A stretch of 64,000 nucleotides of DNA from Hydrurus foetidus. Lineage: Eukaryota. Both the position numbers and the translations under genes were made by a program. Positions 1 through 64,000 of the stretch are shown here, in pieces; within the stretch, counting starts at the first letter, position 1; each line of letters opens with the position of its first letter. The notes beneath the pieces were generated by a model. That model was not told the origin of the DNA and did not search any database. It worked only from the letters and a program-made list of their open reading frames with translations. Location of the stretch: the NCBI GenBank assembly GCA_900617105.1, contig UYFQ01000001.1, forward strand, positions 4,588,001 to 4,652,000, in the 5' to 3' direction.

Positions 1-477
1 GCAAACGAATTTGATGGACTTGGGGTTGAGCTTTTTCAAGCGGTCAATCGCCGCAATGGCTGAGTTGCCGGTGGCCAGCATCGGGTCGACCACGATGATG
101 TCGCGCTCGGCCATTTCGCTGGGCATTTTGAAGTAGTACTCCACCGCCTGCAGCGTGGCGGGGTCGCGGTACAGGCCGACGTGGCCTACGCGCGCGCCGG
201 GCACCACGTTCAGCATGCCTTCCAAAATACCGTTGCCCGCCCGCAAGATGGACACAAAAACCAGTTTTTTGCCATCGATCATCTTGCCTGTCATGGTCTC
301 CAGCGGCGTTTCAATTTGCACGTCTTGCAACGGCATGTCGCGCGTGACTTCGTATGCCATCAGGCTGGAGAGTTCATTGAGCAGGGTGCGAAAAGTGTTG
401 GTCGATGCGTCTTTGCGGCGCATCAGCGTCAGCTTGTGCTGCACCAGCGGGTGGTTGATCAGGTGAACGTTTGACAT
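1..477 (-). CDS. upp: uracil phosphoribosyltransferase (3' end outside window)
   Basis: Manual translation from ATG at 477: [23 protein letters not shown]...[12 protein letters not shown]...[12 protein letters not shown] (PRPP-binding motif). Absent from the ORF track because it runs off the edge. Confidence 0.95.
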
Positions 478-500
478 TTAAAAATTCCTTTTTATTTGAG

Positions 501-2012
501 TTAACGGCGGCCGCCAAACAAGCTGCCCAGCACGCCGCGAATAATTTGCCGGCCCACCGTTGAGCCCATGGTGCGCACGGCCGACCTGGCCATGCTTTGG
601 GCCAGGCCGTCATGCACGCCGCCGCGTGGGCCAGTGGTGCCAAACAGCACGTCTTTGAGCCCGCCCATCATGCCGCCAGATTCGGTTTGGCCTGCAGCGC
701 CGCTGTTCGGTGCGCTTTGCGCCGTGGCAGTGCTAGTCGCCGCACGGGTTTGTAGTTTTTCGTAGGCAGATTCACGGTCAACTGCTTTTTCATACACACC
801 TGCCACCAGCGAATTGCTGAGCAAGGCCTTGCGCTGCTCGGGCGTGATGGGGCCAATCTGGCTGCCGGGTGGCAACACGTATACGCGCTCTGTTTCAGTC
901 GGCCTGCCTTTTGCATCCAGCAGGCTGATCAGTGCTTCGCCAACTGCCAATTCGGTAATCGCCGTTTCAATGTCGAGGCCGGGCTTTTGCCGCATGGTTT
1001 GCGCCGTGGCTTTGACGGCTTTTTGGTCACGCGGCGTGAAAGCGCGCAGTGCATGTTGCACCCGGTTGCCGAGCTGGGCCAACACAGAATCTGGAATATC
1101 CAGCGGGTTTTGCGTCACAAAATACACGCCCACGCCTTTAGAACGCACCAGCCGTACGACCAGCTCAATGCGCTCGACCAGCACCTTGGGCGCTTCATTG
1201 AACAGCAAGTGCGCCTCGTCAAAAAAGAACACCAGCTTGGGTTGGTCTAAGTCACCAACTTCGGGCAGCTGCTCAAACAGCTCAGACAGCATCCACAGCA
1301 AAAATGTGGCGTACAGGCGGGGTGCGTTCAGCAGCTTGTCGGCAGCAAGTATGTTGATAACGCCTTGGCCGTCAGTTGTCTGCATGAAGTCGCTGATGTT
1401 GAGCATCGGCTCCCCAAAAAACTTGTCTGCGCCCTGGCTTTCAATTTGCAGCAGCCCGCGCTGAATGGCGCCCACGCTGGCGGCGCTCACGTTGCCGTAC
1501 TGGGTGGTGAACTCGCTGCCGTTGTCGCCCACGTACTGCAACATGGCGCGCAGGTCTTTCAGGTCCAGCAGCAGCATGGCGTTGTCGTCGGCAATTTTGA
1601 AGACGATGTTCAGCACGCCGGCCTGCGTCTCATTGAGGTTCAGCATGCGCCCCAAGAGCAGCGGGCCCATGTCTGAAATGGTGGCGCGCACTGGGTGGCC
1701 TTGCTCGCCGAACACGTCCCACAGGGTGGCGGGGCAGGCGGCAGAAACTGGTGTTTCTATGCTGCGTTCTTTTAGAATGCTGGCCATTTTTTCGCCGATT
1801 TTGCCGGCCTGGCTGATGCCTGTGAGGTCGCCCTTCACATCGGCCATAAACACGGGCACGCCGATTTTTGAGAAGTTCTCGGCCAACGTTTGCAGCGTGA
1901 CGGTTTTACCGGTACCGGTAGCGCCAGTAATCAAGCCATGGCGGTTGGCTAGCGCGGGCAGCAGGGCGCAGGTGGTGGCGGCGTTTTTGGCAATTAAAAG
2001 CGGTTCAGCCAT
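501..2012 (-). CDS. HerA-like / DUF853 (YjgR-type) P-loop ATPase
   Basis: [15 protein letters not shown]alker [13 protein letters not shown]alker [16 protein letters not shown]. Probable start MAEPLL at 2012. Confidence 0.88.
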
Positions 2013-2086
2013 GGGGGCAAGCTCCTGGAAAAGTAAAATGCAGCAAGTAGAGTAAATCAAAACACAAGCAAATTTCAAGGATCACC

Positions 2087-2812
2087 GTGGCAGGTCACAG
2101 TAAATGGGCGAATATTCAGCACCGCAAGGGCAGGCAGGACGAAAAACGCCAGCGCATTTGGACGCGGGTGATGCGCGAGATCATGGTGGCGGCGCGCCTG
2201 GGTGGGGGTGATGCAGCCACCAACCCGCGCTTGAGGTTAGCCATCGAAAAAGGCAAGTCGGCCAATATGCCGCTTGAAAACGTGAAGTACGGCATCGCCA
2301 AAGCCACCGGCAGCCTGGAAGGCGTGCAGTACGAAGAAGTGCGCTACGAGGGCTACGGCATCGGTGGCGCGGCCATCATCATTGACTGCATGACCGACAA
2401 CAAAACCCGCACCGTGGCTGAGGTGCGGCACGCCTTTTTAAAGCACGGCGGCAACATGGGCACTGAGGGCTCGGTGGCGTTTCAGTTCAAGCACTGCGGG
2501 CAATTGATTTTTGCGCCGGGCACCAGCGAAGACAAGGTAATGGAAATTGCATTGGAATCGGGTGCTAACGACGTAATTAGCCACGACGACGGTGCAATTG
2601 AAGTGCTGACCCCGTACACCGAATTTGAAACCGTAAAAAACGCGCTTGAAGCCGCGGGTTTGAAGCCTGAGATTGCCGAAATCACGATGCGGGCTGACAA
2701 CGCTATCGAGATGGCTGGCGCGGAAGCAGCAAAGATGCAAAAGCTGCTCGATGTGCTCGAAGATTTGGACGATACACAGGACGTGTTTCACAACGCGGCC
2801 TTAACCGAGTAG
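2087..2812 (+). CDS. yebC: YebC/PmpR family protein
   Basis: [19 protein letters not shown]-terminus, YEGYG motif, TDNKTRT. Confidence 0.95.
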
Positions 2813-2818
2813 AGCAGA

Positions 2819-4108
2819 ATGAAAGTTTTAGTTATAGGCGGCGGTGGCCGTGAACATGCGCTGGCCTGGAAGCTGGCGCAATCGCCCAAAGTGCAAGCGG
2901 TGTATGTTGCACCGGGCAATGGCGGCACTGCGCTGGCCAAGCGGCTGCAGAATATCAACATCACTGATGTGCAAGAGCTGCGGGAGTGGGCAGCTCTTGA
3001 AAAAATAGCATTGACGGTCGTGGGGCCTGAGCAACCGCTGGCCGCAGGCATTGTTGACGAGTTCCGCGCGCACGGCCTGAAGGTGTTTGGCCCGACCAAA
3101 GCGGCTGCGCAGCTTGAAAGCTCCAAGGCGTTTTCAAAAGCCTTTATGAAGCGCCACGGCATACCGACGGCGGAGTATGAAACTTTTACCGATGCAGTGG
3201 CTGCACACGCCTACATTGATGAAAAGGGCGCACCCATTGTGGTTAAGGCCGATGGCCTGGCCGCAGGCAAGGGTGTGGTGGTGGCCATGACGCTGCATGA
3301 GGCGCATGAGGCGATTGAGTTCATGCTCGCCCCGGACCCCAGCTTCAACCCGCTGGGCGTGACCCACAACCACGGCGGGGCAAGGGTAGTCATTGAAGAG
3401 TTTCTGCAAGGCGAAGAAGCCAGCTTTATCGTGATGTGTGACGGTAAAAACGTTGCAGTGATGGCCACCAGCCAGGACCACAAACGCCTGCTGGACGCCG
3501 ACCAAGGCCCCAACACCGGCGGCATGGGCGCGTATTCACCCGCGCCTGTCGTTACGCCGGACGTACACGCTAGAGCCATGCGCGAGATCATCATGCCCAC
3601 TATCAAGGGCATGGAAAAAGACGGCATACCGTTCACTGGCTTTTTGTACGCGGGCTTGATGATTGACGCGCACGGCAAACCCAAAACGCTTGAATTCAAC
3701 TGCCGCATGGGCGACCCAGAAACCCAGCCCATCATGATGCGGCTGAAAACCGATCTGGTGGACGTGATGCTGGCCGCCACATCGGGTGGGCTGGACAAAA
3801 TAGAGCTGGAATGGGACCGCAGGCCCGCGCTAGGCGTGGTGATGGCGGCGCACGGCTATCCGCTTAAGCCGCGCAAGGGCGATGTGATTTCGAACCTGCC
3901 CAAGCCCACCGAAGACACGATGGTATTTCATGCGGGAACCGCCGCCGAGGGTGCCAATACGGTGACATCTGGTGGGCGGGTGCTTTGCGTGACCGCGCTG
4001 GGCAGCACAGTGAAAGCTGCGCAGCAGCGGGCTTATGAAGTAGCACAAGGCATTAGTTTTGACGGTGCGCAGATGCGTAAGGACATTGGCTACAGGGCAA
4101 TCAAGTGA
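2819..4108 (+). CDS. purD: phosphoribosylamine--glycine ligase
   Basis: [18 protein letters not shown]...[24 protein letters not shown]. Confidence 0.97.
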
Positions 4109-5043
4109 TGACCATCTCAGACAAGCAGGCAGTGGAATTAGTCGATGTCCGGAGCTTTTTGCTCGGCTTGCAGCAGCGCATTACCAGTGCAGTAGCTGCG
4201 CTGGACGGTCACACGTTCAAATCCGATCATTGGGAAAAAGCACCTGGCGAGCCGCTGCAGGGCAACGGCATCACGCAAATCATGGAAGGCGGCAATGTGT
4301 TCGAGCGCGCCGGCTGCGGCTTTTCGCATGTGCATGGGCCCAAGTTGCCGCCATCAGCCACGCAGCACCGGCCTGAACTAGTGGGCGCGCCGTTTGAGGC
4401 CATGGGCGTGTCGCTGGTGTTTCACCCGCGCAACCCGTACGTGCCCACAGTGCACATGAATGTGCGCATGCTTGCGGCCACGCCTGTCGACGGCAGCCCG
4501 GTGGTTTGCTGGTTTGGCGGTGGCATGGACTTGACGCCGTACTACGCTTTTGAAGAAGACGCGGTGCATTTCCACCAAAGCTGCAAAGACGCGCTCGCGC
4601 CATTTGGCGACGACAAATACCCACGCTTTAAAAAATGGTGCGACGAGTACTTTTATTTGAAGCACCGCGATGAGCAGCGCGGCATCGGGGGTGTATTTTT
4701 TGACGACTTTCAGGAATTGGGGCCTGAAAACAGCTTTGCCATGATGCAAAGCGTCGCGGACGCGCTGACCAACGCGTATTTGCCGATTGTTGAAAAGCGT
4801 AAAGACACGCCCTATGGCGAACGCGAGCGTGACTTTCAGTTAAATCGGCGTGGCCGGTACGTGGAGTTCAATTTGGTGTGGGACCGCGGCACGCACTTTG
4901 GCTTGCAGTCGGGTGGGCGTACCGAGTCTATTTTGATGAGTATGCCGCCGCTGGCCAGCTGGGCTTACCAGCGCCCGGTTGAGCCCGGTTCGCATGAAGA
5001 GCGCCTGACCAAAGAGTTTTTACCCCGGCGGGATTGGGTTTGA
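4105..5043 (+). CDS. hemF: oxygen-dependent coproporphyrinogen III oxidase
   Basis: [63 protein letters not shown]. Confidence 0.97.
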
Positions 5044-5687
5044 GTTTGACCCCAAGGCAAAAAAGAATTGGCGTGTTTGGCGGCGCGTTTGACCCGCCGC
5101 ATAACGCGCATATTGCGCTTGCCCAAGTTGCTATCAAAACGCTTGAGCTGGATGTGCTGCACATCATCCCTACCGGCAGGGCTTGGCACAAAGCCAGAAC
5201 GCTCAGCCCGCCAGAGCAGCGCTTGGCCATGACGCAGTTGGCGTTTGGCGATTTGCCTGGCGTGGTGGTGGATGATCGTGAAATCAAGCGCGCAGGGCCG
5301 ACTTTCACCGTAGACACGCTGCTGGCGCTACAGGCTGAACATCCTGCTGCGCAGCTTTATCTCATCATGGGCGCCGACCAGTTTGCTGCATTTGGGCAAT
5401 GGCACCAGTGGCAAACGATACTGCAAACCGCTATAATATGTATAGCTGCTCGCGCCCGTATTATTTGGCCTAAAGACCAATTTGACGCTTATAATGAGGC
5501 TCAAAATCGGCTTTTGGAGCTGCCTTTGCCCGAAATGGCGGTCAGCGCCACCCAAATTCGTCAGTTACTGGCGGCCGCCGCAAGCGCCGGCTTAGGCGAA
5601 AATCAGGCTATCGCTGACTTGTTGCCTGCACCTGTTGCGCGTTATATTGCCCAACATCAGCTTTATCAGACAGCTCTGCCACACTAG
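5034..5687 (+). CDS. nadD: nicotinate-nucleotide adenylyltransferase
   Basis: [14 protein letters not shown] (HxxH), LIMGAD, VSATQIR. Conserved nadD-rsfS-rlmH-maf-rng order. Confidence 0.93.
5430..5485 (-). repeat. dispersed ~50-bp repeat, copy 1 (inside nadD)
   Basis: Reverse complement reads ...taggccaaataatacGGGCGCGAGCAGCTATAcatatTATAGC. Confidence 0.85.
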
Positions 5688-5709
5688 TTTTACTTTATAA
5701 AGATACCGA

Positions 5710-6555
5710 ATGAATACAAACGCGAATAGCTCAGTCAGGTCTGCCGCCGTAGAAAAGAAAGACGTGCAAAAACTGCAGCGCGCCATCATCGATGGGCTGG
5801 AAGACGTGAAGGGGCAAGACATTGTGGTGTTTGACACCGAGCACATCACGTCGCTGTTTGAGCGGGTCATCATTGCGTCTGGCACGTCAAATCGCCAAAC
5901 CAAAGCGCTGGCCGCCAGCGTGCGTGACGCCGTGCGCGATGCAGGCTTTGGCAAGCCGCGTATTGAAGGTGAAGAAAACGGCGAGTGGATCATTGTGGAT
6001 TGTGGCGCGGCTGTGGCGCACATCATGCAGCCCACAATTCGCCAGTACTACCACCTCGAAGAGCTGTGGGGCGATAAGCCGATCAAGCTCAAGCTCGGTG
6101 CGCCTGCGCCGCTGGTGAAGGCTGCGAAAATTGAAGTTGAGCCTGAGCCGGTTGTGAAAGTGAAAACAGTAAAAAGCGTGGCGGGCAAAAAAGTGGCGGC
6201 TAAAAAATCTGGCAAGGCTTCCAAAAAGGCGTTGGGCAAGCCTGAAGTCAAAACGCCCGTGCGCATACCCACCACCACAGTTGACTCCAGCTACGTCGGC
6301 AGAATTGGCAAAACCAACGACTGGACGGCCAAGCGAAACGCGACTGAAGTTGCTGCAGAGCCGGTGCCCGTAGCGCGCAAGCCGGCTGCAAAATCAGCAG
6401 TCAAGACGCCCATCGTCAAAGTACCGGTGGCGAAAAAAGTAGCTGCTAAAAAAGTAGCCCTGAAAACCGCTGCAAAAGCTGCCACCAAGAGTGCTGCCAA
6501 AAAACCTGCGCTTAGAAAGCCAGCAACAAAAACTGCTGCTCCGCGCAGCAAATGA
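5710..6555 (+). CDS. rsfS: ribosome silencing factor RsfS with long Lys/Ala/Pro-rich C-terminal tail
   Basis: [13 protein letters not shown]...[11 protein letters not shown]...WIIVDCG...YYHLEELWG, followed by about 150 aa of KKVAAKK-type low complexity. Confidence 0.92.
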
Positions 6556-7019
6556 GGCTGACGATAGTCGCCGTTGGCCTGAAGGTGCCCGACTGGGCGC
6601 AAACCGCTTACGACGACTACGCCAAACGCTTTCCGCCTGAAATTAAAGTTGAGCTGAAAGCTGTTAAAACCGAGCCGCGCGCGTCCAAAACACTCGATAC
6701 GCTTTTGCTGGCCGAAAAGTTGCGGATAGAAGCGGCAATTCCACGCGGCACGCATGTCGTTGCGCTGGACGAGCGCGGTACCAACGTCACCACGGTCGCG
6801 CTGGCTGAGCGGCTCAAAGCCTGGCAACTGTCGGGCGACGATGTGGCGATTGTAATTGGCGGGCCAGATGGGCTGGATGCCGGTTTTAAAAAAGCGGCGC
6901 ATGAACGTTTGCGTTTGTCCGATTTAACACTACCGCATGCGATGGTGCGGGTGCTGCTCATTGAACAGCTCTACCGCGCGTGGAGCATCACAATCAATCA
7001 TCCGTACCACAGAGAATGA
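6552..7019 (+). CDS. rlmH: 23S rRNA (pseudouridine1915-N3)-methyltransferase
   Basis: [32 protein letters not shown]...HPYHRE. Confidence 0.96.
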
Positions 7020-7020
7020 C

Positions 7021-7623
7021 GTGGCAGACTTCGTTTATTTAGCCTCCCAAAGCCCACGCCGCAGACAACTGCTGGAGCAGTTAGGCGTTCAGTACGAGCT
7101 GCTACTAGCCGGCAAAAGCGAAGACGCAGAGGCACTAGAAATCGCTCTTAAGAGTGAATCACCAACCGCCTATGTCAAGCGAGTCACCAATCTCAAACTG
7201 GATGCAGCTGTTGCCCGTTTAAAGCTGCGTGGACTTCAACCGGCACCTGTCCTTTGCTCAGACACCACAGTGGCATTGGGCCGCGCTATTTACGGCAAGC
7301 CAGATGACGCGCTAGACGCAAAACGCATGTTGGCTGAGCTTTCTGGCAATACCCACCGCGTGCTGACGGCTGTGGCCGTACAAGCAGGCCGCAAGCGGTT
7401 TGATGCGCTCAGTACCTCCAGGGTCACATTTGAGGCCATGACGGCCAGGCAAATCAGCGCCTATGTTTCCACTGGCGAGCCGCTCGGCAAAGCCGGTGCG
7501 TATGCGGTGCAGGGCAGGGCTGCCGTGCACATCACGCGCATCGACGGCAGCTACAGCGGCATCATGGGGTTGCCGATTCGTGAAACGGCGTTGCTGCTCA
7601 AAGCGGCCGGCCTGAGAATTTAG
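7021..7623 (+). CDS. maf: Maf family nucleoside triphosphate pyrophosphatase
   Basis: YLASQSPRRRQLL, SDTTV, GEPLGKAGAYAVQG. GTG start at 7021. Confidence 0.93.
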   Translation: MADFVYLASQSPRRRQLLEQLGVQYELLLAGKSEDAEALEIALKSESPTAYVKRVTNLKLDAAVARLKLRGLQPAPVLCSDTTVALGRAIYGKPDDALDAKRMLAELSGNTHRVLTAVAVQAGRKRFDALSTSRVTFEAMTARQISAYVSTGEPLGKAGAYAVQGRAAVHITRIDGSYSGIMGLPIRETALLLKAAGLRI

Positions 7624-7634
7624 AATTCAACGCA

Positions 7635-9107
7635 ATGCAACAAGACATCCTCATCAACTGGTCGCCCCAGGAAACCCGCGTAGCCGTTATTGAACATGGC
7701 GCGTTGCAAGAGCTGCAGGTTGAACGTTCGTTAGAGCGCGGACTGGTCGGCAACGTGTATTTGGGCAAGGTGGCGCGCGTGCTGCCGGGCATGCAGTCGG
7801 CCTTCATTGATATCGGGCTGGACAAAGCCGCGTTCTTGCACGTAGCGGACTTGATGAGCAGCATCAACAGTCGCCATGCGGACGGCGACGCGCCCGCACC
7901 CGCCGTTCAGCCCATTGAAAAACAGCTGTTTGAAGGCCAGGCCGTGATGGTGCAGGTGCTTAAAGATCCGATTGGCACCAAGGGCGCCCGACTTACCGCG
8001 CAAATCAGTATTGCAGGGCGTTTGCTGGTTTTTCTGCCGCAAGACGACCATGTGGGTGTGTCCCAAAAAATTCCGCCCAAGCAACGCGAAGAGCTTCGGC
8101 AACGTGTAATTGCTCTGGCCGGTGCCGCAGGCGGCGGTTTTATTTTGCGCACCAATGGTGAAGACGCGCTGGACGCTGAGCTGCTGGAAGACATTGCCTA
8201 TCTTCGCAAAACCTGGGCCCGCATTAAAGACGCGGCACTGCGTTTGCCGCCAGCGTCGGTGCTGCACCAAGACCTTGATTTACTGCAGCGCGTGCTGCGT
8301 GATGTGGTGTTTGAAGGAACGCAAACCATACGAATTGATTCACGCGAACAATTCGAAAAACTCAAAACCTTTGCCGCCGAATTTATGCCGGCAACGGCTG
8401 AAAAGCTGCAGCTGTACGCCGGTGAGCGCCCCATTTTCGATTTGTTCAATATTGACGAAGACATCGCCAAAGCGCTGGGCCGCCGGGTTGATTTGAAATC
8501 GGGCGGTTACCTCATCATTGACCAAACCGAGGCGCTGACCACGGTTGACGTGAACACCGGCGGCTTTGTCGGTGCGCGCAATTTTGACGAGACGATTTTC
8601 AAGACCAATCTTGAAGCGTCGCTGGCGATTGCCCGGCAATTGCGGCTGCGCAACCTGGGCGGTATTGTGATTGTGGACTTCATTGATATGGTCAAAGAGG
8701 CGCATCGAGATTCGGTGTTGGCTGAATTTCAAAAGCAGCTTGCGCGTGATCGTGTCAAGACAAACGTCAACGGGTTTTCGGCTTTAGGGCTGCTGGAGAT
8801 GACTCGCAAGCGCACCCGTGAATCTCTGGCCCATCAGTTGTGCGAGCCTTGCAGTGCCTGCAGCGGCAAAGGTGTTGTCAAAACTGCCCGCAGCGTGACG
8901 TATGACATTTTGCGAGAGATTCTGCGCGAGGCGCGGCAGTTTAATCCGCGCGAGTTCAGGGTCGTGGCGTCGCCCAAAGTCATTGAGCTTTTTTTAGATG
9001 AAGAAAGCCAGCACTTGGCTGGCCTTAGCGAGTTTATTGGCAAGCCGATTTCGCTTCAGGCTGAAGCGGCCATGGCGCAAGAGCAATACGATATTGTGTT
9101 GATGTAA
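7635..9107 (+). CDS. rng: ribonuclease G
   Basis: GNVYLGKVARVLPGMQSAFIDIG, TTVDVNTG, LRLRNLGGIVIVDFIDM. About 490 aa with no RNase E scaffold tail. Confidence 0.95.
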   Translation: MQQDILINWSPQETRVAVIEHGALQELQVERSLERGLVGNVYLGKVARVLPGMQSAFIDIGLDKAAFLHVADLMSSINSRHADGDAPAPAVQPIEKQLFEGQAVMVQVLKDPIGTKGARLTAQISIAGRLLVFLPQDDHVGVSQKIPPKQREELRQRVIALAGAAGGGFILRTNGEDALDAELLEDIAYLRKTWARIKDAALRLPPASVLHQDLDLLQRVLRDVVFEGTQTIRIDSREQFEKLKTFAAEFMPATAEKLQLYAGERPIFDLFNIDEDIAKALGRRVDLKSGGYLIIDQTEALTTVDVNTGGFVGARNFDETIFKTNLEASLAIARQLRLRNLGGIVIVDFIDMVKEAHRDSVLAEFQKQLARDRVKTNVNGFSALGLLEMTRKRTRESLAHQLCEPCSACSGKGVVKTARSVTYDILREILREARQFNPREFRVVASPKVIELFLDEESQHLAGLSEFIGKPISLQAEAAMAQEQYDIVLM

Positions 9108-9121
9108 ACACCATTCAAAAC

Positions 9122-9883
9122 ATGGCTCAGCAAACCATACCCATACTGATGTACCACCAGGTCGACGCAGAGCCGCCAAAAGGCTCGCCGATGCGCGGGT
9201 TGGTGGTTGCGCCCAAGACATTTGCCAGACACATGGCGGCGCTTTCGGCGATCGGTTATGCGGGCAAGTCTATGGGTGACTTGGTCCCTTACCTGACCGG
9301 GGAAAAACGCGGCAAAGTATTTGGCATCACCTTTGACGACGGATATGAAAACAACCTGCGTTGTGCGCTGCCAGTGCTCAAACGCCATGGCTTCACTTCA
9401 ACTTGCTATGTGGTGGCCAACCAGGTGGGGAAAACCAACAGCTGGGACATCGAGCGTGGGGTTGTGCAGGTACCGTTGATGACGGTGCAGCAGCTTCAAG
9501 CCTGGATTGACGCGGGTCAAGAAGTCGGCTCCCACACCTTGAGCCACGCCAACGTGTCCCAATTGGCGGAAGCAGAGCAGCGCCTGGAAATTGGTGAGTC
9601 AAAGCACGCACTAGAGCAAATGATTGATCAGGTCGGTGGGGTCCAGCATTTTTGTTACCCCTACGGCGGCCTGAATGCAGGCGCTACAGCGGCAGTTAAA
9701 AGCGCGGGTTATGTCACTGCCACCACTACCGCGCGGGGTCGTGCAGTTCCGGGCCAGTCAGACGACTTGCTTTTGCCGCGTGTACTGGTAAGCCGCACCA
9801 CAACCTGGATGCAGCTGCTGCTGAAATGCCTGAGCCGATACGAAGACAAACGCGGTTCAACCCGCCGCAGCGCAGCGCCGTAG
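9122..9883 (+). CDS. polysaccharide deacetylase family protein
   Basis: IPILMYHQV, ITFDDGY, GSHTLSH, FCYPYG (NodB-type motifs). Confidence 0.9.
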   Translation: MAQQTIPILMYHQVDAEPPKGSPMRGLVVAPKTFARHMAALSAIGYAGKSMGDLVPYLTGEKRGKVFGITFDDGYENNLRCALPVLKRHGFTSTCYVVANQVGKTNSWDIERGVVQVPLMTVQQLQAWIDAGQEVGSHTLSHANVSQLAEAEQRLEIGESKHALEQMIDQVGGVQHFCYPYGGLNAGATAAVKSAGYVTATTTARGRAVPGQSDDLLLPRVLVSRTTTWMQLLLKCLSRYEDKRGSTRRSAAP

Positions 9884-9924
9884 GCCTGAAGCGCTATGAA
9901 TGACGCCAAGTTTATAAAACTGAT

Positions 9925-11064
9925 GTGATGAAACCGCAGCTGGCCGTTGTTACGCGGAACTTTGCAAAGACGAGCGGTGGCGCAGAAAGTCTGGCCGTTT
10001 CTTTGGCCATGTGCATGCTTGGCGAGTACGACATTACGGTGGTTTCCCAGTTGTTTGTACCGCCGCCCATCCCAGAAGGCGCGCACCTCAAGCACGTGCT
10101 GGTTCCCAAGCTGCCGATTGGTTCGCGCTGGATCAACCAATTGTGGTTTAGCTGGTACACCCGGCGCGTTACGCGCTCGGGATTTGACGTGGTGCACTCT
10201 TACGAAAACATCACGCACGGTAGCGTACAAACCGTCAGCGTTAAAACGGTTCATGCCAGCCTAAAGCAGCGCGGTATGAGCGCACTGCGTATTGCGCTAA
10301 GCCCCAGGCTGCTTGCCTATTTATGGCTTGAGAACAAGCGGATGCTTAACGCCACGCATCACTGCGTTTTTGTATCGCAATTTGTGCACGATGAAACCCG
10401 GCAATACATGGCCGGTTTACCCGAATGCACTGTTGTTCCGCCAGGAGTAGACATACCAAGTCAGCCAATCAGTGATTTAGAAAAAGCGGCAGCTCGCGAG
10501 CGCCTGGGGCTTCGCGCGGGTGTCATGACCGTTGGCTTTGTGGGTCATGATTTTAAAAAGAAAGGCTTGGACGTATTGCTTGCAGGCGCGGCGCTGCTGC
10601 CGTTTGACGTTCAGATAATGGTCATTGGCAAACCGGGGCAAGCGGCGCATTACGCTGATCGGGTTAAGGCACTGGGTGTGGGTAAAACTTGCCGATTTAT
10701 GGGGGTAGTGGCTGATATGCAAACGGCTTACGCCACTATGGACTGCCTGGCCCACCCCACCACGCAAGATGTATTTCCCATGGTACTGCTGGAGGCAATG
10801 GCCAGGCAAATACCGGTGCTAACAACAACTGAGCCGCACAACAACATGGGTAGTTTGCTGACTGATCAGACCAACGCGCTGTTGCTGCAAGATCCTGACG
10901 ACAGCGCAGCAGTTGCTCGTGCGCTGCGGCAGCTGCGAACAGACAAGGCACTGACAGCCAAGCTGGCACGCAACGGATTTGAGTTTGCGCAGCGGTACAG
11001 CTGGGAAGTTGCTAAAACCAAGTATTACGCGGTGTACGACAGAGCCAGGGCTTTCAAAACGTGA
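9925..11064 (+). CDS. glycosyltransferase family 4 (GT-B)
   Basis: GGAE N-terminal motif, KKKGLDVLL, DVFPMVLLEAMA, YSWE. Confidence 0.88.
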   Translation: MMKPQLAVVTRNFAKTSGGAESLAVSLAMCMLGEYDITVVSQLFVPPPIPEGAHLKHVLVPKLPIGSRWINQLWFSWYTRRVTRSGFDVVHSYENITHGSVQTVSVKTVHASLKQRGMSALRIALSPRLLAYLWLENKRMLNATHHCVFVSQFVHDETRQYMAGLPECTVVPPGVDIPSQPISDLEKAAARERLGLRAGVMTVGFVGHDFKKKGLDVLLAGAALLPFDVQIMVIGKPGQAAHYADRVKALGVGKTCRFMGVVADMQTAYATMDCLAHPTTQDVFPMVLLEAMARQIPVLTTTEPHNNMGSLLTDQTNALLLQDPDDSAAVARALRQLRTDKALTAKLARNGFEFAQRYSWEVAKTKYYAVYDRARAFKT

Positions 11065-11893
11065 CTGAATTTTCGGTCACGTAGTTTTTAAATTGGCTAT
11101 TTATATAGTCTTCAATTCGAACAAATTCACCAGTCCAAATTTCACGCAGGCGAGTCGTGTCAGCGCGCGAATACTCGGCTTCGCGCGATAGGCCAGGTTG
11201 AATTACAAGCTTTGGGAACTGCGCTTTGACCATGGCGACAAGGCTGGCGACTTTGGTTGCCACGCCCGTGCCCACATTTAGGTGAGTTGCGTTGATGTCG
11301 GTAGTAGCCAGTTTCATCACGATGGCAGCAACATCGCTAATGTGAATAAAGTCGCGCAACATGCGGCCGTCGTTATTAAGCGTAAAGGGCGCGCCAGACA
11401 AAAGCGATTTTTTGAGTTTGCTCAAAATAGAAAAGTTGTCACGTCCACCGTAAGAATTAAATACGCGCAAGACTTGATAGTCAATAGCGTTGGCCGTGCA
11501 AAACTCCGCAATCAATTTTTCGTTCAAGTGTTTTGAAATGCCGTTAATACTGATGGGGCAGCACAAGCTGTTTTCAGCCGTGGTCATGTCTTCGCCATAA
11601 ACGGCGCAGCTGCTTAAAAAGACAAATTTTTTAACGCCATGATCACGTGAAGCTTCAAGCAGCGTGGCGGTGGACATGAGGTTAGAGTTCAGAAGCTGAG
11701 TAGGCCGCAGGCTGGCAGGTGTGCGAAGGTCACTTGCGGCGTGCACCACCACGCTGGCAGACGCCAGCTTTTTATCAATATCTGCCCAGTCGTGGCGCCC
11801 GACAGGTGTCACCACAACGTGTGGGCTACTCCGGGCTTGCCGACAAAATTCGGCACCAAAATTACCTTGTGCACCCGTTAGCAAAATATTCAT
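11054..11893 (-). CDS. NAD-dependent epimerase/dehydratase family protein
   Basis: ILLTGAQGNFG, FLSSCAVYG, LRVFNSYG, RDFIHISD. The YxxxK motif reads NGISK. Confidence 0.85.
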   Translation of the reverse strand: MNILLTGAQGNFGAEFCRQARSSPHVVVTPVGRHDWADIDKKLASASVVVHAASDLRTPASLRPTQLLNSNLMSTATLLEASRDHGVKKFVFLSSCAVYGEDMTTAENSLCCPISINGISKHLNEKLIAEFCTANAIDYQVLRVFNSYGGRDNFSILSKLKKSLLSGAPFTLNNDGRMLRDFIHISDVAAIVMKLATTDINATHLNVGTGVATKVASLVAMVKAQFPKLVIQPGLSREAEYSRADTTRLREIWTGEFVRIEDYINSQFKNYVTENSVTF

Positions 11894-11952
11894 GGCCTGC
11901 CTGTTGATTTAAAAATGCGGTCGCCAACTACATTGCCCCAGCAACCAGCTGT

Positions 11953-12879
11953 TTATGCCACTAACTTGAAGTGTTTTCTGCTGAAGTCCAACCCGGTTGC
12001 AGTTTCAATCTGCCTCATCAAGTGATACTTATTTTCTTTAGGCGTTGGCTTGTAGTCTGGGTCAATCAGCAAAGTTTGTTCGGCCCCAGTCTTGAGCCAG
12101 TGCGCCACAGCTTTTGGGTGTGTGCCAGTAAATGGCGCAAGCGCACGCGGATCAAACTGGCTGTATTTGACTTGCGGCGGTGGGGTTGCCCAATACTTGC
12201 CGACTTGGTCTAATTTTTTCTGCATATCTTCATTGCGGCGAATCCAGCCGTAATGGTAAATGTGCGCATTGGCAAGTGCCGCATGTGGGTTGCGGCCCCG
12301 CTTGTGTTCTTTCATCACCAGCCAGTATTGTCCGTCGGGGGCGAAGGTGCGAATGGTGTTGCGAACCAGGCGGCACTCCCGTCGGTACCAACCCGGGCTA
12401 ATTGAGATCCAGTCGGGAGAGCCGTAGAAATGTTTGTAGTCAAACACCAAGGCTTCTACGGCCGGGTTGTCGTGATAGCGCTTCACGCTGGTACGGATCG
12501 TATCAATGTCTTGCTCATGAACGATTTCATCGCCTTCCAGGTAAAAAGCCCAGTCGCCAACGCATGAATATTGCGCAATCATTTTTTGCTGTGCATAGAC
12601 AAAGCCACGATCAGACATGCCCTCATTCCATAGCGTTTCAATAATGCGAATTTTAGGATCGCCAATGGCTTGGACTCTCGCCAATGTGTCGTCTGATCCT
12701 TTTCCTACCGCCACCACAAACTCATCAACCAGTGGCAACAGTGACCTAATCGATGCTTCAAACGGAAAGCCAAGCTCTACGCCGTTGCGAATGAAGGTAA
12801 ATCCACTGATTGAAATATGCGCTTTGACAGCGCCGTTACCGAGCGCTGGTGCACTTGGCAAATTGCTTGCTTTGGTCAT
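11953..12879 (-). CDS. glycosyltransferase family 2-like protein
   Basis: ISGFTFIRNG...SIRSLLPLVDEFVVAVGKGSDDT, WAFYLEGDE, IYHYGW. Confidence 0.78.
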   Translation of the reverse strand: MTKASNLPSAPALGNGAVKAHISISGFTFIRNGVELGFPFEASIRSLLPLVDEFVVAVGKGSDDTLARVQAIGDPKIRIIETLWNEGMSDRGFVYAQQKMIAQYSCVGDWAFYLEGDEIVHEQDIDTIRTSVKRYHDNPAVEALVFDYKHFYGSPDWISISPGWYRRECRLVRNTIRTFAPDGQYWLVMKEHKRGRNPHAALANAHIYHYGWIRRNEDMQKKLDQVGKYWATPPPQVKYSQFDPRALAPFTGTHPKAVAHWLKTGAEQTLLIDPDYKPTPKENKYHLMRQIETATGLDFSRKHFKLVA

Positions 12880-12890
12880 GTTTGTTTGTT

Positions 12891-14654
12891 TTATTGAGCT
12901 GCAAAACCAAGGCGATAAAGATGAGCGTAAGCGCCGTTTTTTGCGAGCAATTCGGCGTGAGTGCCGACCTCAAGAATTCGGCCTGCGTTCATCACTGCAA
13001 TGCGGCTGGCGTGTTGAATGGTTGACAGCCGATGCGCGATCACTATGCAAGTTCTACCCGTTGTCAGCCGTCTGATGGCAGTCTGCACGGCTTGTTCAGA
13101 TTCGGTGTCAAGTGCAGAAGTGGCCTCGTCGAGAATTAGCAGTGGTGCGTCTTTGTATAGGGCCCGAGCAATTGCCAGGCGCTGACGCTGCCCCCCTGAC
13201 AGCTGTATGGCGTTGTGACCCAACACGGTATCTATGCCTTGCGGGAGCTCGGCAATCAGCGCTGATAAGTTGGCCGCTTCCAGGCACTGCACTGCTTTGT
13301 GCTGGTCGTATGCTTGGCCCAACGACACGTTAAGACCAATGCTCGTGTTGAGCATCACGACGTGCTGGCTGACCACCGCGAACTGGGACCGCAGCGATGC
13401 TAGGTTCCACTGCGAAACAGATACTTCGTCCAGGCTAATTTGGCCGGCGCTGGCCTCTACAAAACGCGGCAGTAAATTGGCCAATGTGGTTTTGCCAGAA
13501 CCAGAACTGCCCACCAAGGCCAGCGTTTCACCCGGCTTGATGGTCAAGTTAATGTTGTCAAGAGCGAGCGCTCCGCCTATCTTGTAAGAGGCATTGACGT
13601 TGGAAAATTCGATTGCCCCCCGCGCACGGTCGACCGCAAAGCTCCCGCCCATTTCGTCGGCCACATCATCAATCAAGTCGAGTCCACGCTCGAGCGCAGC
13701 CAGCCCGCGGGTAATTGGCGTGGCACCATCGGACAGACTTTTGATAGGCGCAATCAGCAGCAGCATTGCGGTTACAAAAGCGACAAATCCGCCGACGGTG
13801 GTTGTGTTTTCTGAGCTTTGCAGCAGCGCCGTTGATATGACCGCGGACAGCGCTAACGCGGCCAGCAGTTGCGTGATGGCGCTCATGCCGGCGTAGGCAA
13901 CGGTGGCTTTTATTGACAACCTGCTGAGCAATTGACTCACTGTGTGAAAACGCTGCGCTTGGGTGGGTTGTGCGCCGTGAAGACGAATATCGCGATGCGC
14001 CAGTACGTTTTCTTCTACGACGTAGGCCAGGTTGTCGGTAGCAACCTGGCTTTGCTTCGTAAGCCGGTAAAGCCTTTTGGTCAGTAACTGAATCACCAGC
14101 GCCACAGCTGGAAACAACAGGGAAACCAGCAGCATGAGCTTCCAGTTTAAAAACAACAAATAGGCAATCAAGGCAATCAGCGTTAGAAGGTCACGCGCAA
14201 GTTTTAGCAGTGCGTTCATCAGCATGGCAGAGCCGTTGAACACTTCGTAGACAACGGTATTGGCCATGGTGCTCGATGACAAGTTTTCAAACAGCGCCAA
14301 GCGGGACGTCAGCAGCTTGTCAAACATGGCGGTGCGCATGGCCAGCATGCCGTCATTGGTTACTTTGGCCAATGCATATTGCGCTAAAAACCCAGACACT
14401 CCCCGCACCGTGAATAGCAAAATCAGCGCAAGCGGAACCAGCCAGAGGTTAAACGAGTCCTTTTGAAAGCCGCGGTCCAGCAGGGGCTTGAGCAAAGCGG
14501 GAATAAACGGCTCGGTAATTGCCGCTGTGACCGTTGCGCCTACGGCCAGCACCCAGGCGCCACGAGAGTGGCTGAAATAAGGGCAAATACGTTTTAGCTT
14601 GCTGCGCAGTGATTTAGCGGGCAGGGTTAAAGCGCTGGCGTTTAAGTCGGTCAC
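12891..14654 (-). CDS. msbA: lipid A export ABC transporter (permease/ATPase)
   Basis: N-terminal TM domain, GSSGSGKT, LSGGQRQRLAIARALYKDAPLLILDEATSALD. LPS gene context. Confidence 0.88.
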   Translation of the reverse strand: MTDLNASALTLPAKSLRSKLKRICPYFSHSRGAWVLAVGATVTAAITEPFIPALLKPLLDRGFQKDSFNLWLVPLALILLFTVRGVSGFLAQYALAKVTNDGMLAMRTAMFDKLLTSRLALFENLSSSTMANTVVYEVFNGSAMLMNALLKLARDLLTLIALIAYLLFLNWKLMLLVSLLFPAVALVIQLLTKRLYRLTKQSQVATDNLAYVVEENVLAHRDIRLHGAQPTQAQRFHTVSQLLSRLSIKATVAYAGMSAITQLLAALALSAVISTALLQSSENTTTVGGFVAFVTAMLLLIAPIKSLSDGATPITRGLAALERGLDLIDDVADEMGGSFAVDRARGAIEFSNVNASYKIGGALALDNINLTIKPGETLALVGSSGSGKTTLANLLPRFVEASAGQISLDEVSVSQWNLASLRSQFAVVSQHVVMLNTSIGLNVSLGQAYDQHKAVQCLEAANLSALIAELPQGIDTVLGHNAIQLSGGQRQRLAIARALYKDAPLLILDEATSALDTESEQAVQTAIRRLTTGRTCIVIAHRLSTIQHASRIAVMNAGRILEVGTHAELLAKNGAYAHLYRLGFAAQ

Positions 14655-15931
14655 GCTATCGCTCCAGCCGGGTTTTCGCTTGTCACATTTCTAACGGCGA
14701 TCGAGGCGGGCCTTTGTATTCCAAGCGCCAGCATCAATCCGAAAGCTACACAGAAAAAGTCGCCAATATGGGCATCGTACAGCGCTGAATTAAAGAGGCA
14801 GGTGACCGCAAAAGCTGCCAGCACAGACTGGGTTGCTCTGGCAAACGGGGGGTCCATTCGCAAGCTGTCTCTAAGTATGCAGGCCATCAGGCCGATAAAT
14901 AGCAACACACCCGCCACACCAAGTTGCACGCCCCACTGAAGGTATTCCTGGTGTGTGTTGGCATTGGTTGTCACATTCACGTAGGCCGGGTTTTGTTCGC
15001 GCTGCCTAATGTCGTACTGGTGGTTCCAGTTGCCTAGGCCGAAGCCTTTAACTGGTTCCATCGCAATCATTTGCAAGGCGCGGCGCCACAAGCTTAGCCG
15101 GATACCTGATGACGTGTCGGCTTGGTGAGTTGTAGAAAACAATTGCACCTCAGTTACTACCGCACTCAAGCGTTTATTAACCTTCGCCGAACTTAACGAT
15201 AAAACCCCAACCAGGACGAACGGTAAAACCACCACCGCTAACCGCAGTTTTTTTGGCAATTGCCACATGATTGCCAGCGACAGCAAGGCAATGGCAACTA
15301 AATGCCCGGTTCTGCCGATCAGCACAAACAGAACGTTCACCATTGCCAGCGCCGCAACGGTGATAGCCAAACCGCGCGTCCACTTGTTGGGCGCCAGCCC
15401 GCGAAGGTGCCAAAACAAGGCAGCGGTTACTGAACTCATGATGCTTTGGTCAAGGTACGCCGAGAACACGCTGAAATGCGTTAAAGCCATGTTAGACGTA
15501 GCCCACGGCACGGGAACGCCGAAGTAAAGCGCCCAAGAAGCCAGCAGCAATGCGGTTTGCGTAAACAAAAAAGCGGCCAGCGCGTAAAGGCCCTCAGCGC
15601 GGGTGCGAATAAGGGCCATCAAGACAACGATAGTTAGCAGTTTGCCGTACTTGCCCAGCGAATTGAGTCCCTCTGCTATCGGCCCGTTTGTCCAAAGCAG
15701 GCTGGCGCTGCAAATGCCCAACATCACCAAGACAGCAACGGGAACGTAACTTTGCGTCAACATTTGCCGAGCAGGCTGGGCGCGGCTAATCTGTAGCAAG
15801 CTGAGCAAACTGAAAATAGCAGTTACAAAAAGCAATAACTTTGCTACGCTGATCAGCGCAATGGATAGCCCCACCGAGGCTGCCGCGAAGCAAATCACGG
15901 GGACTCGCAGATTGAATTTTGGTGTGCGCAA
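14651..15931 (-). CDS. O-antigen ligase (WaaL/Wzy_C) family membrane protein
   Basis: Multiple TM segments, GRTG, TSSGIRLSLW, GFGLG, THQEYL...GV. Confidence 0.8.
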   Translation of the reverse strand: MRTPKFNLRVPVICFAAASVGLSIALISVAKLLLFVTAIFSLLSLLQISRAQPARQMLTQSYVPVAVLVMLGICSASLLWTNGPIAEGLNSLGKYGKLLTIVVLMALIRTRAEGLYALAAFLFTQTALLLASWALYFGVPVPWATSNMALTHFSVFSAYLDQSIMSSVTAALFWHLRGLAPNKWTRGLAITVAALAMVNVLFVLIGRTGHLVAIALLSLAIMWQLPKKLRLAVVVLPFVLVGVLSLSSAKVNKRLSAVVTEVQLFSTTHQADTSSGIRLSLWRRALQMIAMEPVKGFGLGNWNHQYDIRQREQNPAYVNVTTNANTHQEYLQWGVQLGVAGVLLFIGLMACILRDSLRMDPPFARATQSVLAAFAVTCLFNSALYDAHIGDFFCVAFGLMLALGIQRPASIAVRNVTSENPAGAIA

Positions 15932-16060
15932 AGCTGCCCTAGGTATTCGTTCAATTCTTATTATCGGGGATTGAGGGTCTGCTTTTTACAGCGGCCAGCG
16001 CATTGGTGCCGCTTGAAATTCTTAAGGCCTCTTTTTTGCCGCAATAGTGGCAATATGCGG

Positions 16061-16107
16061 GCTTTAGCCCAATCAATTTAGGCGTGAGCAGCTACGAATA
16101 AAGTAGC
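16061..16107 (+). repeat. dispersed ~50-bp repeat, copy 2 (intergenic)
   Basis: tttagcccaatcaatttaGGCGTGAGCAGCTACgaataaaGTAGC. Confidence 0.85.
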
Positions 16108-16125
16108 GCTTTGACTACAAGAAAG

Positions 16126-16165
16126 CTGTCACGTTAATGCCGCGAAGTTGACATAATCTTGTCAC
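16126..16165 (+). promoter_or_regulatory. Pho-box array upstream of the olsB-like gene
   Basis: TGTCAC (16127), TGCCGC (16138), TGACAT (16149), TGTCAC (16160). Exact 11-bp period, resembling the PhoB half-site CTGTCAT. Confidence 0.7.
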
Positions 16166-16294
16166 CCCTTCCTTTCACAATCCAAAGTGTGACGTAGTTG
16201 GGCTGCATCTAGGTTGGCATTGTTTGATGACTTAGTGACCTTGATTGCGTATGCCCAAGGTGTTCAATCGAGGAAAAAACCAAGGAGTCCCGCC

Positions 16295-17167
16295 ATGAAA
16301 GAACTGCCAAACCCTACCTTTGCCCTGTCCCCCGTGGCGTTGCCACAAGTTATTCGGGGGTCACTTTGTCCAAGCGATCACACTGACATTTGCAGCCCTG
16401 TTCAAAAGCCCGCCGCCGGGAAAATAACGGTCAGCTGGGCGAGGCATCAAGAAGAGGTCCGCGCAGCGCAGCGCCTGAGGTACCAGGTATTTGCAGTTGA
16501 AATGGGTGCGAACCTGCCCAATACATTGGCTGGCCACGACATTGACTTGTTTGACGACTACTGCGAACACCTGCTTGTGCGCAATGAATACAGCAACGAG
16601 GTGATTGGCACGTACCGTGTACTGACACCAACTCAAGCCAAACGAGCAGGCAGTACCTACAGCGACACCGAGTTTGACCTGACGCGGCTTAGGTCGTTGC
16701 GAGCGCGTATGGTCGAGCTGGGCCGAAGCTGCGTGCATATTGATCACCGCTCAGGCGGCGTGATTTTGGCGTTGTGGGGTGCACTGGCTGAGTTCATGGC
16801 GCGCAACCAGCTCGACACCATGATCGGCTGCGCAAGTATCCCTATGCAGACCAGTGGCACGACCAGCGGCCAGGCAGCGGCCAGCATCTGGCGGCAGGTC
16901 AAACAAACTCATCTCGCCCCCATTGAGTATCACGTCACCCCGCGCCTGGCTTTGCCGGTCGACAAGCTCGATGGTTCGCTGAACATTGATCCACCGGCGC
17001 TGATTCGCGGTTATTTGCGTTTGGGAGCCAAGGTGATTGGTGCGCCTGCTTGGGACCCTGACTTCAATTCCGCCGACTTGCCGATGATGATGCGGATTGC
17101 AGATTTGCCGCCTCGCTACCTGAAGCATTTCACGGGGCAGCAAACCTTGCCGTCCGCCGCCCCGTGA
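16295..17167 (+). CDS. GNAT family N-acyltransferase, OlsB-like (ornithine lipid synthesis)
   Basis: AQRLRYQVFAVEMGA, DLFDDYCEHLLV, GTYRVL, ELGRSCVH..R, PPALIRGYLRLGAKV.G.PAWDPDF. AGGAG RBS before ATG 16295. Confidence 0.8.
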   Translation: MKELPNPTFALSPVALPQVIRGSLCPSDHTDICSPVQKPAAGKITVSWARHQEEVRAAQRLRYQVFAVEMGANLPNTLAGHDIDLFDDYCEHLLVRNEYSNEVIGTYRVLTPTQAKRAGSTYSDTEFDLTRLRSLRARMVELGRSCVHIDHRSGGVILALWGALAEFMARNQLDTMIGCASIPMQTSGTTSGQAAASIWRQVKQTHLAPIEYHVTPRLALPVDKLDGSLNIDPPALIRGYLRLGAKVIGAPAWDPDFNSADLPMMMRIADLPPRYLKHFTGQQTLPSAAP

Positions 17168-17174
17168 TGTTCAC

Positions 17175-17340
17175 CGCACTTGACGTTTTGAGGGCGGCAC
17201 GCTGCAAGCTGATTTGCAGCAGGCTACGTACCAAGCGCTGGCCACCCCACGTCACGAGGCTCGGCGGCGTTCGCTAGACTTCAGCTGGACCAACGCAGCG
17301 CAGTTGTTTGAGAGCTTTCTTGTGCCTGGGCAGGCGACTA
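17175..17340 (+). pseudogene. C-terminal remnant of a GT4 glycosyltransferase
   Basis: Reads (ALDVL, in another frame)...GGTLQADLQQATYQALATPRHEARRRSLDFSWTNAAQLFESFL, resembling a GT4 C-terminus. No N-terminal part or start codon. Confidence 0.6.
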
Positions 17341-17370
17341 ATACTTTGGGTTCCGCCTCAATAAACGCGG

Positions 17371-17388
17371 TTGTCACACCACTGTCAT
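17371..17388 (+). promoter_or_regulatory. Pho box upstream of ppk1
   Basis: TTGTCAC-acca-CTGTCAT, with 11-bp spacing. Confidence 0.8.
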
Positions 17389-17471
17389 CAAATTTGTAAA
17401 CACTGTGGGTAGATTGTTAAATACCAATTTGCTATTTTTTAAACAGAACAACATAGATTGTTGCAACTTAC

Positions 17472-19559
17472 TTGTCTATCTCAAGCTCACCACTCTCCCC
17501 GACATCAGTCCCGTTTCTAGACCGGGACCACAGTATTCTTGCTTTCAACGAGCGGGTTTTAGACTGGGCGAAGCGCCCTGATGTTCCATTGCTCGAACGG
17601 CTGCGTTACTTGTGTATTGTTTCGTCCAATCTCGATGAGTTTTTTGAGGTTAGGGCAGCCCCGCATCTGACTGCAGCCCAAGCTAACGAGCACAAAGGCT
17701 TGTACACCCAAGCGTCCTTTATTACCCTGTCGGGCGCAGCGCACGACATGGTGGCTCGACAATATTCGCTGTACAACGATGACTTGTTGCCGGAGTTTGC
17801 GAAGCAGGGCATCCGTATCGTGTCGCATGGCGAGCGAAACGCCGCTCAACGGCGTTGGGTTAAAGCGTATTTTGAAAAAGAAGTTCGGCCTTTGCTCATA
17901 CCCGTCGGGCTTGACCCTTCGCATCCGTTTCCGCAAGTTGCGAACAAGTCGCTGAACTTTATTGTTCGCTTGAGCGGACTCGACGCATTTGGCCGCGAGA
18001 ACGACATCGCTATTGTCAAAGTGCCGCGGGTTTTGCCGCGCTTTATTCACATGCCAAGCCGCCACGCCGGCAAAAACTCTTTTTACGTTTCGCTATCGAG
18101 TGTGATCAGAGCGCACCTGGCAGAGCTCTTTCCGGGTCGGGCGGTAGGGCAGTTTTCGCAGTTCCGGGTTACGCGGCACTCTGACCTGGCGGTGGATGAA
18201 GACGACGTTCAGAACTTGCGCACCGCCCTGCGCCAAGGGCTTGAGCAGCGCCATTATGGGCAAGCCGTGCGGCTGGAGGTGTCAGCCGGTTGCTCAGAGT
18301 ATTTGTCCGCGTTTTTACTTAAACAATTTAACCTGCCCGAGCTGGCTTTGTACCGCGTACATGGCCCCGTTAACCTGGTGCGGCTAACGCAGATTGTGGA
18401 CCTGGTCAACGACCCAAAGCTGCTATTTCCAACTTACAACGCTTGCTACCCAACCCAGCTGGTGCAGGGGCAATCTTTTTTTGAACGGCTCAAGCAAGGT
18501 GATGTGTCGATTCATCAGCCGTTTGAGAGCTTTGACGGCGTGCTGGCTTTTTTGCGTGAAGCCGTGAATGACCCGCAGGTACTGGCCATCAAACAAACCA
18601 TTTACCGCACCGGCACTGATTCAGAGTTGATGTTGTTGCTGCGCGAAGCAGTGCGGCGCGGCAAAGAAGTTACCGTAGTGGTGGAATTGAAGGCGCGCTT
18701 TGATGAAGAAGCGAACATTAACTGGGCCGAGATGCTGGAGTCGATTGGCGCGCAGGTGGTGTACGGCGTGGTAGGCCTGAAAACCCACGCAAAAATGCTG
18801 CTGGTTACCCGCCGTGAAGGACGCCAGCTGGTGCGCTATGGGCATTTGTCTACTGGCAACTACAACCCTCGCACTGCGCGGCTGTACACCGACGTCAGCT
18901 ACCTGACAGCCGAGCCATTGTTGACACTGGACATGGACAACGTATTTGTTCACTTGGCCAGCCAAAGCAAGTTGCCCAAGTTGCATCACTTGCTGATGGC
19001 ACCGTTTCAATTGCAGCGCAAGCTGATTGAGAAAATAGACGCGCTGGGACTGGCCGCACGCTCTGGAAAAGACACGCGAATCGTAGCCAAAATGAATGCG
19101 TTGACTGACGAAGCTTTGATGCTCTCGTTGGTGAAAGCGGGCCAGTGCGGCGTGAAAATTCATCTCATTGTGCGAGGCGCTTGCATGCTGCCTGCGCAAG
19201 TGCCGGGCATCACCGACAACATTCGCGTGCGGTCGGTGATTGGGCATTTTTTAGAGCATTCGCGGGTGTTTTACTTTCGCAGCGGCAGCGAAGAAACACT
19301 TTTATTGTCAAGCGCCGACTGGATGAACCGCAACATGCTGCGGCGCATCGAACTGGCATGGCCAGTCACTGACAAAAAGATTCGCCAGCGCATCATTGAC
19401 GAATGCTTGGTGGCGTACTTGCATGACGGCGTAGACGCCTGGGACTTGCTAAGCGATGGCCACTACGCGCGAGTTAAAGCCGGCCTTCACGGCAAAGGCT
19501 ACAGCGCGCAGGCTGCCTTAGCGGCGCGCTACGCGCTGGCCGCACAGGTGAAAAAATAG
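17472..19559 (+). CDS. ppk1: polyphosphate kinase 1
   Basis: SSNLDEFFEVR, SHPFP, AIKQTIYRT, ELKARFDEEANINWA, KTHAK, LEHSR, SADWMNRN. Confidence 0.96.
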   Translation: MSISSSPLSPTSVPFLDRDHSILAFNERVLDWAKRPDVPLLERLRYLCIVSSNLDEFFEVRAAPHLTAAQANEHKGLYTQASFITLSGAAHDMVARQYSLYNDDLLPEFAKQGIRIVSHGERNAAQRRWVKAYFEKEVRPLLIPVGLDPSHPFPQVANKSLNFIVRLSGLDAFGRENDIAIVKVPRVLPRFIHMPSRHAGKNSFYVSLSSVIRAHLAELFPGRAVGQFSQFRVTRHSDLAVDEDDVQNLRTALRQGLEQRHYGQAVRLEVSAGCSEYLSAFLLKQFNLPELALYRVHGPVNLVRLTQIVDLVNDPKLLFPTYNACYPTQLVQGQSFFERLKQGDVSIHQPFESFDGVLAFLREAVNDPQVLAIKQTIYRTGTDSELMLLLREAVRRGKEVTVVVELKARFDEEANINWAEMLESIGAQVVYGVVGLKTHAKMLLVTRREGRQLVRYGHLSTGNYNPRTARLYTDVSYLTAEPLLTLDMDNVFVHLASQSKLPKLHHLLMAPFQLQRKLIEKIDALGLAARSGKDTRIVAKMNALTDEALMLSLVKAGQCGVKIHLIVRGACMLPAQVPGITDNIRVRSVIGHFLEHSRVFYFRSGSEETLLLSSADWMNRNMLRRIELAWPVTDKKIRQRIIDECLVAYLHDGVDAWDLLSDGHYARVKAGLHGKGYSAQAALAARYALAAQVKK

Positions 19560-19580
19560 CATCAACAAGGAAACGGTTGT

Positions 19581-20054
19581 ATGGACCTGATCTTGTGGCG
19601 ACATGCTGAGGCAGAAGATGGCAGCCTTGATGAGGCTCAAGCGCTGCTGGATATGGATCGCTCGCTGACTCCACGCGGCGAAAAGCAGGCCCTGCGCATG
19701 GCCGCATGGCTAGACAGGCAGTTGCCTGAAGGTACGAGGATTTGGGTCAGCCCAGCCAGGCGCTGCGAGCAAACTGCCTTGGCACTTGGGCGTAAATACA
19801 AAGTGCGGGCTGAGTTGGCGCCTGGCGCTACCGTTGCCCAGTTGCTAGAACTTGCGCAATGGCCGCTTAACAAGTACCCGGTGTTGTTGATAGGTCACCA
19901 ACCCACGCTGGGGCAAACGATTGCGCAACTTTTGGGGCTGAAAGAAAGCGAATGTGCGGTTAAAAAGGGCGCACTGTGGTGGCTGCGTAATCGGGAGCGT
20001 GAGGGCCTGAGTCAAACCGTGATCGTCACGGTGCAGTCGCCTGAGGTTCTTTAA
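19581..20054 (+). CDS. sixA: SixA-type histidine phosphatase
   Basis: LILWRHAEAE, SPARRCEQTA, LIGHQP. Confidence 0.85.
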   Translation: MDLILWRHAEAEDGSLDEAQALLDMDRSLTPRGEKQALRMAAWLDRQLPEGTRIWVSPARRCEQTALALGRKYKVRAELAPGATVAQLLELAQWPLNKYPVLLIGHQPTLGQTIAQLLGLKESECAVKKGALWWLRNREREGLSQTVIVTVQSPEVL

Positions 20055-20055
20055 C

Positions 20056-21555
20056 TCATGCGCTTGTAAAAGTGAGTGTCAAGGGCGTTTTTTGCCACGC
20101 AAGTATCTCTTCTCTTAGCAAATGTGCGGACTGCGGATAGGCCTCAGTCCAGCCCTGACGACAACTGAGTGAAAACTGCTTGGACGTTTCTGGGTTTGCC
20201 GCAAGTGTTAGCCCGTCCAGATCAGGCGCTCGCCTGGCATGGCACAAAATAACGGCGATGCGAAGACACAGCAGCTGCACCATGAAGGGTTGGTCTTCAA
20301 AGTCAGCGTCTAGCTTGCGTAGCTTGCCTCGGTGCCCCAGCACCAGCAAACTAAGGCGGTGCAACTCTGGCTGCGTAAAGCCTGGCGCATCTGCGTTGTC
20401 GAGAATGTAAGCGCCGTGCTTGTGGTAGTCGCTGTGCGAGATTTGACTTCCAATTTCGTGCAGGTGTCCGGCCCACTGCAGCTTGCGAAGACGCCGGTCT
20501 AAATCAGCGAAATTCAGGCGGCCGCTGACCATCGAGAACAATTGCCGAGCGACGTTGCTCACCCGCTCGGCCTGTGCTTTGTCCACATCAAAACGGACAG
20601 CAAGGCGCGCAACGCTGGTTGAGCGCAAATCAGTTTCATCCTGCTCACGGTCGATCAGGTCATACAGCACACCGTGGCGAAGCGCGCCAAGTGCGGTTTG
20701 CATTTGTTCAATACCGAGTAAATCAAAAACTGCACGAAGCACGCTAACACCGCCGCCAATCACAGCCCGGCGGTCTTCCTTCATGCCTTCAATTTTCAGG
20801 CGATCTGCGCTTTGCGCTTTGACCAAGCGGTCCAGCAGCCAATCCAGCCCGGCTTGACTGACCACACCTGCCGGCCAGCCGCTGGCAACCAGCACGTCGC
20901 CGACAGCGCCAATCGTGCCAGATGAACCGTACGCTACGTCCCACGTGCCCGCTTGGTAGGTAGTGACTGCTTCGTCTAGTACGGCTTTGGCGGCTACTTC
21001 AGCGGTTTTAAAAGCGCGCAGGTTGAACTGCCCCTCGGGGAAATACCTCATCGACCAAGCCACGCTGCCTACACGGTAAGACTCCATGGTGAGCGCTTCC
21101 ACGCCTTTGCCAACAATCATCTCTGTTGACCGACCACCGATGTCCACCACCAAACGGCGCTCAGCCGATTGGGGCAGCATGTGCGCCACACCTTGGTAGA
21201 TCAGCCTGGCTTCTTCCCGGCCGGGAATAACATCGATGGGAAACCCCAAAATCTTATGCGCCTTGACCAAAAACTCGTCTCGGTTGCGAGCCTCCCGCAG
21301 AGTTTGAGTGGCCACAGCTCTGACTTGGGTTTTTTTAAATCCCGCCAGTCTCTCGCCGAATCGGGCCAAGCAATCCCAGCCGCGCTGCATGGCGTCTTGC
21401 GTCAGGTTTCTTTCGGCATCCAGGCCATTCCCCTGACGTACGGTTTCTTTTAGATATTCCGTGCGGTTGATTTGGCCCCGGTCAAATCGGCCGATTTCCA
21501 GGCGAAAACTGTTCGAGCCCAGATCCACAGCCGCTAATAGAGTTCCATTTTGCAT
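20056..21555 (-). CDS. ppx: exopolyphosphatase (Ppx/GppA)
   Basis: AAVDLGSNSFRL, GREEARLIYQGV, DIGGRSTE, LHEIG, HKHGAY. Confidence 0.93.
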   Translation of the reverse strand: MQNGTLLAAVDLGSNSFRLEIGRFDRGQINRTEYLKETVRQGNGLDAERNLTQDAMQRGWDCLARFGERLAGFKKTQVRAVATQTLREARNRDEFLVKAHKILGFPIDVIPGREEARLIYQGVAHMLPQSAERRLVVDIGGRSTEMIVGKGVEALTMESYRVGSVAWSMRYFPEGQFNLRAFKTAEVAAKAVLDEAVTTYQAGTWDVAYGSSGTIGAVGDVLVASGWPAGVVSQAGLDWLLDRLVKAQSADRLKIEGMKEDRRAVIGGGVSVLRAVFDLLGIEQMQTALGALRHGVLYDLIDREQDETDLRSTSVARLAVRFDVDKAQAERVSNVARQLFSMVSGRLNFADLDRRLRKLQWAGHLHEIGSQISHSDYHKHGAYILDNADAPGFTQPELHRLSLLVLGHRGKLRKLDADFEDQPFMVQLLCLRIAVILCHARRAPDLDGLTLAANPETSKQFSLSCRQGWTEAYPQSAHLLREEILAWQKTPLTLTFTSA

Positions 21556-21631
21556 ATCTGATCTTGATTTTTACCAAGTCAGCATAACATTCAGCAGGCT
21601 GCGTTCATCGAACAGGCTGGACGTCGAGCAA

Positions 21632-22774
21632 TTAACCAACGAGGCGCCCGTCTAATGCCATCATGCTCTGGGTGACAAATGTGCTGCTTCGGCGCTGAGG
21701 GTTAAAACTGACCCGAAAGCCGCCTAGATCCTGAGCACTACGCCGTTGAAATGCAGACAGGACTGCTTGGCGAGTCAGAGGGCCGTCTACGCTGTTGAGC
21801 ACTTCAAAGGTGTACTGCGCAGCAATAAAGCCTGCCAGACTAAGCGGAGTGGGGGGTTCGTCAAATAGGCGGGAAAGTGTTTCGCGATAGCGCCTGACAA
21901 TTGCCAAACTTGAATTAACCATTGGTACAGGCTGCGTCGCAATCACAGGCGTGCTTTTGGCCGCACCCATTTGCAACATGGTTTGCAAATTAACGTCCGC
22001 AAGAGCCACGATGTAGCGCTGGCGCGCCTGTTTTTCAAGCCCTTGCGTAAACTCGGCAAGCTCAGGCGTTCCGCCCACAAACAAAAGCACTGCAGGCGTC
22101 TTCGGGGTGAGTTTTTGCCCTAATGACCGCAGTTCAGTACTGGCTTGAAATGACTGCAACTTTAATTGCATACTGGCTGCAATACGCTCTATCTCAAGGC
22201 GGTAGGTCGTGTAGTCTCGCGTTGAGCCAAATACAGCGCCCAGCTCACTCAAACCCATAACAGATAGTATTTTTAAAGCATGCGTGATTTGCTCTTGCCG
22301 AGCCGCAAATATCGGAAATGTGTTGTTGTCAACTTCAACGCTGGAGTTTTGCAACCAAGGGGCGACATGTGCAAGGTTTAGGCCATCTTGTCGCGCAATT
22401 CGAACAAGTTCACTGGCAAGCTGATCACCAGCGCTACCCGACATAGCCACACACGCCGAATTATTTTTAACGGTGTTGAATGCTGCAAGCAAGCTTTCTG
22501 GCGTGCCGTCAGTTTCAAAAGCCAGGTGTTGAACTTCTTTTCCGCGTATGCCTCCTTTCTGGTTAATGTCTTGCCAGGCAGCTCGGGAGCCGATTAAAAA
22601 GTCTTTTGACACGTCCTGTTGCGCCTGTGATGAATCGACGACCTGGGCAACCACGACGTTGCGTTGCGATACCTTTAAGGTTTGCGCAAGGGAGGGTGCG
22701 GAGACTGCGGCGGCCAACGAACTGGCGCCACAGAGCCACTGACGACGAGTAGTGCGGAGATTTGAAAATGACAT
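21632..22774 (-). CDS. periplasmic substrate-binding protein (type 1 / Peripla_BP_6-like), probable Tat substrate
   Basis: N-terminal TTRRQWL twin-arginine-like signal, GSRAAWQDINQKGGIRGK, DLGGFRVSF C-terminus. Confidence 0.75.
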   Translation of the reverse strand: MSFSNLRTTRRQWLCGASSLAAAVSAPSLAQTLKVSQRNVVVAQVVDSSQAQQDVSKDFLIGSRAAWQDINQKGGIRGKEVQHLAFETDGTPESLLAAFNTVKNNSACVAMSGSAGDQLASELVRIARQDGLNLAHVAPWLQNSSVEVDNNTFPIFAARQEQITHALKILSVMGLSELGAVFGSTRDYTTYRLEIERIAASMQLKLQSFQASTELRSLGQKLTPKTPAVLLFVGGTPELAEFTQGLEKQARQRYIVALADVNLQTMLQMGAAKSTPVIATQPVPMVNSSLAIVRRYRETLSRLFDEPPTPLSLAGFIAAQYTFEVLNSVDGPLTRQAVLSAFQRRSAQDLGGFRVSFNPQRRSSTFVTQSMMALDGRLVG

Positions 22775-22813
22775 GGCTTACCAAGGTGATAACTCACTAT
22801 TTAAATTCAGGAT

Positions 22814-22860
22814 AAACAAAAACGCGATGCAGCTGGTCAAGCGGCATCGCGTTTGGTTTT
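22814..22860 (-). terminator. rho-independent terminator downstream of the fasciclin gene
   Basis: AAACGCGATGC...GCATCGCGTTT inverted repeat followed on the minus strand by TTTTTGTTT. Confidence 0.7.
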
Positions 22861-22871
22861 ACTTGGAAAAG

Positions 22872-23366
22872 TTAACGGGCCGGTGGAATCAAGACGCTGT
22901 CGATGATGTGAATAACGCCGTTGGTCGCTGTTAAATCAGCCTTTTGCACCATGCCGTCTTCAACGGTCACAAATTCCCCCGCTTTTGATACGGCGACGTT
23001 GGCGCCGTTAACCGTTTTGACGTTGCTGTTGGTTTTGACGTCGGCTGCCATCACTTCGGCCGGGATCACGTGATAGGTCAAGACTGCTTTGAGTTTCGCA
23101 GGGTCGTTTGCCAGCTCTTCCATCGTCTTGGCCGCGACTTTCGCGAAAGCTGCGTTGTTAGGTGCAAACACAGTGAATGGCCCTGCGCCCTTCAACGTGT
23201 CGCTCAACCCGGCTTTTGCAACTAAACCGCTAAGCGTACTTAGTTCGGGCGTTGCAGCCAAAGTATCTGCAACTGACGCGGGGGTGCTGACCGTGGCGCA
23301 ACCGGATAGAGCTGCGATAGAGGCGGTGAGCAGTAAAAATCTGCGGCTTGCGTAAAAATTAAGCAT
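22872..23366 (-). CDS. fasciclin (FAS1) domain lipoprotein
   Basis: LSGC lipobox, GPFTVFAPNNAAF, LTYHV, NGVIHIIDSVL. Confidence 0.92.
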   Translation of the reverse strand: MLNFYASRRFLLLTASIAALSGCATVSTPASVADTLAATPELSTLSGLVAKAGLSDTLKGAGPFTVFAPNNAAFAKVAAKTMEELANDPAKLKAVLTYHVIPAEVMAADVKTNSNVKTVNGANVAVSKAGEFVTVEDGMVQKADLTATNGVIHIIDSVLIPPAR

Positions 23367-23411
23367 TGAAATTTCCTTTGGTTAAAACAAGCTGAAGCGT
23401 AGGAGAAATCC

Positions 23412-23450
23412 GTGACAAAGCTGTGACAGAAATTTGACGTTCATGTGACG
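23412..23450 (-). promoter_or_regulatory. Pho-box array oriented toward the fasciclin gene
   Basis: On the + strand GTGACA (23412), GTGACA (23423), TTGACG (23434), GTGACG (23445): four half-sites at an 11-bp period. Confidence 0.75.
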
Positions 23451-23499
23451 CAGTACGTTGCGTACTTGTTTTAACTAACCGTCGATTGGTTTTGAGTGT

Positions 23500-23518
23500 G
23501 TGTCACGACTTTGTCACA
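23500..23518 (+). promoter_or_regulatory. Pho box upstream of pstS
   Basis: GTGTCAC-gact-TTGTCAC, with 11-bp spacing. Confidence 0.85.
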
Positions 23519-23569
23519 TGAGGTTCTTACAGTTAGCCCAGAAGTGAAATTAACCCAAGGAGTATTGTT

Positions 23570-24613
23570 ATGACGTCAGGACTGAAATTTTCGTTGTTAG
23601 CAGGTGCAAGTTCGCTGGTTTTAGCGTTGCCGGGATTTTCTTTTGCGCAAACTGTGACCGGCGCCGGTGCGAGTTTTCCCGCCCCTTTATATTCCAAATG
23701 GGCGGCAGACTACAACAAGGCGACGTCGATAAAAATCAACTATCAGTCGGTCGGTTCGGGCGCTGGCTTACGTCAAATTGAAGCTAAAACCGTTGACTTT
23801 GGTGCCTCTGACGCTCCCCTGAAAGACGATGAACTGGCGAAAAAAGGCTTGGTTCAGTTCCCCACTGTGATTGGCGGTGTGGTGCCTGTGGTGAACATCA
23901 AGGGCATCGCGCCGGGCCAGCTCAAATTAAGCGGCCAGTTACTGGGCGATATTTTTCTAGGCAAAGTAACCAAGTGGACTGACCCTGCCATCAAAGCCTT
24001 GAACCCCACATTGACATTGCCAGACACTGCGATTGCGCCCGTTCGCCGTGCAGACGGCTCGGGAACGACCTTTATCTTTACCAATTACTTGAGCAAAGTG
24101 AACGCCGAATGGAAAACCAAGGTCGGCGAAGGTACCGCTGTGAACTGGCCAGTGGGCGCGGGCGGTAAGGGCAACGAAGGTGTAGCTGCATTCGTCGGTC
24201 GTTTGCCGAACTCGATAGGCTATGTTGAGTACTCATATGTCAAGCAAAACAAAATGGCATTCGCGCAGGTACGCAATGCGGCTGGCAACTTTGTATCGCC
24301 AGACGACTCGGCTTTCAAGGCGGCAGCAGTTGGCGCTGACTGGACAAAAAGCTTCTTCCAGATTTTGACCGAGCAGCCAGGCAAAGATGCTTGGCCGCTA
24401 ACTGGCGCCACGTTTATCTTGATGCAAAAGGTTCAAGAAAAACCAGCTCAGGCAGCGGCTGTTTTGAAGTTTTTTGAATGGGCTTACAAAGGCGGCGATA
24501 AAACGGCAGACGAGCTCGACTACGTCCCTATGCCAGCCAACGTAAAAGTTGCAATTGAAAAGTCGTGGGCTGAAATCAAAGACGCTTCTGGCAAGCCGAT
24601 TGCGTTCAAATAG
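23570..24613 (+). CDS. pstS: phosphate ABC transporter substrate-binding protein
   Basis: GAGASFPAPLY, YQSVGSGAG, DFGASD, RRADGSGTT. Confidence 0.97.
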   Translation: MTSGLKFSLLAGASSLVLALPGFSFAQTVTGAGASFPAPLYSKWAADYNKATSIKINYQSVGSGAGLRQIEAKTVDFGASDAPLKDDELAKKGLVQFPTVIGGVVPVVNIKGIAPGQLKLSGQLLGDIFLGKVTKWTDPAIKALNPTLTLPDTAIAPVRRADGSGTTFIFTNYLSKVNAEWKTKVGEGTAVNWPVGAGGKGNEGVAAFVGRLPNSIGYVEYSYVKQNKMAFAQVRNAAGNFVSPDDSAFKAAAVGADWTKSFFQILTEQPGKDAWPLTGATFILMQKVQEKPAQAAAVLKFFEWAYKGGDKTADELDYVPMPANVKVAIEKSWAEIKDASGKPIAFK

Positions 24614-24650
24614 CCGCTGACGTTTTACCAAGCAATACCCAACAGGAATC

Positions 24651-25688
24651 TTGCCCGTGTCATCTACACTTCCTGCCAATCATGCGCCGTATTCTGGTCA
24701 TGCACATAAAAGCCAACGCATCATGACCAATCCGCCACCACCTAGTCCGAGACGACAAAGCTCTATGCCTGATCGGATTTTTGGATGGATAGCTAAAGGC
24801 GCCGCGCTGCTGACGTTGGGGTTGCTTATAGGAATTCTGGTTTCGCTGATCTACGGAGCGTGGCCGGCGATTACCAAATACGGCCTCGGTTTTTTAACCA
24901 GCAGTGTTTGGGATCCAGTTAAAGACGAGTACGGCGGTCTCGTCATGATCTACGGCACGATAGCCACGTCGTTTATCGCGTTATTGATAGCCATTCCCGT
25001 GAGCTTTGGCATTGCGTTGTTTTTGACGGAGCTTTCGCCTTCGTGGCTTAAGCGGCCGTTAGGCACCGCGATCGAGTTGCTGGCTGCAGTGCCCTCCATT
25101 GTTTACGGTATGTGGGGCCTGCTGGTTTTTGGCCCAATCCTCGCGACCTATGTCCAGCAGCCGCTCCAGTCGGCGTTTGGCAGCACTCCGTACTTGGGGG
25201 CGCTTTTTTCAGGGCCACCGGTTGGCATCGGCATTTTGTCGGCCGGCATTATTCTTGCCATCATGATCATTCCGTTCATCGCATCAGTGATGCGTGACGT
25301 GTTTGAAGTCACGCCGCCGCTTCTAAAAGAGTCAGCGTATGCACTTGGTTCTACCACTTGGGAAGTAGTGTCAAAGGTTGTTTTGCCTTACACCAAAGCG
25401 GGGGTGGTGGGCGGCATCATGTTGGGCTTGGGCCGGGCACTGGGCGAAACCATGGCGGTAACGTTTGTTATTGGCAATTTCAACCAGCTCGACTCTTTGA
25501 GCCTTTTTCAAGCGGCCAACAGCATCACGTCTGCTTTGGCCAACGAGTTTCCTGAAGCAGGTCAAGGCCTTCACCAAGCGGCGCTCATTTACTTAGGGCT
25601 GGTTTTGTTTTTCATCACCTTCGTGGTGCTGGCTTTGTCAAAAGTCATGCTTGCTCAGCTCAACAAACATGAAGGTAGCAAAACATGA
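24651..25688 (+). CDS. pstC: phosphate ABC transporter permease
   Basis: [28 protein letters not shown]. Start codon uncertain. Confidence 0.95.
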
Positions 25689-26545
25689 GTGCCGCTCTTC
25701 AGGATGCGCGGCTAGCCAAGTTTGCCCGGCGCAAGTTCATTAACCAAGTTGCGCTGGTGTTGTCTCTGGCAGCCATGGCGTTTGGGTTGTTCTGGCTGTT
25801 TTGGATATTGTTCGAGACCATTCGTTTGGGCATTGGCGGTATCGCTTTTGCAACTTTCACGCGGATGACCCCTGCGCCAAATGAGGCGGGCGGTTTGGCC
25901 AATGCGATTTACGGATCCTTCCTTATCGTCACGATGGCCACTTTTGTAGGAACCCCTATTGGAATCATGGCAGGTATCTACTTGGCTGAATACGACACCA
26001 AAGGCTGGCTTGCATCATTGACGCGTTTTGTAAATGACATTTTGCTGTCTGCCCCGTCAATTGTCATTGGCCTGTTTGTATACGCCGTGGTTGTTTCGCA
26101 GTTCAAGTCTTACTCCGGCTGGGCCGGGGTGATGGCGTTGGCGTTGATTGTGATTCCGGTAGTTATTCGCACCACTGAAAATATGTTGCAACTGGTTCCT
26201 TCGGGGCTTCGTGAGGCAGCCTATGCACTTGGTGCGCCGAAATGGAAAGTAATCACGAAGATCACACTGCGTGCAGCCCGGGCCGGTGTGGTGACCGGCG
26301 TGCTGCTTGCGGTTGCCCGTATTGCAGGGGAAACTGCGCCGTTGTTGTTTACTGCGCTGAATAACCAGTTCTGGAATTCAGACATGAGCCAGCCCATGGC
26401 CAGCTTGCCGGTCACCATCTTCAAGTTTGCCATGAGCCCTTACGAGAATTGGCAACAGCTGGCCTGGGCGGGGGTGTTTCTTATTACGCTGGCCGTGCTG
26501 GGTTTAAACATTCTGGCGCGGGTGCTGACTCGCAACAAAGATTGA
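25685..26545 (+). CDS. pstA: phosphate ABC transporter permease
   Basis: [30 protein letters not shown]. Confidence 0.95.
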
Positions 26546-26581
26546 ACATTGGTCAAAACGAATATACAGGTGAGGTGATAA

Positions 26582-27361
26582 ATGGAAGCCACAGCTACCA
26601 AAATGGTGAACCCTAAAATATCAGTCAAGAATCTTGATTTTTATTACGGAAAGTTTCATGCGCTAAAAAACATCAATTTGCAAATTCCCGAGAAAAAAGT
26701 GACTGCATTTATCGGCCCCTCTGGCTGCGGTAAGTCGACTTTATTGCGAATTTTTAACCGCATGTACGAGCTGTACCCTGAGCAGCGCGCTGAGGGCGAG
26801 ATCATGTTTGAGGGTGAAAATCTTTTAACGTCCAAGAAAGACGTCGCGTTGATACGTTCAAAGGTCGGCATGGTTTTCCAAAAGCCGACACCGTTTCCCA
26901 TGTCGATTTATGACAACATTTCATTCGGCGTCAAGCTGTTTGAAAGTCTCAACAGCTCCGATATGGACGAGCGGGTTGAATGGGCGCTGCGTAAAGCCGC
27001 ACTGTGGGGCGAAGTCAAAGACAAGCTGAATCAAAACGGTTCAAGCCTTTCGGGCGGGCAGCAGCAGCGTTTGTGCATTGCTCGCGGAATCGCCATCAAG
27101 CCAGAGGTGTTGTTGCTTGATGAGCCGTGCTCGGCGCTGGACCCGATTTCGACAGCCAAGATTGAGGAATTGATCACCGAGCTGAAAAACGATTACACCG
27201 TGGTGATCGTCACACACAACATGCAGCAAGCTGCACGCTGCAGCGACTACACGGCCTACATGTACCTGGGCGACCTGGTTGAGTTTGGCGTAACTGAAGA
27301 GTTGTTTTTTAAACCGAAACGCAAAGAGACTGAAGACTACATCACGGGTCGCTTCGGCTAA
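26582..27361 (+). CDS. pstB: phosphate ABC transporter ATPase
   Basis: [33 protein letters not shown]. Confidence 0.97.
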
Positions 27362-27380
27362 ATTATTCCAGAGGAAAAAT

Positions 27381-28082
27381 ATGTCTGATAAACATTTGTC
27401 CAGCCAGTTTGACAGTGAGCTAAATGGCGTTTCATCACGAGTCATGGAGCTGGGCGGGCTGGTCGAGTCGCAAATCACGTTGGCTATTTATGCGTTGTCG
27501 CAGTTCAGTGCCGAAAGCGCTGGTCAGGTCATTGAAGCCGAGTCGCGGGTGAATTCGATGGAAATCGACATTGACCGTGAGTTGTCATCCATCATTGCGC
27601 GCCGCCAGCCGACAGCGCGCGATTTGCGCCTGCTGATTGCGATTTCTAAAACAACAGCCAATCTTGAGCGGGCTGGCGATGAAGCAGAAAAAATAGCGCG
27701 CATGGTGAAGTCCATTATCGAAAGCGGTTCGGCGCGCGCTTTGCCGTCTTCTGACTTGCGTATAGCGGCTGAGTTGGCCTCGGGTCTTTTGCGCAAAGCG
27801 CTCGACGCGTTTGCGAGACTCGACACCAATGTTGCGCTGTCGATCTTGAAAGAAGATGATCAGATTGACAAAGAGTTTGATGGTTTTGTGCGCAAGTTGA
27901 TCACTTACATGATGGAAGACCCGCGTACTATTTCAGCCAGTCTTGATTTGCTGTTCGTCGCCAAGGCGATTGAACGCATTGGCGATCATGCGAAAAATAT
28001 CGCAGAGTTCATCATCTATATTGTTAAGGGCGAAGACGTCCGGCATACCCCGATGGCTCAAATTGAATCGGCTGTCAGGTAG
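27381..28082 (+). CDS. phoU: phosphate signalling complex protein
   Basis: IARRQPTARDLR, LERAGD, IERIGDHAKNIAE. Confidence 0.96.
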   Translation: MSDKHLSSQFDSELNGVSSRVMELGGLVESQITLAIYALSQFSAESAGQVIEAESRVNSMEIDIDRELSSIIARRQPTARDLRLLIAISKTTANLERAGDEAEKIARMVKSIIESGSARALPSSDLRIAAELASGLLRKALDAFARLDTNVALSILKEDDQIDKEFDGFVRKLITYMMEDPRTISASLDLLFVAKAIERIGDHAKNIAEFIIYIVKGEDVRHTPMAQIESAVR

Positions 28083-28088
28083 CTAAAA

Positions 28089-28802
28089 ATGAAAAAGCCC
28101 CGGATATTGGTGGTTGAAGACGAGCCGTCTATCGCAGAGCTGATCTCCGTTAACTTGCAGCACGGCGGTTTTGAAGTGGTGGCTGCGCAAGACAGTGTGA
28201 CTGCGCAGCGTGCGGTAGATGCTGAGCTGCCGGATGCCATTTTGCTTGACTGGATGTTGCCAGGGCAAAGTGGCCTGTCGCTGGCTCGCCAATGGCGCAA
28301 GCAAGCGCGTACAAAAAGTATTCCCATTTTGATGTTAACCGCGCGTGGCGACGAGCCTGACAAGGTCGCGGGCCTCGACGCGGGTGCAGATGACTACATC
28401 ACCAAACCATTTTCAACTCAGGAACTGCTGGCCCGGATACGCGCTGTTCTCAGGCGGCGGGCCCCGGAATCTGGCGATGACAGCGTGACGGTGGGCGCAC
28501 TGGTACTGGACGCGGGTACTCACCGTATCTCTTATCAAAATCAGGAGCTCAAGCTTGGGCCCACTGAATTCAAGCTGCTGCATTACTTCATGAAGCATTC
28601 CGAGCGGGTACACAGCCGCAGCTCTTTGCTCGACAAGGTGTGGGGTGATCATGTCTTCATTGAGGAACGCACGGTGGATGTTCACGTCAAGCGCCTGCGA
28701 GAAGCGTTGGGTGGCGCCGGGCGAATGGTAGAAACGGTTCGCGGGTCGGGCTATCGGTTGACCGCTGTCATACCGACTGCTGTTGCACAATCTGGGACAT
28801 GA
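28089..28802 (+). CDS. phoB: phosphate regulon response regulator
   Basis: LLDWMLPG, GADDYITKPFS, GPTEFKLL, EERTVDVHVKRLR. Confidence 0.96.
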   Translation: MKKPRILVVEDEPSIAELISVNLQHGGFEVVAAQDSVTAQRAVDAELPDAILLDWMLPGQSGLSLARQWRKQARTKSIPILMLTARGDEPDKVAGLDAGADDYITKPFSTQELLARIRAVLRRRAPESGDDSVTVGALVLDAGTHRISYQNQELKLGPTEFKLLHYFMKHSERVHSRSSLLDKVWGDHVFIEERTVDVHVKRLREALGGAGRMVETVRGSGYRLTAVIPTAVAQSGT

Positions 28803-30142
28803 TCAATCGCTGGTTGGTATTTACTGCCTGCTTACTGGCCGGCGGCGGATTGGGGTATTGGGTGGCTGATGTAGCGGGCTTGGCTTTTGGTGTCGCGCTT
28901 TCCGCCTTTTTCTGGCTGTTGGTTGACAGTTTTTACCTAGCCCGGTTTCTGATTTGGCTGCGGGCCGCCCAGAGCGATGAGTCACCTTCCGCCGCTTTGG
29001 GCGCGGGGTCTGATTTACCGGGCCTTTGGGGCGTGGCAGCTGATCGAATTCGCAGACTGGCACGGCGGCAAGAGCACTTGCTGCATGACAGTCAGGCCCG
29101 GCTAGACGAGTTCCTTGCTGCCATGCAGGCATCGCCAAGCGGCGTGGTGCTTCTTGATTCGCAGAACAGAATTGAATGGTGCAACCAGATGGCAGCGCTT
29201 CACTTTGGGTTTGATGCGCGCAAAGATGTGTTGCAGCACATCTCTAACCTCGTGCGTTCGCCAGCTTTCAAGAGCTACCTGACTGCTAACGATTTTTCGC
29301 ACGATGTGGTGATACCAAGCAGCGCGAGTGTTCCAGGTCGTCCAGTTAATCTGTCGGTTCACGTGCATGCCTACGGCAAAGACCGAAAGTTGCTGCTGTC
29401 GCGTGACATTACTGCGCTGGAGCTGGCCGAAGCGATGCGACGTGATTTTGTGGCCAATGTGTCCCACGAGATACGCACACCCCTGACTGTTCTGTCGGGG
29501 TTCATTGAAACCTTGCAAACTTTGCCGTTAAAGCCAGCCGAGCGCGAGCGTTATTTGGGCCTGATGGCTCAACAATCGCAGCGTATGCAGACCTTGGTCA
29601 ACGACTTGCTTACCTTGTCGCGCCTCGAGGGTAGCCCTCATCCAGGCGGCAATGAGTGGGTGTCGGTAAGTGCTCTTTTTGCCCAGTCTCATCAGGAAGC
29701 GCAAGCCCTGTCAGCCCTGCTGGCGCCCAATACTCACACGATCAGGTTCGACAACACCGCTGCTTGCGAAATCGCCGGAGAGCAAGGCGAGCTGTACAGC
29801 GCTTTATCCAATTTGGTCACTAATGCGGTTCGTTACACGCCTGCGGGCGGATCAATACAGGTAGCTTGGCACGTCTTGGCTGATGGGCGCGGCGAACTTA
29901 TCGTCAAAGACAGTGGCCCGGGTATTGCCGAGGAACATATTTCGCGCCTGACCGAACGGTTTTACCGCATTGATCGTAGCCGTTCGAGAGAAACGGGCGG
30001 TACTGGCCTGGGGCTGGCTATCGTCAAGCATGTCGCGCAGCGCCACAATGCCGAGCTGCATATTGAAAGTCAACTGGGGCAAGGGTCGAGTTTTTCGATC
30101 AGGTTTCCCTCGATGCGGGTTAGGGCGGTGCAGGGCGCCTAG
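28799..30142 (+). CDS. phoR: phosphate regulon sensor kinase
   Basis: MRRDFVANVSHEIRTPL, ERFYRIDRSRSRETGGTGLGLAIVKH. Confidence 0.96.
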   Translation: MINRWLVFTACLLAGGGLGYWVADVAGLAFGVALSAFFWLLVDSFYLARFLIWLRAAQSDESPSAALGAGSDLPGLWGVAADRIRRLARRQEHLLHDSQARLDEFLAAMQASPSGVVLLDSQNRIEWCNQMAALHFGFDARKDVLQHISNLVRSPAFKSYLTANDFSHDVVIPSSASVPGRPVNLSVHVHAYGKDRKLLLSRDITALELAEAMRRDFVANVSHEIRTPLTVLSGFIETLQTLPLKPAERERYLGLMAQQSQRMQTLVNDLLTLSRLEGSPHPGGNEWVSVSALFAQSHQEAQALSALLAPNTHTIRFDNTAACEIAGEQGELYSALSNLVTNAVRYTPAGGSIQVAWHVLADGRGELIVKDSGPGIAEEHISRLTERFYRIDRSRSRETGGTGLGLAIVKHVAQRHNAELHIESQLGQGSSFSIRFPSMRVRAVQGA

Positions 30143-31497
30143 TTTTTCGTTTGGCCTGAGCCGCGGCCTTTGTGCAGCGCCGACCACAGAAGCCAAAGAA
30201 AGCACGCCGCTACCAGCCAAAGCGCAAAGCTGCTTGCAATCCAGAAACTGCTTGGCGAGGGGCCGACAGCGACACCGGGCAGCCCTTCGTAGGCCAAAAG
30301 ATAACCGCCATACAGCCCAAAACCCCACAAGAAAACGCCATACATCGCCATCGGCGCCAGCGTAATGCGGTAGCAGCGCAACAAAAATGCGCAAACTGCT
30401 TGCATGCAGTCAGCCAAATGGTAAATCGCCACCCACGCCAGTAAAGATGATGCCATGCTGATGATGGCTGGGCTGGTCGAGTACATTTTGGCAATGGAGT
30501 CTTTTGCTATGAATAAAATAGCTGCTAGCGCCATAGAAATAACGGCTGAGAGCTTTAAACTCAACACAACTACGCGCTGCGCCTGGTCTGGTCTCTGCGC
30601 ACCCAGCCAAAATGACACGCGTGCACTACATGCAATAGCCATCGACAGCGGCATCATGTACAGCACTGCTGCCATGCTTGCTGCAACCTGATGGCTGGCC
30701 GAAGCCACTGTGCCCAAGCGGGCGATGAACAGCGCCATCAGCGTGAATGACGTTACTTCAATCAAGTACGACATGCCTGCCGGAACGCCAAGCCGCAAGA
30801 AATTCGCAATAGCGGTCCAATCTGGCGGCTCCAGGCGAATCCAAATATGCAGGGGTTGATACATAGACTGGGATCGCAACATCAGCACTGCAAATGCCAA
30901 AAGGAGATAGTTCACCACCAGCGTAGCCCACGCGCACCCAACTACGCCCATCGGTGCAATACCGCCGCCACCTGCAACAAACCAGATCGACAGCGGTATC
31001 TTCACTGCCAACGCAGCAACCTGCAGCCACGTCACCGGCATCGGTTTTCCCAAGGACTGATTCAGCGTGCTGTACAGCCTGAAAAGCATAGCCGGCACGA
31101 AAGCAAAGGCCAGCACGGTGAGATAGTTTTGCACCTCTGCCATCATGCTCAGCGGCACTTGCGCCCACCTTAGCAGTGGCCCCGGCATCAAGAGCGCCGT
31201 TACACCTGCAATCGCTATGCAGCTGCACAGGTAAAGGCTTTGCCGAAGGGAACGCCCGATTGCGGCATGCTGGTTAGCACCAAGCAATTCCGCCCAAATC
31301 GGCAAAAGCGCCTGAACAATACCGATCAGCCCCACGTACACGCTGATGTAAATGGCAGACCCCACCGACAGCGCTGCCAAGGCCCCATCGCTGTATTGCC
31401 CTGCAATCACCGTGTCGGCCACACCAAACGACATGACCGCCAGTTGGCCTACCAGTACGCTCGCCGCGTGCTTTGCGATGAGCCGGACCTCACTCAC
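30139..31497 (-). CDS. MATE family efflux transporter (NorM-like)
   Basis: About 12 TM segments, DTVIAG, MGVVGCAWAT, ASHQVAAS. Confidence 0.9.
   Translation of the reverse strand: MSEVRLIAKHAASVLVGQLAVMSFGVADTVIAGQYSDGALAALSVGSAIYISVYVGLIGIVQALLPIWAELLGANQHAAIGRSLRQSLYLCSCIAIAGVTALLMPGPLLRWAQVPLSMMAEVQNYLTVLAFAFVPAMLFRLYSTLNQSLGKPMPVTWLQVAALAVKIPLSIWFVAGGGGIAPMGVVGCAWATLVVNYLLLAFAVLMLRSQSMYQPLHIWIRLEPPDWTAIANFLRLGVPAGMSYLIEVTSFTLMALFIARLGTVASASHQVAASMAAVLYMMPLSMAIACSARVSFWLGAQRPDQAQRVVVLSLKLSAVISMALAAILFIAKDSIAKMYSTSPAIISMASSLLAWVAIYHLADCMQAVCAFLLRCYRITLAPMAMYGVFLWGFGLYGGYLLAYEGLPGVAVGPSPSSFWIASSFALWLVAACFLWLLWSALHKGRGSGQTKN
30505..30560 (-). repeat. dispersed ~50-bp repeat, copy 3 (inside the MATE gene)
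   Basis: Reverse complement: ctcagccgttatttctatGGCGCTAGCAGCTATtttattcATAGC. Confidence 0.75.
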
Positions 31498-33278
31498 GGA
31501 GCGCGAGAACTTGGGGTCGAGCCGTTTACGCGTTTAAACAGCAAAACGTTTTCCGCTTTGTCTGTGGGGCGGCTAAGCGTTGCTTGAAAGGCCCAGTCAG
31601 GCAGGTTTATGGTTCGGCTCATGCTGGCTTGCTCATCGGCGTCCACCACCAAAAATGGACAGCCCGCCTGAGAGTTGGATAGTTTGAGCGTCAGCCCGCC
31701 GTGGTATTGCAGGGCAGCTGCTTGCGCTGCACTGATGCCGTAAATCTCAACGCAGGCAGATTTGTCTACCAAACTGGCAATTTGCCGAGAAATAGCCCCA
31801 TAGCTGCGGGCATAGTCCAACAAAGGCAGCCAAAGCGTCATAAGCAGCAGCCAGCACAACGTAGCGCCGCCTGCTGGCAGCACCAATGATTTCCAGATTG
31901 CCGCACGGTGTGCACCGGCCCGCCAGCGTACCAGCCACGCCCACGCCAACGTTGCAGCTAGAGCCACCAGAAAAATAAAAACTGAAAACTCAGGCTCAAA
32001 CCCGGGGGCAAGCTTGGCCACGTTGGCAGCGGGTTGGCGCGGCACACCGGTTTGCATGGCAATCCACACCACCCAAATGATGACGCTGCAACCGGTAAAA
32101 AAGAGCAGCGTGAACCAGTCAATCAGCGAGGCAACGCTGCGCTTGAAAGTTGGCAGTGCAAAAGCAGCAAGCGCAGCCAACGGCGGCAGGCTTAACAGCA
32201 AACTTCGATCGGCTGCAGAGGTTGTCAGCGTCGCCAACACGGAAATGCCTGCAAACCACAACGGCAGCGCCACGTGCCGGCTGGCAAGCTGTCCGCGCCA
32301 GCGCCACAACGTCCACAGTGCTAAAGGCCAGGCCGGCCAAGCAAACCAGAGCAGCAAGCGTCCGAGTCTTTTCCAGTCGCTCCAGGCAGTTTGCCCCGCA
32401 GAGCCCGGCAACTGCAAGCGCCAGCGCCACAGGTCAAGCAGGCTCGCCAACAAGCCAGCCAAAGCAAGGGTGCAGACCAGCAAAAAGGCCCACTGCTGCG
32501 ACCGCTTGCGCTCTGCGGCGGGGTCTGCGCTGTCACTTCCACGTCCACTCACACCGCCATCTTCACTCTGGCCCCATTTCAAATGCGTCCACTGAACGGC
32601 CAAACCTCCAACGCCGAGCAACAGCGCTACGGCTGGGGCGCCACTTAATGTCAACCCGACCAGCCCTACTACCAGGCCAGAAGCGGGACCAACTATCGAC
32701 AGGGCTCTGCGGTATTGGCTGGCGGAAAGAGCATAAAACACCAGCGATGTAAAGCCCAGCTGGGCCAATGCCGGGGTGGTTTCGTGAGACAGCTGCGCCA
32801 ATCCAAGGCAAGCAAGCAAGGCCAGCAAACCGGCATCAGCCATTGCCCGAGCGTAGTCAACCGGTGCCGCTTCGCCACCAAAGGCGAAGGCGACGGGTTG
32901 CGCTTGCGGGCTGCGCGCCAAATAGTAAATGGCATACCAGGTTGCCAGAAGTGTCAGTGCCAGCAGCAGCATAAATGGCACGCGGGCTGCGAGTGAAGCA
33001 TCCAGAAACGGCAGCCCTTTAATGGCAATTGCACCTAGCCAATACGCAATTAGCGAGTCGGCTAGTCCCGTGCTGCCTGGCAGCTGCGGCGCCAGCCAGT
33101 TGCCCATACCCGACGCAAGCTCGCGCATAACGCCAAAAGAGGCGATGTCTTCGTTTTTCCAAGGAGCGCGGCCAAAAAACCCCGGCAGTATGTACGCGAC
33201 ACAAAACGCCAGCAACGCGAGCCTGGGCAGGCGGCGAACAGCCGACTGGGCAATAAGGGCAGGGGAAGGCTTGTTCAA
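31494..33278 (-). CDS. ArnT/PMT-like (GT-C) multi-pass membrane protein
   Basis: GRAPWKNED N-terminal loop, many TM segments, WFAWPAWPLALW. Confidence 0.65.
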   Translation of the reverse strand: MNKPSPALIAQSAVRRLPRLALLAFCVAYILPGFFGRAPWKNEDIASFGVMRELASGMGNWLAPQLPGSTGLADSLIAYWLGAIAIKGLPFLDASLAARVPFMLLLALTLLATWYAIYYLARSPQAQPVAFAFGGEAAPVDYARAMADAGLLALLACLGLAQLSHETTPALAQLGFTSLVFYALSASQYRRALSIVGPASGLVVGLVGLTLSGAPAVALLLGVGGLAVQWTHLKWGQSEDGGVSGRGSDSADPAAERKRSQQWAFLLVCTLALAGLLASLLDLWRWRLQLPGSAGQTAWSDWKRLGRLLLWFAWPAWPLALWTLWRWRGQLASRHVALPLWFAGISVLATLTTSAADRSLLLSLPPLAALAAFALPTFKRSVASLIDWFTLLFFTGCSVIIWVVWIAMQTGVPRQPAANVAKLAPGFEPEFSVFIFLVALAATLAWAWLVRWRAGAHRAAIWKSLVLPAGGATLCWLLLMTLWLPLLDYARSYGAISRQIASLVDKSACVEIYGISAAQAAALQYHGGLTLKLSNSQAGCPFLVVDADEQASMSRTINLPDWAFQATLSRPTDKAENVLLFKRVNGSTPSSRAP

Positions 33279-33319
33279 GAAAAATAAAAATGAAAGATGG
33301 ATGTCGACTGCATCAGACG

Positions 33320-33352
33320 AAAAAAAGGCAGCCTGAAACCAGGCTGCCTTTT
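33320..33352. terminator. rho-independent terminator after rpmE2
   Basis: AAAAGGCAGCCTG-aaac-CAGGCTGCCTTTT perfect stem with A/T tracts on both sides. Confidence 0.88.
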
Positions 33353-33370
33353 GATAACTGAGTCAGAAAT

Positions 33371-33652
33371 TTACGCAGCGGCTTCTGGAGCTGCTTCTTT
33401 AGCGGCTGTTTTGCCAAAGCGATTGCGGAACTTCTCAACGCGGCCGCCCATGTTGTCAACAGATTTTTGCGTACCCGTGTAGAACGGGTGAGATTCGCTT
33501 GAAGTATCAAGCTTGTACAAAGGCAATTCGCGACCATCGTCCATTTTCACCATTTCTTTGGTGTTAACGCATGAACGGGTAACAAATTTGAAGTTGTTGG
33601 ACAAGTCCAAAAAGCAAACTTCGCGGTAGTTGGGGTGAATGCCGTCTTTCAT
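33371..33652 (-). CDS. rpmE2: 50S ribosomal protein L31 type B
   Basis: MKDGIHPNYREV, DTSSESHPFYTG, GGRVEKFRNRF. No CxxC zinc motifs. Confidence 0.95.
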   Translation of the reverse strand: MKDGIHPNYREVCFLDLSNNFKFVTRSCVNTKEMVKMDDGRELPLYKLDTSSESHPFYTGTQKSVDNMGGRVEKFRNRFGKTAAKEAAPEAAA

Positions 33653-33770
33653 TTCTCATATCCTTAAAAATCGTTTCGGTAGCCACTCAAAACCGTTTTG
33701 AGCACTTTCCGGTAAGCCCTCGATTATGCCATTGAATCAATCACTTCTTACCGATTTCTCTTTTCAAGCA

Positions 33771-33943
33771 GGGGCCACGGAACCGGCTTAGCCGGGCCGT
33801 AGGCGCAGCGGCCCCCTCGGGGCTGAAACCTGCGGCTCCGAACCTGCTTGAGCAGGTTTGGACAGGTGACAGAAGCGAAGCCTCTGGCGAGCGGCGGCGT
33901 GCAAGGTGCAGTGAGTTACGCGAAGCGAACGACCGTGGGGGCC
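33771..33943. repeat. GC-rich multi-hairpin intergenic element (REP/MITE-like)
   Basis: CCGGC-tta-GCCGG, CCGAACCTGCT-tg-AGCAGGTTTGG, and long-range GGCCCCC...GGGGGCC and CCACGG...CCGTGG inverted segments. Only one copy in the window. Confidence 0.5.
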
Positions 33944-33948
33944 TACCT

Positions 33949-35211
33949 CTAGCCACCCCGTCTCATCAGGTCAAAGAACTCGTGGTTGTTTTTTGTCGCT
34001 TTCATGTTTTTCAGCATCAACTCCATCGACTCGATTTCGTCCATGTTGTACATGAATTGCCTCAAAATGCGCGATTTTTGCAGAATTTCTGGTGCCAGCA
34101 GCAGCTCTTCTTTACGCGTACCGCTGCGGTTCAGGTGAATCGCTGGGAACACGCGTTTTTCGTACAAACGGCGATCCAGGTGAATTTCGCAGTTGCCGGT
34201 GCCTTTGAACTCTTCAAAAATGACCTCGTCCATGCGGCTACCGGTGTCGACCAGCGCGGTTCCGATGATGGTCAAGCTGCCGCCTTCTTCAATTTTGCGG
34301 GCTGCGCCAAAAAAGCGTTTGGGGCGCTGAAGTGCATTGGCGTCCACACCGCCGGTCAGCACCTTGCCTGATGACGGCAATACGTTGTTGTATGCGCGCG
34401 CCAGGCGGGTAATGGAGTCAAGCAAAATCACCACGTCTTTGCCCAGCTCTACCAAGCGTTTGGCACGCTCAATCACCATTTCAGCAACGTGTACGTGGCG
34501 AGCTGCCGGCTCGTCAAAGGTCGATGAAATGACCTCGCCGCGCACGCTGCGCTGCATTTCGGTCACTTCTTCAGGGCGCTCGTCAACCAGCAGCACCATC
34601 ATGATGACTTCGGGGTAATTGGCGGTAATGGCGTGGGCGATGTGCTGCATCATCACGGTTTTGCCCGACTTGGGCGGCGCTACCAACAGGGCGCGCTGGC
34701 CTTTGCCGATAGGCGCAATGATGTCGATGATCCGGCTGGTCAGATTTTCTTCGCCTTTGATGTCGCGCTCTAATTTGAACTGCTCGCGCGGGAACAGCGG
34801 CGTCAAGTTTTCAAACATCACCTTGTGCTTGTTGTCTTCGGGTGCGCCGTCGTTGACCTTGTCTAACTTGTTGAGGGCAAAGTAACGCTCGCCGTCTTTT
34901 GGGGTACGGACTTCGCCCTCAATCATGTCACCGGTGTGCAGATTAAAGCGGCGAATCTGGCTGGGGCTGATGTAGATATCGTCTGTAGAGGCGGTGTAGC
35001 TCGAGTCCGGTGCACGCAAGAAGCCAAAGCCGTCGGGCAGCACTTCCAGCACACCGTCGGCAACGATCGTTTCGCCGGTTTTTGAGCGTTTTTTAATGAT
35101 GGCAAACATCAGCTCCTGCTTGCGCATGCGGCCTACGTTTTCTATTTCTAGGGCTTCGGCTTGCTTTAAGACTTCAGACACATGCAGTGCCTTGAGTTCG
35201 TTTAAGTGCAT
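33949..35211 (-). CDS. rho: transcription termination factor Rho
   Basis: [40 protein letters not shown]. Confidence 0.98.
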
Positions 35212-35275
35212 GGATTTACCTGCTGTTGTGGCTTAAAGGGGTCACTCCGCAAGGAGCGTGTAAAAAAATCAGGGG

Positions 35276-35333
35276 AAAAAAAAGACGAACACGGCTTGAG
35301 TGGGGTTTTGGTTGATTTGTTCAAAGCCGTGTT
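35276..35333 (-). terminator. hairpin plus U-tract in the trxA-rho intergenic region (terminator/attenuator-like)
   Basis: Minus strand AACACGGCTTTGA...TCAAGCCGTGTT then cgtc and T8. Confidence 0.55.
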
Positions 35334-35492
35334 GCAAGGCAGGCTATGAGACCAAAATTTTGGCTACCCCGTCGACCGGGAGTAGCGAATGCGATGGATT
35401 ATGACAGGAAAAAGATGCGCGATTTCAGTGCTAAATTTGGCTCGAAAAAGGGCTGTTACCCCACCACCGCAGTAGGGGGTCTGCCCAAACGA

Positions 35493-35825
35493 CTAGGCCA
35501 TTTGCTGATCAATAAATGCGGTGAGTTGCGATTTGGTCATGGCGCCGACTTTGGTGGCCGCCAGCTCGCCGTTTTTAAAAATCATCAGGGTGGGAATGCC
35601 GCGAATGCCAAACTTGGCCGGAATGTCCCGGTTTTCGTCAACATTCATTTTGGCGATTTGCAGCTTGCCTTCATAGGCGGTGGCCACTTCGTCAAGAATG
35701 GGCGCAATCATTTTGCAAGGGCCGCACCATTCAGCCCAATAGTCCACCAGCACGGGGTGCGATGATTTTAGAACATCTGCTTCAAAAGTGGCGTCGGTGG
35801 TATGTTTAATCAGTTCGCTGGCCAT
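35493..35825 (-). CDS. trxA: thioredoxin 1
   Basis: [20 protein letters not shown]. Start MASELIK at 35825. trxA-rho synteny. Confidence 0.97.
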
Positions 35826-35929
35826 GTTGGCTCCTAAGATGAGGTTGGTAGAGCGTAGAGTTTTAGGTATTTTGTCAGAAACCAAGTCCCACACCGCTAT
35901 TTGCCCATGATTTCCAGTTCGAGATTCCT

Positions 35930-38464
35930 TTGACGCTAACCGCCAACCCTGCAAATGCACTTCTTTTGCCCGGCAACGCGGGCGCGCAATGGCCCAATGC
36001 CATCGCGCAGCTGCACAGCGTTATGCGCATCAGGCAAGCCCATACCTCGCGTGTGGTGGTGCTGGTGCCGTTCGCCCAACTCATGGCTGAGGCCAAGGGC
36101 GCATGGGCTTCGTTTTGCATGCGGCAGTTGCAGCCCAGTGCCTTTGTACCGCGATTTGAAACCACCTCTAATTGGGCTGGCGCAGTGCGCGGCTTTGCGT
36201 ATGGCCCGGAAGATTTGCAACTCGATGTTGCCCACGACGCGCTGACCGCTGCCAGCTTGCTGGCGCGCGCGGGCTTAAGTGCCCAGCAACACACGCTGCA
36301 GGGCCGCTTGCTGGAAGCCGCCTGGTCGCTCGCCAAAGTGGCCGCGGCGCAACCCCCGAAACAACGCTTGGCCTGGGGTGCGCAAATGGCTTTGCAAATC
36401 GATGGCGGCATGGCGTCAATTGCTCTCGAATTAGAGCTGGCGCTGGCGCGAATTGCGTTGGCTTGGGCGGCAGCTAGCAGTTATCCAACCGATGTGCTGT
36501 TCAACGCAGAAGTTGATGCCGAACTGGATTTACTGGTAGTGTTGGACGGCTTTCAATCTGAGCCCTTGGTCGAGGCCCTGAAAACTCATTTTTCTGACCG
36601 GGCGGTGTCCATCACGCTCAACACGCTTGCGCAGCCAGGCCAGCTTGGTCTGCATGCTGCGCAAGACCTGGAAGACGAAGCGCACCGTGCAACGGCTTGC
36701 GTACTGGCCCACATAGCTGCTGGCCGCGCCCCCGTGGGGCTGGTGGCGCAAGACCGACTGCTGACGCGACGAGTAGGCGCGCTGCTGGCGGGGTTGGGGG
36801 TGCCGGTGCGCGATGAAACCGGCTGGACGCTGTCGACCACGCGCGCCGCCGCCACATTGATGACCTGGCTGCGCGCCATGCCATGGGACGCATCAACTGA
36901 CGCGGTGCTGGACGCCTTAAAAAACGCGCCCGCCTTTGATGCAGCCGCTGTGTCGACATTTGAAGCCGCCCTGCGCAAAACCGGGTTGCGGCGTTGGCGC
37001 ACAGTGCCGGTTGTGCAGCCTGAGTTTGCGGCCATTGCCACGCAGTTTGAAGCGTTTAGCAGCACACTGCAGCGCCCACGCCCGCTGGCTGATTGGCTGG
37101 CCGATTTGCGCGCTGCCTTGCAAGCTGCCGGGCTTTTGGCGCTGATGGTGGTCGATGCCGCCGGCATCAAAGTAGTAGCGGCGCTGCACCTTGAGCAGGC
37201 CAGCGAACTCACGGCCCGGTTCAATCCCCGCTTAAGCCTGGCTGATTTCACCGCTTGGGCCATGCAAGCGCTTGAAGCCGCTACCTTTGCACCCGCCCAT
37301 CCGCCGCACGCCGCCGTGGTCATTTTGCCGCTGAGCCAACTGCTGGGCAGGCCGATGCAAGCCGTGGTGTTGCCGGGCTGCGATGAAGTGCGCCTGGCGG
37401 TGTCGCCCGAGCCGCCAGGCCAGTGGACAGCAGCGCAGCGCGTGTTGCTGGGCTTGCCAAACCGGGCGCAGCTGGCCCAAGCGCTGCAGGCCGCGTGGCA
37501 ACACGCCTTGCGCATGCCGCATCTGGACGTGCTGTGGCGAGTCAGTGAGGGCGGTGAGCGCTTGATGCCCAGCGGCTTTATACAAGCGCTGCAACTGCTG
37601 CAACCGCAAGCGCCGGCATTTGATGCGCGTCCCCAACGCCAGCTGCCTGCATTACCCACGCCGCCGCCGCAGCCCACCGGGCAAGCGCTGCCCATCAGCA
37701 CCCTGTCAGCCAGCGCGTACGAAGACTTGCGACGCTGCCCCTATCGGTTTTTTGCGCTTCGCCTGCTCAAGCTGCAAGAAGCTGACGAGCTGGAGAGCGA
37801 GCTGGGCAAGCGCGACTTCGGCAACTGGCTGCACGCCTTGCTCCATGCTTTTCATGAGGCATTAAAACTGGCTCCAACCCAAGATTTACAGGCGCGAGCA
37901 GCTATGCTTAACATAGCGGCTGAGCAAACTACCCAGGCGCTTGGCTTAACGGCCGAAGAGTTTTTGCCGTTTGCGTCGATCTGGCCCCGGGTTCGCAGCG
38001 GCTACTTGAGCTGGCTGGCCGAACACGAAGCCAGCGGCGCCGCGTACGACCAGGGCGAGGTCTGGAAAAACATGCCGCTTGGCCGTTTGAGCCTGGTCGG
38101 CAAAATCGACCGTATCGACGTTTTGCCGGATGGCAGCCGTTGGGTAATCGACTACAAAACCGAGCCCAGCACTACCACCAAAGCCCGGGTGAAGGACGGC
38201 GGCGAAGACACCCAGCTGGCTTTTTATGCAGCGCTGCTGGCCGACGACACGCTGGCGGCCAGCTACGTTAATTTGGGTGAAACACAAGCCACCACCACTC
38301 ACGCGCAGGACAATATTGTTGAACTGCGCGACGACCTGATTGGCGGCATTTTGAGCGACATGGCGGGCATTGCTGAAGGCCTACCTTTGCTGGCGCTGGG
38401 TGAAGGCAAGGCCTGTGACTATTGCGCCGCACGTGGCTTGTGCCGCAGAGATTTTTTCAAATGA
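35930..38464 (+). CDS. AddB-like PD-(D/E)XK nuclease subunit
   Basis: [24 protein letters not shown]...IDYKT, C-terminal CDYC...LC Fe-S staple cysteines. Confidence 0.85.
37861..37918 (+). repeat. dispersed ~50-bp repeat, copy 4 (inside the addB-like gene)
   Basis: ccaacccaagatttacaGGCGCGAGCAGCTATGcttaaCATAGC. Confidence 0.85.
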
Positions 38465-41400
38465 CCCGCGCCGCCGCCTACACCCACAACGGCGAAAGCA
38501 TCTCGGCTGATGCGTTCTACGCGATTGCCTGCGACCCGCGCCGCAGCGTGGCGGTAGAGGCCTGCGCCGGTGCCGGGAAAACCTGGATGCTGGTGTCGCG
38601 AATCGTGCGGGCGCTGCTCGACGGCAGTGTGCAGCCGCACGAAATTTTGGCCATTACGTTCACTAAAAAAGCTGCCGGTGAAATGCGTGAGCGGCTGCAA
38701 GAGTGGTTAGAAAAGTTTGCCAATGCCGACGACGAAACACTTGATCAAGAACTCAAAATTCGCGGGTTTTATGCTCAAAATGGAGTTAAAAACGACCTGC
38801 AGACTAATAAATACGGGCGCGAGCAGCTATCAAATTTATATCAAAAAGTACTCAGCAGCGGCCGCCCGGTACAAATCAGAACCTTCCACAGCTGGTTTGC
38901 GGCCTTGCTGCGAAGCGCACCGCTGGCGACTTTGCAGCAGATGGGCTTGCCGCTCAATTACGAGCTGCTTGAAGACGACGGCCCGGCCAAGGCTTTGGTT
39001 TGGCGGCGGTTTTACGCAAGCTTGCTGGCTGCGCCCGATTTGAAGGCTGATTTTGAAGCCGTGGTACTCGCGCATGGTCGCTTTCAGGCCACCAAGGCGT
39101 TGCAAAGCGCATTAGACAAGCGAGGAGAATTTTCGCTGGCCGATGCCGTGGGTGTGGTTGACGCCTCGGTTGCGCATTTCACGTCTCATTTTCCAGAATT
39201 TTCTGCGCTTGCCCAGCCTGAAGATGCCTTTCAAAGCGAGTCATGCCGCGCGTTGCTGCTGGCGGCCGCACGGGTGTTGGGCGCTGCCTCTGCGGTTACC
39301 TATGCAGCCAAGGGCGTCGAGCTGGAACAAGCGGTGACTGGCAATGACGCAGCCAAAGGAGTAGCTGCGCTGCTGACGGAGAAAAATACCCCCCGAAAAT
39401 TCAGCGAAAAAATTGCCGGCCTGCCCGTCGTGCGGCAAGCGCAAGACGCTGCCTTGCGCATCGGCGCTGCGATGGCCCAGCACAGCGCATGGCACTATCA
39501 GCAGCGCATGGCGCGCTTGAGTCGGCTACTGCTGGCTAAATTTGCCGCGCTAAAAATCGAGCGCGGCTGGGTCGACATGAACGATGTGGAACGTGCCGCG
39601 CAGGTCATGCTGAGCGATTCGGTGCTGTCAGGCTGGGTACAAGAAAAGCTTGATGCGCGAATTCGGCATTTGATGATTGACGAGTTTCAAGACACCAACC
39701 CGCTGCAGTGGCAGGCGTTGTCCAGCTGGTTGTCGGGCTACGCGGGTGCAGGCGCGGGGAGCAACGCACCCAGCGTCTTCATTGTGGGCGACCCCAAGCA
39801 AAGCATTTACCGCTTTCGCCGCGCCGAGCCGCAAGTGTTTATTGCCGCGCAAAAGTTTGTCAGCCAAGCCCTTGGCGGCGACCTGCTGGCCTGCGACCAT
39901 ACCCGGCGAAGCAGCCTGGCGGTCGTTGGCGCAGTCAACGCGGTGATGGGCGCGGCGACACAGCTAGACGCGTACGAGGGCTTTCGCCCCCACACCACCG
40001 CCGCCAATAGCCCCGGCAGGGTACTGCGATTGCCGCCAATTGCGCGCCAGGACAAGGCCGAGGCGTCGGCGTCGGCGACGGCGACGGCGTCCGTTGGCTG
40101 GCGCGACAGCTTGACCACCCCCCTCGAGCTGCCAGAAGAAACGCTGCGCACGCTGGAAGCGCGGCAAGCGGCGGCTTGGATACAGGATCAGATTGCGGGA
40201 GGTGTTGCGCCGTCTGGCGTGATGGCTTTAAGCCGCAAACGCGCCAGCCTGCTGCCGCTGCAAGCCGAGCTGAGGGCGCTGCATATTGCGGCGCAAATTG
40301 GCGAGAAAACCGAGCTTATTGATTGCTGCGAGGTGCTGGACATCGTTGCGCTGCTCGACGTGCTGGTGTCGCCGTCGCACGACCTGTCGATGGCCAGAGC
40401 CCTGCGCTCACCGCTGTTTAACCTGAGCGATGACGCGCTGGTAAAAATCGTGCTGGCTAAAACCAGCCCGCAGCAATCGTGGTATGACGTGCTATTAAAT
40501 ACTGAGCTGCCCGCGCCCGAATTTATTGGGCTACAAGCTACTTTAATTCAATATAAAGGCTTCGTAGATGCATTGCCGCCGCATGATGCACTGCAGGCGA
40601 TTTATTCTGCTGGTGACGTACTCGCCCGCTTTGCACAGGCGGCACCCGAGGCTGGGCGCGCAGCAGTGTTGTCTAACCTGCGCGCACTGTTGAGTGCGGC
40701 TTTGCAATTGGACGGTGGCCGCTACGCCACGCCCTACGCTTTTGTGCGCGCGCTGAAGGCCGGTGGGCTGCAGGCACCCGCCGCCGTCAACCCGCACGCC
40801 GTGCGTTTGCTGACCATTCACGGCGCCAAAGGCCTGGAGGCCGACACCGTACTGCTGCTAGACACCGACACAGCGCAGCGCAATCCAGAGAGCATGAGCG
40901 TGCTGATCGAGTGGCCCGGTGAAGCTGCTGCCCCGCAAAAGTTTGTGTTTTTGGTCAGCGAAAGCCAGCCGCCCGCCTGCGCGCAGCCGTCTTTGGCGGC
41001 CGAGCAAGCCGCGCGCCAGCGCGAAGAGCTCAACGCGCTTTATGTGGCCATTACCCGCGCAAAAAACACGTTGGTGGTGTCGTCAATTGAGCCGCACCGC
41101 GCTGCGCCCAACAGCTGGTGGCAGCGACTGCACGAGGCCGCCACCCAAGACAGCCTACAAGCCGCGCCCGCCATAAAAATCGATGCGGCGGCAGGGCAAA
41201 ACAACACCTTCATGCTGCCTGAGCTGCCGGTTTTTATCGGCGTGCAGGCAAGCGAGGCCATCGCCGCCGCCGAGCAAGACAGTCTCAGCGCCCGCATTGG
41301 CAAAGCCATGCACCGCCTGCTGGAGTGGGGCGACTTGTCAAGCGGCGCTGCAAGCCAGGTGGCCAAGGCGTTTGCCCTTAGCGCGGAGCAAGCCAGCCAG

Positions 41401-41724
41401 GCGCAAGTAATGGCTGGCCGCATTCGCCATGGCGCTGGCGCTTGGGCGTGGGACGACGCGGCGCTAAGCTGGCGCGGCAACGAGGTGGAGCTGATTCACG
41501 AAGGCCAAACCTTCAGGCTAGACCGCTTGGTGCAGCGCAAAGACGCAGGGCACAACGGCCACTGGTGGGTGCTGGACTACAAGTCTGCATCTAACCCGCA
41601 GCGCCAGGCCGAGCTGGTAGAAAAGATGCAAAGCTATGTAGCAGCGTTGCGTTGCATTTACCCCGATCAAACGGTGAAAGCGGCTTTTTTGACCGCTGAT
41701 GGAAACCTGTTGCCGGCAGGCTGA
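38461..41724 (+). CDS. AddA-like UvrD helicase-nuclease
   Basis: ACAGAGKT, ITFTKKAAGEM, IDEFQDT, GDPKQSIYRFR, TIHGAKGLE, YVAITRA, C-terminal RLDRL...LDYKS. Confidence 0.9.
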   Translation: MTRAAAYTHNGESISADAFYAIACDPRRSVAVEACAGAGKTWMLVSRIVRALLDGSVQPHEILAITFTKKAAGEMRERLQEWLEKFANADDETLDQELKIRGFYAQNGVKNDLQTNKYGREQLSNLYQKVLSSGRPVQIRTFHSWFAALLRSAPLATLQQMGLPLNYELLEDDGPAKALVWRRFYASLLAAPDLKADFEAVVLAHGRFQATKALQSALDKRGEFSLADAVGVVDASVAHFTSHFPEFSALAQPEDAFQSESCRALLLAAARVLGAASAVTYAAKGVELEQAVTGNDAAKGVAALLTEKNTPRKFSEKIAGLPVVRQAQDAALRIGAAMAQHSAWHYQQRMARLSRLLLAKFAALKIERGWVDMNDVERAAQVMLSDSVLSGWVQEKLDARIRHLMIDEFQDTNPLQWQALSSWLSGYAGAGAGSNAPSVFIVGDPKQSIYRFRRAEPQVFIAAQKFVSQALGGDLLACDHTRRSSLAVVGAVNAVMGAATQLDAYEGFRPHTTAANSPGRVLRLPPIARQDKAEASASATATASVGWRDSLTTPLELPEETLRTLEARQAAAWIQDQIAGGVAPSGVMALSRKRASLLPLQAELRALHIAAQIGEKTELIDCCEVLDIVALLDVLVSPSHDLSMARALRSPLFNLSDDALVKIVLAKTSPQQSWYDVLLNTELPAPEFIGLQATLIQYKGFVDALPPHDALQAIYSAGDVLARFAQAAPEAGRAAVLSNLRALLSAALQLDGGRYATPYAFVRALKAGGLQAPAAVNPHAVRLLTIHGAKGLEADTVLLLDTDTAQRNPESMSVLIEWPGEAAAPQKFVFLVSESQPPACAQPSLAAEQAARQREELNALYVAITRAKNTLVVSSIEPHRAAPNSWWQRLHEAATQDSLQAAPAIKIDAAAGQNNTFMLPELPVFIGVQASEAIAAAEQDSLSARIGKAMHRLLEWGDLSSGAASQVAKAFALSAEQASQAQVMAGRIRHGAGAWAWDDAALSWRGNEVELIHEGQTFRLDRLVQRKDAGHNGHWWVLDYKSASNPQRQAELVEKMQSYVAALRCIYPDQTVKAAFLTADGNLLPAG
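38790..38845 (+). repeat. dispersed ~50-bp repeat, copy 5 (inside the addA-like gene)
   Basis: cctgcagactaataaatacGGGCGCGAGCAGCTATcaaatttATATC. Confidence 0.85.
40490..40545 (-). repeat. dispersed ~50-bp repeat, copy 6 (inside the addA-like gene)
   Basis: Reverse complement: tgtagcccaataaattcGGGCGCGGGCAGCTcagtatttaaTAGCA. Confidence 0.88.
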
Positions 41725-41835
41725 GCCAGGCGCTGCGGCGCTATCTGTTCGATGGGCCAGGGCAGGGCACTTGGCGTGGCAAGGTCGGTCAAATCTCAAA
41801 AAAGTGCCTGAAAACGGCCTTTTTCTGAATAATTA

Positions 41836-41886
41836 GTGCCTGTAGCCCAATAAATTCGGGCGCGAGCAGCTCATTATTTAATAGCA
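41836..41886 (+). repeat. dispersed ~50-bp repeat, copy 7 (intergenic)
   Basis: gcctgtagcccaataaattcGGGCGCGAGCAGCTcattatttaaTAGCA. Confidence 0.9.
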
Positions 41887-41902
41887 TTTAAAATGGTGTA
41901 GT

Positions 41903-43204
41903 TTGAAAGATTATTTGACCCAGCCTTCTACTAACTCTCCTGGCCAACGCACGGCAGTCATCATCGGCGGCGGGCCTGCAGGCTTGATGGCAGCCGAAGT
42001 GTTGGCAGCCAGCGGGCAAAACATTTCCGTTCAGTTGTACGACGCTATGCCCTCGGTGGGCCGTAAATTTTTGCTGGCGGGCAAAGGCGGGCTGAACCTG
42101 ACCCATGCCGAACCCGCTGAGCCATTTTTAAGCCGATATGGCGAACAGCAATTGTCGGTAGCGCCTCTGCTGGCAAGCTTTGGCGCCAGCCAGCTGCGCG
42201 ACTGGGCGCAGGCACTCGGCGTGCCCACTTTTGTCGGCAGCTCGGGTCGTGTGTTTCCGGTTGACATGAAGGCCGCGCCGCTGCTGCGGGCCTGGCTGCA
42301 TCGGCTGCGGGGCTCGGGCGTACGGTTTTTTATGCGGCATCGCTGGCTGGGCTGGGCCGATGACGGCAGCCTGGGGTTCTCAACACCCGCCGGACAAGTC
42401 AATATCGCCGCTGATGTGGTGGTGTTGGCGCTTGGCGGCGGCAGTTGGTCGCGCTTGGGGTCCGACGGCGCTTGGGTCAGCTTGCTGGCCGAGCGCGGGG
42501 TAGCGGTTGCGCCGCTGTTGCCCGCCAACTGCGGCTTTGACGTGGCTGGCTGGACGCCGCATTTTTTAAGCAAATTCGCTGGCCAGCCGCTCAAATCGGT
42601 GGCGATCAGTTTTACCGACTCGTCGGGCCGCAGCTTTGTGCGCAAGGGCGAATTTGTGGCCACCGCGACCGGTGTGGAAGGCAGTTTGATCTACGCTGCC
42701 AGCAGCTTGCTGCGGGGTGAAATTGCGCAAAACGGCAGCGCCACTTTCACGCTTGATTTATTGCCAGACAAAACGCCGGCCCAAGTGCTGGCAGCGGTAG
42801 CGCACCCGCGCGGCTCGCGTTCGCTGACCAGCCACCTGAAAAGCCGCCTGAACATTGACGGCATCAAAGCCGCGCTGCTCTACGAGCTTTTGAGCAAATA
42901 TGCGTTGAACAGCCCCGCGCTGCTGGCTACGGCCATTAAGGGACTGCCCATCACGCTGGTGGCAACCCGGCCGATTGACGAAGCCATCAGCAGCGCAGGC
43001 GGCGTGACTTTCACAGCACTGAGCGCCAGCTTGGGGCTGGCGCCGTCAGCCAAGCTGCCAATGCCCGTTTTTTGTGCGGGGGAAATGCTGGACTGGGAAG
43101 CGCCCACAGGCGGCTACTTGCTGACAGCTTGTTTTGCCAGCGGCATGGCGGCTGCGCGCGGGGCGCTCGAGGCGCTTGAAATTCAGTTAAATGGTGCTAA
43201 ATAG
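41903..43204 (+). CDS. YhiN/HI0933-like (TIGR03862-type) flavoprotein
   Basis: IIGGGPAGLMAA, GRKFLLAGKGGLNLT, AISSAGGV, GEMLDWEAPTGGYLL. Confidence 0.88.
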   Translation: MKDYLTQPSTNSPGQRTAVIIGGGPAGLMAAEVLAASGQNISVQLYDAMPSVGRKFLLAGKGGLNLTHAEPAEPFLSRYGEQQLSVAPLLASFGASQLRDWAQALGVPTFVGSSGRVFPVDMKAAPLLRAWLHRLRGSGVRFFMRHRWLGWADDGSLGFSTPAGQVNIAADVVVLALGGGSWSRLGSDGAWVSLLAERGVAVAPLLPANCGFDVAGWTPHFLSKFAGQPLKSVAISFTDSSGRSFVRKGEFVATATGVEGSLIYAASSLLRGEIAQNGSATFTLDLLPDKTPAQVLAAVAHPRGSRSLTSHLKSRLNIDGIKAALLYELLSKYALNSPALLATAIKGLPITLVATRPIDEAISSAGGVTFTALSASLGLAPSAKLPMPVFCAGEMLDWEAPTGGYLLTACFASGMAAARGALEALEIQLNGAK

Positions 43205-43214
43205 TACCGAATAA

Positions 43215-43265
43215 GGCTAACTATTGTTTAAATACGGGCGCGAGCAGCTACATATTTAATAGCTA
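43215..43265 (+). repeat. dispersed ~50-bp repeat, copy 8 (intergenic)
   Basis: ttgtttaaatacGGGCGCGAGCAGCTAcatatttaaTAGCT. Confidence 0.88.
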
Positions 43266-43416
43266 AAATCGACGCGAGGCGGGTTTTAACCGCGTTGGCG
43301 AGCGCTTTGAGCGCTGCAATCTTGTCACTGGCGTCCGCTTACAATATCTGCCATCGGGCGCTGGCCGCAGCGCCTAGGTTTTTTAATGGTTTTTTACCTA
43401 ATTTCTGGAGTTTGCC

Positions 43417-43758
43417 GTGTTTATTTCTTCTGCTTTTGCCCAAACCGCCCCTGCAGCCGCTGGCGGCAGCGACATGTTGTCTTCGCTGACCGGTATGTTG
43501 CCCTTGGTGCTGATGTTTGTGGTGCTGTATTTCGTCATGATTCGCCCGCAAATGAAAAAACAAAAAGAGCACCGCTCCATGATTGACGCGCTGGCCAAGG
43601 GCGATGAAGTCGCCACCGCTGGTGGCATGTTGGGTAAAGTCACCAAGCTGGGCGACGCGTACCTGACGCTGGAGCTGACCGAAGGCGTTGAAGTGCAATT
43701 GCAGCGCAGCGCGATTGTGCAGGTGCTGCCAAAAGGCGCAATGAGTTCTACTAAATAA
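43417..43758 (+). CDS. yajC: preprotein translocase subunit
   Basis: YFVMIRPQMKKQK, LAKGDEVATAGG. Lies upstream of secD. Confidence 0.95.
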   Translation: MFISSAFAQTAPAAAGGSDMLSSLTGMLPLVLMFVVLYFVMIRPQMKKQKEHRSMIDALAKGDEVATAGGMLGKVTKLGDAYLTLELTEGVEVQLQRSAIVQVLPKGAMSSTK

Positions 43759-43829
43759 GCCGGGCGCTCAGCTCATTTAGTCGCCCGCGCCACCCGCTCG
43801 TTAATTGGACTTATCGGAATCGCCGCCTC

Positions 43830-45728
43830 ATGAATCGTTATCCCGTTTGGAAATACGCCATCCTAGTTGTGGCGCTGGTTGTGGCGATTATTTACACGCT
43901 GCCTAACTTCTTTGGAGAGTCTCCGGCGGTGCAGGTGTCTAGCAGCCGGTCGGTCGTGAAGGTTGACAGCACGACAGTCACCCGAATTGAACAAGCACTA
44001 AAAGCCGCCAGCATCACGCCCGACGTGATTTCGCTGGAGGCAGGTTCCGTCAAGGCGCGTTTTTCGAGCACCGACACGCAGCTAAAAGCCAAAGACGTTA
44101 TTCAAAAAGCGCTGGCACCCGAGGCCGGTGATTCGCCGTATATCGTGGCGCTCAATTTGCTGTCACGCTCGCCAAAGTGGCTGACTGCTTTGAATGCCGC
44201 GCCGATGTACTTGGGACTTGATTTGCGCGGCGGCGTGCACTTTATGCTGCAGGTTGACATGCAGGCAGCGCTGACTAAAAAAGCCGAGTCGCTGGCCGGT
44301 GACTTGCGCAGCACCCTGCGCGAAAAAAACATTCGCCATTCGGGCGTCACGCGCACCGGGCAAAGCATTGAAGTTAAATTTCGCGACAGCCAAACCTCAG
44401 CTGCCGCGCTCAATTTAATCGCTGACCAGTTTCCCGATTTACAAGCGACGCAAGCGCCCGATGGCACTGAGTACCGACTGACCGCGCGGATCAAAACCGA
44501 GGCCGCCAGGCGCATTCAAGACCAGGCGCTGAAGCAAAACATCGTGACGCTGCATAACCGCATTAACGAGCTGGGTGTGGCCGAGCCTGTCATTGCCCAG
44601 CAAGGCATTGACCGCATCGTGGTGCAACTGCCCGGCGTGCAAGACACGGCAAAGGCCAAAGACATTTTGGGCCGCACCGCCACGCTGGAAATGCGTTTGG
44701 TCGATGAAAGCGCCGAAGGCCGCGCGGCTGAAAACAATACTGGGTCGGTACCGTTCGGCTCTGAACGCTTTTTAGAGCGCGACGGCCGGGCCGTGATCGT
44801 GAAAAAGCAGGTCATCATCACCGGCGAAAGCCTGACCGATGCACAGCCCGGTTTTGACTCACAAAACCAGCAGCCCAAAGTTGACCTGACGGTGGACGCC
44901 AAGGGCGGCCGCATCATGCGTGACACCAGCCGCGAAAACCTTAAAAAGCGCATGGCGATTGTGCTGTTTGAAAAGGGCAAGGGCGAAGTGCTGACCGCAC
45001 CGGTGATTCAGGGCGAGTTGGGCAATAGGTTTCAAATTTCGGGTTCAATGAGCGTTGCCGAAGCCAGTGATCTGGCGCTGCTGCTGCGCGCTGGTTCGCT
45101 GGCAGCGCCCATGGAAATCATTGAAGAGCGCACCATTGGCCCTACGCTGGGTGCTGAAAATATCGCCAAGGGTTTCCAGAGCGTGACTTATGGTTTTGCG
45201 GTCATCGTGGTTTTCATGGCCATTTATTACGCACTTTTCGGCATCATTTCTGGTGTGGCGCTGGCAGTCAATTTGCTGTTGCTGATCGCTATTTTGTCAA
45301 TGCTGCAAGCCACGCTGACGCTGCCCGGCATGGCCGCGATGGCGCTGGCGCTGGGTATGGCGATTGATTCGAACGTGCTGATTAATGAGCGGGTTCGTGA
45401 AGAGCTGCGCAATGGCGCGTCGCCGCAGGCGGCGATTCACACCGGTTACGAGCGGGCCTGGGCCACGATTTTGGACTCCAACATCACGACGCTGATTGCG
45501 GGTTTTGCGTTGCTGGCTTTTGGCTCGGGCCCGGTGCGCGGCTTTGCGGTGGTGCACTGCATCGGTATTTTGACCAGCATGTTTTCAGCTGTGTTTTTCT
45601 CACGTGGCTTGGTCAACCTTTGGTATGGCCGGCAGAAAAAACTGAAGTCAGTGTCGATTGGCACGGTGTGGCGACCAGACCCGGTGGCGGGCGCGCCCGC
45701 GTCCAAAGAAGCAGCTCTGGTGCCCTAA
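43830..45728 (+). CDS. secD: protein translocase subunit
   Basis: LGLDLRGGVHF, RINELGVAEP, LRAGSLAAP, DSNVLINER, ILDSNITT. Confidence 0.97.
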   Translation: MNRYPVWKYAILVVALVVAIIYTLPNFFGESPAVQVSSSRSVVKVDSTTVTRIEQALKAASITPDVISLEAGSVKARFSSTDTQLKAKDVIQKALAPEAGDSPYIVALNLLSRSPKWLTALNAAPMYLGLDLRGGVHFMLQVDMQAALTKKAESLAGDLRSTLREKNIRHSGVTRTGQSIEVKFRDSQTSAAALNLIADQFPDLQATQAPDGTEYRLTARIKTEAARRIQDQALKQNIVTLHNRINELGVAEPVIAQQGIDRIVVQLPGVQDTAKAKDILGRTATLEMRLVDESAEGRAAENNTGSVPFGSERFLERDGRAVIVKKQVIITGESLTDAQPGFDSQNQQPKVDLTVDAKGGRIMRDTSRENLKKRMAIVLFEKGKGEVLTAPVIQGELGNRFQISGSMSVAEASDLALLLRAGSLAAPMEIIEERTIGPTLGAENIAKGFQSVTYGFAVIVVFMAIYYALFGIISGVALAVNLLLLIAILSMLQATLTLPGMAAMALALGMAIDSNVLINERVREELRNGASPQAAIHTGYERAWATILDSNITTLIAGFALLAFGSGPVRGFAVVHCIGILTSMFSAVFFSRGLVNLWYGRQKKLKSVSIGTVWRPDPVAGAPASKEAALVP

Positions 45729-45765
45729 CGTTTCGGCCGAACAATAAGAAAACTGGATTCAAGTC

Positions 45766-46719
45766 ATGGAATTTTTCAAGATCAAAAAAGACATACCGTT
45801 CATGCGGTACGCGATTTGGTTTAACGCCGTATCGTTCATCACGTTTGCGCTGGCGGTGTTCTTTTTGTTTTCGCGCGGATTGCATCTGTCGGTTGAATTT
45901 ACCGGCGGCACCGTGATGGAGGTCAGCTATTCGCAGCCTGCTGAAGTTGAGAAAATCCGCGCCACTGTCGCGTCGCTTGGCTTTACCGACGTGCAGGTAC
46001 AAAACTTCGGTACTTCACGCGATGTGATGATCCGTCTGCCCGCGCAAAAAGGCGTCAGCACCGCCCAGCAAAGCGACAAGGTCATGGGCGCGCTCAAAGC
46101 GGGCGATCCTGCAGTTCAATTGCGGCGCACCGAATTTGTGGGGCCGTCTGTGGGTGAAGAGCTGGCGCAAGACGGTCTGAAGGCGCTGGCCATGGTGATT
46201 GTCGGCATCATGATTTACCTCGCCCTCAGGTTTGAGTGGAAGTACGCTGTGGCAGCGATCATTGCGAACTTGCACGACGTGATCATTATTCTGGGATTTT
46301 TCGCGTTTTTTCAGTGGGAGTTTTCACTGTCTGTACTAGCCGCAGTGCTGGCGGTTTTGGGTTATTCGGTCAATGAATCTGTGGTGATTTTTGACCGGAT
46401 TCGCGAAAATTTCCGTCGTTACAGGAAGATGACGACCACCGAGATCATTGACAACGCGATCACCTCCACCATCAGCCGCACCATCATTACCCACGGCTCA
46501 ACTGAGGTAATGGTGCTGTCGATGCTGTTGTTTGGCGGGCCAACGCTGTTCTACTTTGCTTTGGCTCTCACGATTGGTATTTTGTTTGGCATTTACTCTT
46601 CAGTGTTTGTGGCGGCAGCGATTGCCATGTGGCTGGGCATCAAGCGCGAAGACCTGGTCAAAATCAGCGCAAAAAAAGAAGAAGACCCAAATGACCCTAA
46701 TTCGGGCGCCACGGTGTAA
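45766..46719 (+). CDS. secF: protein translocase subunit
   Basis: VEFTGGT, VGPSVGEEL, GYSVNESVVIFDRIRE. Confidence 0.97.
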   Translation: MEFFKIKKDIPFMRYAIWFNAVSFITFALAVFFLFSRGLHLSVEFTGGTVMEVSYSQPAEVEKIRATVASLGFTDVQVQNFGTSRDVMIRLPAQKGVSTAQQSDKVMGALKAGDPAVQLRRTEFVGPSVGEELAQDGLKALAMVIVGIMIYLALRFEWKYAVAAIIANLHDVIIILGFFAFFQWEFSLSVLAAVLAVLGYSVNESVVIFDRIRENFRRYRKMTTTEIIDNAITSTISRTIITHGSTEVMVLSMLLFGGPTLFYFALALTIGILFGIYSSVFVAAAIAMWLGIKREDLVKISAKKEEDPNDPNSGATV

Positions 46720-46745
46720 GCTTAAGCGTCATCCATTTTGTTACT

Positions 46746-49268
46746 GTGCCGTCCAACTACTCTGACCACTACAAGCTAGCCCTGCAAGCGCGGAATCTGT
46801 TTACAGATCGCGCCTGCGAGGTTTTGCCCGTCATTGGCAAGGCTATTTCAGACTGTCTTACGGATCTAGTCAACAAGCCCGGCAGTGCCAGAGATATGCA
46901 ATACCACCGGGACGCTCAACTGGCGTTTCAGGCGGGGGGTGCTAGCTGGCGAACCGGCTTGCTGTCGGTGTGGCGAACACCAGATTCGACAGCCTCCAGT
47001 TCGGGATCAGCGCAATTTGGTCTTGAAACTACTCTCTTTGAGCTGGTTAATAACGACGTGATGGACGATCAAATCCTCGCGTCGAGGCTGGCCTTGCGGC
47101 TGCTGGATTTTGCTAGCTGGGAGCTCAACGATTTGCGCTTGCGCATTCAGCACCTGGAGCAAGTTGCTGAGCTGCCCAAAAAAGACATTTTGCGGCCTGA
47201 AATTCTGGCCCGTCTGGTTATTGAGCAATGGGTAGCGGCGAAGCTGCCGCGCCCAACCTGGGCGTTGGTACAAGACTTGGTGCAAACGCTGCTGGCCGAG
47301 CACTTGCTCGTGGCGTACCACGCAGCCAATGAGTTTTTGGTATTGAACGGCGTGATGGCTGAAATCGATTTGCGGCCTCTTGTCAAGCGCTCGCTGTCGT
47401 CGCCCACCGACAAAGTCGATGCGCTAAAACTGTCCGTAGCTGGTCGGCCAAATGGTTCAGGTTCAGGTTCAAGTTCAAGTTCAAGTTCAAGTTCAAGTTC
47501 AAGCAGGCAAGCCATGGGCGCGAGCGCGGGTTCCAATAACCGCGGTGGCGCATCGTACGGCGCGGGTAACGGCGCGCCGGGCGGCAGCCTGATACGGCGT
47601 GTAGGCGGAGGAAGTTTTTCAAACAGCGACTCCGGCGGCGACTCCAACAGCGATAGGGGCGCGCGCGCAAGCTATGGTGGAAATCGGCCAAGGCAAGGCG
47701 ATTCCATGGGTCATTCGCAGCAAGGTAGTCCGCAGGAAGAAACCCGGATGCAGACTGCGACCACGCCACTGGCGCGAGCCCGCATGCGTGCCCAAGGGGT
47801 GATGGGCACCCTAAAACGGTTGCTCACCAATCAGGTTGCTGGATTTCACGATACACGAGCCTCGCGACCTTCGCATCAGTTGGTTCAAGCCATGAACGGC
47901 GCCGCAAGGTCAAGTTCAAGCGGCTCCAGCCAGACGCTTCAAATGGATGCGCCTGGCCAGTTTTATGGTTCGGTTCACGTTGAGCAGGCTGCCAGTGCCA
48001 TGCGCCAGCGCACGGCTGAGCTTAAAAAAGCCGCCACCAGCTCAAGTGAAAAAGCAACTATTGAAATTGTTGCGTTGATGTTTCAGGCCATCTTGGCGGA
48101 AGATCGCATTCCTGCGGCAATTCGCGTGTGGTTTGCGCGGCTCCAAATGCCAGTGCTGCGTTTGGCGCTATCAGAGCCCGAGTTTTTTGGCTCGCTTGAG
48201 CACCCGGCTCGCCAACTGATTGACCGCATGGGGTCTTGCGTGCTCGGCTTTAACGCCGACATATCGGGCGGCGCGCTTGAAGTTGAGGTCAAGCGTGTGG
48301 TGCAAGTGATCGAGCAGTACCCTGAAACCGGCAGGCGCGTGTTTCAGCTGGTGTATGACGAGTTTCAAAAATTTCTGTCCAAGTTTTTAAGTGAAACCGG
48401 CGGCGCTGCGCGTGCTGTGTCTGTCGCGCAGCAAATGGAACAAAAAGAAACGATGGCGATTCAGTTCACCATCGAGATGCGGAACATGCTCAAAGACATT
48501 CCGGTGCGCGACGAGATTCGGGAATTTTTGTACAAAGTATGGGCCGAGGCGCTGGCTATTTCTGCCATGCGCAGTGGTCCGCAACATGAAGAAACGCTGG
48601 TGTTAAAGCGTGCCTCGGCTGACTTGGTGTGGGCCTCCAGCGCCAAGCCCAATCGTGCAGACCGTGCAAAAGTAATTGCAGATTTACCCAAACTGCTGCA
48701 ATTGTTGCGCTCTGGTATGACCATGCTGGGACTGGACGCAGCCGCTCAAGACGAGCACATCAAAATCATCAGCGACACGCTGGCAGATGCTTTTTTAAGT
48801 AAAAACAGTGCGATTGACCCAGCGCGCATTGATCTAATGGCCAAGCGCCTGGTGAATTTGGAGGACTACCTGTCTGACGAAGACATCGGCGACTTGCCGC
48901 TGGACACCGACGCGTTGGTGATGATGTTGGGCATTGATACCACCGACATAGAGGTGATTTCTGACGGTGGCAGCCAGCCAAGTGACGCCATGCGTGCCTG
49001 GGCGGGCGAGCTGCAGTTGGGTGCGTGGTTCAGCCTGGACCATAACGGTCGCGTGGCACACGTGCAGTTTGCGTGGCGCAGTGACCGCAAGCAACTTCAC
49101 CTTTTTGCTTCAAGTGAAGGTAAAAATTACTTGATTCAGGCGCGGCGACTGGCGGCGTATCTGCAGGCGGGCCTGCTGGTGCCGACAGAAGAAGAAGCAT
49201 TGACCGTTCGCGCCACCCGCGAGGCACTGGTCAAACTTGAGGCTAACCCAGAGCGGCTATTGGGCTAG
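46746..49268 (+). CDS. DUF1631-like protein with Gly/Ser-rich insertion
   Basis: ARLQMPVLRLAL...FF....HPARQLIDR helical core and a C-terminal LGAWF...LHLF domain. Family assigned from memory of the motif. Confidence 0.7.
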   Translation: MPSNYSDHYKLALQARNLFTDRACEVLPVIGKAISDCLTDLVNKPGSARDMQYHRDAQLAFQAGGASWRTGLLSVWRTPDSTASSSGSAQFGLETTLFELVNNDVMDDQILASRLALRLLDFASWELNDLRLRIQHLEQVAELPKKDILRPEILARLVIEQWVAAKLPRPTWALVQDLVQTLLAEHLLVAYHAANEFLVLNGVMAEIDLRPLVKRSLSSPTDKVDALKLSVAGRPNGSGSGSSSSSSSSSSSSRQAMGASAGSNNRGGASYGAGNGAPGGSLIRRVGGGSFSNSDSGGDSNSDRGARASYGGNRPRQGDSMGHSQQGSPQEETRMQTATTPLARARMRAQGVMGTLKRLLTNQVAGFHDTRASRPSHQLVQAMNGAARSSSSGSSQTLQMDAPGQFYGSVHVEQAASAMRQRTAELKKAATSSSEKATIEIVALMFQAILAEDRIPAAIRVWFARLQMPVLRLALSEPEFFGSLEHPARQLIDRMGSCVLGFNADISGGALEVEVKRVVQVIEQYPETGRRVFQLVYDEFQKFLSKFLSETGGAARAVSVAQQMEQKETMAIQFTIEMRNMLKDIPVRDEIREFLYKVWAEALAISAMRSGPQHEETLVLKRASADLVWASSAKPNRADRAKVIADLPKLLQLLRSGMTMLGLDAAAQDEHIKIISDTLADAFLSKNSAIDPARIDLMAKRLVNLEDYLSDEDIGDLPLDTDALVMMLGIDTTDIEVISDGGSQPSDAMRAWAGELQLGAWFSLDHNGRVAHVQFAWRSDRKQLHLFASSEGKNYLIQARRLAAYLQAGLLVPTEEEALTVRATREALVKLEANPERLLG
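47454..47501 (+). repeat. hexanucleotide microsatellite (GGTTCA)3(AGTTCA)5
   Basis: Direct reading. Encodes GSGSGS followed by poly-Ser. Confidence 0.95.
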
Positions 49269-49270
49269 GC

Positions 49271-49771
49271 TCAATGCCCAATTCGATCCGGGTCATCGCA
49301 CAGCTCGTCCAGCACCAATGCATCGGGCTCTTGCCCAAAGCTCCAATACACCATCAGCACGATGATTTTGAGATCGTCCAGCCCCAGCGGGCTGCCAGGC
49401 GATGCCATGGCACGGTCGATGACAATTTCACTCATCTGGGGCGACAGGACGCTCGATGTCTGCAGAAAGCTTAAAAACCCGAGCGCACTTGCGCCCAAAT
49501 GGTCTTGCTCAGCCGGGGAATAGGCGCGCATGCTTTTTGATGCGGGGCTGTTATGCCCAGGATCACTGGTGGTCAGTGAGTCGGATGAATGTGGCAAGTA
49601 AATTTGCGTGCTTTGTGCGGCGGTATTCAAACCATTTAGCCAGATCAGCGCTGCTTCGATTTCGTCTGATTCAAAACCGACTGCGGCCAGCTTGCGGCCA
49701 AGCAGGTGCGGCGCAGGGCAAGCGTCGCCTTGCCAGTAGTTTTCATACACATAGACCAACACTTCAAACAT
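49271..49771 (-). CDS. smg: Smg / DUF494 family protein
   Basis: MFEVLVYVYENY, GFESDEIEAALIWL, DDLKIIVLMVYW. Confidence 0.85.
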   Translation of the reverse strand: MFEVLVYVYENYWQGDACPAPHLLGRKLAAVGFESDEIEAALIWLNGLNTAAQSTQIYLPHSSDSLTTSDPGHNSPASKSMRAYSPAEQDHLGASALGFLSFLQTSSVLSPQMSEIVIDRAMASPGSPLGLDDLKIIVLMVYWSFGQEPDALVLDELCDDPDRIGH

Positions 49772-49830
49772 GCTTGCAATGTACCTCATTGCCGCCTGAA
49801 CTATCTTTGAGCTCAGCGTGCACGCGGGCG

Positions 49831-51060
49831 CTAAAAAAGTACCCGGCTGCGAATAGTCCCAGTGACATCGGCCAGCTTGGCCAATGCCAAGTCTGAATGG
49901 TCGGCATCAATATCAATGACTACATAGCCAATGTCGCCGTGGGTTTGCAAATACTGGGAAGCAATGTTGATGTTGTTGGCACCAAACACCGTATTAATCT
50001 CAGACAACACGCCCGGCACGTTGCGGTGAATATGCAACAGGCGGTGCTTGCCTGGGTGGGCGGGCAGGGCGACTTCAGGGAAATTGACCGACGATGTCGA
50101 CGTGCCGTTGTCTGAATACTTGACCAGCTTTTCAGCCACTTCAATGCCAATGTTTTCTTGCGCTTCAATGGTCGAGCCGCCCACATGCGGGGTCAAAATA
50201 ACGTTGTCTAGCCCGCGTAGCGGTGACTCAAACGCCTCTTTGTTGCTGCTTGGCTCCACAGGAAACACGTCAATTGCCGCGCCCAGCAGTTTTTTGGATT
50301 TCAAAGCCTCGGCCAGGGGTTCAATTTTAACTACCGTGCCGCGTGACGCGTTGATCAGCACACTGCCTTGCTTCATTGCGGCAAGTTGCGCCGCGCCTAT
50401 CATCCACTGGGTACTTGGAAGTTCTGGCACATGCAGGCTGACAACATCGGACATCGCCAAGAGTTCATTTAAGCCCGCTATTTGCCGCGCATTACCCAGC
50501 GTAAGCTTGGTCACCACGTCATAAAAAACAACCTGCATGCCCAAGCCTTCGGCCAACACAGACAGCTGCGTTCCGATGGCACCGTAACCCACGATGCCAA
50601 GCGTTTTCCCGCGAATTTCATACGAATTGTCTGCCGACTTAAGCCAGCCGCCGCGGTGCGCTACGGCGCTTTTTTCAGGCACCCCGCGCAGCAGCAAAAT
50701 TGCTTCGGCCAGCACCAACTCAGCTACCGAGCGGGTGTTGGAGTACGGCGCGTTAAACACCGCAATACCTTTTTCGCGCGCGGCGTTCAAGTCAACCTGA
50801 TTCGTGCCGATGCAAAAGCAGCCCACTGCCGCCAGCTTGTGGGCGTGCGCAAACACATTAGCTGTCAGTTGGGTGCGCGAGCGAATACCAACGAAGTGGG
50901 CGTCTGCAATTTTGGCCAGCAGCGCGTCGCCATCTAGTGCGCCGCTGAGGCTTTCAATATTGGTGTAGCCCGCAGCCTGCAGGACTCGAGTTGCAGAGGG
51001 GTGAATGCCTTCCAGCAGTAAAAATTTGAGATGAGATTTTTCGACAGAAGTTTTGGTCAT
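49831..51060 (-). CDS. serA: D-3-phosphoglycerate dehydrogenase
   Basis: LLLEGIH, GIRSRT, FNAPYSNTRSVAE, TPHVGGST, C-terminal ACT domain (HRNVPG). Start MTKTS at 51060. Confidence 0.96.
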   Translation of the reverse strand: MTKTSVEKSHLKFLLLEGIHPSATRVLQAAGYTNIESLSGALDGDALLAKIADAHFVGIRSRTQLTANVFAHAHKLAAVGCFCIGTNQVDLNAAREKGIAVFNAPYSNTRSVAELVLAEAILLLRGVPEKSAVAHRGGWLKSADNSYEIRGKTLGIVGYGAIGTQLSVLAEGLGMQVVFYDVVTKLTLGNARQIAGLNELLAMSDVVSLHVPELPSTQWMIGAAQLAAMKQGSVLINASRGTVVKIEPLAEALKSKKLLGAAIDVFPVEPSSNKEAFESPLRGLDNVILTPHVGGSTIEAQENIGIEVAEKLVKYSDNGTSTSSVNFPEVALPAHPGKHRLLHIHRNVPGVLSEINTVFGANNINIASQYLQTHGDIGYVVIDIDADHSDLALAKLADVTGTIRSRVLF

Positions 51061-51196
51061 TGAAGCGCCGTGGTTGCAGTAACGGCCGTGTTTGTCGCAG
51101 TGGCCGTAGTGATTTTGGCGGGCACAAAAGATGCCCGGATGCAACTAAGTATGACGCATCTTGGCAATCCGCCGCTGTACCTGCGTTGTTGGCGTT

Positions 51197-52498
51197 TTAT
51201 GCACTCACTGACGCTGCGGCGTATTTTCGCCACTGCTGCGGCACCAGCTCAAACAAGGGTGTCGGTTCACGCTTGAGGTTTTGCTTAACGCTGCCTTTAT
51301 CGACAGTCGGTGTGTTGCCGCTCAAGTCGACTTGCGCAAGCTGCTGCATCCAGACCAGGTCGATTTGCCCGTTGGGTGCTGGCCGTGAAAAGATCAGTTC
51401 CAACATTTTTTTTGCCGGAACGCTCCCCTGATTTTGCGCCAGTTGATACAAGCGGATAGCCTCGGTGTAATTAGAAGGCACGCCTTGGCCCCGGTGGTAA
51501 CGCTGCGCCTGCGCGAAGTTGTCTGCAGCCGATTGCGGTTTGACCGCAACTGCGCTTGCGCTGCGACTTGGGGGCGGCAGCCGCGCTGCATTTTTAACGC
51601 GCTCGGCCACTACTGTGGAATTGATGGCTGCAGCGGCAGACTTGGGCGCTGCGCTTTTGAAAAAAACAAGTGCTTCGGGCAACTCGTTTAAAAACACGCT
51701 GTCCAAGCCCAGCTCAATTTTTGCATTGGTATCTCCCTGCTGCGCCGCCCTGGCAAGTAACTGCCGATTTTGCAATGGCGAGGGCGCCTGGCCTGCTGCG
51801 CTGAGTACGGGTTGTGTAGTCTCAAGCGGCGCCAGGCGTGACTGCATTAGCCACTGCAAGTACAGCGCACGCGGCGCATCGACACTGCGCAGCAGCTCTA
51901 CCCACTTGCCCGCAGCGGCAGGGTTAGCGGTCGCTTTGCAGCCTTCAATTTCACACCATGCCAAACCGGCTGGCGCTAGCGGTTCACCGAGCAACTGCGC
52001 CCGTTCAAACCACACAGCCGCATCAGATGTGTTCAGAACTGAGCAAATGCCGTGCAGTGTCAGCAAACCCATTTGCCAGGCCGCATTGGCTTGCAAGCGC
52101 TGTTGGCGGGCTTTTGAAAGTTGTTGATGTTCAGGCAACACCGTGCCGGAAGCGGAGGCCTTCAGTCGCTCCAGTTGATTCGCTGCGCTAAATTCGTTCG
52201 GATTTGCCCGCCTGAGCGGATCTGGCGCGCAGGTGGATGTGCCCATATCAGGCGGCGCAAGCCCGTACGTACTTCTAAGCGCCAATGGAGATATTTCCAC
52301 AGCCTGCGCGCGGGTTCTGCGACTATTCGCGACCCCAGCCGACGGCTGAATTTGAATGGGCGCAACCGAATAGTCTGGCGTTTGCAATGGTGCGGCCGGC
52401 AGGCTGCGCGCGTTGGCCTGCACGGCTGGCGCACACAGTGAAAGCACGACAGTCGATGTAGCGGCTAGTACCAAACAATTGAGTTGATGGAAGTGCAT
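51197..52498 (-). CDS. secreted Sel1-like repeat protein
   Basis: Signal peptide (...APAVQA) and Sel1-like units such as AAVWFERAQLLG, AAQQGDTNAKIELG, YHRGQGVPSNYTEAIRLYQLAQNQG. Confidence 0.8.
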   Translation of the reverse strand: MHFHQLNCLVLAATSTVVLSLCAPAVQANARSLPAAPLQTPDYSVAPIQIQPSAGVANSRRTRAQAVEISPLALRSTYGLAPPDMGTSTCAPDPLRRANPNEFSAANQLERLKASASGTVLPEHQQLSKARQQRLQANAAWQMGLLTLHGICSVLNTSDAAVWFERAQLLGEPLAPAGLAWCEIEGCKATANPAAAGKWVELLRSVDAPRALYLQWLMQSRLAPLETTQPVLSAAGQAPSPLQNRQLLARAAQQGDTNAKIELGLDSVFLNELPEALVFFKSAAPKSAAAAINSTVVAERVKNAARLPPPSRSASAVAVKPQSAADNFAQAQRYHRGQGVPSNYTEAIRLYQLAQNQGSVPAKKMLELIFSRPAPNGQIDLVWMQQLAQVDLSGNTPTVDKGSVKQNLKREPTPLFELVPQQWRKYAAASVSA

Positions 52499-52583
52499 TT
52501 TTGCTCTCCAGTTGGCCAGCCGATACTACCTTTTTGTCTGCTGCCGCGGCGAAAGTCGGCTTAAACCAGGCAGCCGCCGCCCC

Positions 52584-54353
52584 CTATTTAGCGGGTGCTC
52601 CCGGCGGCGGGATCGCGCCGGTGGGTGCTGCCGGTTTAGGCCCCACCAACCATTGAATCTGTGAGCTTGTATAGGCTTGTTTGCCCACTGCCGAGTCAAA
52701 CGCCTGATCAACGGTTGCCAAACCTGACACCCCTTTGAGGGTGACCAACGCTGTGCCGCCCAAAATCGCGGGGATCTTGTCTGCCACGTCCGTATCTGTA
52801 GCGTAGCACCCTACACGTTCAGTACCGGGACTGGTGGCGTCCATGATGAAGCCTGGCGTGGGGCTCATCCAGTCCGGGATGCGAATAGCGTTGTTGGCTG
52901 AAATGAGCGCACTGGGGTTAGTGGCGTTGGGTAGCAGCCGCATGACGGTACCCCCCGCTTCATGCAAAAAGCAGTACATATAAGACGCCCGAGACAACGC
53001 GGCAGACAAGAAGATCTGCTCGCCCACTTCAAACGCAGGCCTGCCCACCAGTGGGTTTTCCAGTTGCAGCTCTAAACGCCTCGGAAGCGCTGGTGCCCCC
53101 AAGGCGGCTTTAAGGTACGGGCTGCCCGGCACGGCTCTTGTACCGGCGATTGGTGCCATCGTTGACGTGCCATCTGCAACACCGATAGCGCTGCCCCCAG
53201 CTGACCAGCCGACTTGTAACAACTGCCCATTGGCGTTCAGCGATACAAAATCGCGCAGCGCACGCTCATAGGTTGCAAAGTCAACAATGCCCGTCACCGC
53301 CAAACCTGAATCAGCCTGAAACTTGCCCAACGCAGTGACTAACTCTGGGCTGCGCTCGTCAATAGTTTTGCCGTCATTGGCCAAATACCCTTGGCTGACC
53401 ATTGAGCGCTGCACCAGTTTGTTGTGCACCAGTGGCGAGCCTTCGTCAAACCAGTCACGCATCTGCCGCTGGAAATCTGGATGCGTTTGCTCCAGCGTCA
53501 GGCATTGCCAGTACGGTACACGCGCCCATTTTCCGACCATTTCAATCATGCCCAAATCAATCAACGTACGCAGCGCACCGCCTGCGCCGATAGAGTAGTC
53601 TCGGCCCACATTAAACTTCACCCCGTAATCGCCGATTCGGCCCGCCAAGTCCAATCCTTGTCCCGAGCCGCCAATGATGACTTCATTGGCAGAGTCCAGG
53701 CCAGGGATCAGTGTGCGGGTGCGAAAGTCCCCCAAGTGCAGCTCTAACCCAATCACAGTGGCATTTTTGCTTTGGCTGTAGCCCGTGTCCAACCTGCTGG
53801 CCGATGTGCCCACATCAAAGCGGTTGTTGATCACATTTTGGTCAACATAAGCAATGGCACCCGACACGTAAAGCGCCGGGCGCTGCAATTGCATCTGGTT
53901 GTTGTTGAGCAAAATCGTGGTCAGGTTTTGCACCGTGTCTTGCCGCGCAATATCGACCTCGTAGTCAACGTACCTGAATGCGTGGCTGAGTCGGGACATC
54001 TGCGACAGCGCGGTGATGATCATGTCTTTGGCAGCGGCGGGCACCTTGCTCGAAAAGTCGGGTATCGATTTGCTCGTGATCAGCGTGGTGGGCAGTTGCG
54101 ACTCACGCAGCATGCGGTCCATGCACATCAGCGATTCAGAAAAACTCGACAGCGAGCGGGTCGGCCGAACAACCGGGCGATTCGTTGCGTAAGCGTAGGA
54201 CTGAAACTCCGCGTCTTTACGCGGGTTCATGGGCATCGCGCAACCCGATAAAAACAGCACCACCAGCATCGCCATGCAAACCCAAAAAGACGGTATGCGC
54301 CCCAACTGCCTTTGAAGAGCGGTTGAATGCGTGGTCAGTGTGTTGTTTCTCAT
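52584..54353 (-). CDS. lipoprotein: CsgG/HfaB-like domain + peptidoglycan-binding domain + DUF4384-like domain
   Basis: LSGC lipobox. ITSKSIPDFSSK, KDMIITALSQ, SGAIAYVD and IGLELHLGD resemble the CsgG/HfaB pattern. ALGKFQADSGLAVTGIVD fits PG_binding_1. FEVGEQI...YMYCF...LLPN is DUF4384-like. Confidence 0.65.
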   Translation of the reverse strand: MRNNTLTTHSTALQRQLGRIPSFWVCMAMLVVLFLSGCAMPMNPRKDAEFQSYAYATNRPVVRPTRSLSSFSESLMCMDRMLRESQLPTTLITSKSIPDFSSKVPAAAKDMIITALSQMSRLSHAFRYVDYEVDIARQDTVQNLTTILLNNNQMQLQRPALYVSGAIAYVDQNVINNRFDVGTSASRLDTGYSQSKNATVIGLELHLGDFRTRTLIPGLDSANEVIIGGSGQGLDLAGRIGDYGVKFNVGRDYSIGAGGALRTLIDLGMIEMVGKWARVPYWQCLTLEQTHPDFQRQMRDWFDEGSPLVHNKLVQRSMVSQGYLANDGKTIDERSPELVTALGKFQADSGLAVTGIVDFATYERALRDFVSLNANGQLLQVGWSAGGSAIGVADGTSTMAPIAGTRAVPGSPYLKAALGAPALPRRLELQLENPLVGRPAFEVGEQIFLSAALSRASYMYCFLHEAGGTVMRLLPNATNPSALISANNAIRIPDWMSPTPGFIMDATSPGTERVGCYATDTDVADKIPAILGGTALVTLKGVSGLATVDQAFDSAVGKQAYTSSQIQWLVGPKPAAPTGAIPPPGAPAK

Positions 54354-54426
54354 GGTCGTCTCTTGGTGTGTGATTCGGGTGCGAAAAAGCGCTTGCGCTA
54401 GGGCATGGCGATCAGAAAGTAAGACC

Positions 54427-54849
54427 TTAATTGCAGATGTTGACCAGGTCGCCTCTGAGCACTACAACTTGCGGCGCCATCTTGAACCCTGCGCCGGGAC
54501 GTATGCCGGGGGCAACACTCACGCTTCCAATTGATTGAGTGCAGACCGTAGACGACGCATTGGTGTTGACTGAATTGATGACATCTTTTTCGGTCAGGAT
54601 GTCGCCTTTATTGCCTGAGAAGGCTTTGGCCTCATAGCGCGAAATCCGGGCTTTTTGCCACTCAGGTATGTCCGCCGTCGGGTTGATGTAGCCCGAGCGA
54701 GGCGCGGTGCCGAACGGCTGGCCTTGAATAACAACTTTGGAAGCGATGCGAACCGGATCTTCGCCGGGGGCATTTTGGGCCGCGGCAAGTGTGCTGACCA
54801 GCACAGTGCACAAACCAAGCACACGGAAAGAGTAGCAGCGTAGCAACAT
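54427..54849 (-). CDS. small secreted hypothetical protein (140 aa)
   Basis: GGAG RBS, ATG 54849, signal peptide ending LAAA. Mature C-terminus VCTQSIGSV...QVVVLRGDLVNICN. Confidence 0.75.
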   Translation of the reverse strand: MLLRCYSFRVLGLCTVLVSTLAAAQNAPGEDPVRIASKVVIQGQPFGTAPRSGYINPTADIPEWQKARISRYEAKAFSGNKGDILTEKDVINSVNTNASSTVCTQSIGSVSVAPGIRPGAGFKMAPQVVVLRGDLVNICN

Positions 54850-54865
54850 GATGGGTCTCCACAAG

Positions 54866-54921
54866 AAAAACAAAAAAAGAGTCAGGCCACTTTGCACGTG
54901 TCAAAGCGAGCTGACCCTTTT
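54866..54921 (-). terminator. intra-operonic rho-independent terminator after the repeat-protein gene
   Basis: Minus strand GGGTCAGCTCGCTTTG-acacgtg-CAAAGTGGCCTGACTC (15 of 16 pairs including G-U) followed by TTTTTTTGTTTTT. Confidence 0.8.
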
Positions 54922-54943
54922 CTAAACAAGTTTTAACCAGTGC

Positions 54944-55666
54944 TCAATGACGAGGGGCGTTGCATCCAGGGCATGGGTCTTGTGGTTCATTGCAAGCATC
55001 GTTAGATGCAATGTTTTGAATCGCATGGCTGCGATAGCCCTTCGCCAAATTGGTGATCGAGCCGCCTGTGACGTAGGTGGTTTGGGTAGAAGTACCGGCC
55101 ACCGTCACATCGCCAAAGTTGGACGAAAGATTTTGCGTGGCACGCGCATGGCTGCCAGACGCAGTGTTAGACACAGTAACGTCTGTCAGGCCCACCGTTT
55201 GCGCCGACGTGCCACTGATTCGGATGCCATCGCCGTTATTGCTGGCCAGGTTTTGCAGCGCAGTCGCGTCGCCGCCAGTGGCCTTGTTGTTTAAAGTTGA
55301 ATTGGTCATGCCGGTGTATTGCGTTGACTCACCGCTCATGCTCACTGTGACCCTGCCAGCGTTGGACGAGACGTTCTGATTTGCAAAATCGTCCTTGCTG
55401 ACCGATTCGTTGTTCATTGCGCCGCCGTTTGCCACAGTTGTTTGACTCGAAATGCCGTTAACGGTGATCTTGCCCGCGTTACTTGAAACGTTTTGCATAG
55501 CAGTGTTGTTTGCATTTGACTGATTTGACACTGTCAGATTGGTAAACGAAGCAAGCTGCGTTGACGTGGCACCAGACGCAATGACGATTTTGGCTGGGCT
55601 AACGGGACCAGCAGCCATGGCTGCGGCGGCAAATGCGCTGAGCGCGAAGAATGCAAGTTTTTTCAT
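54944..55666 (-). CDS. secreted five-repeat Q/N/S/T-rich protein with C-terminal CxxC (candidate functional amyloid / beta-solenoid subunit)
   Basis: Start MKKLAFFALSAFAAAAMA at 55666. Five ~39-42-aa repeats each ending AxQN(V/L/I)(S/A)SN. Tail ACNEPQDPCPGC. Confidence 0.8.
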   Translation of the reverse strand: MKKLAFFALSAFAAAAMAAGPVSPAKIVIASGATSTQLASFTNLTVSNQSNANNTAMQNVSSNAGKITVNGISSQTTVANGGAMNNESVSKDDFANQNVSSNAGRVTVSMSGESTQYTGMTNSTLNNKATGGDATALQNLASNNGDGIRISGTSAQTVGLTDVTVSNTASGSHARATQNLSSNFGDVTVAGTSTQTTYVTGGSITNLAKGYRSHAIQNIASNDACNEPQDPCPGCNAPRH

Positions 55667-56206
55667 GGTGAGTACCCCAAAAACAAAGTTAAAAATTTGC
55701 TTTAGGTTCCAAGGCTCCTGCAGGGGTCTTTGAACCGTCAGCGCTGTAGACATTGGTTGAGTGGGCCCCCTTTTTTGATAGGGCTTCGCTTTTTCTTTGT
55801 CTGGGACGAAGTTTGTGCCTGTGTTTGCGCGCCGCCAATCCCCGTTTCGGGCTACCCTTTTGATGCGGGGTTTTTGCAAAATTCGCTTGTGTCTGAATGC
55901 GTATTTTGCTCAGCAGAAAGAGCCGTGCCTGGCGGCTAAATTCGATCGAAAATCTCGCAATTTATCGCGGTAGTTTCAAAATATTAATTTTGTAAAGTTT
56001 TGTGTCTGGTGTGCGCTACCGCACACCTTTATTCGTCCATTCGGGGTACAAACAACGCAAGTCGGCACAAATCGACGTGACTTGTCACATCGATTGCAGA
56101 GGCAGGCAGCAAACAACCACTTTTGATTGTTGGTTTTTGCGTCTGCAATGGTGTTTTGTGTATCCACAAAATACGCGCTCATGTTGGATATTTCGGAGAA
56201 GAAAAC

Positions 56207-57034
56207 ATGCTCAGTACGTACACCACAACCGACGAAGCTTCGGTAACAAGTAAAGCTCGCGCCAATCAGGCCGCGGCGATGCCTCCCATGGGCCAGCAAA
56301 TGGAATCACTGCATCAAACATCGTTAACCCCGCGTAACGGGGCGACTTTGTCATGGCCACCGTTTTTGGTGGGGCAGGAAGCCAGGCCCGTACGCGTAGT
56401 GCTGATTGACGACGACGCCAACATTCGCCACGTGATTTCAAGCGAATTAATGGCTGATTTGCGCTGCAACCTGGTAGGCCAAGGGGGCAGCATGCGTGAA
56501 GGCCGCCGGCTAATTTCGAACGGTGAGTTTGATGTGATGTTGGTAGATTTGAATTTGGGCGATGGCAATGGCTTCGAACTGATTGAGCACCTCAAGACGG
56601 TCCGGCCAATGGCTGAGGCGATTGTTATTTCGGCGATGGAAGACGAGCAACATGCACTTCGCGCGTTTGAACTGGGCGCTACCGGGTACCTGGTTAAAAA
56701 CTCGTGGTTTGGTAATTTTTCACAAGCCGTGTTGCAGGTGGTCAATGGTGGCGCGTCCATCACGCCCAACCTGGCCCGGCGCTTGTTGCACAGGCTAGAC
56801 CACAGCCACGCGGATACAGGTCAGCACGACGCCGCCCCAAAAAAAGGGCTGTCAGAGCGCGAACACGCCGTGCTAAAAATGGTGGCAGCGGGCTACACCA
56901 GCTGCGAGATCGCTCTGCGCCTGGCCATCAGCGGCCTGACAGTCAATACCCACATCAAAAACATTTACCGCAAACTGCAAGTGAAAACTCGGGCGCATGC
57001 GGTCAGCTCGGCACTGCAACGTGGGCTGCTTTAG
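56207..57034 (+). CDS. NarL/FixJ-type response regulator (REC + LuxR HTH)
   Basis: VVLIDDD, DVMLVDLNLGDGNG, GATGYLVK, LSEREHAVL...TVNTHIKNIYRKL. GGAG RBS before ATG 56207. Confidence 0.92.
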   Translation: MLSTYTTTDEASVTSKARANQAAAMPPMGQQMESLHQTSLTPRNGATLSWPPFLVGQEARPVRVVLIDDDANIRHVISSELMADLRCNLVGQGGSMREGRRLISNGEFDVMLVDLNLGDGNGFELIEHLKTVRPMAEAIVISAMEDEQHALRAFELGATGYLVKNSWFGNFSQAVLQVVNGGASITPNLARRLLHRLDHSHADTGQHDAAPKKGLSEREHAVLKMVAAGYTSCEIALRLAISGLTVNTHIKNIYRKLQVKTRAHAVSSALQRGLL

Positions 57035-57046
57035 CCGAGTGAATCC

Positions 57047-58429
57047 ATGGTCGTAGCGATTGAGCTCTTTTTTGCTCTGGCCAGCTTGTTGCTGGGCGCT
57101 GCCGCGTTAAAGGGCTCTATTGGCGCTTGGCGCCTACAGAGTCACCCGGTCGACTACGCCATGCGGATTTTGGCGTGCTTGTGGATGCTCTATGTGCTGG
57201 TCTCGGTGGTGCAGCTGTTTTTGGCAGGCAACTCACGGATTGATTTATCGCTGTTGGAAGTGGCTGCCGATATTGTCTATGCAGTTTTATTGGGCGCGGT
57301 GGCATTTTTCCTGGTAACCACATCTGGCAGCGTGCGACCCTGGGTGTTGTTTATCGCTGCGCTGCAGGTGCTCGGTGAAATCGGGGCCGCCATTTGGCTT
57401 AACTTTGGTGAAGCGTCGACGCCGATTGCGTTTTGGATGTGGACGGCGTTGAATTTAACTGGCGCAACCGCGGTGACGGGCTCGATCATTCGGCAGGTTC
57501 GCCACACCCACAGTCGACGCAGCTGGCTGGCGCTGGCTGCTTGCGCCATGGGACTCGGTTTGTGGCTGTACGAAGCTGCCGTGCCAGACAATTCGCACAG
57601 TGGGCTGCCCGTTGCATCGCACCTGTACGCCTTGTTTTTATTCGTGATCTGGAAGCTGGTGTCACTCAGTCCTGATGCAGACCGCGCGCTGGCAAGCGCC
57701 GGGACACTACCGGTGGGGACGTCTGCCTTTCAAAGTTTGAACAGCGTCAGCACAGACGATGACTTCATTGCGCTGGCACTGCGCGCCGAGCGCCAGCGAA
57801 TAGCCTATGAGTTGCACGACAACATCGGCTCGCAGTTAGTCAGCGTTTTGTTTTCGATGCAGGCTGCTGAACAACCGCAAAAGCGGTTGGTCATGCTGTC
57901 GCTGGAGCAATGCCTGGCTGATCTAAAAATGACAGTAGATGCTTTAGACAGCTTCACTGAAAACGTCACGCAAGCGCTCGGTCGGTTGCGCTACCGGGTT
58001 CAACCCGCGCTTGACAGGCAACGCACCCAAATGCGCTGGGATGTTGAAATTTCTGCTGAACTGGAGGCCGTTCATGGCGTGTATGCGCAGCAGGTATTGC
58101 GTATTGCGCAGGAGAGTATTTCTAATGTTATGCGCCATGCCAAAGCAAGTTCTGTAAGGGTCACTTGCCGCTTTGAGCGGGAGTTCAGTCACCTGCTGCT
58201 AGAGGTGAGCGACAACGGCGCAGGTATGGCGCCGGGGAAAAACAAGCGCTCGGCCGGGCGCGGAATAGAGGGCATGAAAAGACGGGCTGCGGCTGTGGGC
58301 GGCTTTCTGCGTATTTCAAACCCAAGCGGCGGCGGGACTTGTGTGCGCTTAACGCTGCCGCTGGCGCATGTCAAAGTGTGGCCAGAAAGCGCTTTGCCAA
58401 CGGAAGTAAAAGAAACCGCCGCCGCCTGA
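57047..58429 (+). CDS. membrane-bound sensor histidine kinase (HisKA_3 type)
   Basis: About 6-7 hydrophobic segments, ERQRIAYELHDNIG H-box, QESISNVMRHA, DNGAG, GRGIEGM. Confidence 0.92.
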   Translation: MVVAIELFFALASLLLGAAALKGSIGAWRLQSHPVDYAMRILACLWMLYVLVSVVQLFLAGNSRIDLSLLEVAADIVYAVLLGAVAFFLVTTSGSVRPWVLFIAALQVLGEIGAAIWLNFGEASTPIAFWMWTALNLTGATAVTGSIIRQVRHTHSRRSWLALAACAMGLGLWLYEAAVPDNSHSGLPVASHLYALFLFVIWKLVSLSPDADRALASAGTLPVGTSAFQSLNSVSTDDDFIALALRAERQRIAYELHDNIGSQLVSVLFSMQAAEQPQKRLVMLSLEQCLADLKMTVDALDSFTENVTQALGRLRYRVQPALDRQRTQMRWDVEISAELEAVHGVYAQQVLRIAQESISNVMRHAKASSVRVTCRFEREFSHLLLEVSDNGAGMAPGKNKRSAGRGIEGMKRRAAAVGGFLRISNPSGGGTCVRLTLPLAHVKVWPESALPTEVKETAAA

Positions 58430-58535
58430 TGCTTTGGCTTCGATTTGCTTTTGTGGGGGCCAACTGTCTAGGGCCTTAAACAGCTTTAAGCGGCCTTGAA
58501 TGGCTTTAAAGCACACTGAACGCTGCAAAACAAGT

Positions 58536-59036
58536 TCAACGTTCCCGAGCTACGGCAGACCCCGCCCGGCGAATGCGCGCTTTCAGTACCCGCACCATGC
58601 GCCACACAGCCGACTGGCGCATCTGCGCTAGCAAATTGTCTTTCCAGCGCTTAAACGGCAGGTAAATACGGGCAAACCAGCCAAGCCGCATCAGCGCAGG
58701 CTCAGTCAATTGAAACAGCCGGGCAGCTATCGCCGTGCCTGTTATTTTTGCCGCAATCACCAGCGCCAGCCCGCTTGCCATGTGGCCTTGGCTGAACAAA
58801 TACAAAGCCAGCAGCTTGATGGGTACTAAGCTGACAACGGGTACGCCAAACGCCAGCAGCGCGGCCCAAGGCGGCAGGCGTTTAATGGCCGCTTCAAGCC
58901 TGGCCCATAACGGCAGTTTGGCCAGCTTGGCAAAAGCTCTGGCCAGTGGTTCCCAGCCCCATTCTTCAAACAGCAGCACCAGCCCGATAGGGGCCAGCAA
59001 AACGGTACGCAATATTTTTTTAAGCAGTGTCAGCAT
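58536..59036 (-). CDS. hypothetical membrane protein
   Basis: 166-aa ORF with TM segments and LFEEWGW. AGG RBS-like sequence upstream. Confidence 0.75.
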   Translation of the reverse strand: MLTLLKKILRTVLLAPIGLVLLFEEWGWEPLARAFAKLAKLPLWARLEAAIKRLPPWAALLAFGVPVVSLVPIKLLALYLFSQGHMASGLALVIAAKITGTAIAARLFQLTEPALMRLGWFARIYLPFKRWKDNLLAQMRQSAVWRMVRVLKARIRRAGSAVARER

Positions 59037-59079
59037 GCCTTAGGAGCATACCTGCGCGCGTTGGGCTGGCAAACAGTTT

Positions 59080-59829
59080 TTAGCCTGCGCACTGCAAACT
59101 GACTGCTTGCATGGTTTTGCCGGTTTTGTCGTCCAGCACTACCAGATTGATCTGCCTGGGGTGGCCGGGCGTGGCGGCAATGCTGCGAAAGTTCAGCTTT
59201 TGCGGGGCTGTGCCGCCCCCCGGGTACTGCCCGGCTTGCACCAGTTGGCGCACAACGAAGTCGTGCTTTAAAAATTCGCCTTTGTTCTCACCAGACAGCA
59301 CTTTAGAGTTGTGGTCGTGCTCTGTTACTGTCCAGTAGGCCGACCAGTTGCCTGCACCCGGTGCAGGCACAACGCTGGCTTCAAACTGGTCAGTGCTTGA
59401 TTGCTTTAAAACGATGTTGGCAAGGGCAGGGTCTTTGCTGCTTGGAGTGCCGCCCCAGCGTGGCCAGTCTTTACCGTCTAGTACGGCTTGCGGGGTGTAA
59501 ATACCGCGCAAATTATTTTTGGCTGCGAGGTCTCGCTGGCGCTGGGTGTAGGCTGGCGCGGCAAACCGGTCCACCCAGCCGATGTAGTCCCAGTAGCCCA
59601 CGTGAAACGCCTGCACCACTGCCCCACCACTGGCTGATGTGCCCTTGAGCGTAGACGCCCATTTATCTGCTGGCGGGCAAGAACTGCAGCCTTCCGACGT
59701 GTAAAGCTCAATGACAGGCGTGATGGTGGCGCTGGAGGTCACCGAGCACTGATTTGACTGTGCAAAAGCACCTGTAGCCCAATAAATCAAGGCGCAAGCA
59801 GCTATAAATTTAGTAGTATTTTTCAGCAT
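59080..59829 (-). CDS. DUF1223-type thioredoxin-like exported protein
   Basis: IELYTSEGCSSCPPAD, FHVGYWDYIGWVDRFA, YTPQ, GENKG..L.HDFVVR. Confidence 0.85.
   Translation of the reverse strand: MLKNTTKFIAACALIYWATGAFAQSNQCSVTSSATITPVIELYTSEGCSSCPPADKWASTLKGTSASGGAVVQAFHVGYWDYIGWVDRFAAPAYTQRQRDLAAKNNLRGIYTPQAVLDGKDWPRWGGTPSSKDPALANIVLKQSSTDQFEASVVPAPGAGNWSAYWTVTEHDHNSKVLSGENKGEFLKHDFVVRQLVQAGQYPGGGTAPQKLNFRSIAATPGHPRQINLVVLDDKTGKTMQAVSLQCAG
59768..59818 (+). repeat. dispersed ~50-bp repeat, copy 9 (encodes the DUF1223 signal peptide)
   Basis: cctgtagcccaataaatcaaGGCGCAAGCAGCTAtaaatttagTAGT. Confidence 0.87.
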
Positions 59830-59966
59830 GGTGATGCCTTTAGTGGTGGGTGGGTTGTGACTGCACTGATAAGTCGCGCAACGGTGCTGTTTCTTACATT
59901 TTTGCTATGGGACAATTTGCACCCTCGCAGCGCTTTCCCCGCACCGCGTCCCCCTATTGCCCCGAC

Positions 59967-62399
59967 ATGCAAAAAATAATTCACCAAATCGCCTTAGAAA
60001 TCAAAGTACAAGACCACCAAGTTAAAACCGCGGTTGAACTGCTGGACGGCGGCGCTACTGTGCCATTTATAGCGAGGTACCGCAAAGAAGCCACCGGCGG
60101 GCTGGACGACATTCAGCTGCGGGAGCTGGACTTCCGCTTGGGCTACCTGCGCGAGCTGGAAGAACGCCGTGAAGCCGTTTTAGGCAGCATTGAAAGCCAA
60201 GGCAAGCTTACGCCTGCGCTGACCGAGGCAATAGCGCTGGCCGCCACCAAACAAGACCTGGAAGATTTGTACTTACCCTTCAAGCAAAAACGCCGCACCA
60301 AAGGCCAGATTGCACGGGAAGCAGGCATTGAGCCGCTGGCCGATGCACTGTTTGCCAATCCTTTGCTCGTGCCTTTAGACGAAGCTGCGGCTTACGTGAA
60401 GCTTGAAAAAAACGAGCAGGGCGATGACTTCACCACTGTGCAAGCCGTGCTGGACGGCGTGCGCGATATTTTGAGCGAGCGCTGGGCCGAAGACGCGAAC
60501 CTAGTGCAAATGCTGCGCGGCTGGTTGTGGTCTGAAGGGCTGTTCACGTCAAAACTGGTGCCGGGCAAAGACGAAAACGCACCTGATAACGCCAAGTTTC
60601 GCGATTATTTTGCTTATGACGAGCCAATTGGCCGTGTGCCGTCGCACCGGGCGCTGGCTGTTTTCAGGGGCCGTGGGTTAGAGATATTGGATGCCAAGTT
60701 GCTGCTGCCTGAGCCGCCTTTGTCTCTAGATGCGCCCATCCCGAAAGGCCCGGTAGTTTCGTTAGCTGAGGGAAAAATCGCCTTGCACTTGGGCTGGTCA
60801 CACAAAGCTCGCCCCGCCGATGATTTGATTCGCAAATGCGTAGCGTGGGCCTGGCGCGTCAAGCTCAGTTTGTCGCTCGAGCGTGACTTGTTCACCCGGC
60901 TGCGGGAAGACGCTGAAAAAGTTGCCATCAAGGTGTTTGCTGACAATCTGCGCGACCTGCTGTTGGCCGCACCCGCTGGGCCGCGCGTGGTGATGGGGCT
61001 GGACCCCGGCATACGCACAGGCGTGAAGGTGGCGGTGGTCGACAGCACCGGCAAGCTGGTTGAAACCGCCACCGTGTTCCCACACGAGCCGCGCAAAGAC
61101 TGGGATGGGTCGCTGTACACGCTTGCCAAACTTGCCGAAAAGCATGGCGTGAACCTGATCGCCATCGGCAACGGCACAGCCAGCCGTGAGACAGATAAAT
61201 TGGCTGCAGATTTGATCAAAATGCTTCAAAAAGGCTCAAAAAATGCATCAAATGAGGCTGTGGCCCAATTAAAACAGGCGCGAGCAGCTACTGATTTCAT
61301 AGTAGAGAAAGTAGTCGTCAGTGAGGCAGGCGCATCAGTCTACTCAGCCAGCGAGTTCGCTAGTTCAGAAATGCCCGACGTGGACGTGAGCCTGCGCGGC
61401 GCAGCCAGCATCGCTAGACGCCTGCAAGACCCACTGGCCGAGCTGGTCAAAATTGACCCGAAATCCATCGGCGTAGGCCAATACCAGCACGACGTGAACC
61501 AAAGCGATTTGGCGCGCAGTTTGGACACCGTGGTCGAAGACTGCGTGAACAGCGTCGGCGTCGACCTGAACACCGCCAGCGTGCCGCTGCTGGCGCGTGT
61601 GTCTGGCTTGAGCCAAACCGTGGCCAAGTCTGTCGTGCGCTGGCGAGATGAAAACGGCGCATTTGCGTCCCGCGCTGACTTGCTCAAGGTGACTGGCCTG
61701 GGCGCTAAAACCTTTGAGCAAAGCGCTGGCTTTTTGCGTTTGCGCTCTAGCACCAATCCGCTCGACATGACCGGCGTTCACCCTGAAACCTACGCCGTTG
61801 TTGAGCAAATCATGCTGCACACCGGCAAGCCGGTGGCCGAGCTGATGGGTCGCGCCGACACGCTCAAAACCCTCAAACCCGAGCTGTTTGCAAACGACAA
61901 GTTTGGCGTGATAACCGTTAAAGACATCTTGCTGGAACTAGAAAAGCCAGGCCGCGACCCGCGCCCCAGTTTTAAAGTCGCCCGCTTTAACGATGGCGTA
62001 GAAGACATCAAAGACCTGCGTGAAGGCATGGAACTAGAAGGCACGGTCAGCAACGTAGCAGCCTTCGGCGCATTCATCGACATTGGCGTACATCAAGACG
62101 GCTTGGTACACGTGAGCCAGCTGAGTCACAAGTTCACGACTGATGCGCGTGAGGTGGTCAAAACTGGCGACATCGTGAAGGTGAGAGTGACCGAGATTGA
62201 CGTTGCGCGAAAGCGGATTGGGCTCACCATGAAGCTTGGGGAGGCGCCTTCGAGGCGAGATGCGCCACGGGACAATCGATTCGAGGCATCGAGGCCCGGG
62301 CATGGTCAAAACCCAAGCCGCAGCAGGCAAGAAGCACCTCAGGCCGGGTCGTCGGCCATGGCCTCGGCGTTTGGAAAGCTGGCGGGGTTAAAGAAGTAA
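59967..62399 (+). CDS. tex: Tex family RNA-binding transcriptional accessory protein
   Basis: GATVPFIARYRKE, DPGIRTG, IGNGTASRET, SEAGASVYSAS, C-terminal S1 domain. Start MQKII at 59967. Confidence 0.95.
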   Translation: MQKIIHQIALEIKVQDHQVKTAVELLDGGATVPFIARYRKEATGGLDDIQLRELDFRLGYLRELEERREAVLGSIESQGKLTPALTEAIALAATKQDLEDLYLPFKQKRRTKGQIAREAGIEPLADALFANPLLVPLDEAAAYVKLEKNEQGDDFTTVQAVLDGVRDILSERWAEDANLVQMLRGWLWSEGLFTSKLVPGKDENAPDNAKFRDYFAYDEPIGRVPSHRALAVFRGRGLEILDAKLLLPEPPLSLDAPIPKGPVVSLAEGKIALHLGWSHKARPADDLIRKCVAWAWRVKLSLSLERDLFTRLREDAEKVAIKVFADNLRDLLLAAPAGPRVVMGLDPGIRTGVKVAVVDSTGKLVETATVFPHEPRKDWDGSLYTLAKLAEKHGVNLIAIGNGTASRETDKLAADLIKMLQKGSKNASNEAVAQLKQARAATDFIVEKVVVSEAGASVYSASEFASSEMPDVDVSLRGAASIARRLQDPLAELVKIDPKSIGVGQYQHDVNQSDLARSLDTVVEDCVNSVGVDLNTASVPLLARVSGLSQTVAKSVVRWRDENGAFASRADLLKVTGLGAKTFEQSAGFLRLRSSTNPLDMTGVHPETYAVVEQIMLHTGKPVAELMGRADTLKTLKPELFANDKFGVITVKDILLELEKPGRDPRPSFKVARFNDGVEDIKDLREGMELEGTVSNVAAFGAFIDIGVHQDGLVHVSQLSHKFTTDAREVVKTGDIVKVRVTEIDVARKRIGLTMKLGEAPSRRDAPRDNRFEASRPGHGQNPSRSRQEAPQAGSSAMASAFGKLAGLKK
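61255..61304 (+). repeat. dispersed ~50-bp repeat, copy 10 (inside tex)
   Basis: ggctgtggcccaattaaaacaGGCGCGAGCAGCTActgatttcaTAGT. Confidence 0.85.
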
Positions 62400-62451
62400 A
62401 GCTTGGCGCATCCACTAAATCCAAAATGCCATTCATAGCCTGTAAGGCCAC

Positions 62452-62865
62452 ATGACCATTTACCCAGCAACGGAAGAAGAAGTCCGCGTTAGCGGCATTG
62501 GCCGTCGGCTTCGTCAATACAACTATGCCTTCGTCGGTGAGTATCCAGAAGAACTACCGATTCGATTGAACGCCAGCGATGGGCAAGGAAACGTTGTCGG
62601 GGGCCTTCGGGCGATTGTGTTTTTGTACGGGCTTCGGATAGAAGTCCTGTTTGTAGACGAAAGTCAGCGCGGGACTGGTGTCGGAACTGCGCTGCTTTTG
62701 GAAGCTGAGCGGATTGCTCGTGAGGTGGGAGCAAAGAACGCAGCGCTTGAGACGTTCGAGTTTCAGGGCCCTGGCTTTTATGCCAGGCACGGGTATGTTG
62801 AGACTGGCCGGATTGCTAACTATGCAGGTGAGTTTTATCTTGTCACCATGGCAAAAAACTTGTAA
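62452..62865 (+). CDS. GNAT family N-acetyltransferase
   Basis: LFVDESQRGTGVGTALL, LETFEFQGPGFYARHGY. Confidence 0.88.
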   Translation: MTIYPATEEEVRVSGIGRRLRQYNYAFVGEYPEELPIRLNASDGQGNVVGGLRAIVFLYGLRIEVLFVDESQRGTGVGTALLLEAERIAREVGAKNAALETFEFQGPGFYARHGYVETGRIANYAGEFYLVTMAKNL

Positions 62866-63239
62866 GTCATTTGGCTTGGGTTGCGCTTCGCTGGTCAGAC
62901 CCACGATGCTAAAAAAATTGTCTTCGAAAATTTGGTGCGAAATCTTTTTTAAAAATTAGCGGCTTGTTTAAGCAATGTTTTGTACGTGTCCAGAGTGACA
63001 ACCGCAGTCAATTTCCTTTTTCCAAACGATCTGGAGCTAATCCAATGCCTGCTTTGACTGGCTCGCAGTTGTATGCATTGTTGAATGTAGAAGATACGAG
63101 GAAATCATTGCTGTCATCGAGGCTTTCAGCCGGTATTCATGCACCCGCCGGTGCTTGCAACGGAGCGCGTACATGCATTGCGGGTCAAGCCCGCGATGAC
63201 GTGCAATGAGTTGACTAGCTTCGTTTGTATATAAAATAT

Positions 63240-63288
63240 GCGCTTAGCCCAATGAACATGGGCGCGAGCAGCTCCCGAATAAATAGCG
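63240..63288 (+). repeat. dispersed ~50-bp repeat, copy 11 (intergenic)
   Basis: gcttagcccaatgaacatGGGCGCGAGCAGCTcccgaataaaTAGC. Confidence 0.87.
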
Positions 63289-63320
63289 AGTGAAGTACGT
63301 TAATTAACTTAAGATTCCCA

Positions 63321-63710
63321 GTGCAAATCCTCAGCTTCAGCCACTACAACCTCCGCGCCCCGCGAAAAGTGCTGGATGAGCTGCGCCTGTTTTACACCGA
63401 GGTAGTAGGACTTGAGCAAGGCATGCGCCCACCGTTTCCACGATTTGGTTATTGGCTGTACGCGGGTGCTCAAGACGTGCTGCACCTTACCGAGGCATCA
63501 GCTGACGAGCATCGCTTGCTTCAAACCAAAACAAGCTTTGACCATGCTTCATTCAACTGCACGGGCCGAGAAGCGTTTGAGCGCAAGCTGACGCAGCTCG
63601 GAATCGCGCACGAAGTTTTCCACGTGCCTCAAACCGGACAAGTTCAGCTTTTCTTCAAAGACCCGGCAGGCAATGGTGTTGAACTTAACTTCACGGACAG
63701 CGACGCTTAG
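63321..63710 (+). CDS. VOC/glyoxalase family protein
   Basis: SHYNL...FYTEVVGL, DHASF, QLFFKDPAGNGVELNF. Confidence 0.88.
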   Translation: MQILSFSHYNLRAPRKVLDELRLFYTEVVGLEQGMRPPFPRFGYWLYAGAQDVLHLTEASADEHRLLQTKTSFDHASFNCTGREAFERKLTQLGIAHEVFHVPQTGQVQLFFKDPAGNGVELNFTDSDA

Positions 63711-63791
63711 GGCGGCGGCTCGTTATCCATTAAGAAATTTAAATCATCATGCATTCCTGGCTGATAGTTGCTCGTCATTCCTGTTAAATCA

Positions 63792-64000
63792 ATGCACGCT
63801 CTCAAAATCTACGCAGGCCCCCAGGCCATGCAGCACATTGCCCAAAACGGTTTGCAGCCGCAAGACGTTGGCGTCGTCCCGGGTGCAGCGGGTGGGCCAA
63901 AGGGTTTGATACTCGGGCCGCTAGACCGGTTTATTTTTGGCGATTGGCTGGCACACTCGAGCCATGACGTACATCTGGTTGGCGCGTCTATTGGTGCGTG
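63792..64000 (+). CDS. patatin-like phospholipase family protein (5' part only)
   Basis: Manual translation from ATG 63792: MHALKIYAGPQA...GAAGGPKGL...LVGASIGA (GxSxG). Runs off the window. Confidence 0.8.
   Translation, partial: MHALKIYAGPQAMQHIAQNGLQPQDVGVVPGAAGGPKGLILGPLDRFIFGDWLAHSSHDVHLVGASIGA

What the first reader, a model, noticed from the sequence alone, without database searches (positions are those of the whole stretch)
5430..63288. Dispersed ~50-bp repeat family that colonises protein-coding genes in four reading frames
Seen: at least 11 copies of a consensus ~tgtagcccaat(a)aatwc-GGGCGCGAGCAGCT-A-N(7-9)-TAGC, at ~5430(-), 16061(+), 30505(-), 37861(+), 38790(+), 40490(-), 41836(+), 43215(+), 59768(+), 61255(+) and 63240(+). 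The 3' part is a GCTA..TAGC hairpin whose stem extensions co-vary (GCTAC/GTAGC, GCTATG/CATAGC, GCTATA/TATAGC). Seven copies sit inside intact ORFs as AT-rich patches. They read as QARAA/MALAA (addB-like, tex, MATE), YGREQLS (addA-like), IAARAR/IAACAL (nadD, DUF1223) and ELPAPE (addA-like). Known: REP elements are usually extragenic, and Rickettsia palindromic elements are the classic case of repeats inserted in frame into genes. Inference: this is a mobile or converting element, or a DNA-level protein-binding signal, that donates peptide sequence. The density of about one per 6 kb suggests hundreds per genome.
Basis: partly seen in the sequence, partly recalled or inferred. Interest (0 to 1): 0.8.

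Follow-up and report, generated by a model that had tools for sequence, protein, structure and literature searches.

The report
Long DNA signal overwriting Comamonadaceae genes
This repeat is a real DNA motif about 100 bases long, scattered by the hundreds through many Comamonadaceae genomes and written into old protein-coding sites mostly without adding length, and it is likely a protein-read signal that works like the DNA-uptake signals of Neisseria and Haemophilus, though uptake is untested.

Summary
Confirmed: 11 copies plus a partial twelfth; seven lie in genes, in four frames. The nearest genome holds 448 core matches against 15 in the control; the family spans Comamonadaceae. It is mostly not an inserted element. 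At nadD, addA, addB, MATE and purD sites, orthologues with and without the motif usually have equal length; where length differs it mostly steps by 12 bp in the 5' arm (Tex is a net gain). The motif is about 100 bp: a G+C core plus a one-sided arm of AA/TT tracts at 10.5-bp period. The claimed hairpin covariation fails (n=163). Two addA sites on opposite strands are kept or lost together and share a lineage-specific dialect. The resident RAYT flanks a different repeat. Plasmids and atypical DNA are depleted. Best reading: a protein-read double-stranded DNA signal held in place by a lineage-specific factor, most likely biased DNA uptake (0.45). No receptor was found, and competence genes do not track the motif. 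Fragments were listed unnamed in 2017 (PMC5217627). This scan reported the family before on other DNA (seven notes).

The parts
5426..5497 (-). Motif copy (72-bp PWM frame, 61 bits) inside nadD, antisense; encodes [13 protein letters not shown]
   Evidence: anchor spacing 50 aa in 27 of 30 orthologues; aligns without gaps to NadD of solved structure
16040..16111 (+). Motif copy (42 bits), intergenic between the O-antigen ligase and GNAT genes
   Evidence: kept in G001 with 17 differences in 72 bp and the same score
30502..30573 (-). Motif copy (38 bits) inside the MATE transporter gene, sense; encodes SMALAAILFIA
   Evidence: G017 orthologue lacks the motif at equal length
37850..37921 (+). 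Motif copy (49 bits) inside addB-like, sense; encodes [11 protein letters not shown]
   Evidence: anchor spacing 40 aa in 23 of 29 genus orthologues with scores from -41 to +49 bits
38775..38846 (+). Motif copy (51 bits) inside addA-like (site 1), sense; encodes KYGREQLSNLY
   Evidence: spacing 58/62/66/70 aa in 73 of 77 orthologues
40487..40558 (-). Motif copy (49 bits) inside addA-like (site 2), antisense; encodes LLNTELPAPEFIGL
41818..41889 (+). Motif copy (65 bits), intergenic between addA-like and HI0933-like genes
   Evidence: 94% complementary over 49 nt to the 40487 copy
43196..43267 (+). Motif copy (35 bits; the HMM matches only the 3' half) just after the HI0933-like gene
59750..59821 (+). 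Motif copy (51 bits) over the N-terminus of the DUF1223 gene, antisense; encodes IAACALIYWAT
61236..61307 (+). Motif copy (60 bits) in a variable loop of the Tex YqgF domain, sense; encodes QLKQARAATDFI; a net length gain
   Evidence: loop 15-42 aa across 31 orthologues
63220..63291 (+). Motif copy (56 bits), intergenic after a GNAT gene
2942..3013 (+).
   Evidence: also in G047, absent at equal length in G043
35930..41724 (+). addB-like and addA-like host genes, carrying three copies; used for the cross-lineage tests

Best explanation
The repeat is a roughly 100-bp double-stranded DNA motif (a G+C-rich core plus a one-sided arm of helically phased AA/TT tracts) that sits at old, fixed sites and changes there by base substitution, and it is likely read by a lineage-specific protein, most likely at the DNA-uptake step of natural transformation, which would drive near-matches toward the preferred sequence. 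SHOWN: fixed register; no hairpin covariation; in-place overlay on conserved coding sites; sites kept or lost together within a lineage; a shared lineage dialect at unlinked sites on opposite strands; no strand bias seen; depletion in plasmids and atypical DNA. INFERRED: a trans-acting factor whose loss lets all sites decay and whose change shifts the dialect; that the factor bends or wraps the arm; that 12-bp gains add one helical turn while keeping frame. UNTESTED: that the factor is an uptake receptor. Probability of 'protein-read signal kept in place' in general is about 0.75; of the uptake version about 0.45.
For: In-place origin. nadD anchor spacing is 50 aa in 27 of 30 orthologues while scores run from -38 to +71 bits; addB is 40 aa in 23 of 29. 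The addB helix aligns to motif-free genomes of other genera, mostly with gaps of at most a few residues. addA site 1 at its shortest length (58 aa) has the motif in 5 of 12 sequences, and 73 of 77 lengths lie on a 58+4n ladder. The rare codon ATA is used in 21 of 23 nadD orthologues at the site, against 32 of 411 Ile codons in window genes. Shape readout. The strongest position dependencies are adjacent AA/TT swaps, with no hairpin pair among the top 45. The AA/TT period is 10.5 bp upstream, amplitude 0.126 outside the training frame against 0.017 further upstream. Trans factor. The two addA sites are both present or both absent in 37 of 45 de-replicated orthologues. Their variable 11-bp segment is 0.545 identical within a genome against 0.365 shuffled (0 of 10,000; 22 lineages), with no such effect in 15 motif-free lineages. 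Synonymous divergence in the motif is not raised (0.15-0.19 against 0.22). No identical copies and no effect of distance on similarity. Uptake-like distribution. 56 of 164 copies are coding, with strong frame bias (27/13/9/5/2/0); N. meningitidis DUS is 34.5% in ORFs with frame bias (PMC2817400, passages). Orientation in co-directional gaps is 33 same, 35 opposite; strands are mixed along two single-contig chromosomes. Density is 0.27 against 1.38 per 4 kb in the most atypical against the most typical fifth of G001 windows, and 0.48 against 1.0 in G047. A 257-kb R. ferrireducens plasmid has 0 matches and pPNAP01 (353 kb) has 2 real-looking ones, although both hosts are motif-rich in PMC5217627. 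USS is a core with phased T-tracts on one side (PMC3458573, passages). Acidovorax temperans carries the motif (L016) and is naturally transformable (PMC4212676, passages).
Against: No receptor was identified. ComEC (72 of 75 genomes) and ComP-like pilins (72 of 75) are present whatever the motif count, and the pilins show no group that tracks the motif; lineages that lost the motif keep an intact comEC. At about 65-70 bits and 100 bp the motif is far larger than DUS (10-12 bp) or USS. Spacing is close to random (CV 0.83-0.99). Verminephrobacter, where selective uptake was suggested, shows only a different motif pair in the 2017 table. Copy pairs are slightly more alike than a first-order Markov null (99th percentile 0.74 vs 0.71 and 0.79 vs 0.75), and one window pair 1.3 kb apart is 94% alike over 49 nt, which suits conversion. 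The Tex copy is a net gain of 19-27 residues. The origin of intergenic copies (about two thirds) was not shown. Lineages are related and differ in G+C, so the P values overstate.
Confidence: 0.45

Rival explanations
1. The motif is a binding and wrapping site for an intracellular chromosome protein (a gyrase-like strong site, a nucleoid protein or a topoisomerase loader) and is kept by direct selection at each site.
For: AA/TT phasing spans about 120 bp, near the 130-bp gyrase footprint with 47-bp periodic arms (PMC6379681, section 23). Copies are enriched between convergent genes: 23 copies in 50 gaps of at least 30 bp against 12 in 84 divergent gaps; 44 convergent against 4 divergent in A. 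ebreus (PMC5217627). In-place change, co-decay and dialects fit equally well.
Against: The E. coli gyrase motif is symmetric and degenerate (PMC6379681); this one is one-sided with near-invariant bases, and its dyad centres (-5, +7, +18) fall on a base. Counts range from 0 to 289 within one genus, odd for a housekeeping function. No replichore pattern was seen. Convergent enrichment is also expected where no promoter constrains the DNA.
Confidence: 0.25
2. An old REP/MITE-derived repeat is homogenised and spread by ectopic gene conversion or an unknown template, overwriting partly matching sequence; no protein needs to read it.
For: Lineage dialects are classic concerted evolution. Motif regions diverge about twice as fast as background in close pairs (0.094 vs 0.047; 0.172 vs 0.081), often in runs. 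There is a mild excess of similar pairs and one near-identical inverted pair. A palindromic form exists in A. ebreus (PMC5217627).
Against: Copies average only 56-61% identity, none are identical, and neighbours under 2 kb apart are no more alike in G001 or G047. The arm alternates AAA and TTT blocks and fades gradually over five to six turns with no boundary. The raised divergence is in the arm and spacer, not the core, and synonymous divergence is not raised. No template locus was found, but none was searched for genome-wide.
Confidence: 0.18
3. It is an active non-autonomous mobile element that inserts in frame, like Rickettsia palindromic elements or RAYT-mobilised REPs.
For: Tex loop length gain; mostly intergenic, near gene ends; copy number varies widely; 68 of 122 viral-contig matches score at least 20 bits.
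Against: No length change at most coding sites; the same three addA positions and frames recur across 77 orthologues; no covarying stem; no sharp ends; the single RAYT is flanked by another repeat and is present in 74 of 75 genomes regardless of motif count; plasmids nearly empty.
Confidence: 0.07
4. It is a packaging or transfer-start signal (pac-like site of a transducing particle, or oriT-like site) that drives itself by biased gene transfer.
For: A specific core with a one-sided wrapped arm resembles terminase or relaxosome sites (own knowledge); the same drive logic would give in-place accumulation.
Against: No candidate gene was tested; two conjugative plasmids carry almost none; no match beyond chance in the named phage collection (low sensitivity).
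Confidence: 0.05

Closest known systems
DNA uptake sequences: USS of Pasteurellaceae and DUS of Neisseriaceae (PMC2817400, PMC3458573, passages; PMC3630211, search listing only)
   Same: Hundreds of dispersed copies on both strands; about a third in ORFs with frame bias; overlay on existing codons; core plus helically phased A/T tracts on one side (USS); scarce in foreign DNA; lineage dialects.
   Different: About 100 bp and 65-70 bits against 10-30 bp; about 200 per Mb at most; lost in sister lineages that keep comEC; 12-bp arm extensions; no uptake assay and no receptor.
Unnamed spaced motifs of Tong, Schliekelman and Mrazek 2017 (PMC5217627; section 13 read, two Rhodoferax supplement rows of 140 seen; author names recalled)
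   Same: GCTTAT(N)5AAGCG (A. ebreus), ATAGCT(N)22CAAAAG (P. naphthalenivorans) and CTAGC(N)24TATTA (R. ferrireducens) fall in register on this motif at -12..+3, -19..+14 and -17..+16 (my mapping onto).
   Different: In the section read they are separate short pairs of unknown function, not joined into one family; no full length, phased arm, orthologue test or mechanism.
REP/BIME/REPIN with RAYT, and Rickettsia palindromic elements (PMC3733652, passages)
   Same: Short dispersed repeat, mostly intergenic and common between convergent genes, with some intragenic copies.
   Different: No covarying stem, no GTAG/CGTC-tagged hairpin, no dimers or clusters as the rule, no linked RAYT, and coding copies mostly replace rather than insert. 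The paper's main text does not mention Acidovorax, Polaromonas, Rhodoferax or Comamonas; its supplements were not opened.
Gyrase motif and strong gyrase sites (PMC6379681, passages and section 23)
   Same: About 120-130 bp with 10.5-10.75-bp phased A/T arms; tendency to lie downstream of genes.
   Different: The gyrase motif is symmetric and degenerate; this one is asymmetric with near-invariant core bases and is present in only some lineages.
VeiPR1 of Verminephrobacter eiseniae (PMC3975124, one passage)
   Same: High-copy palindromic repeat in the same family.
   Different: Described as unique to V. eiseniae; the only pair listed for that genome in PMC5217627 is GGCAG(N)45CTGCC, which does not match. 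The VeiPR1 sequence itself was not seen.

Membership tests
DNA uptake sequence (DUS/USS) | Over-represented, dispersed on both strands without replichore bias | tested here: met
   (origin not located; strands judged by eye in two single-contig genomes)
DNA uptake sequence (DUS/USS) | Arises in place in coding DNA, with reading-frame bias | tested here: met
   Tex is an exception
DNA uptake sequence (DUS/USS) | Depleted in recently acquired DNA | tested here: met
   two plasmids; compositionally atypical windows; trend not monotonic in G047
DNA uptake sequence (DUS/USS) | Host has competence genes, and a receptor that tracks the motif | tested here: inconclusive
   ComEC and ComP-like pilins in 72 of 75 genomes each, with or without motif
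DNA uptake sequence (DUS/USS) | Preferential uptake of DNA that carries the motif | not testable with these tools
   needs an uptake assay; PMC4212676 shows competence in A. temperans but names no sequence in the passages seen
REP/REPIN-RAYT | Stem-loop with compensatory changes | tested here: not met
REP/REPIN-RAYT | Copies flank a cognate RAYT gene | tested here: not met
   six Y1_Tnp loci in five genomes: RAYT flanked by a different inverted repeat in 4 of 5 loci examined; one motif copy nearby in 2 of 6 loci; RAYT in 74 of 75 genomes
Rickettsia palindromic element / in-frame MITE | Copies are insertions relative to empty orthologous sites | tested here: not met
   equal length at nadD, addA, addB, MATE, purD; gain only in Tex; intergenic origin not resolved
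Rickettsia palindromic element / in-frame MITE | Sharp ends, terminal inverted repeats or target duplications, near-identical young copies | tested here: not met
   conservation fades gradually on the 5' side; top pair identity 0.85-0.86; target duplications were not searched for separately
Strong gyrase site | Phased A/T arm at the helical repeat over about 130 bp | tested here: met
   peaks near -79, -68, -58, -48, -37, -26, -6, +17, +29, +42
Strong gyrase site | Degenerate motif symmetric about a 4-bp staggered cut | tested here: not met
   against PMC6379681 section 23
Strong gyrase site | Gyrase binding or cleavage at the site | not testable with these tools
   needs cleavage mapping or gel shift
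Known structured RNA (Rfam) | Match at gathering threshold | tested here: not met
   0 matches in the window

The most novel reading that the evidence does not exclude
Comamonadaceae carry a third, independent and far larger kind of self-recognition signal: a 100-bp wrapped-DNA word read by an unknown protein, strong enough to rewrite conserved residues and codons, to lengthen proteins in 4-residue steps by adding helical turns, to switch dialect genome-wide, and to be turned off in sister lineages that differ by only 10-15% in DNA.
Probability: 0.4. Interest if true: 0.85.

Novelty: new variant of a known kind. Interest (0 to 1): 0.68.

Why it matters
Sequence-specific DNA uptake is established in only two bacterial families. 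A third system in abundant freshwater, soil and wastewater bacteria would change views on gene flow there and give a simple tag for transforming them. Whatever the reader protein is, the family is a natural experiment on a DNA-level force shaping proteins: old sites in housekeeping genes (MnmE, FabD, RNase E, RpoN, MurG, Dxr, IleS, KdtA, PutA) are held to a long motif, and close sister lineages with and without the force exist for direct comparison.

Tried and rejected
Own-genome scan: not possible, no genome is held; G001 and relatives were used, in part only (about 0.34 Mb of G001, 0.47 Mb of G047). Hairpin or RNA structure: no covariation, ordinary folding energies, no Rfam match (the script stopped before the family-level set). 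RAYT: different cognate repeat, near-universal. ComEC and ComP-like presence and pilin grouping: not discriminating. Replichore bias: none seen. Local conversion between neighbours: no distance effect. Hypermutation: synonymous rate not raised. Diversity-generating-retroelement-type rewriting: rejected by reasoning, since both A and T positions of the core are conserved. Function bias of host genes: none evident among 46 ORFs, 13 without a family match. blastn of single copies against plasmids and named phages: nothing beyond chance, low sensitivity. Sequencing runs: no RNA holder listed; contigs laid on 35900-44000 gave nothing usable beyond presence in sediment and biofilm runs. Intergenic filled/empty alleles: not resolved, since most flanks were rearranged. 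Literature: ten searches found no named description of the family; only PMC5217627 lists fragments. Subscription papers and the Pinel thesis were not searchable. PMC2755013 and PMC2442094 (passages) held nothing relevant.
Full report
OBSERVATION. The 11 copies are real and at the stated places. Profiles trained on 127 copies from other genomes recover them and a partial twelfth in purD, with nothing in the reversed window. Seven lie in ORFs with Pfam support, in four frames. Rfam gives no match. The window's genome is not held. Its nearest relative G001 has 448 matches of the 13-mer core against 15 for the reversed pattern. PWM density is 172 per Mb in the window and 148-231 per Mb in stretches of five relatives.

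DISTRIBUTION. The window is probably Polaromonas, an inference from GltB similarity by eye and from motif dialect. Within the genus counts run from 0 to 289 (21 of 25 genomes match); 2 of 16 genomes of other families had one match each. Across the family, 54 of 301 genomes have ten or more matches (my hand count).

ANATOMY. Numbering the first G of the core as +1, the register is fixed: GCGCRAGCAGCTM at +1..+13, nine A/T-rich bases, TAGC at +23..+26, an 11-base variable segment at -10..0, a GGCCTSTAGCSC-like block at -22..-11, then A/T tracts. AA/TT frequency peaks near -79, -68, -58, -48, -37, -26, -6, +17, +29 and +42, with period 10.5 bp upstream. The signal persists outside the training frame (amplitude 0.126 against 0.017 further upstream) and fades without a boundary. 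The tracts are AAA in some copies and TTT in others, and these swaps are the strongest dependencies. Information content is 67-71 bits over 72 positions, uncorrected for sample size. This is the pattern of a site read as double-stranded DNA with a bent arm (inference).

INSERTION OR REPLACEMENT. In nadD the distance between conserved anchors is 50 residues in 27 of 30 orthologues while scores run from -38 to +71 bits; in addB it is 40 in 23 of 29. NadD aligns without gaps across the site to a homologue of solved structure. The addB helix has about the same length in motif-free genomes of other genera; 22 of 30 genomes searched gave a locus. MATE and purD orthologues lack the motif at equal length. 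For addA, 77 full-length orthologues were kept from 110 loci after dropping partial, interrupted and duplicate ones. Only three sites occur, each at one column and frame. Site 1 exists with and without the motif at its shortest length (5 of 12), and 73 of 77 lengths fall on 58, 62, 66 or 70 residues. The addB gains (44, 48) and one nadD gain (54) are also multiples of four residues. Against this, the Tex copy lies in a loop that grows from 15-19 to 38-42 residues, with a truncated copy in the 27-residue class, and intergenic origins were not resolved. One row each and rests on the unpublished genome G048; dropping them changes nothing (nadD 26 of 29).

A TRANS-ACTING FORCE. The two addA sites lie 1.7 kb apart on opposite strands. 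They are both present or both absent in 69 of 77 orthologues and in 37 of 45 after de-replication. Decayed remnants remain in lineages that lost the motif, including one only 13-15% diverged in DNA from motif-rich neighbours. In motif-bearing lineages the variable segment of site 1 matches site 2 of the same genome at 0.545 against 0.365 shuffled; motif-free lineages show no effect. In the window's clade both coding sites read like the intergenic copies (CAATRAATWCGG), while another clade has CCCGTC at both. Relatedness and G+C differences inflate these tests. Synonymous divergence in the motif is not raised, but amino-acid change in its middle part is (0.29 against 0.16 in motif-lost pairs). 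The rare codon ATA is held in 21 of 23 nadD orthologues that matched the peptide pattern. Copies average 56-61% identity, none are identical, and neighbours are no more alike; there is a mild excess of similar pairs over a Markov null.

GENOMIC CONTEXT. With my own crude gene caller, 56 of 164 copies are coding, 103 intergenic and 5 at contig edges; the window and G001 overlap in part. Frames are used 27/13/9/5/2/0. Convergent gaps hold 23 copies in 50 gaps, co-directional 68 in 333, divergent 12 in 84. Orientation is even (33 against 35) and spacing near random. Strands are mixed along two single-contig chromosomes. Compositionally atypical windows are depleted, as are two conjugative plasmids. 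Host genes are ordinary housekeeping genes of all kinds.

SEARCH FOR THE FACTOR. The one RAYT-type gene of these genomes sits beside gltB between repeats of another kind and occurs in 74 of 75 genomes chosen to span high and zero counts. ComEC and ComP-like pilins are each in 72 of 75, and the pilins form no group that tracks the motif. No candidate was found.

MECHANISM. Shown: an old, fixed-register motif that changes in place, is kept or lost lineage-wide and shifts dialect lineage-wide. Inferred: a protein reads it and bends the arm. I commit to uptake-biased drive (0.45). It explains in-place overlay, frame bias, both strands, scarcity in foreign DNA, dialects and easy loss with no need for a benefit at each site. 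USS has the same core-plus-phased-tract plan (PMC3458573, passages), DUS has the same coding share (PMC2817400, passages), and a motif-bearing species is naturally competent (PMC4212676, passages). Rivals: an intracellular wrapping site under selection (0.25; compare PMC6379681, section 23), ectopic conversion of an old repeat (0.18), an inserting element (0.07), a packaging or transfer signal (0.05).

PRIOR KNOWLEDGE. PMC5217627 (section 13 read; supplement rows seen) lists three short spaced pairs that map in register on this motif, unnamed and unconnected; 138 further Rhodoferax rows were not read and may hold more. PMC3733652 does not mention these genera in its main text. Ten literature searches found no named description. 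This scan has reported what appears to be the same family at least seven times on other DNA, with readings from ordinary REP-like repeat to uptake-like signal. I saw those notes after forming my reading, and they are not independent support. The short notes do not mention the phased arm, the 12-bp ladder or the two-site dialect test.

VERDICT. Real, family-wide, unnamed in the literature searched. It works like a DNA uptake sequence, but membership is unproven. It is not a REP, MITE or Rickettsia-type insertion by the tests run. New variant of a known kind; interest 0.68.

Noticed in passing
window 33757-33947: A second, unrelated repeat of about 185 bp just past the rho stop codon; it has many 80-90% identical matches in G001, G005, G017, G043 and G047, with a more frequent 60-bp left part. 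It looks more like an ordinary MITE or REPIN.
   Followed up: no
L406, L407, L409, L410, L411 (next to gltB): A RAYT-type gene found in 74 of 75 family genomes searched, nearly always as one match; in the five loci read it lies beside gltB and in four of them between about 25-bp inverted repeats of its own. It looks domesticated.
   Followed up: partly
L464-L477 (comEC loci): The comEC locus carries one motif copy at the same relative place in 8 of 8 motif-rich genomes and in 0 of 6 motif-poor ones; the competence domain spans more bases in these genomes.
   Followed up: partly
L401:14812-17811: putA of G047 carries three copies in three different frames.
   Followed up: no
L244-L365 (viral contigs): 68 of 122 core matches in viral contigs score at least 20 bits on the full motif, mostly one per contig; whether they lie in phage DNA or in flanking host DNA was not determined.
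   Followed up: partly
window 47455-47502: Hexamer tandem run (GTTCAA-type) inside the DUF1631 gene; this region is only 89% identical to G001.
   Followed up: no
window 40490-40538 and 41838-41886: Two copies 1.3 kb apart in inverted orientation are 94% complementary over 49 nt and share rare variants; possible single conversion event.
   Followed up: partly
G084, G113, G158, G241, G338: Uneven forward and reverse counts (3/14, 3/11, 53/87, 6/14, 7/25) in a few genomes; not explained.
   Followed up: no

Follow-up and report, generated by a model that had tools for sequence, protein, structure and literature searches.

Six open reading frames make up the locus (Table 1), at the coordinates and on the strands given by the initial annotation: four co-oriented genes, here called REP, SMALL, LIPO, and SEL, and the genes of a response regulator (RR) and a sensor kinase that are transcribed away from them. 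All lie within a 64,000-nucleotide stretch of DNA, termed the window. The start of REP (the ATG at 55666) was chosen by homology, and that of RR was inferred from homologue lengths. Export signals had been proposed for all four proteins of the operon; they were judged by eye and hydropathy only, and that of SMALL lies below the hydropathy threshold. A 12-kb Logan contig covers the region with zero differences and may be the source of this DNA. The GC content of the locus is that of its flanks, and REP was not found in the plasmids or viral contigs searched; there is thus no sign of a recent mobile island. An Rfam search of the window yielded no family, promoter-consensus matches in the window are at chance level only, and domain scans of the locus neighbors detected no adjoining polysaccharide genes. 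No description of this gene system was found in the literature.

Table 1. Genes and other features of the locus, with window positions and strand.
Feature	Position	Strand	Description
REP	54944..55666	−	240 aa; secreted; five repeats of ~39 aa and a tail with Cys; no Pfam/NCBIfam family
Hairpin + U-run, between REP and SMALL	54872..54923	−	Folding z −3.2
SMALL	54427..54849	−	140 aa; conserved helix and C-terminal segment between two invariant Cys; no Pfam family
LIPO	52584..54353	−	Lipoprotein; predicted CsgG/HfaB-fold N-domain (~66–285), PG_binding_1 (314–363), DUF4384 beta-sandwich (~423–575)
SEL	51197..52498	−	Sel1-repeat protein, N-terminal hydrophobic segment
Upstream element GGTAnCC-N6-GnGATTGG	55834..55857	−	~180 nt before REP; conserved
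Upstream element ending ACTACC	55969..55986	−	~305 nt before REP; conserved
NarL/LuxR-type response regulator (RR)	56207..57034	+	ORF from 56123; likely start ATG at 56207
HisKA_3 sensor kinase	57047..58429	+	~6 hydrophobic segments

Gene order is held in all testable related loci, and the operon neighbors are present wherever they could be tested (REP in 75/75, SMALL in 73/73, and SEL in 72/72). The Comamonadaceae genomes with REP and those with SMALL are the same 32 among 301 (~11% of those sampled), and the close clade of the putative pore, LIPO, comprises those 32 genomes plus one whose contig ends just upstream; co-occurrence, on which the original proposal had been made to depend, is therefore strict. 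Carriers include Acidovorax, Polaromonas, Comamonas, Diaphorobacter, and Ottowia, with named strains among them, such as the cultured Diaphorobacter nitroreducens DSM 15985, Simplicispira metamorpha DSM 1837, and Polaromonas jejuensis NBRC 106434. More distant pore homologues (27–33% identity) mostly adjoin 32–38-aa repeat proteins and SMALL homologues, and a secreted repeat protein lies upstream in 12 of the 17 loci fetched. Outside the Comamonadaceae, repeat proteins with 35–38-aa units are present in 10 of 14 loci, often with only two repeats and as two to four tandem paralogues; eight of those 10 loci also have a SMALL homologue, and in the extra-family loci L112 and L114 no repeat protein was seen. 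When window-type and distant proteins were compared by hhalign, the probability was 97% for SMALL and 51% (E 1.5e-4) for REP; a homologue search with a mixed alignment returned only seven proteins. OmpA-like genes are found in distant loci. Five of the 17 distant family loci (L147–L151) have unrelated secreted proteins upstream and neither REP nor SMALL, and second pore copies in three genomes lie behind an ORF of 1190–1400 aa. The pore family is not tied to REP cargo. The presence of different secreted cargo at some distant pore loci would suit an operon whose product is not a structure but an exported soluble factor (a signal, a lectin, or an antagonist); REP, however, matches no enzyme or toxin family in Pfam or NCBIfam, has few charged or aromatic residues, and consists of repeats almost end to end, making such a role extremely improbable.

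The motif Q[NS]x[SA][ST]N occurs five times in REP, at residues 58, 97, 138, 178, and 217 (spacing 39–41), and none of 10,000 shuffles gave two or more copies, in a test that is post hoc because the motif was read off the sequence. The description of REP as a five-repeat, Q/N-rich protein thus stands as to the repeats but not as to glutamine, since mature REP is instead rich in S, T, N, A, and G (N 12.6%, Q 5.4%). Invariant N, Q, and A columns run through the repeats, whose number changes by whole units, from two to seven across 66 loci and up to eight overall. By loose patterns, the first repeat of the mature chain is a latter half only in 65 of 66 REPs, and the last motif lies at most 32 aa from the C-terminal end, likewise in 65 of 66, so that the two ends appear complementary. 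The predicted model (pLDDT 85, pTM 0.79) has four strands per repeat and zero helix, and REP is accordingly predicted to be an uncapped all-beta solenoid without helical caps. Uncapped, open-ended solenoids polymerize by beta-sheet augmentation, and chains cross CsgG unfolded and fold as they stack (PMC10192328). The window has one REP gene and no separate nucleator paralogue; two tandem REP paralogues are present in 5 of 80 loci, and two to four in several distant ones.

Fold searches with REP found no close match, and an absent match does not show that folds differ. Top-ranked are adhesins and tail proteins with an ordinary beta-solenoid (5nxk, Z 8.3, rmsd 3.2, 133 residues aligned; 8egr, Z 8.1), values near 8 being common for repeat proteins by the aligner's own caveat; the comparison with CsgA gave Z 5.5 and rmsd 8.6. 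An ESM Atlas search returned only unnamed clusters and one weak lead, to HfaD, from the language model (score 0.82). The adhesin matches favor REP being a folded beta-solenoid that does not polymerize, an adhesin or a unit of a surface coat displayed on the pore as a monomer or a short rod, with SMALL and the Cys tail as its caps. In 64 of 66 REPs the C-terminal tail holds two or more Cys; that of the window protein, modeled with low confidence (pLDDT 43–64), could block stacking, and the weak REP–SMALL prediction described below could represent a cap. Against this stand the commonness of such Z values, distant homologues that have two repeats and are tail-less, and passage of unfolded chains through CsgG; a chain of just two repeats would probably not be stable by itself. 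We regard a non-polymerizing REP as quite improbable, and REP as a likely fiber subunit.

The cysteine pair reported for SMALL was confirmed as two invariant residues flanking the C-terminal segment, and none of 60 SMALL homologues matched CsgE or CsgF. SMALL is a candidate adaptor or anchor. Prediction of a REP–SMALL complex scored 0.34 against 0.02 for the best control, with runs sharing at least 51% of contacts and partner pLDDT of at least 44; of solved pairs, 51 of 78 attain the complex-score mark, as do 2 of 108 mismatched ones, yet at scores of 0.60 or less it was attained by only five solved pairs and by all four mismatches that passed. Modeling thus weakly supports such a complex. That SMALL might be a single copy of the REP repeat was also considered: the resemblance is visible by eye and statistically unsupported (hhalign probability 4.5%, E 0.009), and in distant sets E was 0.32, with 4–455 of 500 shuffles scoring equally well. 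Across 14 hand-picked loci, locus-specific covariation was not detected (p 0.44), although the score was matched in 31 of 2000 sets with shuffled REP; the resemblance is a lead only.

LIPO had been described as a lipoprotein with CsgG/HfaB-like, PG-binding, and DUF4384-like parts. PG_binding_1 and DUF4384 (residues 441–521) are both over the Pfam cut-off, and the CsgG likeness is found by fold, not by Pfam. Neither Pfam CsgG nor NCBIfam HfaB (NF037935) matches the window protein itself, a PDB search with the single sequence returned nothing, and the LIPO profile matched CsgG in the PDB at E 0.015 only. When the AlphaFold2 model (pLDDT 84) was used, the best 10 Foldseek matches of the N-domain were all CsgG entries (top E 3e-12, probability 1.0), and CsgG ranked first with an all-library structural aligner (Z 15.2, rmsd 4.3, 181 residues aligned); the model thus has the fold on which the initial annotation had made its proposal depend. 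Across 145 homologues, residues 179–192 and 234–251 form alternating hydrophobic and polar columns, and the fold predicted for the N-domain is that of CsgG, including a pair of amphipathic membrane hairpins. Of 143 aligned homologues, 136 retain Cys38 of the lipobox, and the Ala at +2 is conserved. Among LIPO homologues, Pfam CsgG matched 9 of 94 at E ≤ 1e-3 (five of those over the cut-off), and HfaB gave weak matches in 27 of 40, at no more than 39 bits versus a cut-off of 300.

The CsgG/HfaB fold is also found in rings other than amyloid pores, and LIPO matched PelC (Z 11.6), FlgT (Z 10.7), and TraT (Z 10.2), with TolB-N and LptE sharing its core fold. A LIPO ring might link the outer membrane and the cell wall as an envelope scaffold similar to PelC or FlgT, REP polymerizing or acting inside the envelope with no export; the PG-binding, Sel1, and OmpA-like partners are, after all, periplasmic. 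The model, however, includes a pair of long hairpins whose hydrophobic faces alternate, and PelC and FlgT align over 117–137 residues versus the 181 of CsgG. A scaffold of this type is considered very unlikely. SEL gives a Sel1 match of 30.0 bits in the window, just below the cut-off, and the assignment is upheld by matches over it in 9/9 homologues tested; the protein is likely a periplasmic scaffold or chaperone.

The hairpin and U7 that follow REP fold at −26.6 kcal/mol, and 0/200 shuffles fold as well. The initial annotation designated it an intrinsic terminator; a simple terminator scan did not list it, and the U-run is not general: it is clearly kept mainly in the closest Polaromonas loci, while in the majority of the other relatives a foldable, GC-rich stretch lacks it. 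The hairpin is likely a leaky terminator or an mRNA stabilizer, through which more subunit than machinery would be made.

The divergent regulator and kinase have the domains expected from the initial annotation (Response_reg and GerE in RR; HisKA_3 and HATPase_c, with six hydrophobic segments, in the kinase). That they form the operon's own two-component system is correct as to adjacency, the pair adjoining the operon in 61 of 62 testable loci, but not as to exclusivity, because 7 of 108 genomes that lack the operon also have close RR orthologues, and its distant versions lie, by eye, near ECF-sigma-like genes instead. Among 52 non-redundant regions upstream of REP, 43 contain the element at 55834..55857 (42 on leave-one-out), and 39 that at 55969..55986 (37 on leave-one-out); the former is a candidate regulator or promoter site and the latter a candidate regulator site. 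An element of the second type also lies ~200 nt before one RR orthologue in an operon-less genome (L159), and a third upstream element, present in 24 of 52 regions, is under threshold in the window. The Acidovorax AcrR was considered as a possible identity for RR and set apart by description only: AcrR adjoins flagellar genes (PMC7060138) and seems unlike RR.

Overall, we consider it moderately probable that the operon exports a new family of fiber subunits by a curli-like system anchored to the cell wall. REP would be exported via Sec and LIPO placed via Lol; LIPO would form a CsgG-fold lipoprotein ring in the outer membrane, tethered to the cell wall by its PG-binding domain, through which unfolded REP would pass and then stack end to end into a cross-beta, amyloid-like surface fiber. 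SMALL would link pore and fiber, the job of CsgF and CsgB in curli, and the DUF4384 domain with the Sel1 protein would act as a periplasmic cap or chaperone replacing CsgE and CsgC. The hairpin after REP would provide surplus subunit, and the NarL/HisKA_3 pair would control the operon at the conserved upstream elements. The genes, their order, and their co-occurrence are observed, the pore and solenoid folds are predicted, and export, the fiber, and its amyloid character are putative. If real, the system would provide a candidate matrix fiber in freshwater and wastewater bacteria, would mean that CsgG-type pores take unrelated cargo, and would add a beta-solenoid geometry and pore variants, both new, to what materials and nanopore research can draw on.

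The locus is genuine, is conserved among relatives, and belongs to none of the curli, Fap, and holdfast systems. REP has no sequence match to curlin, FapC, HfaA, or HfaD. The lack of csgE, csgF, csgB, fapF, and fapD homologues noted at the outset agrees with Pfam/NCBIfam scans of the locus and, for curlin, CsgE, and CsgF, with genome-wide searches, which covered five operon-bearing relatives. The holdfast anchor (HfaA, HfaB, HfaD, HfaE; NCBIfam NF037934-6) resembles the locus in pairing a CsgG-like lipoprotein with non-curlin secreted partners; the C-terminal wall-binding fusion of LIPO is a difference. HfaB, the closest characterized sequence relative, serves a polysaccharide anchor, and HfaA and HfaD form amyloid-like complexes exported by HfaB (10.1101/2022.07.20.500906). 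REP and SMALL might correspondingly assemble on the pore into short complexes that resist SDS and hold a polysaccharide adhesin or matrix in place, the wall-anchored ring bearing the load; HfaB profile matches, though weak, are more frequent among LIPO homologues than those of Pfam CsgG, and the fused PG-binding domain and distant OmpA-like genes suit a load-bearing anchor, as does, weakly, the HfaD lead. However, the HfaB matches are far below the cut-off, no polysaccharide genes are linked, and HfaA and HfaD gave no match at E ≤ 1 in 21 REP- and SMALL-type proteins and were found in 0/5 operon-bearing genomes (Caulobacter control positive). Regular whole-unit repeat changes and the hairpin also better suit an abundant polymer subunit, and an anchor of the holdfast type seems to us fairly unlikely.

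In Fap, the FapF barrel and the C39 peptidase FapD have their roles, and FapC ends in CxxC. CxxC is likewise present in 38 of 66 REP tails, and repeat length (38–39 aa) and conserved Asn and Gln are shared (PMC12392863). FapC (PDB 9u4u), which has a Greek-key cross-section, took the first row of one REP Foldseek search, at E 0.057 and TM 0.13–0.18, and was absent from the best 50 rows of a second look; no FapC PDB chain was matched at E ≤ 10 with either REP profile. REP differs in having two to eight repeats without long linkers, whereas FapC nearly always has three (PMC12392863), and the exporter here is CsgG-like, no FapF-type barrel or C39 peptidase being found in Pfam/NCBIfam scans of the six genes and five neighbors.

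Curli is approached most closely through the predicted CsgG-fold lipoprotein with membrane hairpins (references PDB 6l7a, 6lqh, and 4uv3), the signal-peptide-bearing N/Q-ladder repeat protein of variable repeat number predicted as an uncapped solenoid, and the LuxR-type regulator next door. Curlin (PF07012), CsgE, and CsgF were found in 0/5 operon-bearing genomes (E. coli control positive for curlin; control also positive for CsgE/CsgF), CsgE and CsgF Pfam models had no match in the locus, and Curlin_rpt was found neither in REP nor among the 25 families listed, out of 35, for 55 homologues. The REP repeats are ~39 aa with four strands versus ~23 aa in curlin (PMC10192328), the putative pore carries fused PG-binding and DUF4384 domains, nothing in curli corresponds to SMALL or the Sel1 protein, and the regulator is part of a cognate RR–kinase pair. 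HMM surveys place curli or Fap operons in ~4% of species (PMC12822426), and would miss this system because REP matches neither profile. We see a nearly even chance that it represents one more class of bacterial functional amyloid, evolved independently of curli, Fap, and the holdfast anchor. In such a class, subunit chains of two to eight four-strand repeats (32–41 aa each) would grow on a CsgG-type pore anchored to the cell wall, starting from an adaptor of one turn closed by a disulfide, in Comamonadaceae and, by the source names of pore homologues, in Magnetococcales and other alpha- and gammaproteobacteria.

The four co-oriented minus-strand genes and the divergent regulator/kinase pair described in the initial annotation were all found, and REP (repeat protein), SMALL (two-Cys protein), LIPO (lipoprotein, or "pore") and SEL (Sel1-repeat protein) constitute a real, conserved operon. 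Its flanking genes are of housekeeping type (serA-like dehydrogenase, DUF494, DUF1631, secDF; DUF1223), with a GC content about that of the operon, and the closest named locus is in a Polaromonas MAG (LIPO identity 95%). The window also encodes an 840-amino-acid DUF1631 protein (46746-49268) that carries a long insert of poly-Ser/Gly and weakly matches the PacR family. A small polysaccharide/LPS cluster (deacetylase, glycosyltransferase, epimerase, ABC transporter, O-antigen ligase) at 9122-15931, 35 kb from the operon, gave no sign of linkage to it.

Genes of the operon and the adjacent regulatory pair
Gene	Position	Strand	Length
REP	54944-55666	minus	240 aa
SMALL	54427-54849	minus	140 aa
LIPO	52584-54353	minus	589 aa
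SEL	51197-52498	minus	433 aa
Response regulator (RR)	end 57034	opposite to four operon genes	
Kinase	57047-58429	opposite to four operon genes	

The gene-neighborhood check proposed initially was run on the 80 best of 103 loci selected by LIPO, in which REP was present in 75/75 testable loci, SMALL in 73/73, and SEL in 72/72, and on an even draw of 301 Comamonadaceae genomes, for which no co-occurrence statistic is claimed because kin are not independent. Of those 301, 52 have the pore: the same 32 hold both REP and SMALL, in one more the contig stops just upstream of the pore gene, and 19 have only distant-clade pores (27-33% identity). Seventeen of the 19 were inspected. A secreted repeat protein lies upstream of the pore in 12, with a period of 32-35 amino acids in 11 (the twelfth is known by profile match) and a SMALL-like gene visible in 10. 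At five (L147-L151), REP and SMALL are absent and an unrelated secreted protein of ~220-360 residues, Cys-containing in four, precedes the pore; the two scanned matched no Pfam family. This is possibly a second cargo class of the pore family. That the operon itself exports a soluble cargo is extremely unlikely. Distant-clade operons L135-L146, read by eye, often have OmpA-like and DUF2807-like genes (families confirmed in other loci), and a downstream ECF sigma-like gene often replaces the two-component pair.

In a phylum-level draw, 19/401 genomes have the pore and six matched the Comamonadaceae REP profile; by source name, pore homologues occur in Magnetococcales, Caenispirillum, Cellvibrionaceae, and Limnobacter. 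Repeat proteins of 35-38-residue period were found at 10 of 14 loci outside Comamonadaceae, eight with a SMALL homologue; of the other four, two show no repeat protein and two are broken by contig ends. Homology is clear for the distant SMALLs (hhalign 97%), the distant REPs are in register with REP across 73 columns (hhalign 51%, E 1.5e-4), and 10/19 distant REPs, many of them close kin, beat all 300 shuffles. OmpA-like and Sel1/TPR genes often lie downstream at such loci. Variants were also seen: L117-L119 are second pore copies without DUF4384, preceded by a 160-177-residue protein whose helix resembles that of SMALL and by a 1190-1400-residue ORF with no Pfam family, with Sel1 and OmpA-like genes downstream; L116:9692-11707 has four tandem ~100-160-residue two-repeat secreted proteins immediately 5' of the pore and no SMALL seen; and at L115 a different 169-residue protein occupies SMALL's place.

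REP had been described as a Q/N-rich five-repeat protein. Five motifs, spaced 39-41 residues, are present (two were reached in 0/10,000 shuffles, the motif being picked post hoc), but the composition is S/T/N-rich, with only 5.4% Gln. We found 56 homologues; no relevant Pfam family was among the matches listed for REP or 55 aligned homologues, and REP belongs to no known family. The predicted model (pLDDT 85) is all-beta, with four strands per repeat and no helical caps; fold searches yielded no matches beyond generic solenoids (best Z 8.3). In Foldseek, FapC came first, yet with E 0.057 and TM <0.2, and was absent among the 50 matches listed in the second search. Over 66 loci, REP has two (n=1), three (n=31), four (n=4), five (n=22), six (n=3), or seven (n=5) repeats; in 65/66 the chain begins with the latter half of a repeat, and in 65/66 the last motif is at most 32 residues from its end. 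The C-terminal tail has at least two Cys in 64/66 and CxxC in 38/66. REP units would stack end to end; a capped monomeric adhesin seems quite improbable. In one MAG (L077:6433-7322), REP is apparently split into two overlapping ORFs by a frameshift or assembly error.

The fold check suggested for the lipoprotein bore out its likeness to CsgG: a LIPO AlphaFold2 model (145 sequences, pLDDT 84) put CsgG first in both searches (Foldseek E 3e-12; second search Z 15.2, rmsd 4.3, 181 residues), ahead of PelC (Z 11.6), and LIPO is thus predicted to have the fold of this curli channel. Hydrophobic and polar columns alternate in its two long hairpins (179-192 and 234-251). The N-terminal half had no Pfam match; searched against representatives at 50% identity, it found 560 relatives (E<=0.001). 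The PG-binding (PG_binding_1) and DUF4384 parts claimed at the outset were both matched by Pfam; in the model the latter folds as an Ig-like sandwich, matching PKD and macroglobulin domains at Z 7-8. Pfam CsgG was matched by 9/94 scanned LIPO-type proteins, drawn from the 145 aligned and a few short ones, and above cut-off in five. The lipobox Cys is retained in 136/143 aligned rows, most often with Ala at +2. Cys77 and Cys284 never vary, a pattern suggestive of a disulfide. Because the CsgG C-terminus is periplasmic, according to PMC12822426, the PG-binding domain would by analogy reach the wall. That the whole system is a periplasmic scaffold is very unlikely.

Conserved features of SMALL are a helix and, in its C-terminal part, a segment bounded by two invariant Cys; by eye the segment resembles a single REP repeat turn, though statistical tests were weak or negative. 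Complex prediction with REP residues 22-236 and SMALL, using no alignments and giving no interface, scored a median of 0.34 vs 0.02 for the best of three controls (contact agreement between runs at least 51%, partner pLDDT at least 44). The score mark was reached by 51/78 solved and 2/108 mismatched pairs, and scores <=0.60 comprised just five solved pairs plus all four mismatches that passed; the predictions lend weak support to a putative REP-SMALL complex.

Two DNA elements 5' of REP are conserved at a steady distance in 43/52 and 39/52 non-redundant regions, counts inflated by relatedness, and in the window each gives a good score. At the proposed intrinsic terminator after REP there is a hairpin with a U7 run (folding z -3.2); the U-run is retained chiefly among close relatives. 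Among the best 80 of 103 loci, RR is divergent in 58/62 testable, downstream in three, and missing in one, and the kinase is present in 51/57. An RR search of 160 of the 301 genomes matched 27/33 operon genomes at E<=1e-35 and found close orthologues (identity at least 56%) in 7/108 without a pore match; the pair, initially called the operon's own, is therefore a frequent but not private regulator. By eye, of the seven orthologues in pore-less genomes one lies directly upstream of a Tad/Flp pilus-like operon and another adjoins a Ser/Ala-rich secreted protein. RR orthologues or relatives adjoin Tad/Flp pilus-like genes at L158:1-6524 and L163:453-5589, which suggests that the RR family controls several surface-attachment loci. 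At L154:5196-7126 the orthologous RR/kinase pair neighbours three genes for secreted proteins, one of them of low complexity and rich in Ser/Ala/Gly; the two scanned had no Pfam family.

In our judgement the operon rather probably encodes a system that exports a fibre in the manner of curli, its subunit belonging to a new family. Sec would carry REP and SMALL through the inner membrane, and LIPO would reach the outer membrane and form a wall-tethered ring. Unfolded REP may be held or fed by DUF4384 and SEL, exit via the pore, and stack onto SMALL or the fibre tip, the hairpin after REP giving a surplus of subunit. Tentatively, the operon would represent a further independent functional-amyloid class.

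Full-text literature yielded no paper on the operon, judging by listings and abstract openings, although survey supplements (curli and Fap operon tables) could list its genes and most subscription journals fall outside that scope; DUF4384 is mentioned in seven papers, none of which by title deals with such a system, and it never appeared alongside CsgG. REP has no sequence match to FapC chains in the PDB, and the operon is not Fap. Nor is it the Caulobacterales holdfast anchor: NCBIfam HfaB was matched by 27/40 scanned LIPO-type proteins, all far under cut-off, and a holdfast-type polysaccharide anchor is an unlikely reading. REP likewise matches no CsgA chain, and curlin repeats, CsgE, and CsgF were not found at the locus or in the genomes of five relatives (four at least 99% complete, one 81%). 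Against these differences stand the predicted CsgG fold of LIPO and, as PMC10192328 describes for curli, repeat number changing by whole units with complementary open ends. Five Polaromonas-type loci (L040, L057, L062, L063, L067) each have two tandem three-repeat REP paralogues, reminiscent of CsgB/CsgA or FapB/FapC pairs. The operon probably works like curli, yet is not a curli member.

Follow-up and report, generated by a model that had tools for sequence, protein, structure and literature searches.

The DNA window analysed here comprises 64,000 nucleotides (contig UYFQ01000001.1, positions 4,588,001 to 4,652,000), and the coordinates below are those of this window unless a locus is named. 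On its reverse strand it carries a reading frame for a bacterial lipoprotein of 589 residues, which lies among three further genes for secreted proteins and next to a divergent regulator and kinase pair:

51197..52498, reverse strand: secreted Sel1-repeat protein, the last gene of the cassette (Pfam, synteny)
52584..54353, reverse strand: predicted outer-membrane channel lipoprotein, 589 aa, CsgG/HfaB-fold domain with PG_binding_1 and DUF4384; ATG start
52641..53075, reverse strand: C-terminal β-sandwich, model residues 427-571, including DUF4384 at 441-521 (Pfam and model)
53265..53414, reverse strand: PG_binding_1 (PF01471), residues 314-363 (Pfam)
53499..54239, reverse strand: CsgG/HfaB-fold domain, residues 39-285, with invariant Cys77 and Cys284 (model, Foldseek, hhalign)
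53601..53660, reverse strand: predicted transmembrane β-hairpin 2, about residues 232-251, alternating hydrophobic and Gly/polar (model and alignment columns)
53772..53825, reverse strand: predicted transmembrane β-hairpin 1, about residues 177-194, alternating hydrophobic and Gly/polar (model and alignment columns)
54021..54059, reverse strand: short Asp99-Met111 loop at the position of the CsgG constriction loop, 11 residues versus 23-24 (alignment)
54240..54251, reverse strand: lipobox LSGC with Cys38, followed by Ala at +2 (translation)
54427..54849, reverse strand: small secreted protein (P0122), 140 aa, with invariant Cys103, Gly133 and Cys139; candidate adaptor or nucleator
54874..54922, reverse strand: hairpin and T run directly 3' of the repeat gene, terminator- or processing-like (-24.1 kcal/mol, z -4.2)
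54944..55666, reverse strand: secreted repeat protein (P0121), 240 aa, with signal peptide, five QNxSSN-type motifs about 39 aa apart and a C-terminal Cys cluster
55799..55855, reverse strand: promoter-like element 5' of the repeat gene (pattern in relatives)
56123..57034, forward strand: divergent NarL/LuxR-type response regulator (Pfam, NCBIfam)
57047..58429, forward strand: HisKA_3/HATPase_c sensor kinase (Pfam, NCBIfam)

Elsewhere in the window, at 46746-49268 and next to secD/secF/yajC, lies the gene of a DUF1631 protein that contains a long low-complexity linker of Ser and Gly.

The stretch is covered by a pair of contigs from an independent run, possibly of the same study as the source, without a single differing letter, and 830 homologues of similar length were found among 7,995 scored candidates. 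The lipoprotein reading frame is therefore no assembly artefact; the observation is genuine and the gene conserved. All sequence features on which the original prediction was built are present in the translation: the lipobox and the motifs beginning with ITSK (from residue 92), DMIITALSQ (110-118), YVSGAIAYVD (162-171), FDVGT..YSQS (179-195) and IGLELHLGD (201-209). The lipobox cysteine is kept in 117 of 127 rows of the family alignment, only one of these 117 having Asp at the +2 position. Sorting of lipoproteins is read from this residue (the Lol rule), and the alanine found here therefore makes sorting to the outer membrane likely. The peptidoglycan-binding unit and the DUF4384-like β-sandwich proposed for the C-terminal half could be recovered as well: PG_binding_1 (E 1.4e-5, 25.6 bits) and DUF4384 (PF14326; E 9.6e-12, 45.3 bits) exceed their Pfam cut-offs of 23 and 27, respectively, and the model shows the sandwich, in which Cys461 and Cys516 are invariant, behind a low-confidence linker at about residues 385-420. 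PG_binding_1 is a domain of the cell-wall-binding type and may, judging from its sequence, bind the wall here too. A 50%-identity library contains 216 representatives of the lipoprotein at E<=1e-30; its relatives at 79-95% identity are labelled Polaromonas and, in one case, Variovorax. A search for shorter forms yielded 81 proteins, mainly singletons on short contigs, which we read as fragments, and atlas look-ups returned unnamed or 'adhesin' clusters only.

Single-sequence searches of Pfam, NCBIfam and the PDB (phmmer) gave no match at cut-off for the first 300 residues; the full lipoprotein does not reach the gathering score of Pfam CsgG (PF03783), and its 11.6 bits against HfaB (NCBIfam NF037935) are below the cut-off of 300. 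A model of the N-terminal domain was built from 127 sequences (pLDDT 84), and all its best matches among solved structures are CsgG (Foldseek, E 8.9e-12), the first other fold following at 6.6e-4. Profile comparison (hhalign), which had been put forward as a check of the proposed CsgG/HfaB similarity, indeed found it: the family aligns with HfaB at 98.2% probability over 226 columns, taking in the lipobox region and a shared cysteine, and with CsgG at 94.5% over 175 columns. Together, these results support CsgG/HfaB ancestry of the N-terminal domain and thus a distant kinship with the pore that secretes curli. The proposal had also hinged on membrane-spanning β-hairpins, and the model contains two long ones (strands 161-209 and 214-254), which align with the barrel strands of CsgG and are of similar length. 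In CsgG, nine subunits build a barrel of 36 strands. In the family alignment, hydrophobic and Gly/polar columns alternate at about 177-194 and 232-251, and we predict two amphipathic transmembrane β-hairpins per subunit. The family departs from CsgG in the Asp99-Met111 loop, which is 11 residues long in 118 of the 127 rows of the family, compared to 23-24 in 24 of 26 CsgG rows and 19-20 in all 15 HfaB rows. In CsgG, the ~12 Å constriction has its Tyr, Asn and Phe rings on this loop, as described in the accessible text of PMC7304575; such a constriction loop is absent from the lipoprotein family alignment. A lipoprotein ring, if formed, would therefore likely lack the CsgG eyelet, suggesting a wider lumen and gating by another part. 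A wider lumen would fit a subunit with layers of 39 rather than 23 residues.

In Comamonadaceae genomes the cassette has a fixed order of Q/N/S-repeat protein, small secreted protein, lipoprotein and Sel1 protein. In the best 80 of 285 GTDB loci, for which synteny was counted, the repeat gene (73/73), the small gene (76/76) and the Sel1 gene (78/78) were present wherever the DNA sufficed, and the LuxR-type regulator and the kinase were found in 67/80 and 64/80 loci; since these loci are kin and were gathered through their similarity, the counts express conservation and not independent trials. Of 41 whole genomes, six contain the repeat gene, all of them among the seven with the lipoprotein, and none of the other 34 does; the seventh lipoprotein genome, an assembly that is 83% complete, yielded fragments only. 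Carriers are common in Comamonadaceae, including Polaromonas, Acidovorax, Comamonas, Ottowia and Diaphorobacter. A phylum-wide sample contained lipoprotein matches in 20 of 401 genomes, at 24 places, of which 20 were examined and 15 of these lie outside the Comamonadaceae. At ten of the 15 loci, secreted repeat ORFs stand beside the lipoprotein gene, two are cut by contig ends, and at three no repeat ORF was seen there. The distant repeat ORFs have a period of mainly 35-38 residues; eight of 14 scored better against the family repeat profile than all 50 shuffles, two of them marginally, the scores of the other six were equalled by shuffles, and a profile of a single repeat recognised just one of the 14.

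Several loci vary this arrangement. At L084, L087 and L088, as well as at L091-L095, L097 and L103, two or three tandem repeat-protein genes stand ahead of the channel gene, recalling major and minor subunits; at L089 (8952-9542) the repeat-protein gene is divergent from the channel gene, not in line with it. In distant families (L090-L093, L095, L101, L103) the channel gene is followed by an OmpA-domain gene, assigned by Pfam for L091, a second wall-binding module. Three Comamonadaceae genomes encode a second, shorter channel paralogue of 390-420 residues (L104:7998-13851, L105:7783-13490 and L106:3980-12107) with no match to PG_binding_1 or DUF4384. It adjoins a protein of ~1,200 residues that is rich in N, G, A, S and V and belongs to no Pfam family, and genes for a small secreted, a Sel1-like and an OmpA-like protein are also nearby; these loci may represent a sister system whose substrate is a giant solenoid. 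Near the lipoprotein homologues of L099, L100 and L107 no repeat ORF was seen, and by eye a caspase-like-looking secreted gene lies upstream of the homologue in L100; the lipoprotein fold may serve other cargo at these loci.

The intergenic DNA is conserved in part. Of 75 loci, 48 have a stable hairpin (z<-2) behind the repeat gene, compared to 3/75 and 4/75 for the two genes that come next, a pattern that would be expected of a subunit produced in surplus. The promoter-like element at 55799-55855 lies about 120-150 bases 5' of the repeat gene. Its pattern ATT-N21-23-ANACT-N5-7-GAC, which was chosen by eye, is present in 38 of 67 loci, whereas 20 shuffles gave 0-1; the window's own copy has a spacer of 8 and misses the strict pattern. 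The upstream TA.C..N8..GATT part may be a response-regulator binding site. A generic scan for promoters and terminators stayed at chance level, and a riboswitch 5' of the repeat gene was considered and dropped, as Rfam gave no meaningful match.

The original prediction pictured an outer-membrane secretion channel with a built-in wall anchor and an adaptor domain, DUF4384, in place of a CsgE-like partner. CsgG/HfaB ancestry, the predicted hairpins and the PG-binding-type domain speak for the channel and its anchor, but the replacement of CsgE is not supported. A fused DUF4384 that caps the periplasmic mouth and hands over the substrate would be compatible with the fibre-channel reading that we favour below. 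In the accessible text of PMC12822426, CsgE binds the periplasmic C-terminal helices of CsgG and caps that side; the C-terminal side of CsgG faces the periplasm, while CsgF lines the lumen (also in the available part of PMC7304575), and it is on the periplasmic side that DUF4384 is fused. The domain is kept in all 90 full-length homologues that were aligned and scanned (PG_binding_1 in 74 of them), and the cassette contains no CsgE-like gene. However, the CsgE profile matches the family profile at a probability of only 0.5% (hhalign), the paralogues of L104-L106 stand beside other repeat proteins without having a DUF4384, many curli operons themselves lack CsgE according to PMC12822426, and the Sel1 protein is just as plausible for this role. 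Because DUF4384 would sit on the periplasmic side, we keep a functional analogy to CsgE as a tentative, rather doubtful possibility. The DUF4384 papers found did not concern secretion, judged by their listings. Other curli components were equally sought: Curlin repeats and CsgF (PF10614) occur in none of five carrier genomes, and three of these five have no other Pfam CsgG. The small secreted protein shows no similarity to the CsgF and CsgE profiles, all csgE/csgF comparisons giving 0.5-8.5% (hhalign), and the idea that it is a permuted rung of the repeat protein was not supported (15.7%).

As HfaB is the closest profile to the N-terminal domain, we considered an anchor like that of the Caulobacter holdfast, with the lipoprotein exporting and retaining a short protein complex, not a fibre, by which another adhesin or a polysaccharide is attached to the cell. 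This would agree with the weak matches of 62 of the 90 homologues to NF037935 (best E 1.3e-10), compared to 13/90 for Pfam CsgG (E<=0.01), and with the export of SDS-resistant, amyloid-like HfaA/HfaD by HfaB that the accessible part of 10.1101/2022.07.20.500906 describes. Yet the lipoprotein falls far short of the HfaB cut-off. In a quick tree of 31 family rows (every third row), 15 HfaB and 26 CsgG-profile rows, with nine near-duplicates thinned, long branches and groups chosen by top score, the family stands next to CsgG and HfaB as a separate branch (SH-aLRT 100) and is not nested inside HfaB. Moreover, no hfaA/hfaD-like or polysaccharide genes were seen by eye in the flanks of the cassette in the window, and the hairpin 3' of the repeat gene suits a bulk subunit. 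We therefore consider an HfaB-type anchor unlikely.

The neighbouring genes supply a likely substrate. The repeat-protein family comprises 56 homologues with a signal peptide, 2-7 QNxSSN-type motifs at a modal spacing of 39 residues and no other domain; a C-terminal Cys motif is found in 71 of 79 ORFs. The protein has no convincing Pfam family, and none of 38 members matches Curlin_rpt. Its model is all-β (pLDDT 86.7 for the best of five, built from a 38-row alignment, with two of the five below 61). Among 48,161 solved chains, the E. coli CsgA fibril matches it best, at Z 11.8 and an rmsd of 1.9 over 110 of 111 residues, a score that falls below the Z of up to ~13 which can arise among repeat folds with this tool; the next-best chain reaches 8.8. 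The five rungs of CsgA span residues 42-220 of the model, and this spread suggests that each 39-residue repeat makes up one fibre layer and has an extra arch. Curlin patterns are at or below the shuffled level in the repeat protein, and the FapC core motifs GNxGxN and NxQN occur in 0% of 206 repeat units; a loose N-x-G-x5-6-G-x3-4-Q spacing, a pattern chosen post hoc, is found in 76% of them. FapC, which has a Greek-key fold, was the top Foldseek row at an E of only 0.083 and is not among the top 50 structural matches listed; CsgA was preferred over it as the closest fold. From its model, we predict the repeat protein to be a β-solenoid and probably a fibre subunit.

β-Solenoid folds are common among monomeric proteins, and the channel could instead export a repeat protein that stays monomeric, either soluble or capped, is of the adhesin or ice-binding type and does not polymerise. 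Antifreeze and ice-binding proteins are indeed among the structural matches (Z 5.6-6.7), and the C-terminal Cys cluster could cap the solenoid. However, CsgA stands 3 Z units above all other matches, tandem paralogues in three loci recall major and minor subunits, and repeat number varies in the absence of any other domain, as in curlins, for which the accessible text of PMC10192328 describes a motif basis and a variable number of repeats. A monomeric solenoid thus appears decidedly improbable. Least probable of all, in our estimate barely a candidate, is that the lipoprotein forms no channel but a periplasmic, wall-bound ring or scaffold of the TolB_N/FlgT/PelC/LpoB-like fold group: such folds are among the weaker matches of the N-terminal model (E 2e-3 to 7e-3), the PG-binding domain and OmpA-like neighbours indicate envelope anchoring and the constriction loop is absent, but the hairpins match CsgG barrel strands with strict amphipathic alternation and the CsgG match is eight orders of magnitude better.

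We therefore regard the lipoprotein as probably the wall-tethered channel in the outer membrane for a fibre system that resembles curli (type VIII-like) and has no name so far; its conserved cassette likely serves to export an amyloid-like surface fibre of a new kind. What has been computed is the fold, the hairpins and the gene order, and from these we infer ring, pore, export, polymer or amyloid formation and wall binding. In the mechanism we propose, the CsgG/HfaB-fold lipoprotein likely assembles into a β-barrel ring in the outer membrane. The repeat protein, encoded two genes upstream, would cross the inner membrane by Sec, thread through the ring in an unfolded state and polymerise outside, where it is predicted to stack into a curli-like cross-β surface fibre. 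The small secreted protein would act as a CsgF/CsgB-like adaptor or nucleator, the periplasm-facing PG_binding_1 domain would tether the ring and its attached fibre to the wall, and DUF4384 and the Sel1 protein may serve as periplasmic modules for substrate handling or as scaffolds. The divergent regulator and kinase would control the conserved promoter, and the hairpin 3' of the repeat gene would raise the output of the subunit over that of the channel.

To our knowledge, curli and Fap are the only established secreted amyloid systems of Gram-negative bacteria. The system described here resembles curli in its CsgG-fold lipoprotein with two predicted barrel hairpins, in a secreted, Q/N-rich repeat protein that is encoded next to it and whose solenoid model is like CsgA, and in having a small secreted accessory gene and a divergent LuxR-family regulator. 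It differs from curli in a channel that is fused to PG_binding_1 and DUF4384 and lacks the constriction loop, in a subunit repeat of ~39 residues without N-x5-Q, where the curlin repeat has ~23, and in a cassette without CsgE/CsgF similarity that adds a Sel1 gene and a sensor kinase. With HfaB it shares the N-terminal Cys-bearing helix and a shortened constriction-region loop, but it has extra C-terminal domains and other neighbours, and is found in Comamonadaceae as opposed to Caulobacterales. FapC has a C-terminal CxxC, and C-terminal cysteines are found here as well. The repeat length is also that of FapC, which has 38-39 residues per layer and a core repeat motif according to the available text of PMC12392863; unlike in Fap, however, the 2-7 repeats are contiguous instead of three with linkers, and the channel is of the CsgG type, not FapF. 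In short, the system would work like curli and HfaB, but it falls outside CsgG by score and constriction loop, outside HfaB by score and tree, outside curli by repeat and accessories, and outside Fap by motif. CsgG itself exports amyloid-like proteins, as stated in the accessible text of PMC7304575.

We lean towards the view that the cassette represents a third family of Gram-negative functional amyloids, combining layers of Fap length (39 residues) on a CsgA-like core with a constriction-less, wall-tethered pore of the CsgG type and lineage-specific subunits across Pseudomonadota, and that it has been missed by surveys based on curli and Fap profiles. A recent GTDB survey of curli and Fap (PMC12822426) relies on the profiles of those systems. 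The literature, covered in part by title and the start of the abstract, with subscription papers and supplements outside this scope, does not describe the cassette, although a mention in a survey table is possible; a fibre-system channel with this new subunit family is thus apparently undescribed so far. As a natural relative of CsgG with a putatively wide lumen, the lipoprotein could be of use in nanopore sensing, while amyloid materials would gain a new subunit architecture from the repeat protein. For the biology of secretion, the lipoprotein provides a natural case in which to study how a pore of the CsgG type functions when the constriction is missing. Although curli and Fap profiles do not see it, the cassette is common in Comamonadaceae and was met in 20 of the 401 genomes sampled across the phylum, and it could therefore be the missing fibre component of its carriers' biofilms.

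What the first reader, a model, noticed from the sequence alone, without database searches (positions are those of the whole stretch)
54944..55666. Secreted protein of five ~40-aa repeats with an invariant Q/N ladder and terminal CxxC
Seen after the signal peptide: R1 KIVIASGATSTQLASFTNLTVSNQSNANNTAMQNVSSNAG; R2 KITVNGISSQTTVANGGAMNNESVSKDDFANQNVSSNAG; R3 RVTVSMSGESTQYTGMTNSTLNNKATGGDATALQNLASNNG; R4 DGIRISGTSAQTVGLTDVTVSNTASGSHARATQNLSSNFG; R5 DVTVAGTSTQTTYVTGGSITNLAKGYRSHAIQNIASND; then ACNEPQDPCPGCNAPRH. Conserved positions are SxQ, a mid-repeat N and AxQNxxSN. The repeats contain no Pro and few charges. Known: CsgA has five imperfect repeats with conserved S/Q/N, and FapC has ~37-39-aa repeats and a C-terminal CxxC. 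Inference: a beta-solenoid, amyloid-forming major subunit with a repeat consensus unlike either. An alternative is a Thr-rich beta-solenoid such as an ice-binding or adhesive protein.
Basis: partly seen in the sequence, partly recalled or inferred. Interest (0 to 1): 0.85.

Follow-up and report, generated by a model that had tools for sequence, protein, structure and literature searches.

The report
Subunit of undescribed curli-like fibre
This gene encodes a signal-peptide-bearing protein of five 40-residue repeats that heads a conserved gene set with a predicted relative of the curli export pore, so it is likely the building block of an undescribed bacterial surface fibre.

Summary
In detail: 55666-54944 (-) encodes a 240-aa protein with a signal peptide and five Q/N/S repeats spaced 39-41 residues. 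AlphaFold2 gives an all-beta repeat core, four strands per repeat, with no folded cap. It matches no Pfam or NCBIfam family and lacks the curlin and Fap motifs. The gene heads a conserved set: a small secreted partner, a lipoprotein whose model matches CsgG best (Foldseek E 1.9e-5; VIA Z 12.1) and which adds peptidoglycan-binding and DUF4384 domains, and a Sel1 protein, beside a NarL-type two-component pair. The lipoprotein follows the subunit in 53 of 54 assessable loci. The same core recurs in other classes of the phylum. One correction: the CxxC is not conserved (12 of 54). Best reading: the major subunit of an undescribed CsgG-exported, amyloid-like surface fibre (0.65). Polymerisation, export and expression are untested. 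Nine literature searches listed no description. This scan noted the same system before on other genomes.

The parts
54944..55666 (-). Repeat subunit gene (P0001, 240 aa); likely major fibre subunit
   Evidence: no family match
55613..55666 (-). Sec-type signal peptide, about residues 1-18 (read from the sequence, no predictor run)
   Evidence: same start and N-terminus in homologues
55472..55591 (-). Repeat 1, residues 26-65
55355..55471 (-). Repeat 2, residues 66-104
55232..55354 (-). Repeat 3, residues 105-145
55112..55231 (-). Repeat 4, residues 146-185
54995..55111 (-). Repeat 5, residues 186-224
54947..54994 (-). Cys tail, residues 225-240 (C225, C232, C235); low-confidence in the model
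54865..54917 (-). Terminator-like hairpin with U tract right after the subunit gene
   Evidence: -27.2 kcal/mol, z -3.4; 23 of 51 loci vs 2.6 expected; not listed by the simple scan
54427..54849 (-). Small secreted partner (P0002, 140 aa): helix plus C-terminal two-Cys segment; candidate nucleator or adaptor
   Evidence: (677 homologues among 7994 scored)
52584..54353 (-). Lipoprotein (P0003, 589 aa; lipobox Cys38): predicted CsgG/HfaB-fold domain, PG_binding_1 (314-363), DUF4384 (441-521)
   Evidence: (HfaB model in 27 of 42 members, best E 1.4e-7, far below cut-off)
51197..52498 (-). Sel1-repeat protein (P0004, 433 aa)
   Evidence: 49 of 50 loci
55810..55855 (-). Conserved gapless non-coding element about 145-190 nt upstream of the subunit start; probably promoter plus regulator site
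   Evidence: 37 of 50 loci vs 0.8 in shuffles, pattern derived from the same data; no Rfam match
56204..57034 (+). NarL/LuxR-type response regulator, divergent from the subunit
   Evidence: regulator plus kinase in 47 of 51 loci
57047..58429 (+). HisKA_3 sensor histidine kinase

Best explanation
The protein is likely the major subunit of an undescribed surface fibre, predicted to be exported through the CsgG-fold lipoprotein encoded two genes downstream. Step 1 (sequence): it carries a signal peptide and five in-register Q/N/S repeats. Step 2 (predicted): each repeat folds as four strands, probably one layer, with no folded cap at either end. Step 3 (inferred from curli): it would cross the periplasm unfolded and pass the outer membrane through an oligomeric ring of the lipoprotein, whose extra domain would hold the peptidoglycan. 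Step 4 (inferred): monomers would stack end to end into a cross-beta, amyloid-like filament, with the small partner as nucleator or adaptor at the pore. Step 5 (inferred): the tail cysteines may cross-link subunits. Step 6 (inferred): the divergent two-component pair would switch the set on, and the hairpin after the first gene would keep the subunit in excess.
For: Model pLDDT 85; residues 26-219 are 20 strands and no helix. The five-rung CsgA fibril aligns 99-107 of its 111 residues across the whole five-repeat core (Z 5.2-6.1), which fits one repeat per layer. Repeat number varies, 3-10 in complete genome loci and 2 in about 98-aa relatives with no cap or Cys; such modules would be unstable as monomers (inference; PMC10192328 passages say uncapped solenoids polymerise). 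The lipoprotein's best match is CsgG by two methods. Gene order is conserved: lipoprotein 53 of 54, partner 51 of 54 by tblastn plus 2 by HMM, Sel1 49 of 50. In 301 family genomes all 27 with the subunit (E<1e-8) have the lipoprotein (E<1e-100), and 27 of 28 with such a lipoprotein have the subunit. The core order recurs in 6 of 7 genomes from other classes and 6 of 7 metagenome loci, about four of them independent. No curlin repeat was found in 5 of 5 carrier genomes, so curli subunits are not the cargo there. The subunit diverges faster than the lipoprotein (50% vs 70% mean identity, 22 loci).
Against: No experiment and no expression data. No solved structure matches the subunit well: best Foldseek hit FapC at E 0.035, TM 0.13; best VIA Z 8.3, within the background range. 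The lipoprotein model is moderate (pLDDT 65, the probable membrane hairpin regions under 50), and the fold is shared with lipoproteins such as PelC, LptE, HpaA and TraT at Z 8.6-9.5. Pfam CsgG hits none of 42 members. No CsgE or CsgF match was seen in the locus. The most distant lipoprotein relatives lack an adjacent repeat gene (L188, L191), and one subunit locus lacks the downstream genes (L055). The partner's likeness to a repeat is clear only in the distant clade (5 of 6 related sequences); here it is weak (2 of 51; hhalign probability 5%).
Confidence: 0.65

Rival explanations
1. Holdfast-anchor-like complex: subunit and partner are exported by the lipoprotein but form short, SDS-resistant surface oligomers that tether a polysaccharide or another adhesin, like Caulobacter HfaA/HfaD with HfaB, rather than long fibres.
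For: The only curated model hitting the lipoprotein's N-terminal domain is HfaB (27 of 42 members, best E 1.4e-7). The Atlas gave an HfaD cluster as a weak lead (score 0.82). HfaA is amyloid-like and depends on HfaB (PMC6707917 passages). The peptidoglycan-binding domain fits a load-bearing anchor.
Against: No HfaA or HfaD model among the listed NCBIfam matches of 55 members. The HfaB score is far below its cut-off. No polysaccharide genes among the window neighbours that were annotated; other loci were not screened for them. The terminator after the subunit gene suggests a large excess of subunit.
Confidence: 0.2
2. Envelope scaffold: the lipoprotein ring is not a channel for the subunit; the repeat proteins fold in the periplasm or at the outer membrane as parts of a wall-linked structure.
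For: The CsgG fold is shared with lipoproteins such as PelC, LptE and TraT. Distant loci add OmpA-family and caspase-like genes. Two lipoprotein relatives have no adjacent repeat gene.
Against: CsgG itself ranks first by a margin. The repeat composition is that of known extracellular functional amyloids (PMC12822426 passages).
Confidence: 0.08
3. Monomeric beta-helical adhesin or ice-binding protein.
For: Thr/Ser-rich (28.9%). Antifreeze protein 3p4g and beta-helical adhesins appear among the fold matches (Z about 7). The nearest relatives are labelled Polaromonas.
Against: No Thr-x-Thr ladder (1, 0, 0, 0, 2 per repeat). Those Z values are background for solenoids. The family is also in Comamonas, Ottowia, Diaphorobacter, Pasteurellaceae and Lysobacteraceae. 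No folded cap, and two-repeat members exist.
Confidence: 0.07

Closest known systems
Curli, type VIII secretion (CsgA/CsgB subunits, CsgG pore with CsgE/CsgF, regulator CsgD)
   Same: Secreted Q/N-ladder repeat subunit with variable repeat number and no cap; lipoprotein with a predicted CsgG fold in the same locus; divergent LuxR-family regulator (the csgD arrangement is recalled).
   Different: Repeat about 40 aa with four predicted strands, against 23 +/- 5 aa with two (PMC10192328). No QX10Q or curlin motif in P0001. The pore is fused to PG_binding_1 and DUF4384. No CsgE/F match; a two-Cys partner, a Sel1 protein and a kinase instead; Cys tail.
Fap amyloid of Pseudomonas (FapC/FapB, FapF)
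   Same: Repeat length 35-40 aa, conserved Asn/Gln, one repeat per cross-beta layer (PMC12392863). FapC is the top but non-significant Foldseek hit.
   Different: No minimal Fap motif in P0001, and none of 54 homologues has two. No long linkers, repeat number not fixed at three, and the neighbouring exporter is CsgG-like rather than FapF. The CxxC likeness is not conserved.
Caulobacter holdfast anchor HfaA-HfaB-HfaD
   Same: CsgG-like lipoprotein with small amyloid-like secreted proteins (PMC6707917); weak HfaB match.
   Different: No HfaA or HfaD match listed; extra domains on the lipoprotein; no holdfast polysaccharide genes seen beside it in the window.

Membership tests
Curli (CsgA/CsgB) | Curlin repeat of about 23 aa with QX10Q kernel (PF07012) | tested here: not met
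   Period 39-41. No QX10Q in P0001; 0 of 54 homologues with three or more. No Pfam hit listed.
Curli (CsgA/CsgB) | CsgG-fold outer-membrane lipoprotein in the locus | tested here: met
   Predicted fold: Foldseek E 1.9e-5; VIA Z 12.1, rmsd 7.0, 154 aligned. Lipobox in the sequence. Pfam CsgG not hit.
Curli (CsgA/CsgB) | CsgE and CsgF helpers | tested here: not met
   No such match for the adjacent genes.
Curli (CsgA/CsgB) | Cross-beta fibres on the cell surface | not testable with these tools
   Needs ThT, fibre diffraction and EM.
Fap (FapC/FapB) | Minimal Fap repeat G-X4-N-X3-G-X6-N (PMC3792158) | tested here: not met
   0 in P0001; 6 of 54 homologues with one, 0 with two.
Fap (FapC/FapB) | fapABCDEF operon with the FapF exporter | tested here: not met
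   Neighbours are the partner, the CsgG-fold lipoprotein and Sel1.
Fap (FapC/FapB) | Greek-key layer geometry | tested here: inconclusive
Fap (FapC/FapB) | C-terminal CxxC (a recalled feature of FapC; the term had 0 hits in the three papers searched) | tested here: inconclusive
   Present in P0001, but in only 12 of 54 homologues.
Holdfast anchor Hfa | HfaB equivalog | tested here: not met
   P0003 scores 11.6 bits against a cut-off of 300; family best E 1.4e-7.
Holdfast anchor Hfa | HfaA/HfaD subunits | tested here: not met
   Not among the listed matches of 55 members (25 of 28 families shown). Atlas HfaD lead 0.82 only.
Holdfast anchor Hfa | Tethers a polysaccharide adhesin | not testable with these tools
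   Needs mutants.
Thr-ladder ice-binding beta-helix | In-register Thr-x-Thr face | tested here: not met

The most novel reading that the evidence does not exclude
This is a third major class of secreted functional amyloid in Gram-negative bacteria, beside curli and Fap. It has FapC-sized four-strand layers of a new sequence family, exported by a peptidoglycan-binding CsgG relative with a single adaptor-nucleator, is spread patchily across several classes of Pseudomonadota, and has clade-specific repeat motifs.
Probability: 0.5. Interest if true: 0.85.

Novelty: new variant of a known kind. Interest (0 to 1): 0.72.

Why it matters
Curli and Fap are the model secreted bacterial amyloids, and a recent survey found them in about 4.2% of GTDB species (PMC12822426 passage). 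This system would add a new subunit family and a differently built CsgG-type pore, present in 27 of 301 sampled genomes of this family. It gives named, culturable strains (for example Diaphorobacter nitroreducens, Comamonas granuli and Ottowia thiooxydans) in which to test what builds biofilm or floc fibres in bacteria without curlin genes. It also offers natural 2- to 10-repeat subunits and a new pore scaffold for structural work.

Tried and rejected
Family scans of the subunit found nothing significant: Pfam and NCBIfam on P0001 and 55 members and a PDB profile search (best E 0.17). PDB sequence searches with the lipoprotein did not find CsgG; only the fold searches did. FapC was not among the 50 VIA rows shown, which does not exclude a related geometry. 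Complex prediction of subunit with partner was not available, so there is no verdict on binding, and no homo-oligomer model was made. RNA: no RNA holder was listed, and two RNA runs laid 0 reads, which is no test. A sigma-54 reading of the upstream element was rejected (1 of 50 vs 3.5 in shuffles), and Rfam gave no match. The idea that the partner is a permuted repeat passed only in the distant clade (hhalign negative). Plasmids: no match for the subunit, two Azospirillum records for the lipoprotein. The NpdA S-layer paper had 0 hits for CsgG, Sel1 or lipoprotein. No whole genome is held for the window, so genome-wide tests used relatives (G001 is 81% complete). Literature searches listed no description of this gene set; most subscription journals are not covered and no supplements were read.

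Full report
Observation. Window 55666-54944 (-) encodes a 240-aa protein, P0001. An upstream in-frame TTG gives a longer ORF, but homologues begin at the same MKK start. After a signal peptide come five repeats ending in QN[VLI][SA]SN at residues 58, 97, 138, 178 and 217. None of 100,000 shuffles had more than two such motifs. The repeat region has no Pro, 8.6% charged residues and 18.8% N+Q. A protein 100% identical over the matched residues lies in L003, a contig labelled Polaromonas, which places the window in that group.

The family. A word-indexed search gave 56 homologues among 2792 candidates; a profile search of all 50% representatives gave 174. Among 54 proteins (53 from genome loci plus P0001; L003 and the two cut at the C-terminus were left out) the repeat count runs from 2 to 10, with 29 having five. 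L055 and L057 are cut at the N-terminus, so complete ones have 3-10. Over 266 repeats the A two before QN is 99% conserved; Q and the final N are fixed by the search pattern. Relatives of about 98 aa have two repeats and no cysteine; named ones are from Pasteurellaceae and Lysobacteraceae. The tail CxxC is not conserved: 12 of 54 have it, 53 of 54 have a Cys three residues after the last repeat motif, and 46 of 54 have an odd number of cysteines in the mature part. An odd count leaves a thiol free for cross-links (inference). No curated family matches.

Fold. AlphaFold2 with 55 sequences gives pLDDT 85 and pTM 0.79, with 20 strands between residues 26 and 219 and no helix; the leader and the Cys tail are low-confidence. 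No solved structure is close. Foldseek ranks FapC first at E 0.035, TM 0.13. VIA's best is a phage tail solenoid, Z 8.3, rmsd 1.6, 100 aligned. The five-rung CsgA fibril aligns 99-107 of 111 residues over the whole core at Z 5.2-6.1, rmsd 8-9. About half of each repeat aligning to one rung suggests one repeat per layer with a larger cross-section. This is an inference; I could not inspect coordinates.

Neighbourhood. Downstream on the same strand lie a 140-aa secreted protein (P0002), a 589-aa lipoprotein (P0003) and a Sel1 protein; a NarL-type regulator and a HisKA_3 kinase are divergent. In 56 genome loci, all named within Burkholderiaceae/Comamonadaceae or as unclassified Proteobacteria, the order is kept. 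Counting loci long enough to tell: lipoprotein 53 of 54, partner 51 of 54 by tblastn (two more by HMM), Sel1 49 of 50, regulator plus kinase 47 of 51. L055 has the subunit alone. In 301 family genomes, 28 matched the subunit; I dropped one weak hit (G161, E 4.5e-4). All remaining 27 have the lipoprotein at E<1e-100, and the 28th such lipoprotein lies at a contig end. Kin are not independent, so this is conservation, not a statistic.

The lipoprotein. It has a lipobox, PG_binding_1 and DUF4384. Its N-terminal domain weakly matches HfaB in 27 of 42 members and not Pfam CsgG. Its model (pLDDT 65) matches CsgG first by Foldseek (E 1.9e-5) and by VIA (Z 12.1, rmsd 7.0, 154 aligned; next 10.1). Other lipoproteins share the fold, so channel function is inferred. 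Five carrier genomes had no curlin repeat (0 of 5; the E. coli control was positive), though 3 of 5 have separate CsgG-family genes elsewhere.

Wider range. The two-repeat profile hit 13 of 401 phylum genomes, 7 of them in other classes, but only 2 of 400 in a class-wide sample, so the range is patchy. In 6 of those 7 genomes one or two repeat genes, a partner-like gene and the same lipoprotein (E about 1e-92 to 1e-101) lie in order; one row was partly cut from view and the seventh ends at a contig edge. Six of 7 metagenome loci show the same order; two pairs look like duplicates. Of 14 family genomes with only a distant lipoprotein I fetched 12. Eleven have an N/Q/S/T/G/V-rich, apparently secreted repeat ORF just upstream, judged by eye and only weakly or not at all matching my profiles; one has none. 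Caspase-like, OmpA-family, DUF2807 and ECF sigma genes accompany those loci. An Azospirillum relative has DUF4399 genes upstream instead, so the outer family is not confined to repeat cargo.

The partner. P0002 has 677 homologues among 7994 scored, two invariant cysteines and no family. Its tail reads like a permuted repeat. This held in the distant clade (mean 10.3 vs 1.6 bits for shuffles; 5 of 6 related sequences above all their shuffles) but was weak here (3.3 vs 1.4; 2 of 51), and hhalign found no relation. A nucleator or adaptor role is therefore a hypothesis.

Expression signals. A hairpin with a U tract follows the subunit gene (z -3.4). By my criterion such a site occurs in 23 of 51 loci against 2.6 expected, compared with 9 of 51 after the partner and 2 of 47 after the lipoprotein. 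A fixed-spacing element lies upstream in 37 of 50 loci against 0.8 in shuffles; the pattern was drawn from the same data, but 36 of the 37 begin between -149 and -192. It is likely a promoter with a regulator site (inference).

Mechanism and comparison. It works like curli: a signal peptide, a CsgG-fold lipoprotein, and an uncapped Q/N solenoid that would stack end to end. It is not a member of the curli, Fap or Hfa subunit families, since their defining motifs or models were tested and not met. Papers were seen as passages only: PMC12822426, PMC6707917, PMC12392863, PMC10192328, PMC3792158 and PMC10765051; other papers as search listings. No supplements were read, and these may hold tables of orphan CsgG homologues. 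Nine searches listed no description; DUF4384 appears in 7 papers, none with a title or abstract start on this system. Earlier notes of this scan describe the same or related sets in other genomes; they are unchecked and are not counted as support.

Verdict. A real, conserved and apparently undescribed system. Fibre subunit 0.65, anchor 0.2, envelope scaffold 0.08, monomeric adhesin or ice binder 0.07. New variant of a known kind; interest 0.72.

Noticed in passing
L140-L145, L054, L190, L123-L128: Many loci carry two repeat genes in tandem; in L140-L145, L054 and L190 the first has a different last-strand motif, recalling a minor/major (CsgB/CsgA-like) pair. The window's clade has only one.
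   Followed up: partly
L177-L186 (upstream of the distant lipoprotein): A further family of about 190-aa secreted proteins with about 42-aa repeats, plus a shorter type in L179, lies beside caspase-like, OmpA, DUF2807 and ECF sigma genes; no Pfam match for those tested.
   Followed up: partly
L126:8653-9452, L131:2634-3002, L048:7833-8546, L055: Extra or orphan copies of the repeat gene, away from or after the lipoprotein gene.
   Followed up: no
P0138, P0331, P0426: Two- and three-repeat relatives are named from Actinobacillus succinogenes, Aggregatibacter aphrophilus and Rodentibacter; their gene neighbourhoods were not seen.
   Followed up: no
L019-L031, L043, L045, L050 subunits; P0007-P0013: Many members with five or more repeats have a two-Cys loop inserted within a middle repeat, a possible exposed disulfide knob.
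   Followed up: no
window 46746-49268 (+): DUF1631 protein with a long Ser/Gly run and a weak PacR-family match; not part of the conserved set.
   Followed up: no
L007, L011, L012, L029: The regulator-kinase pair is moved downstream or inverted but stays with the set, which supports a functional link.
   Followed up: partly
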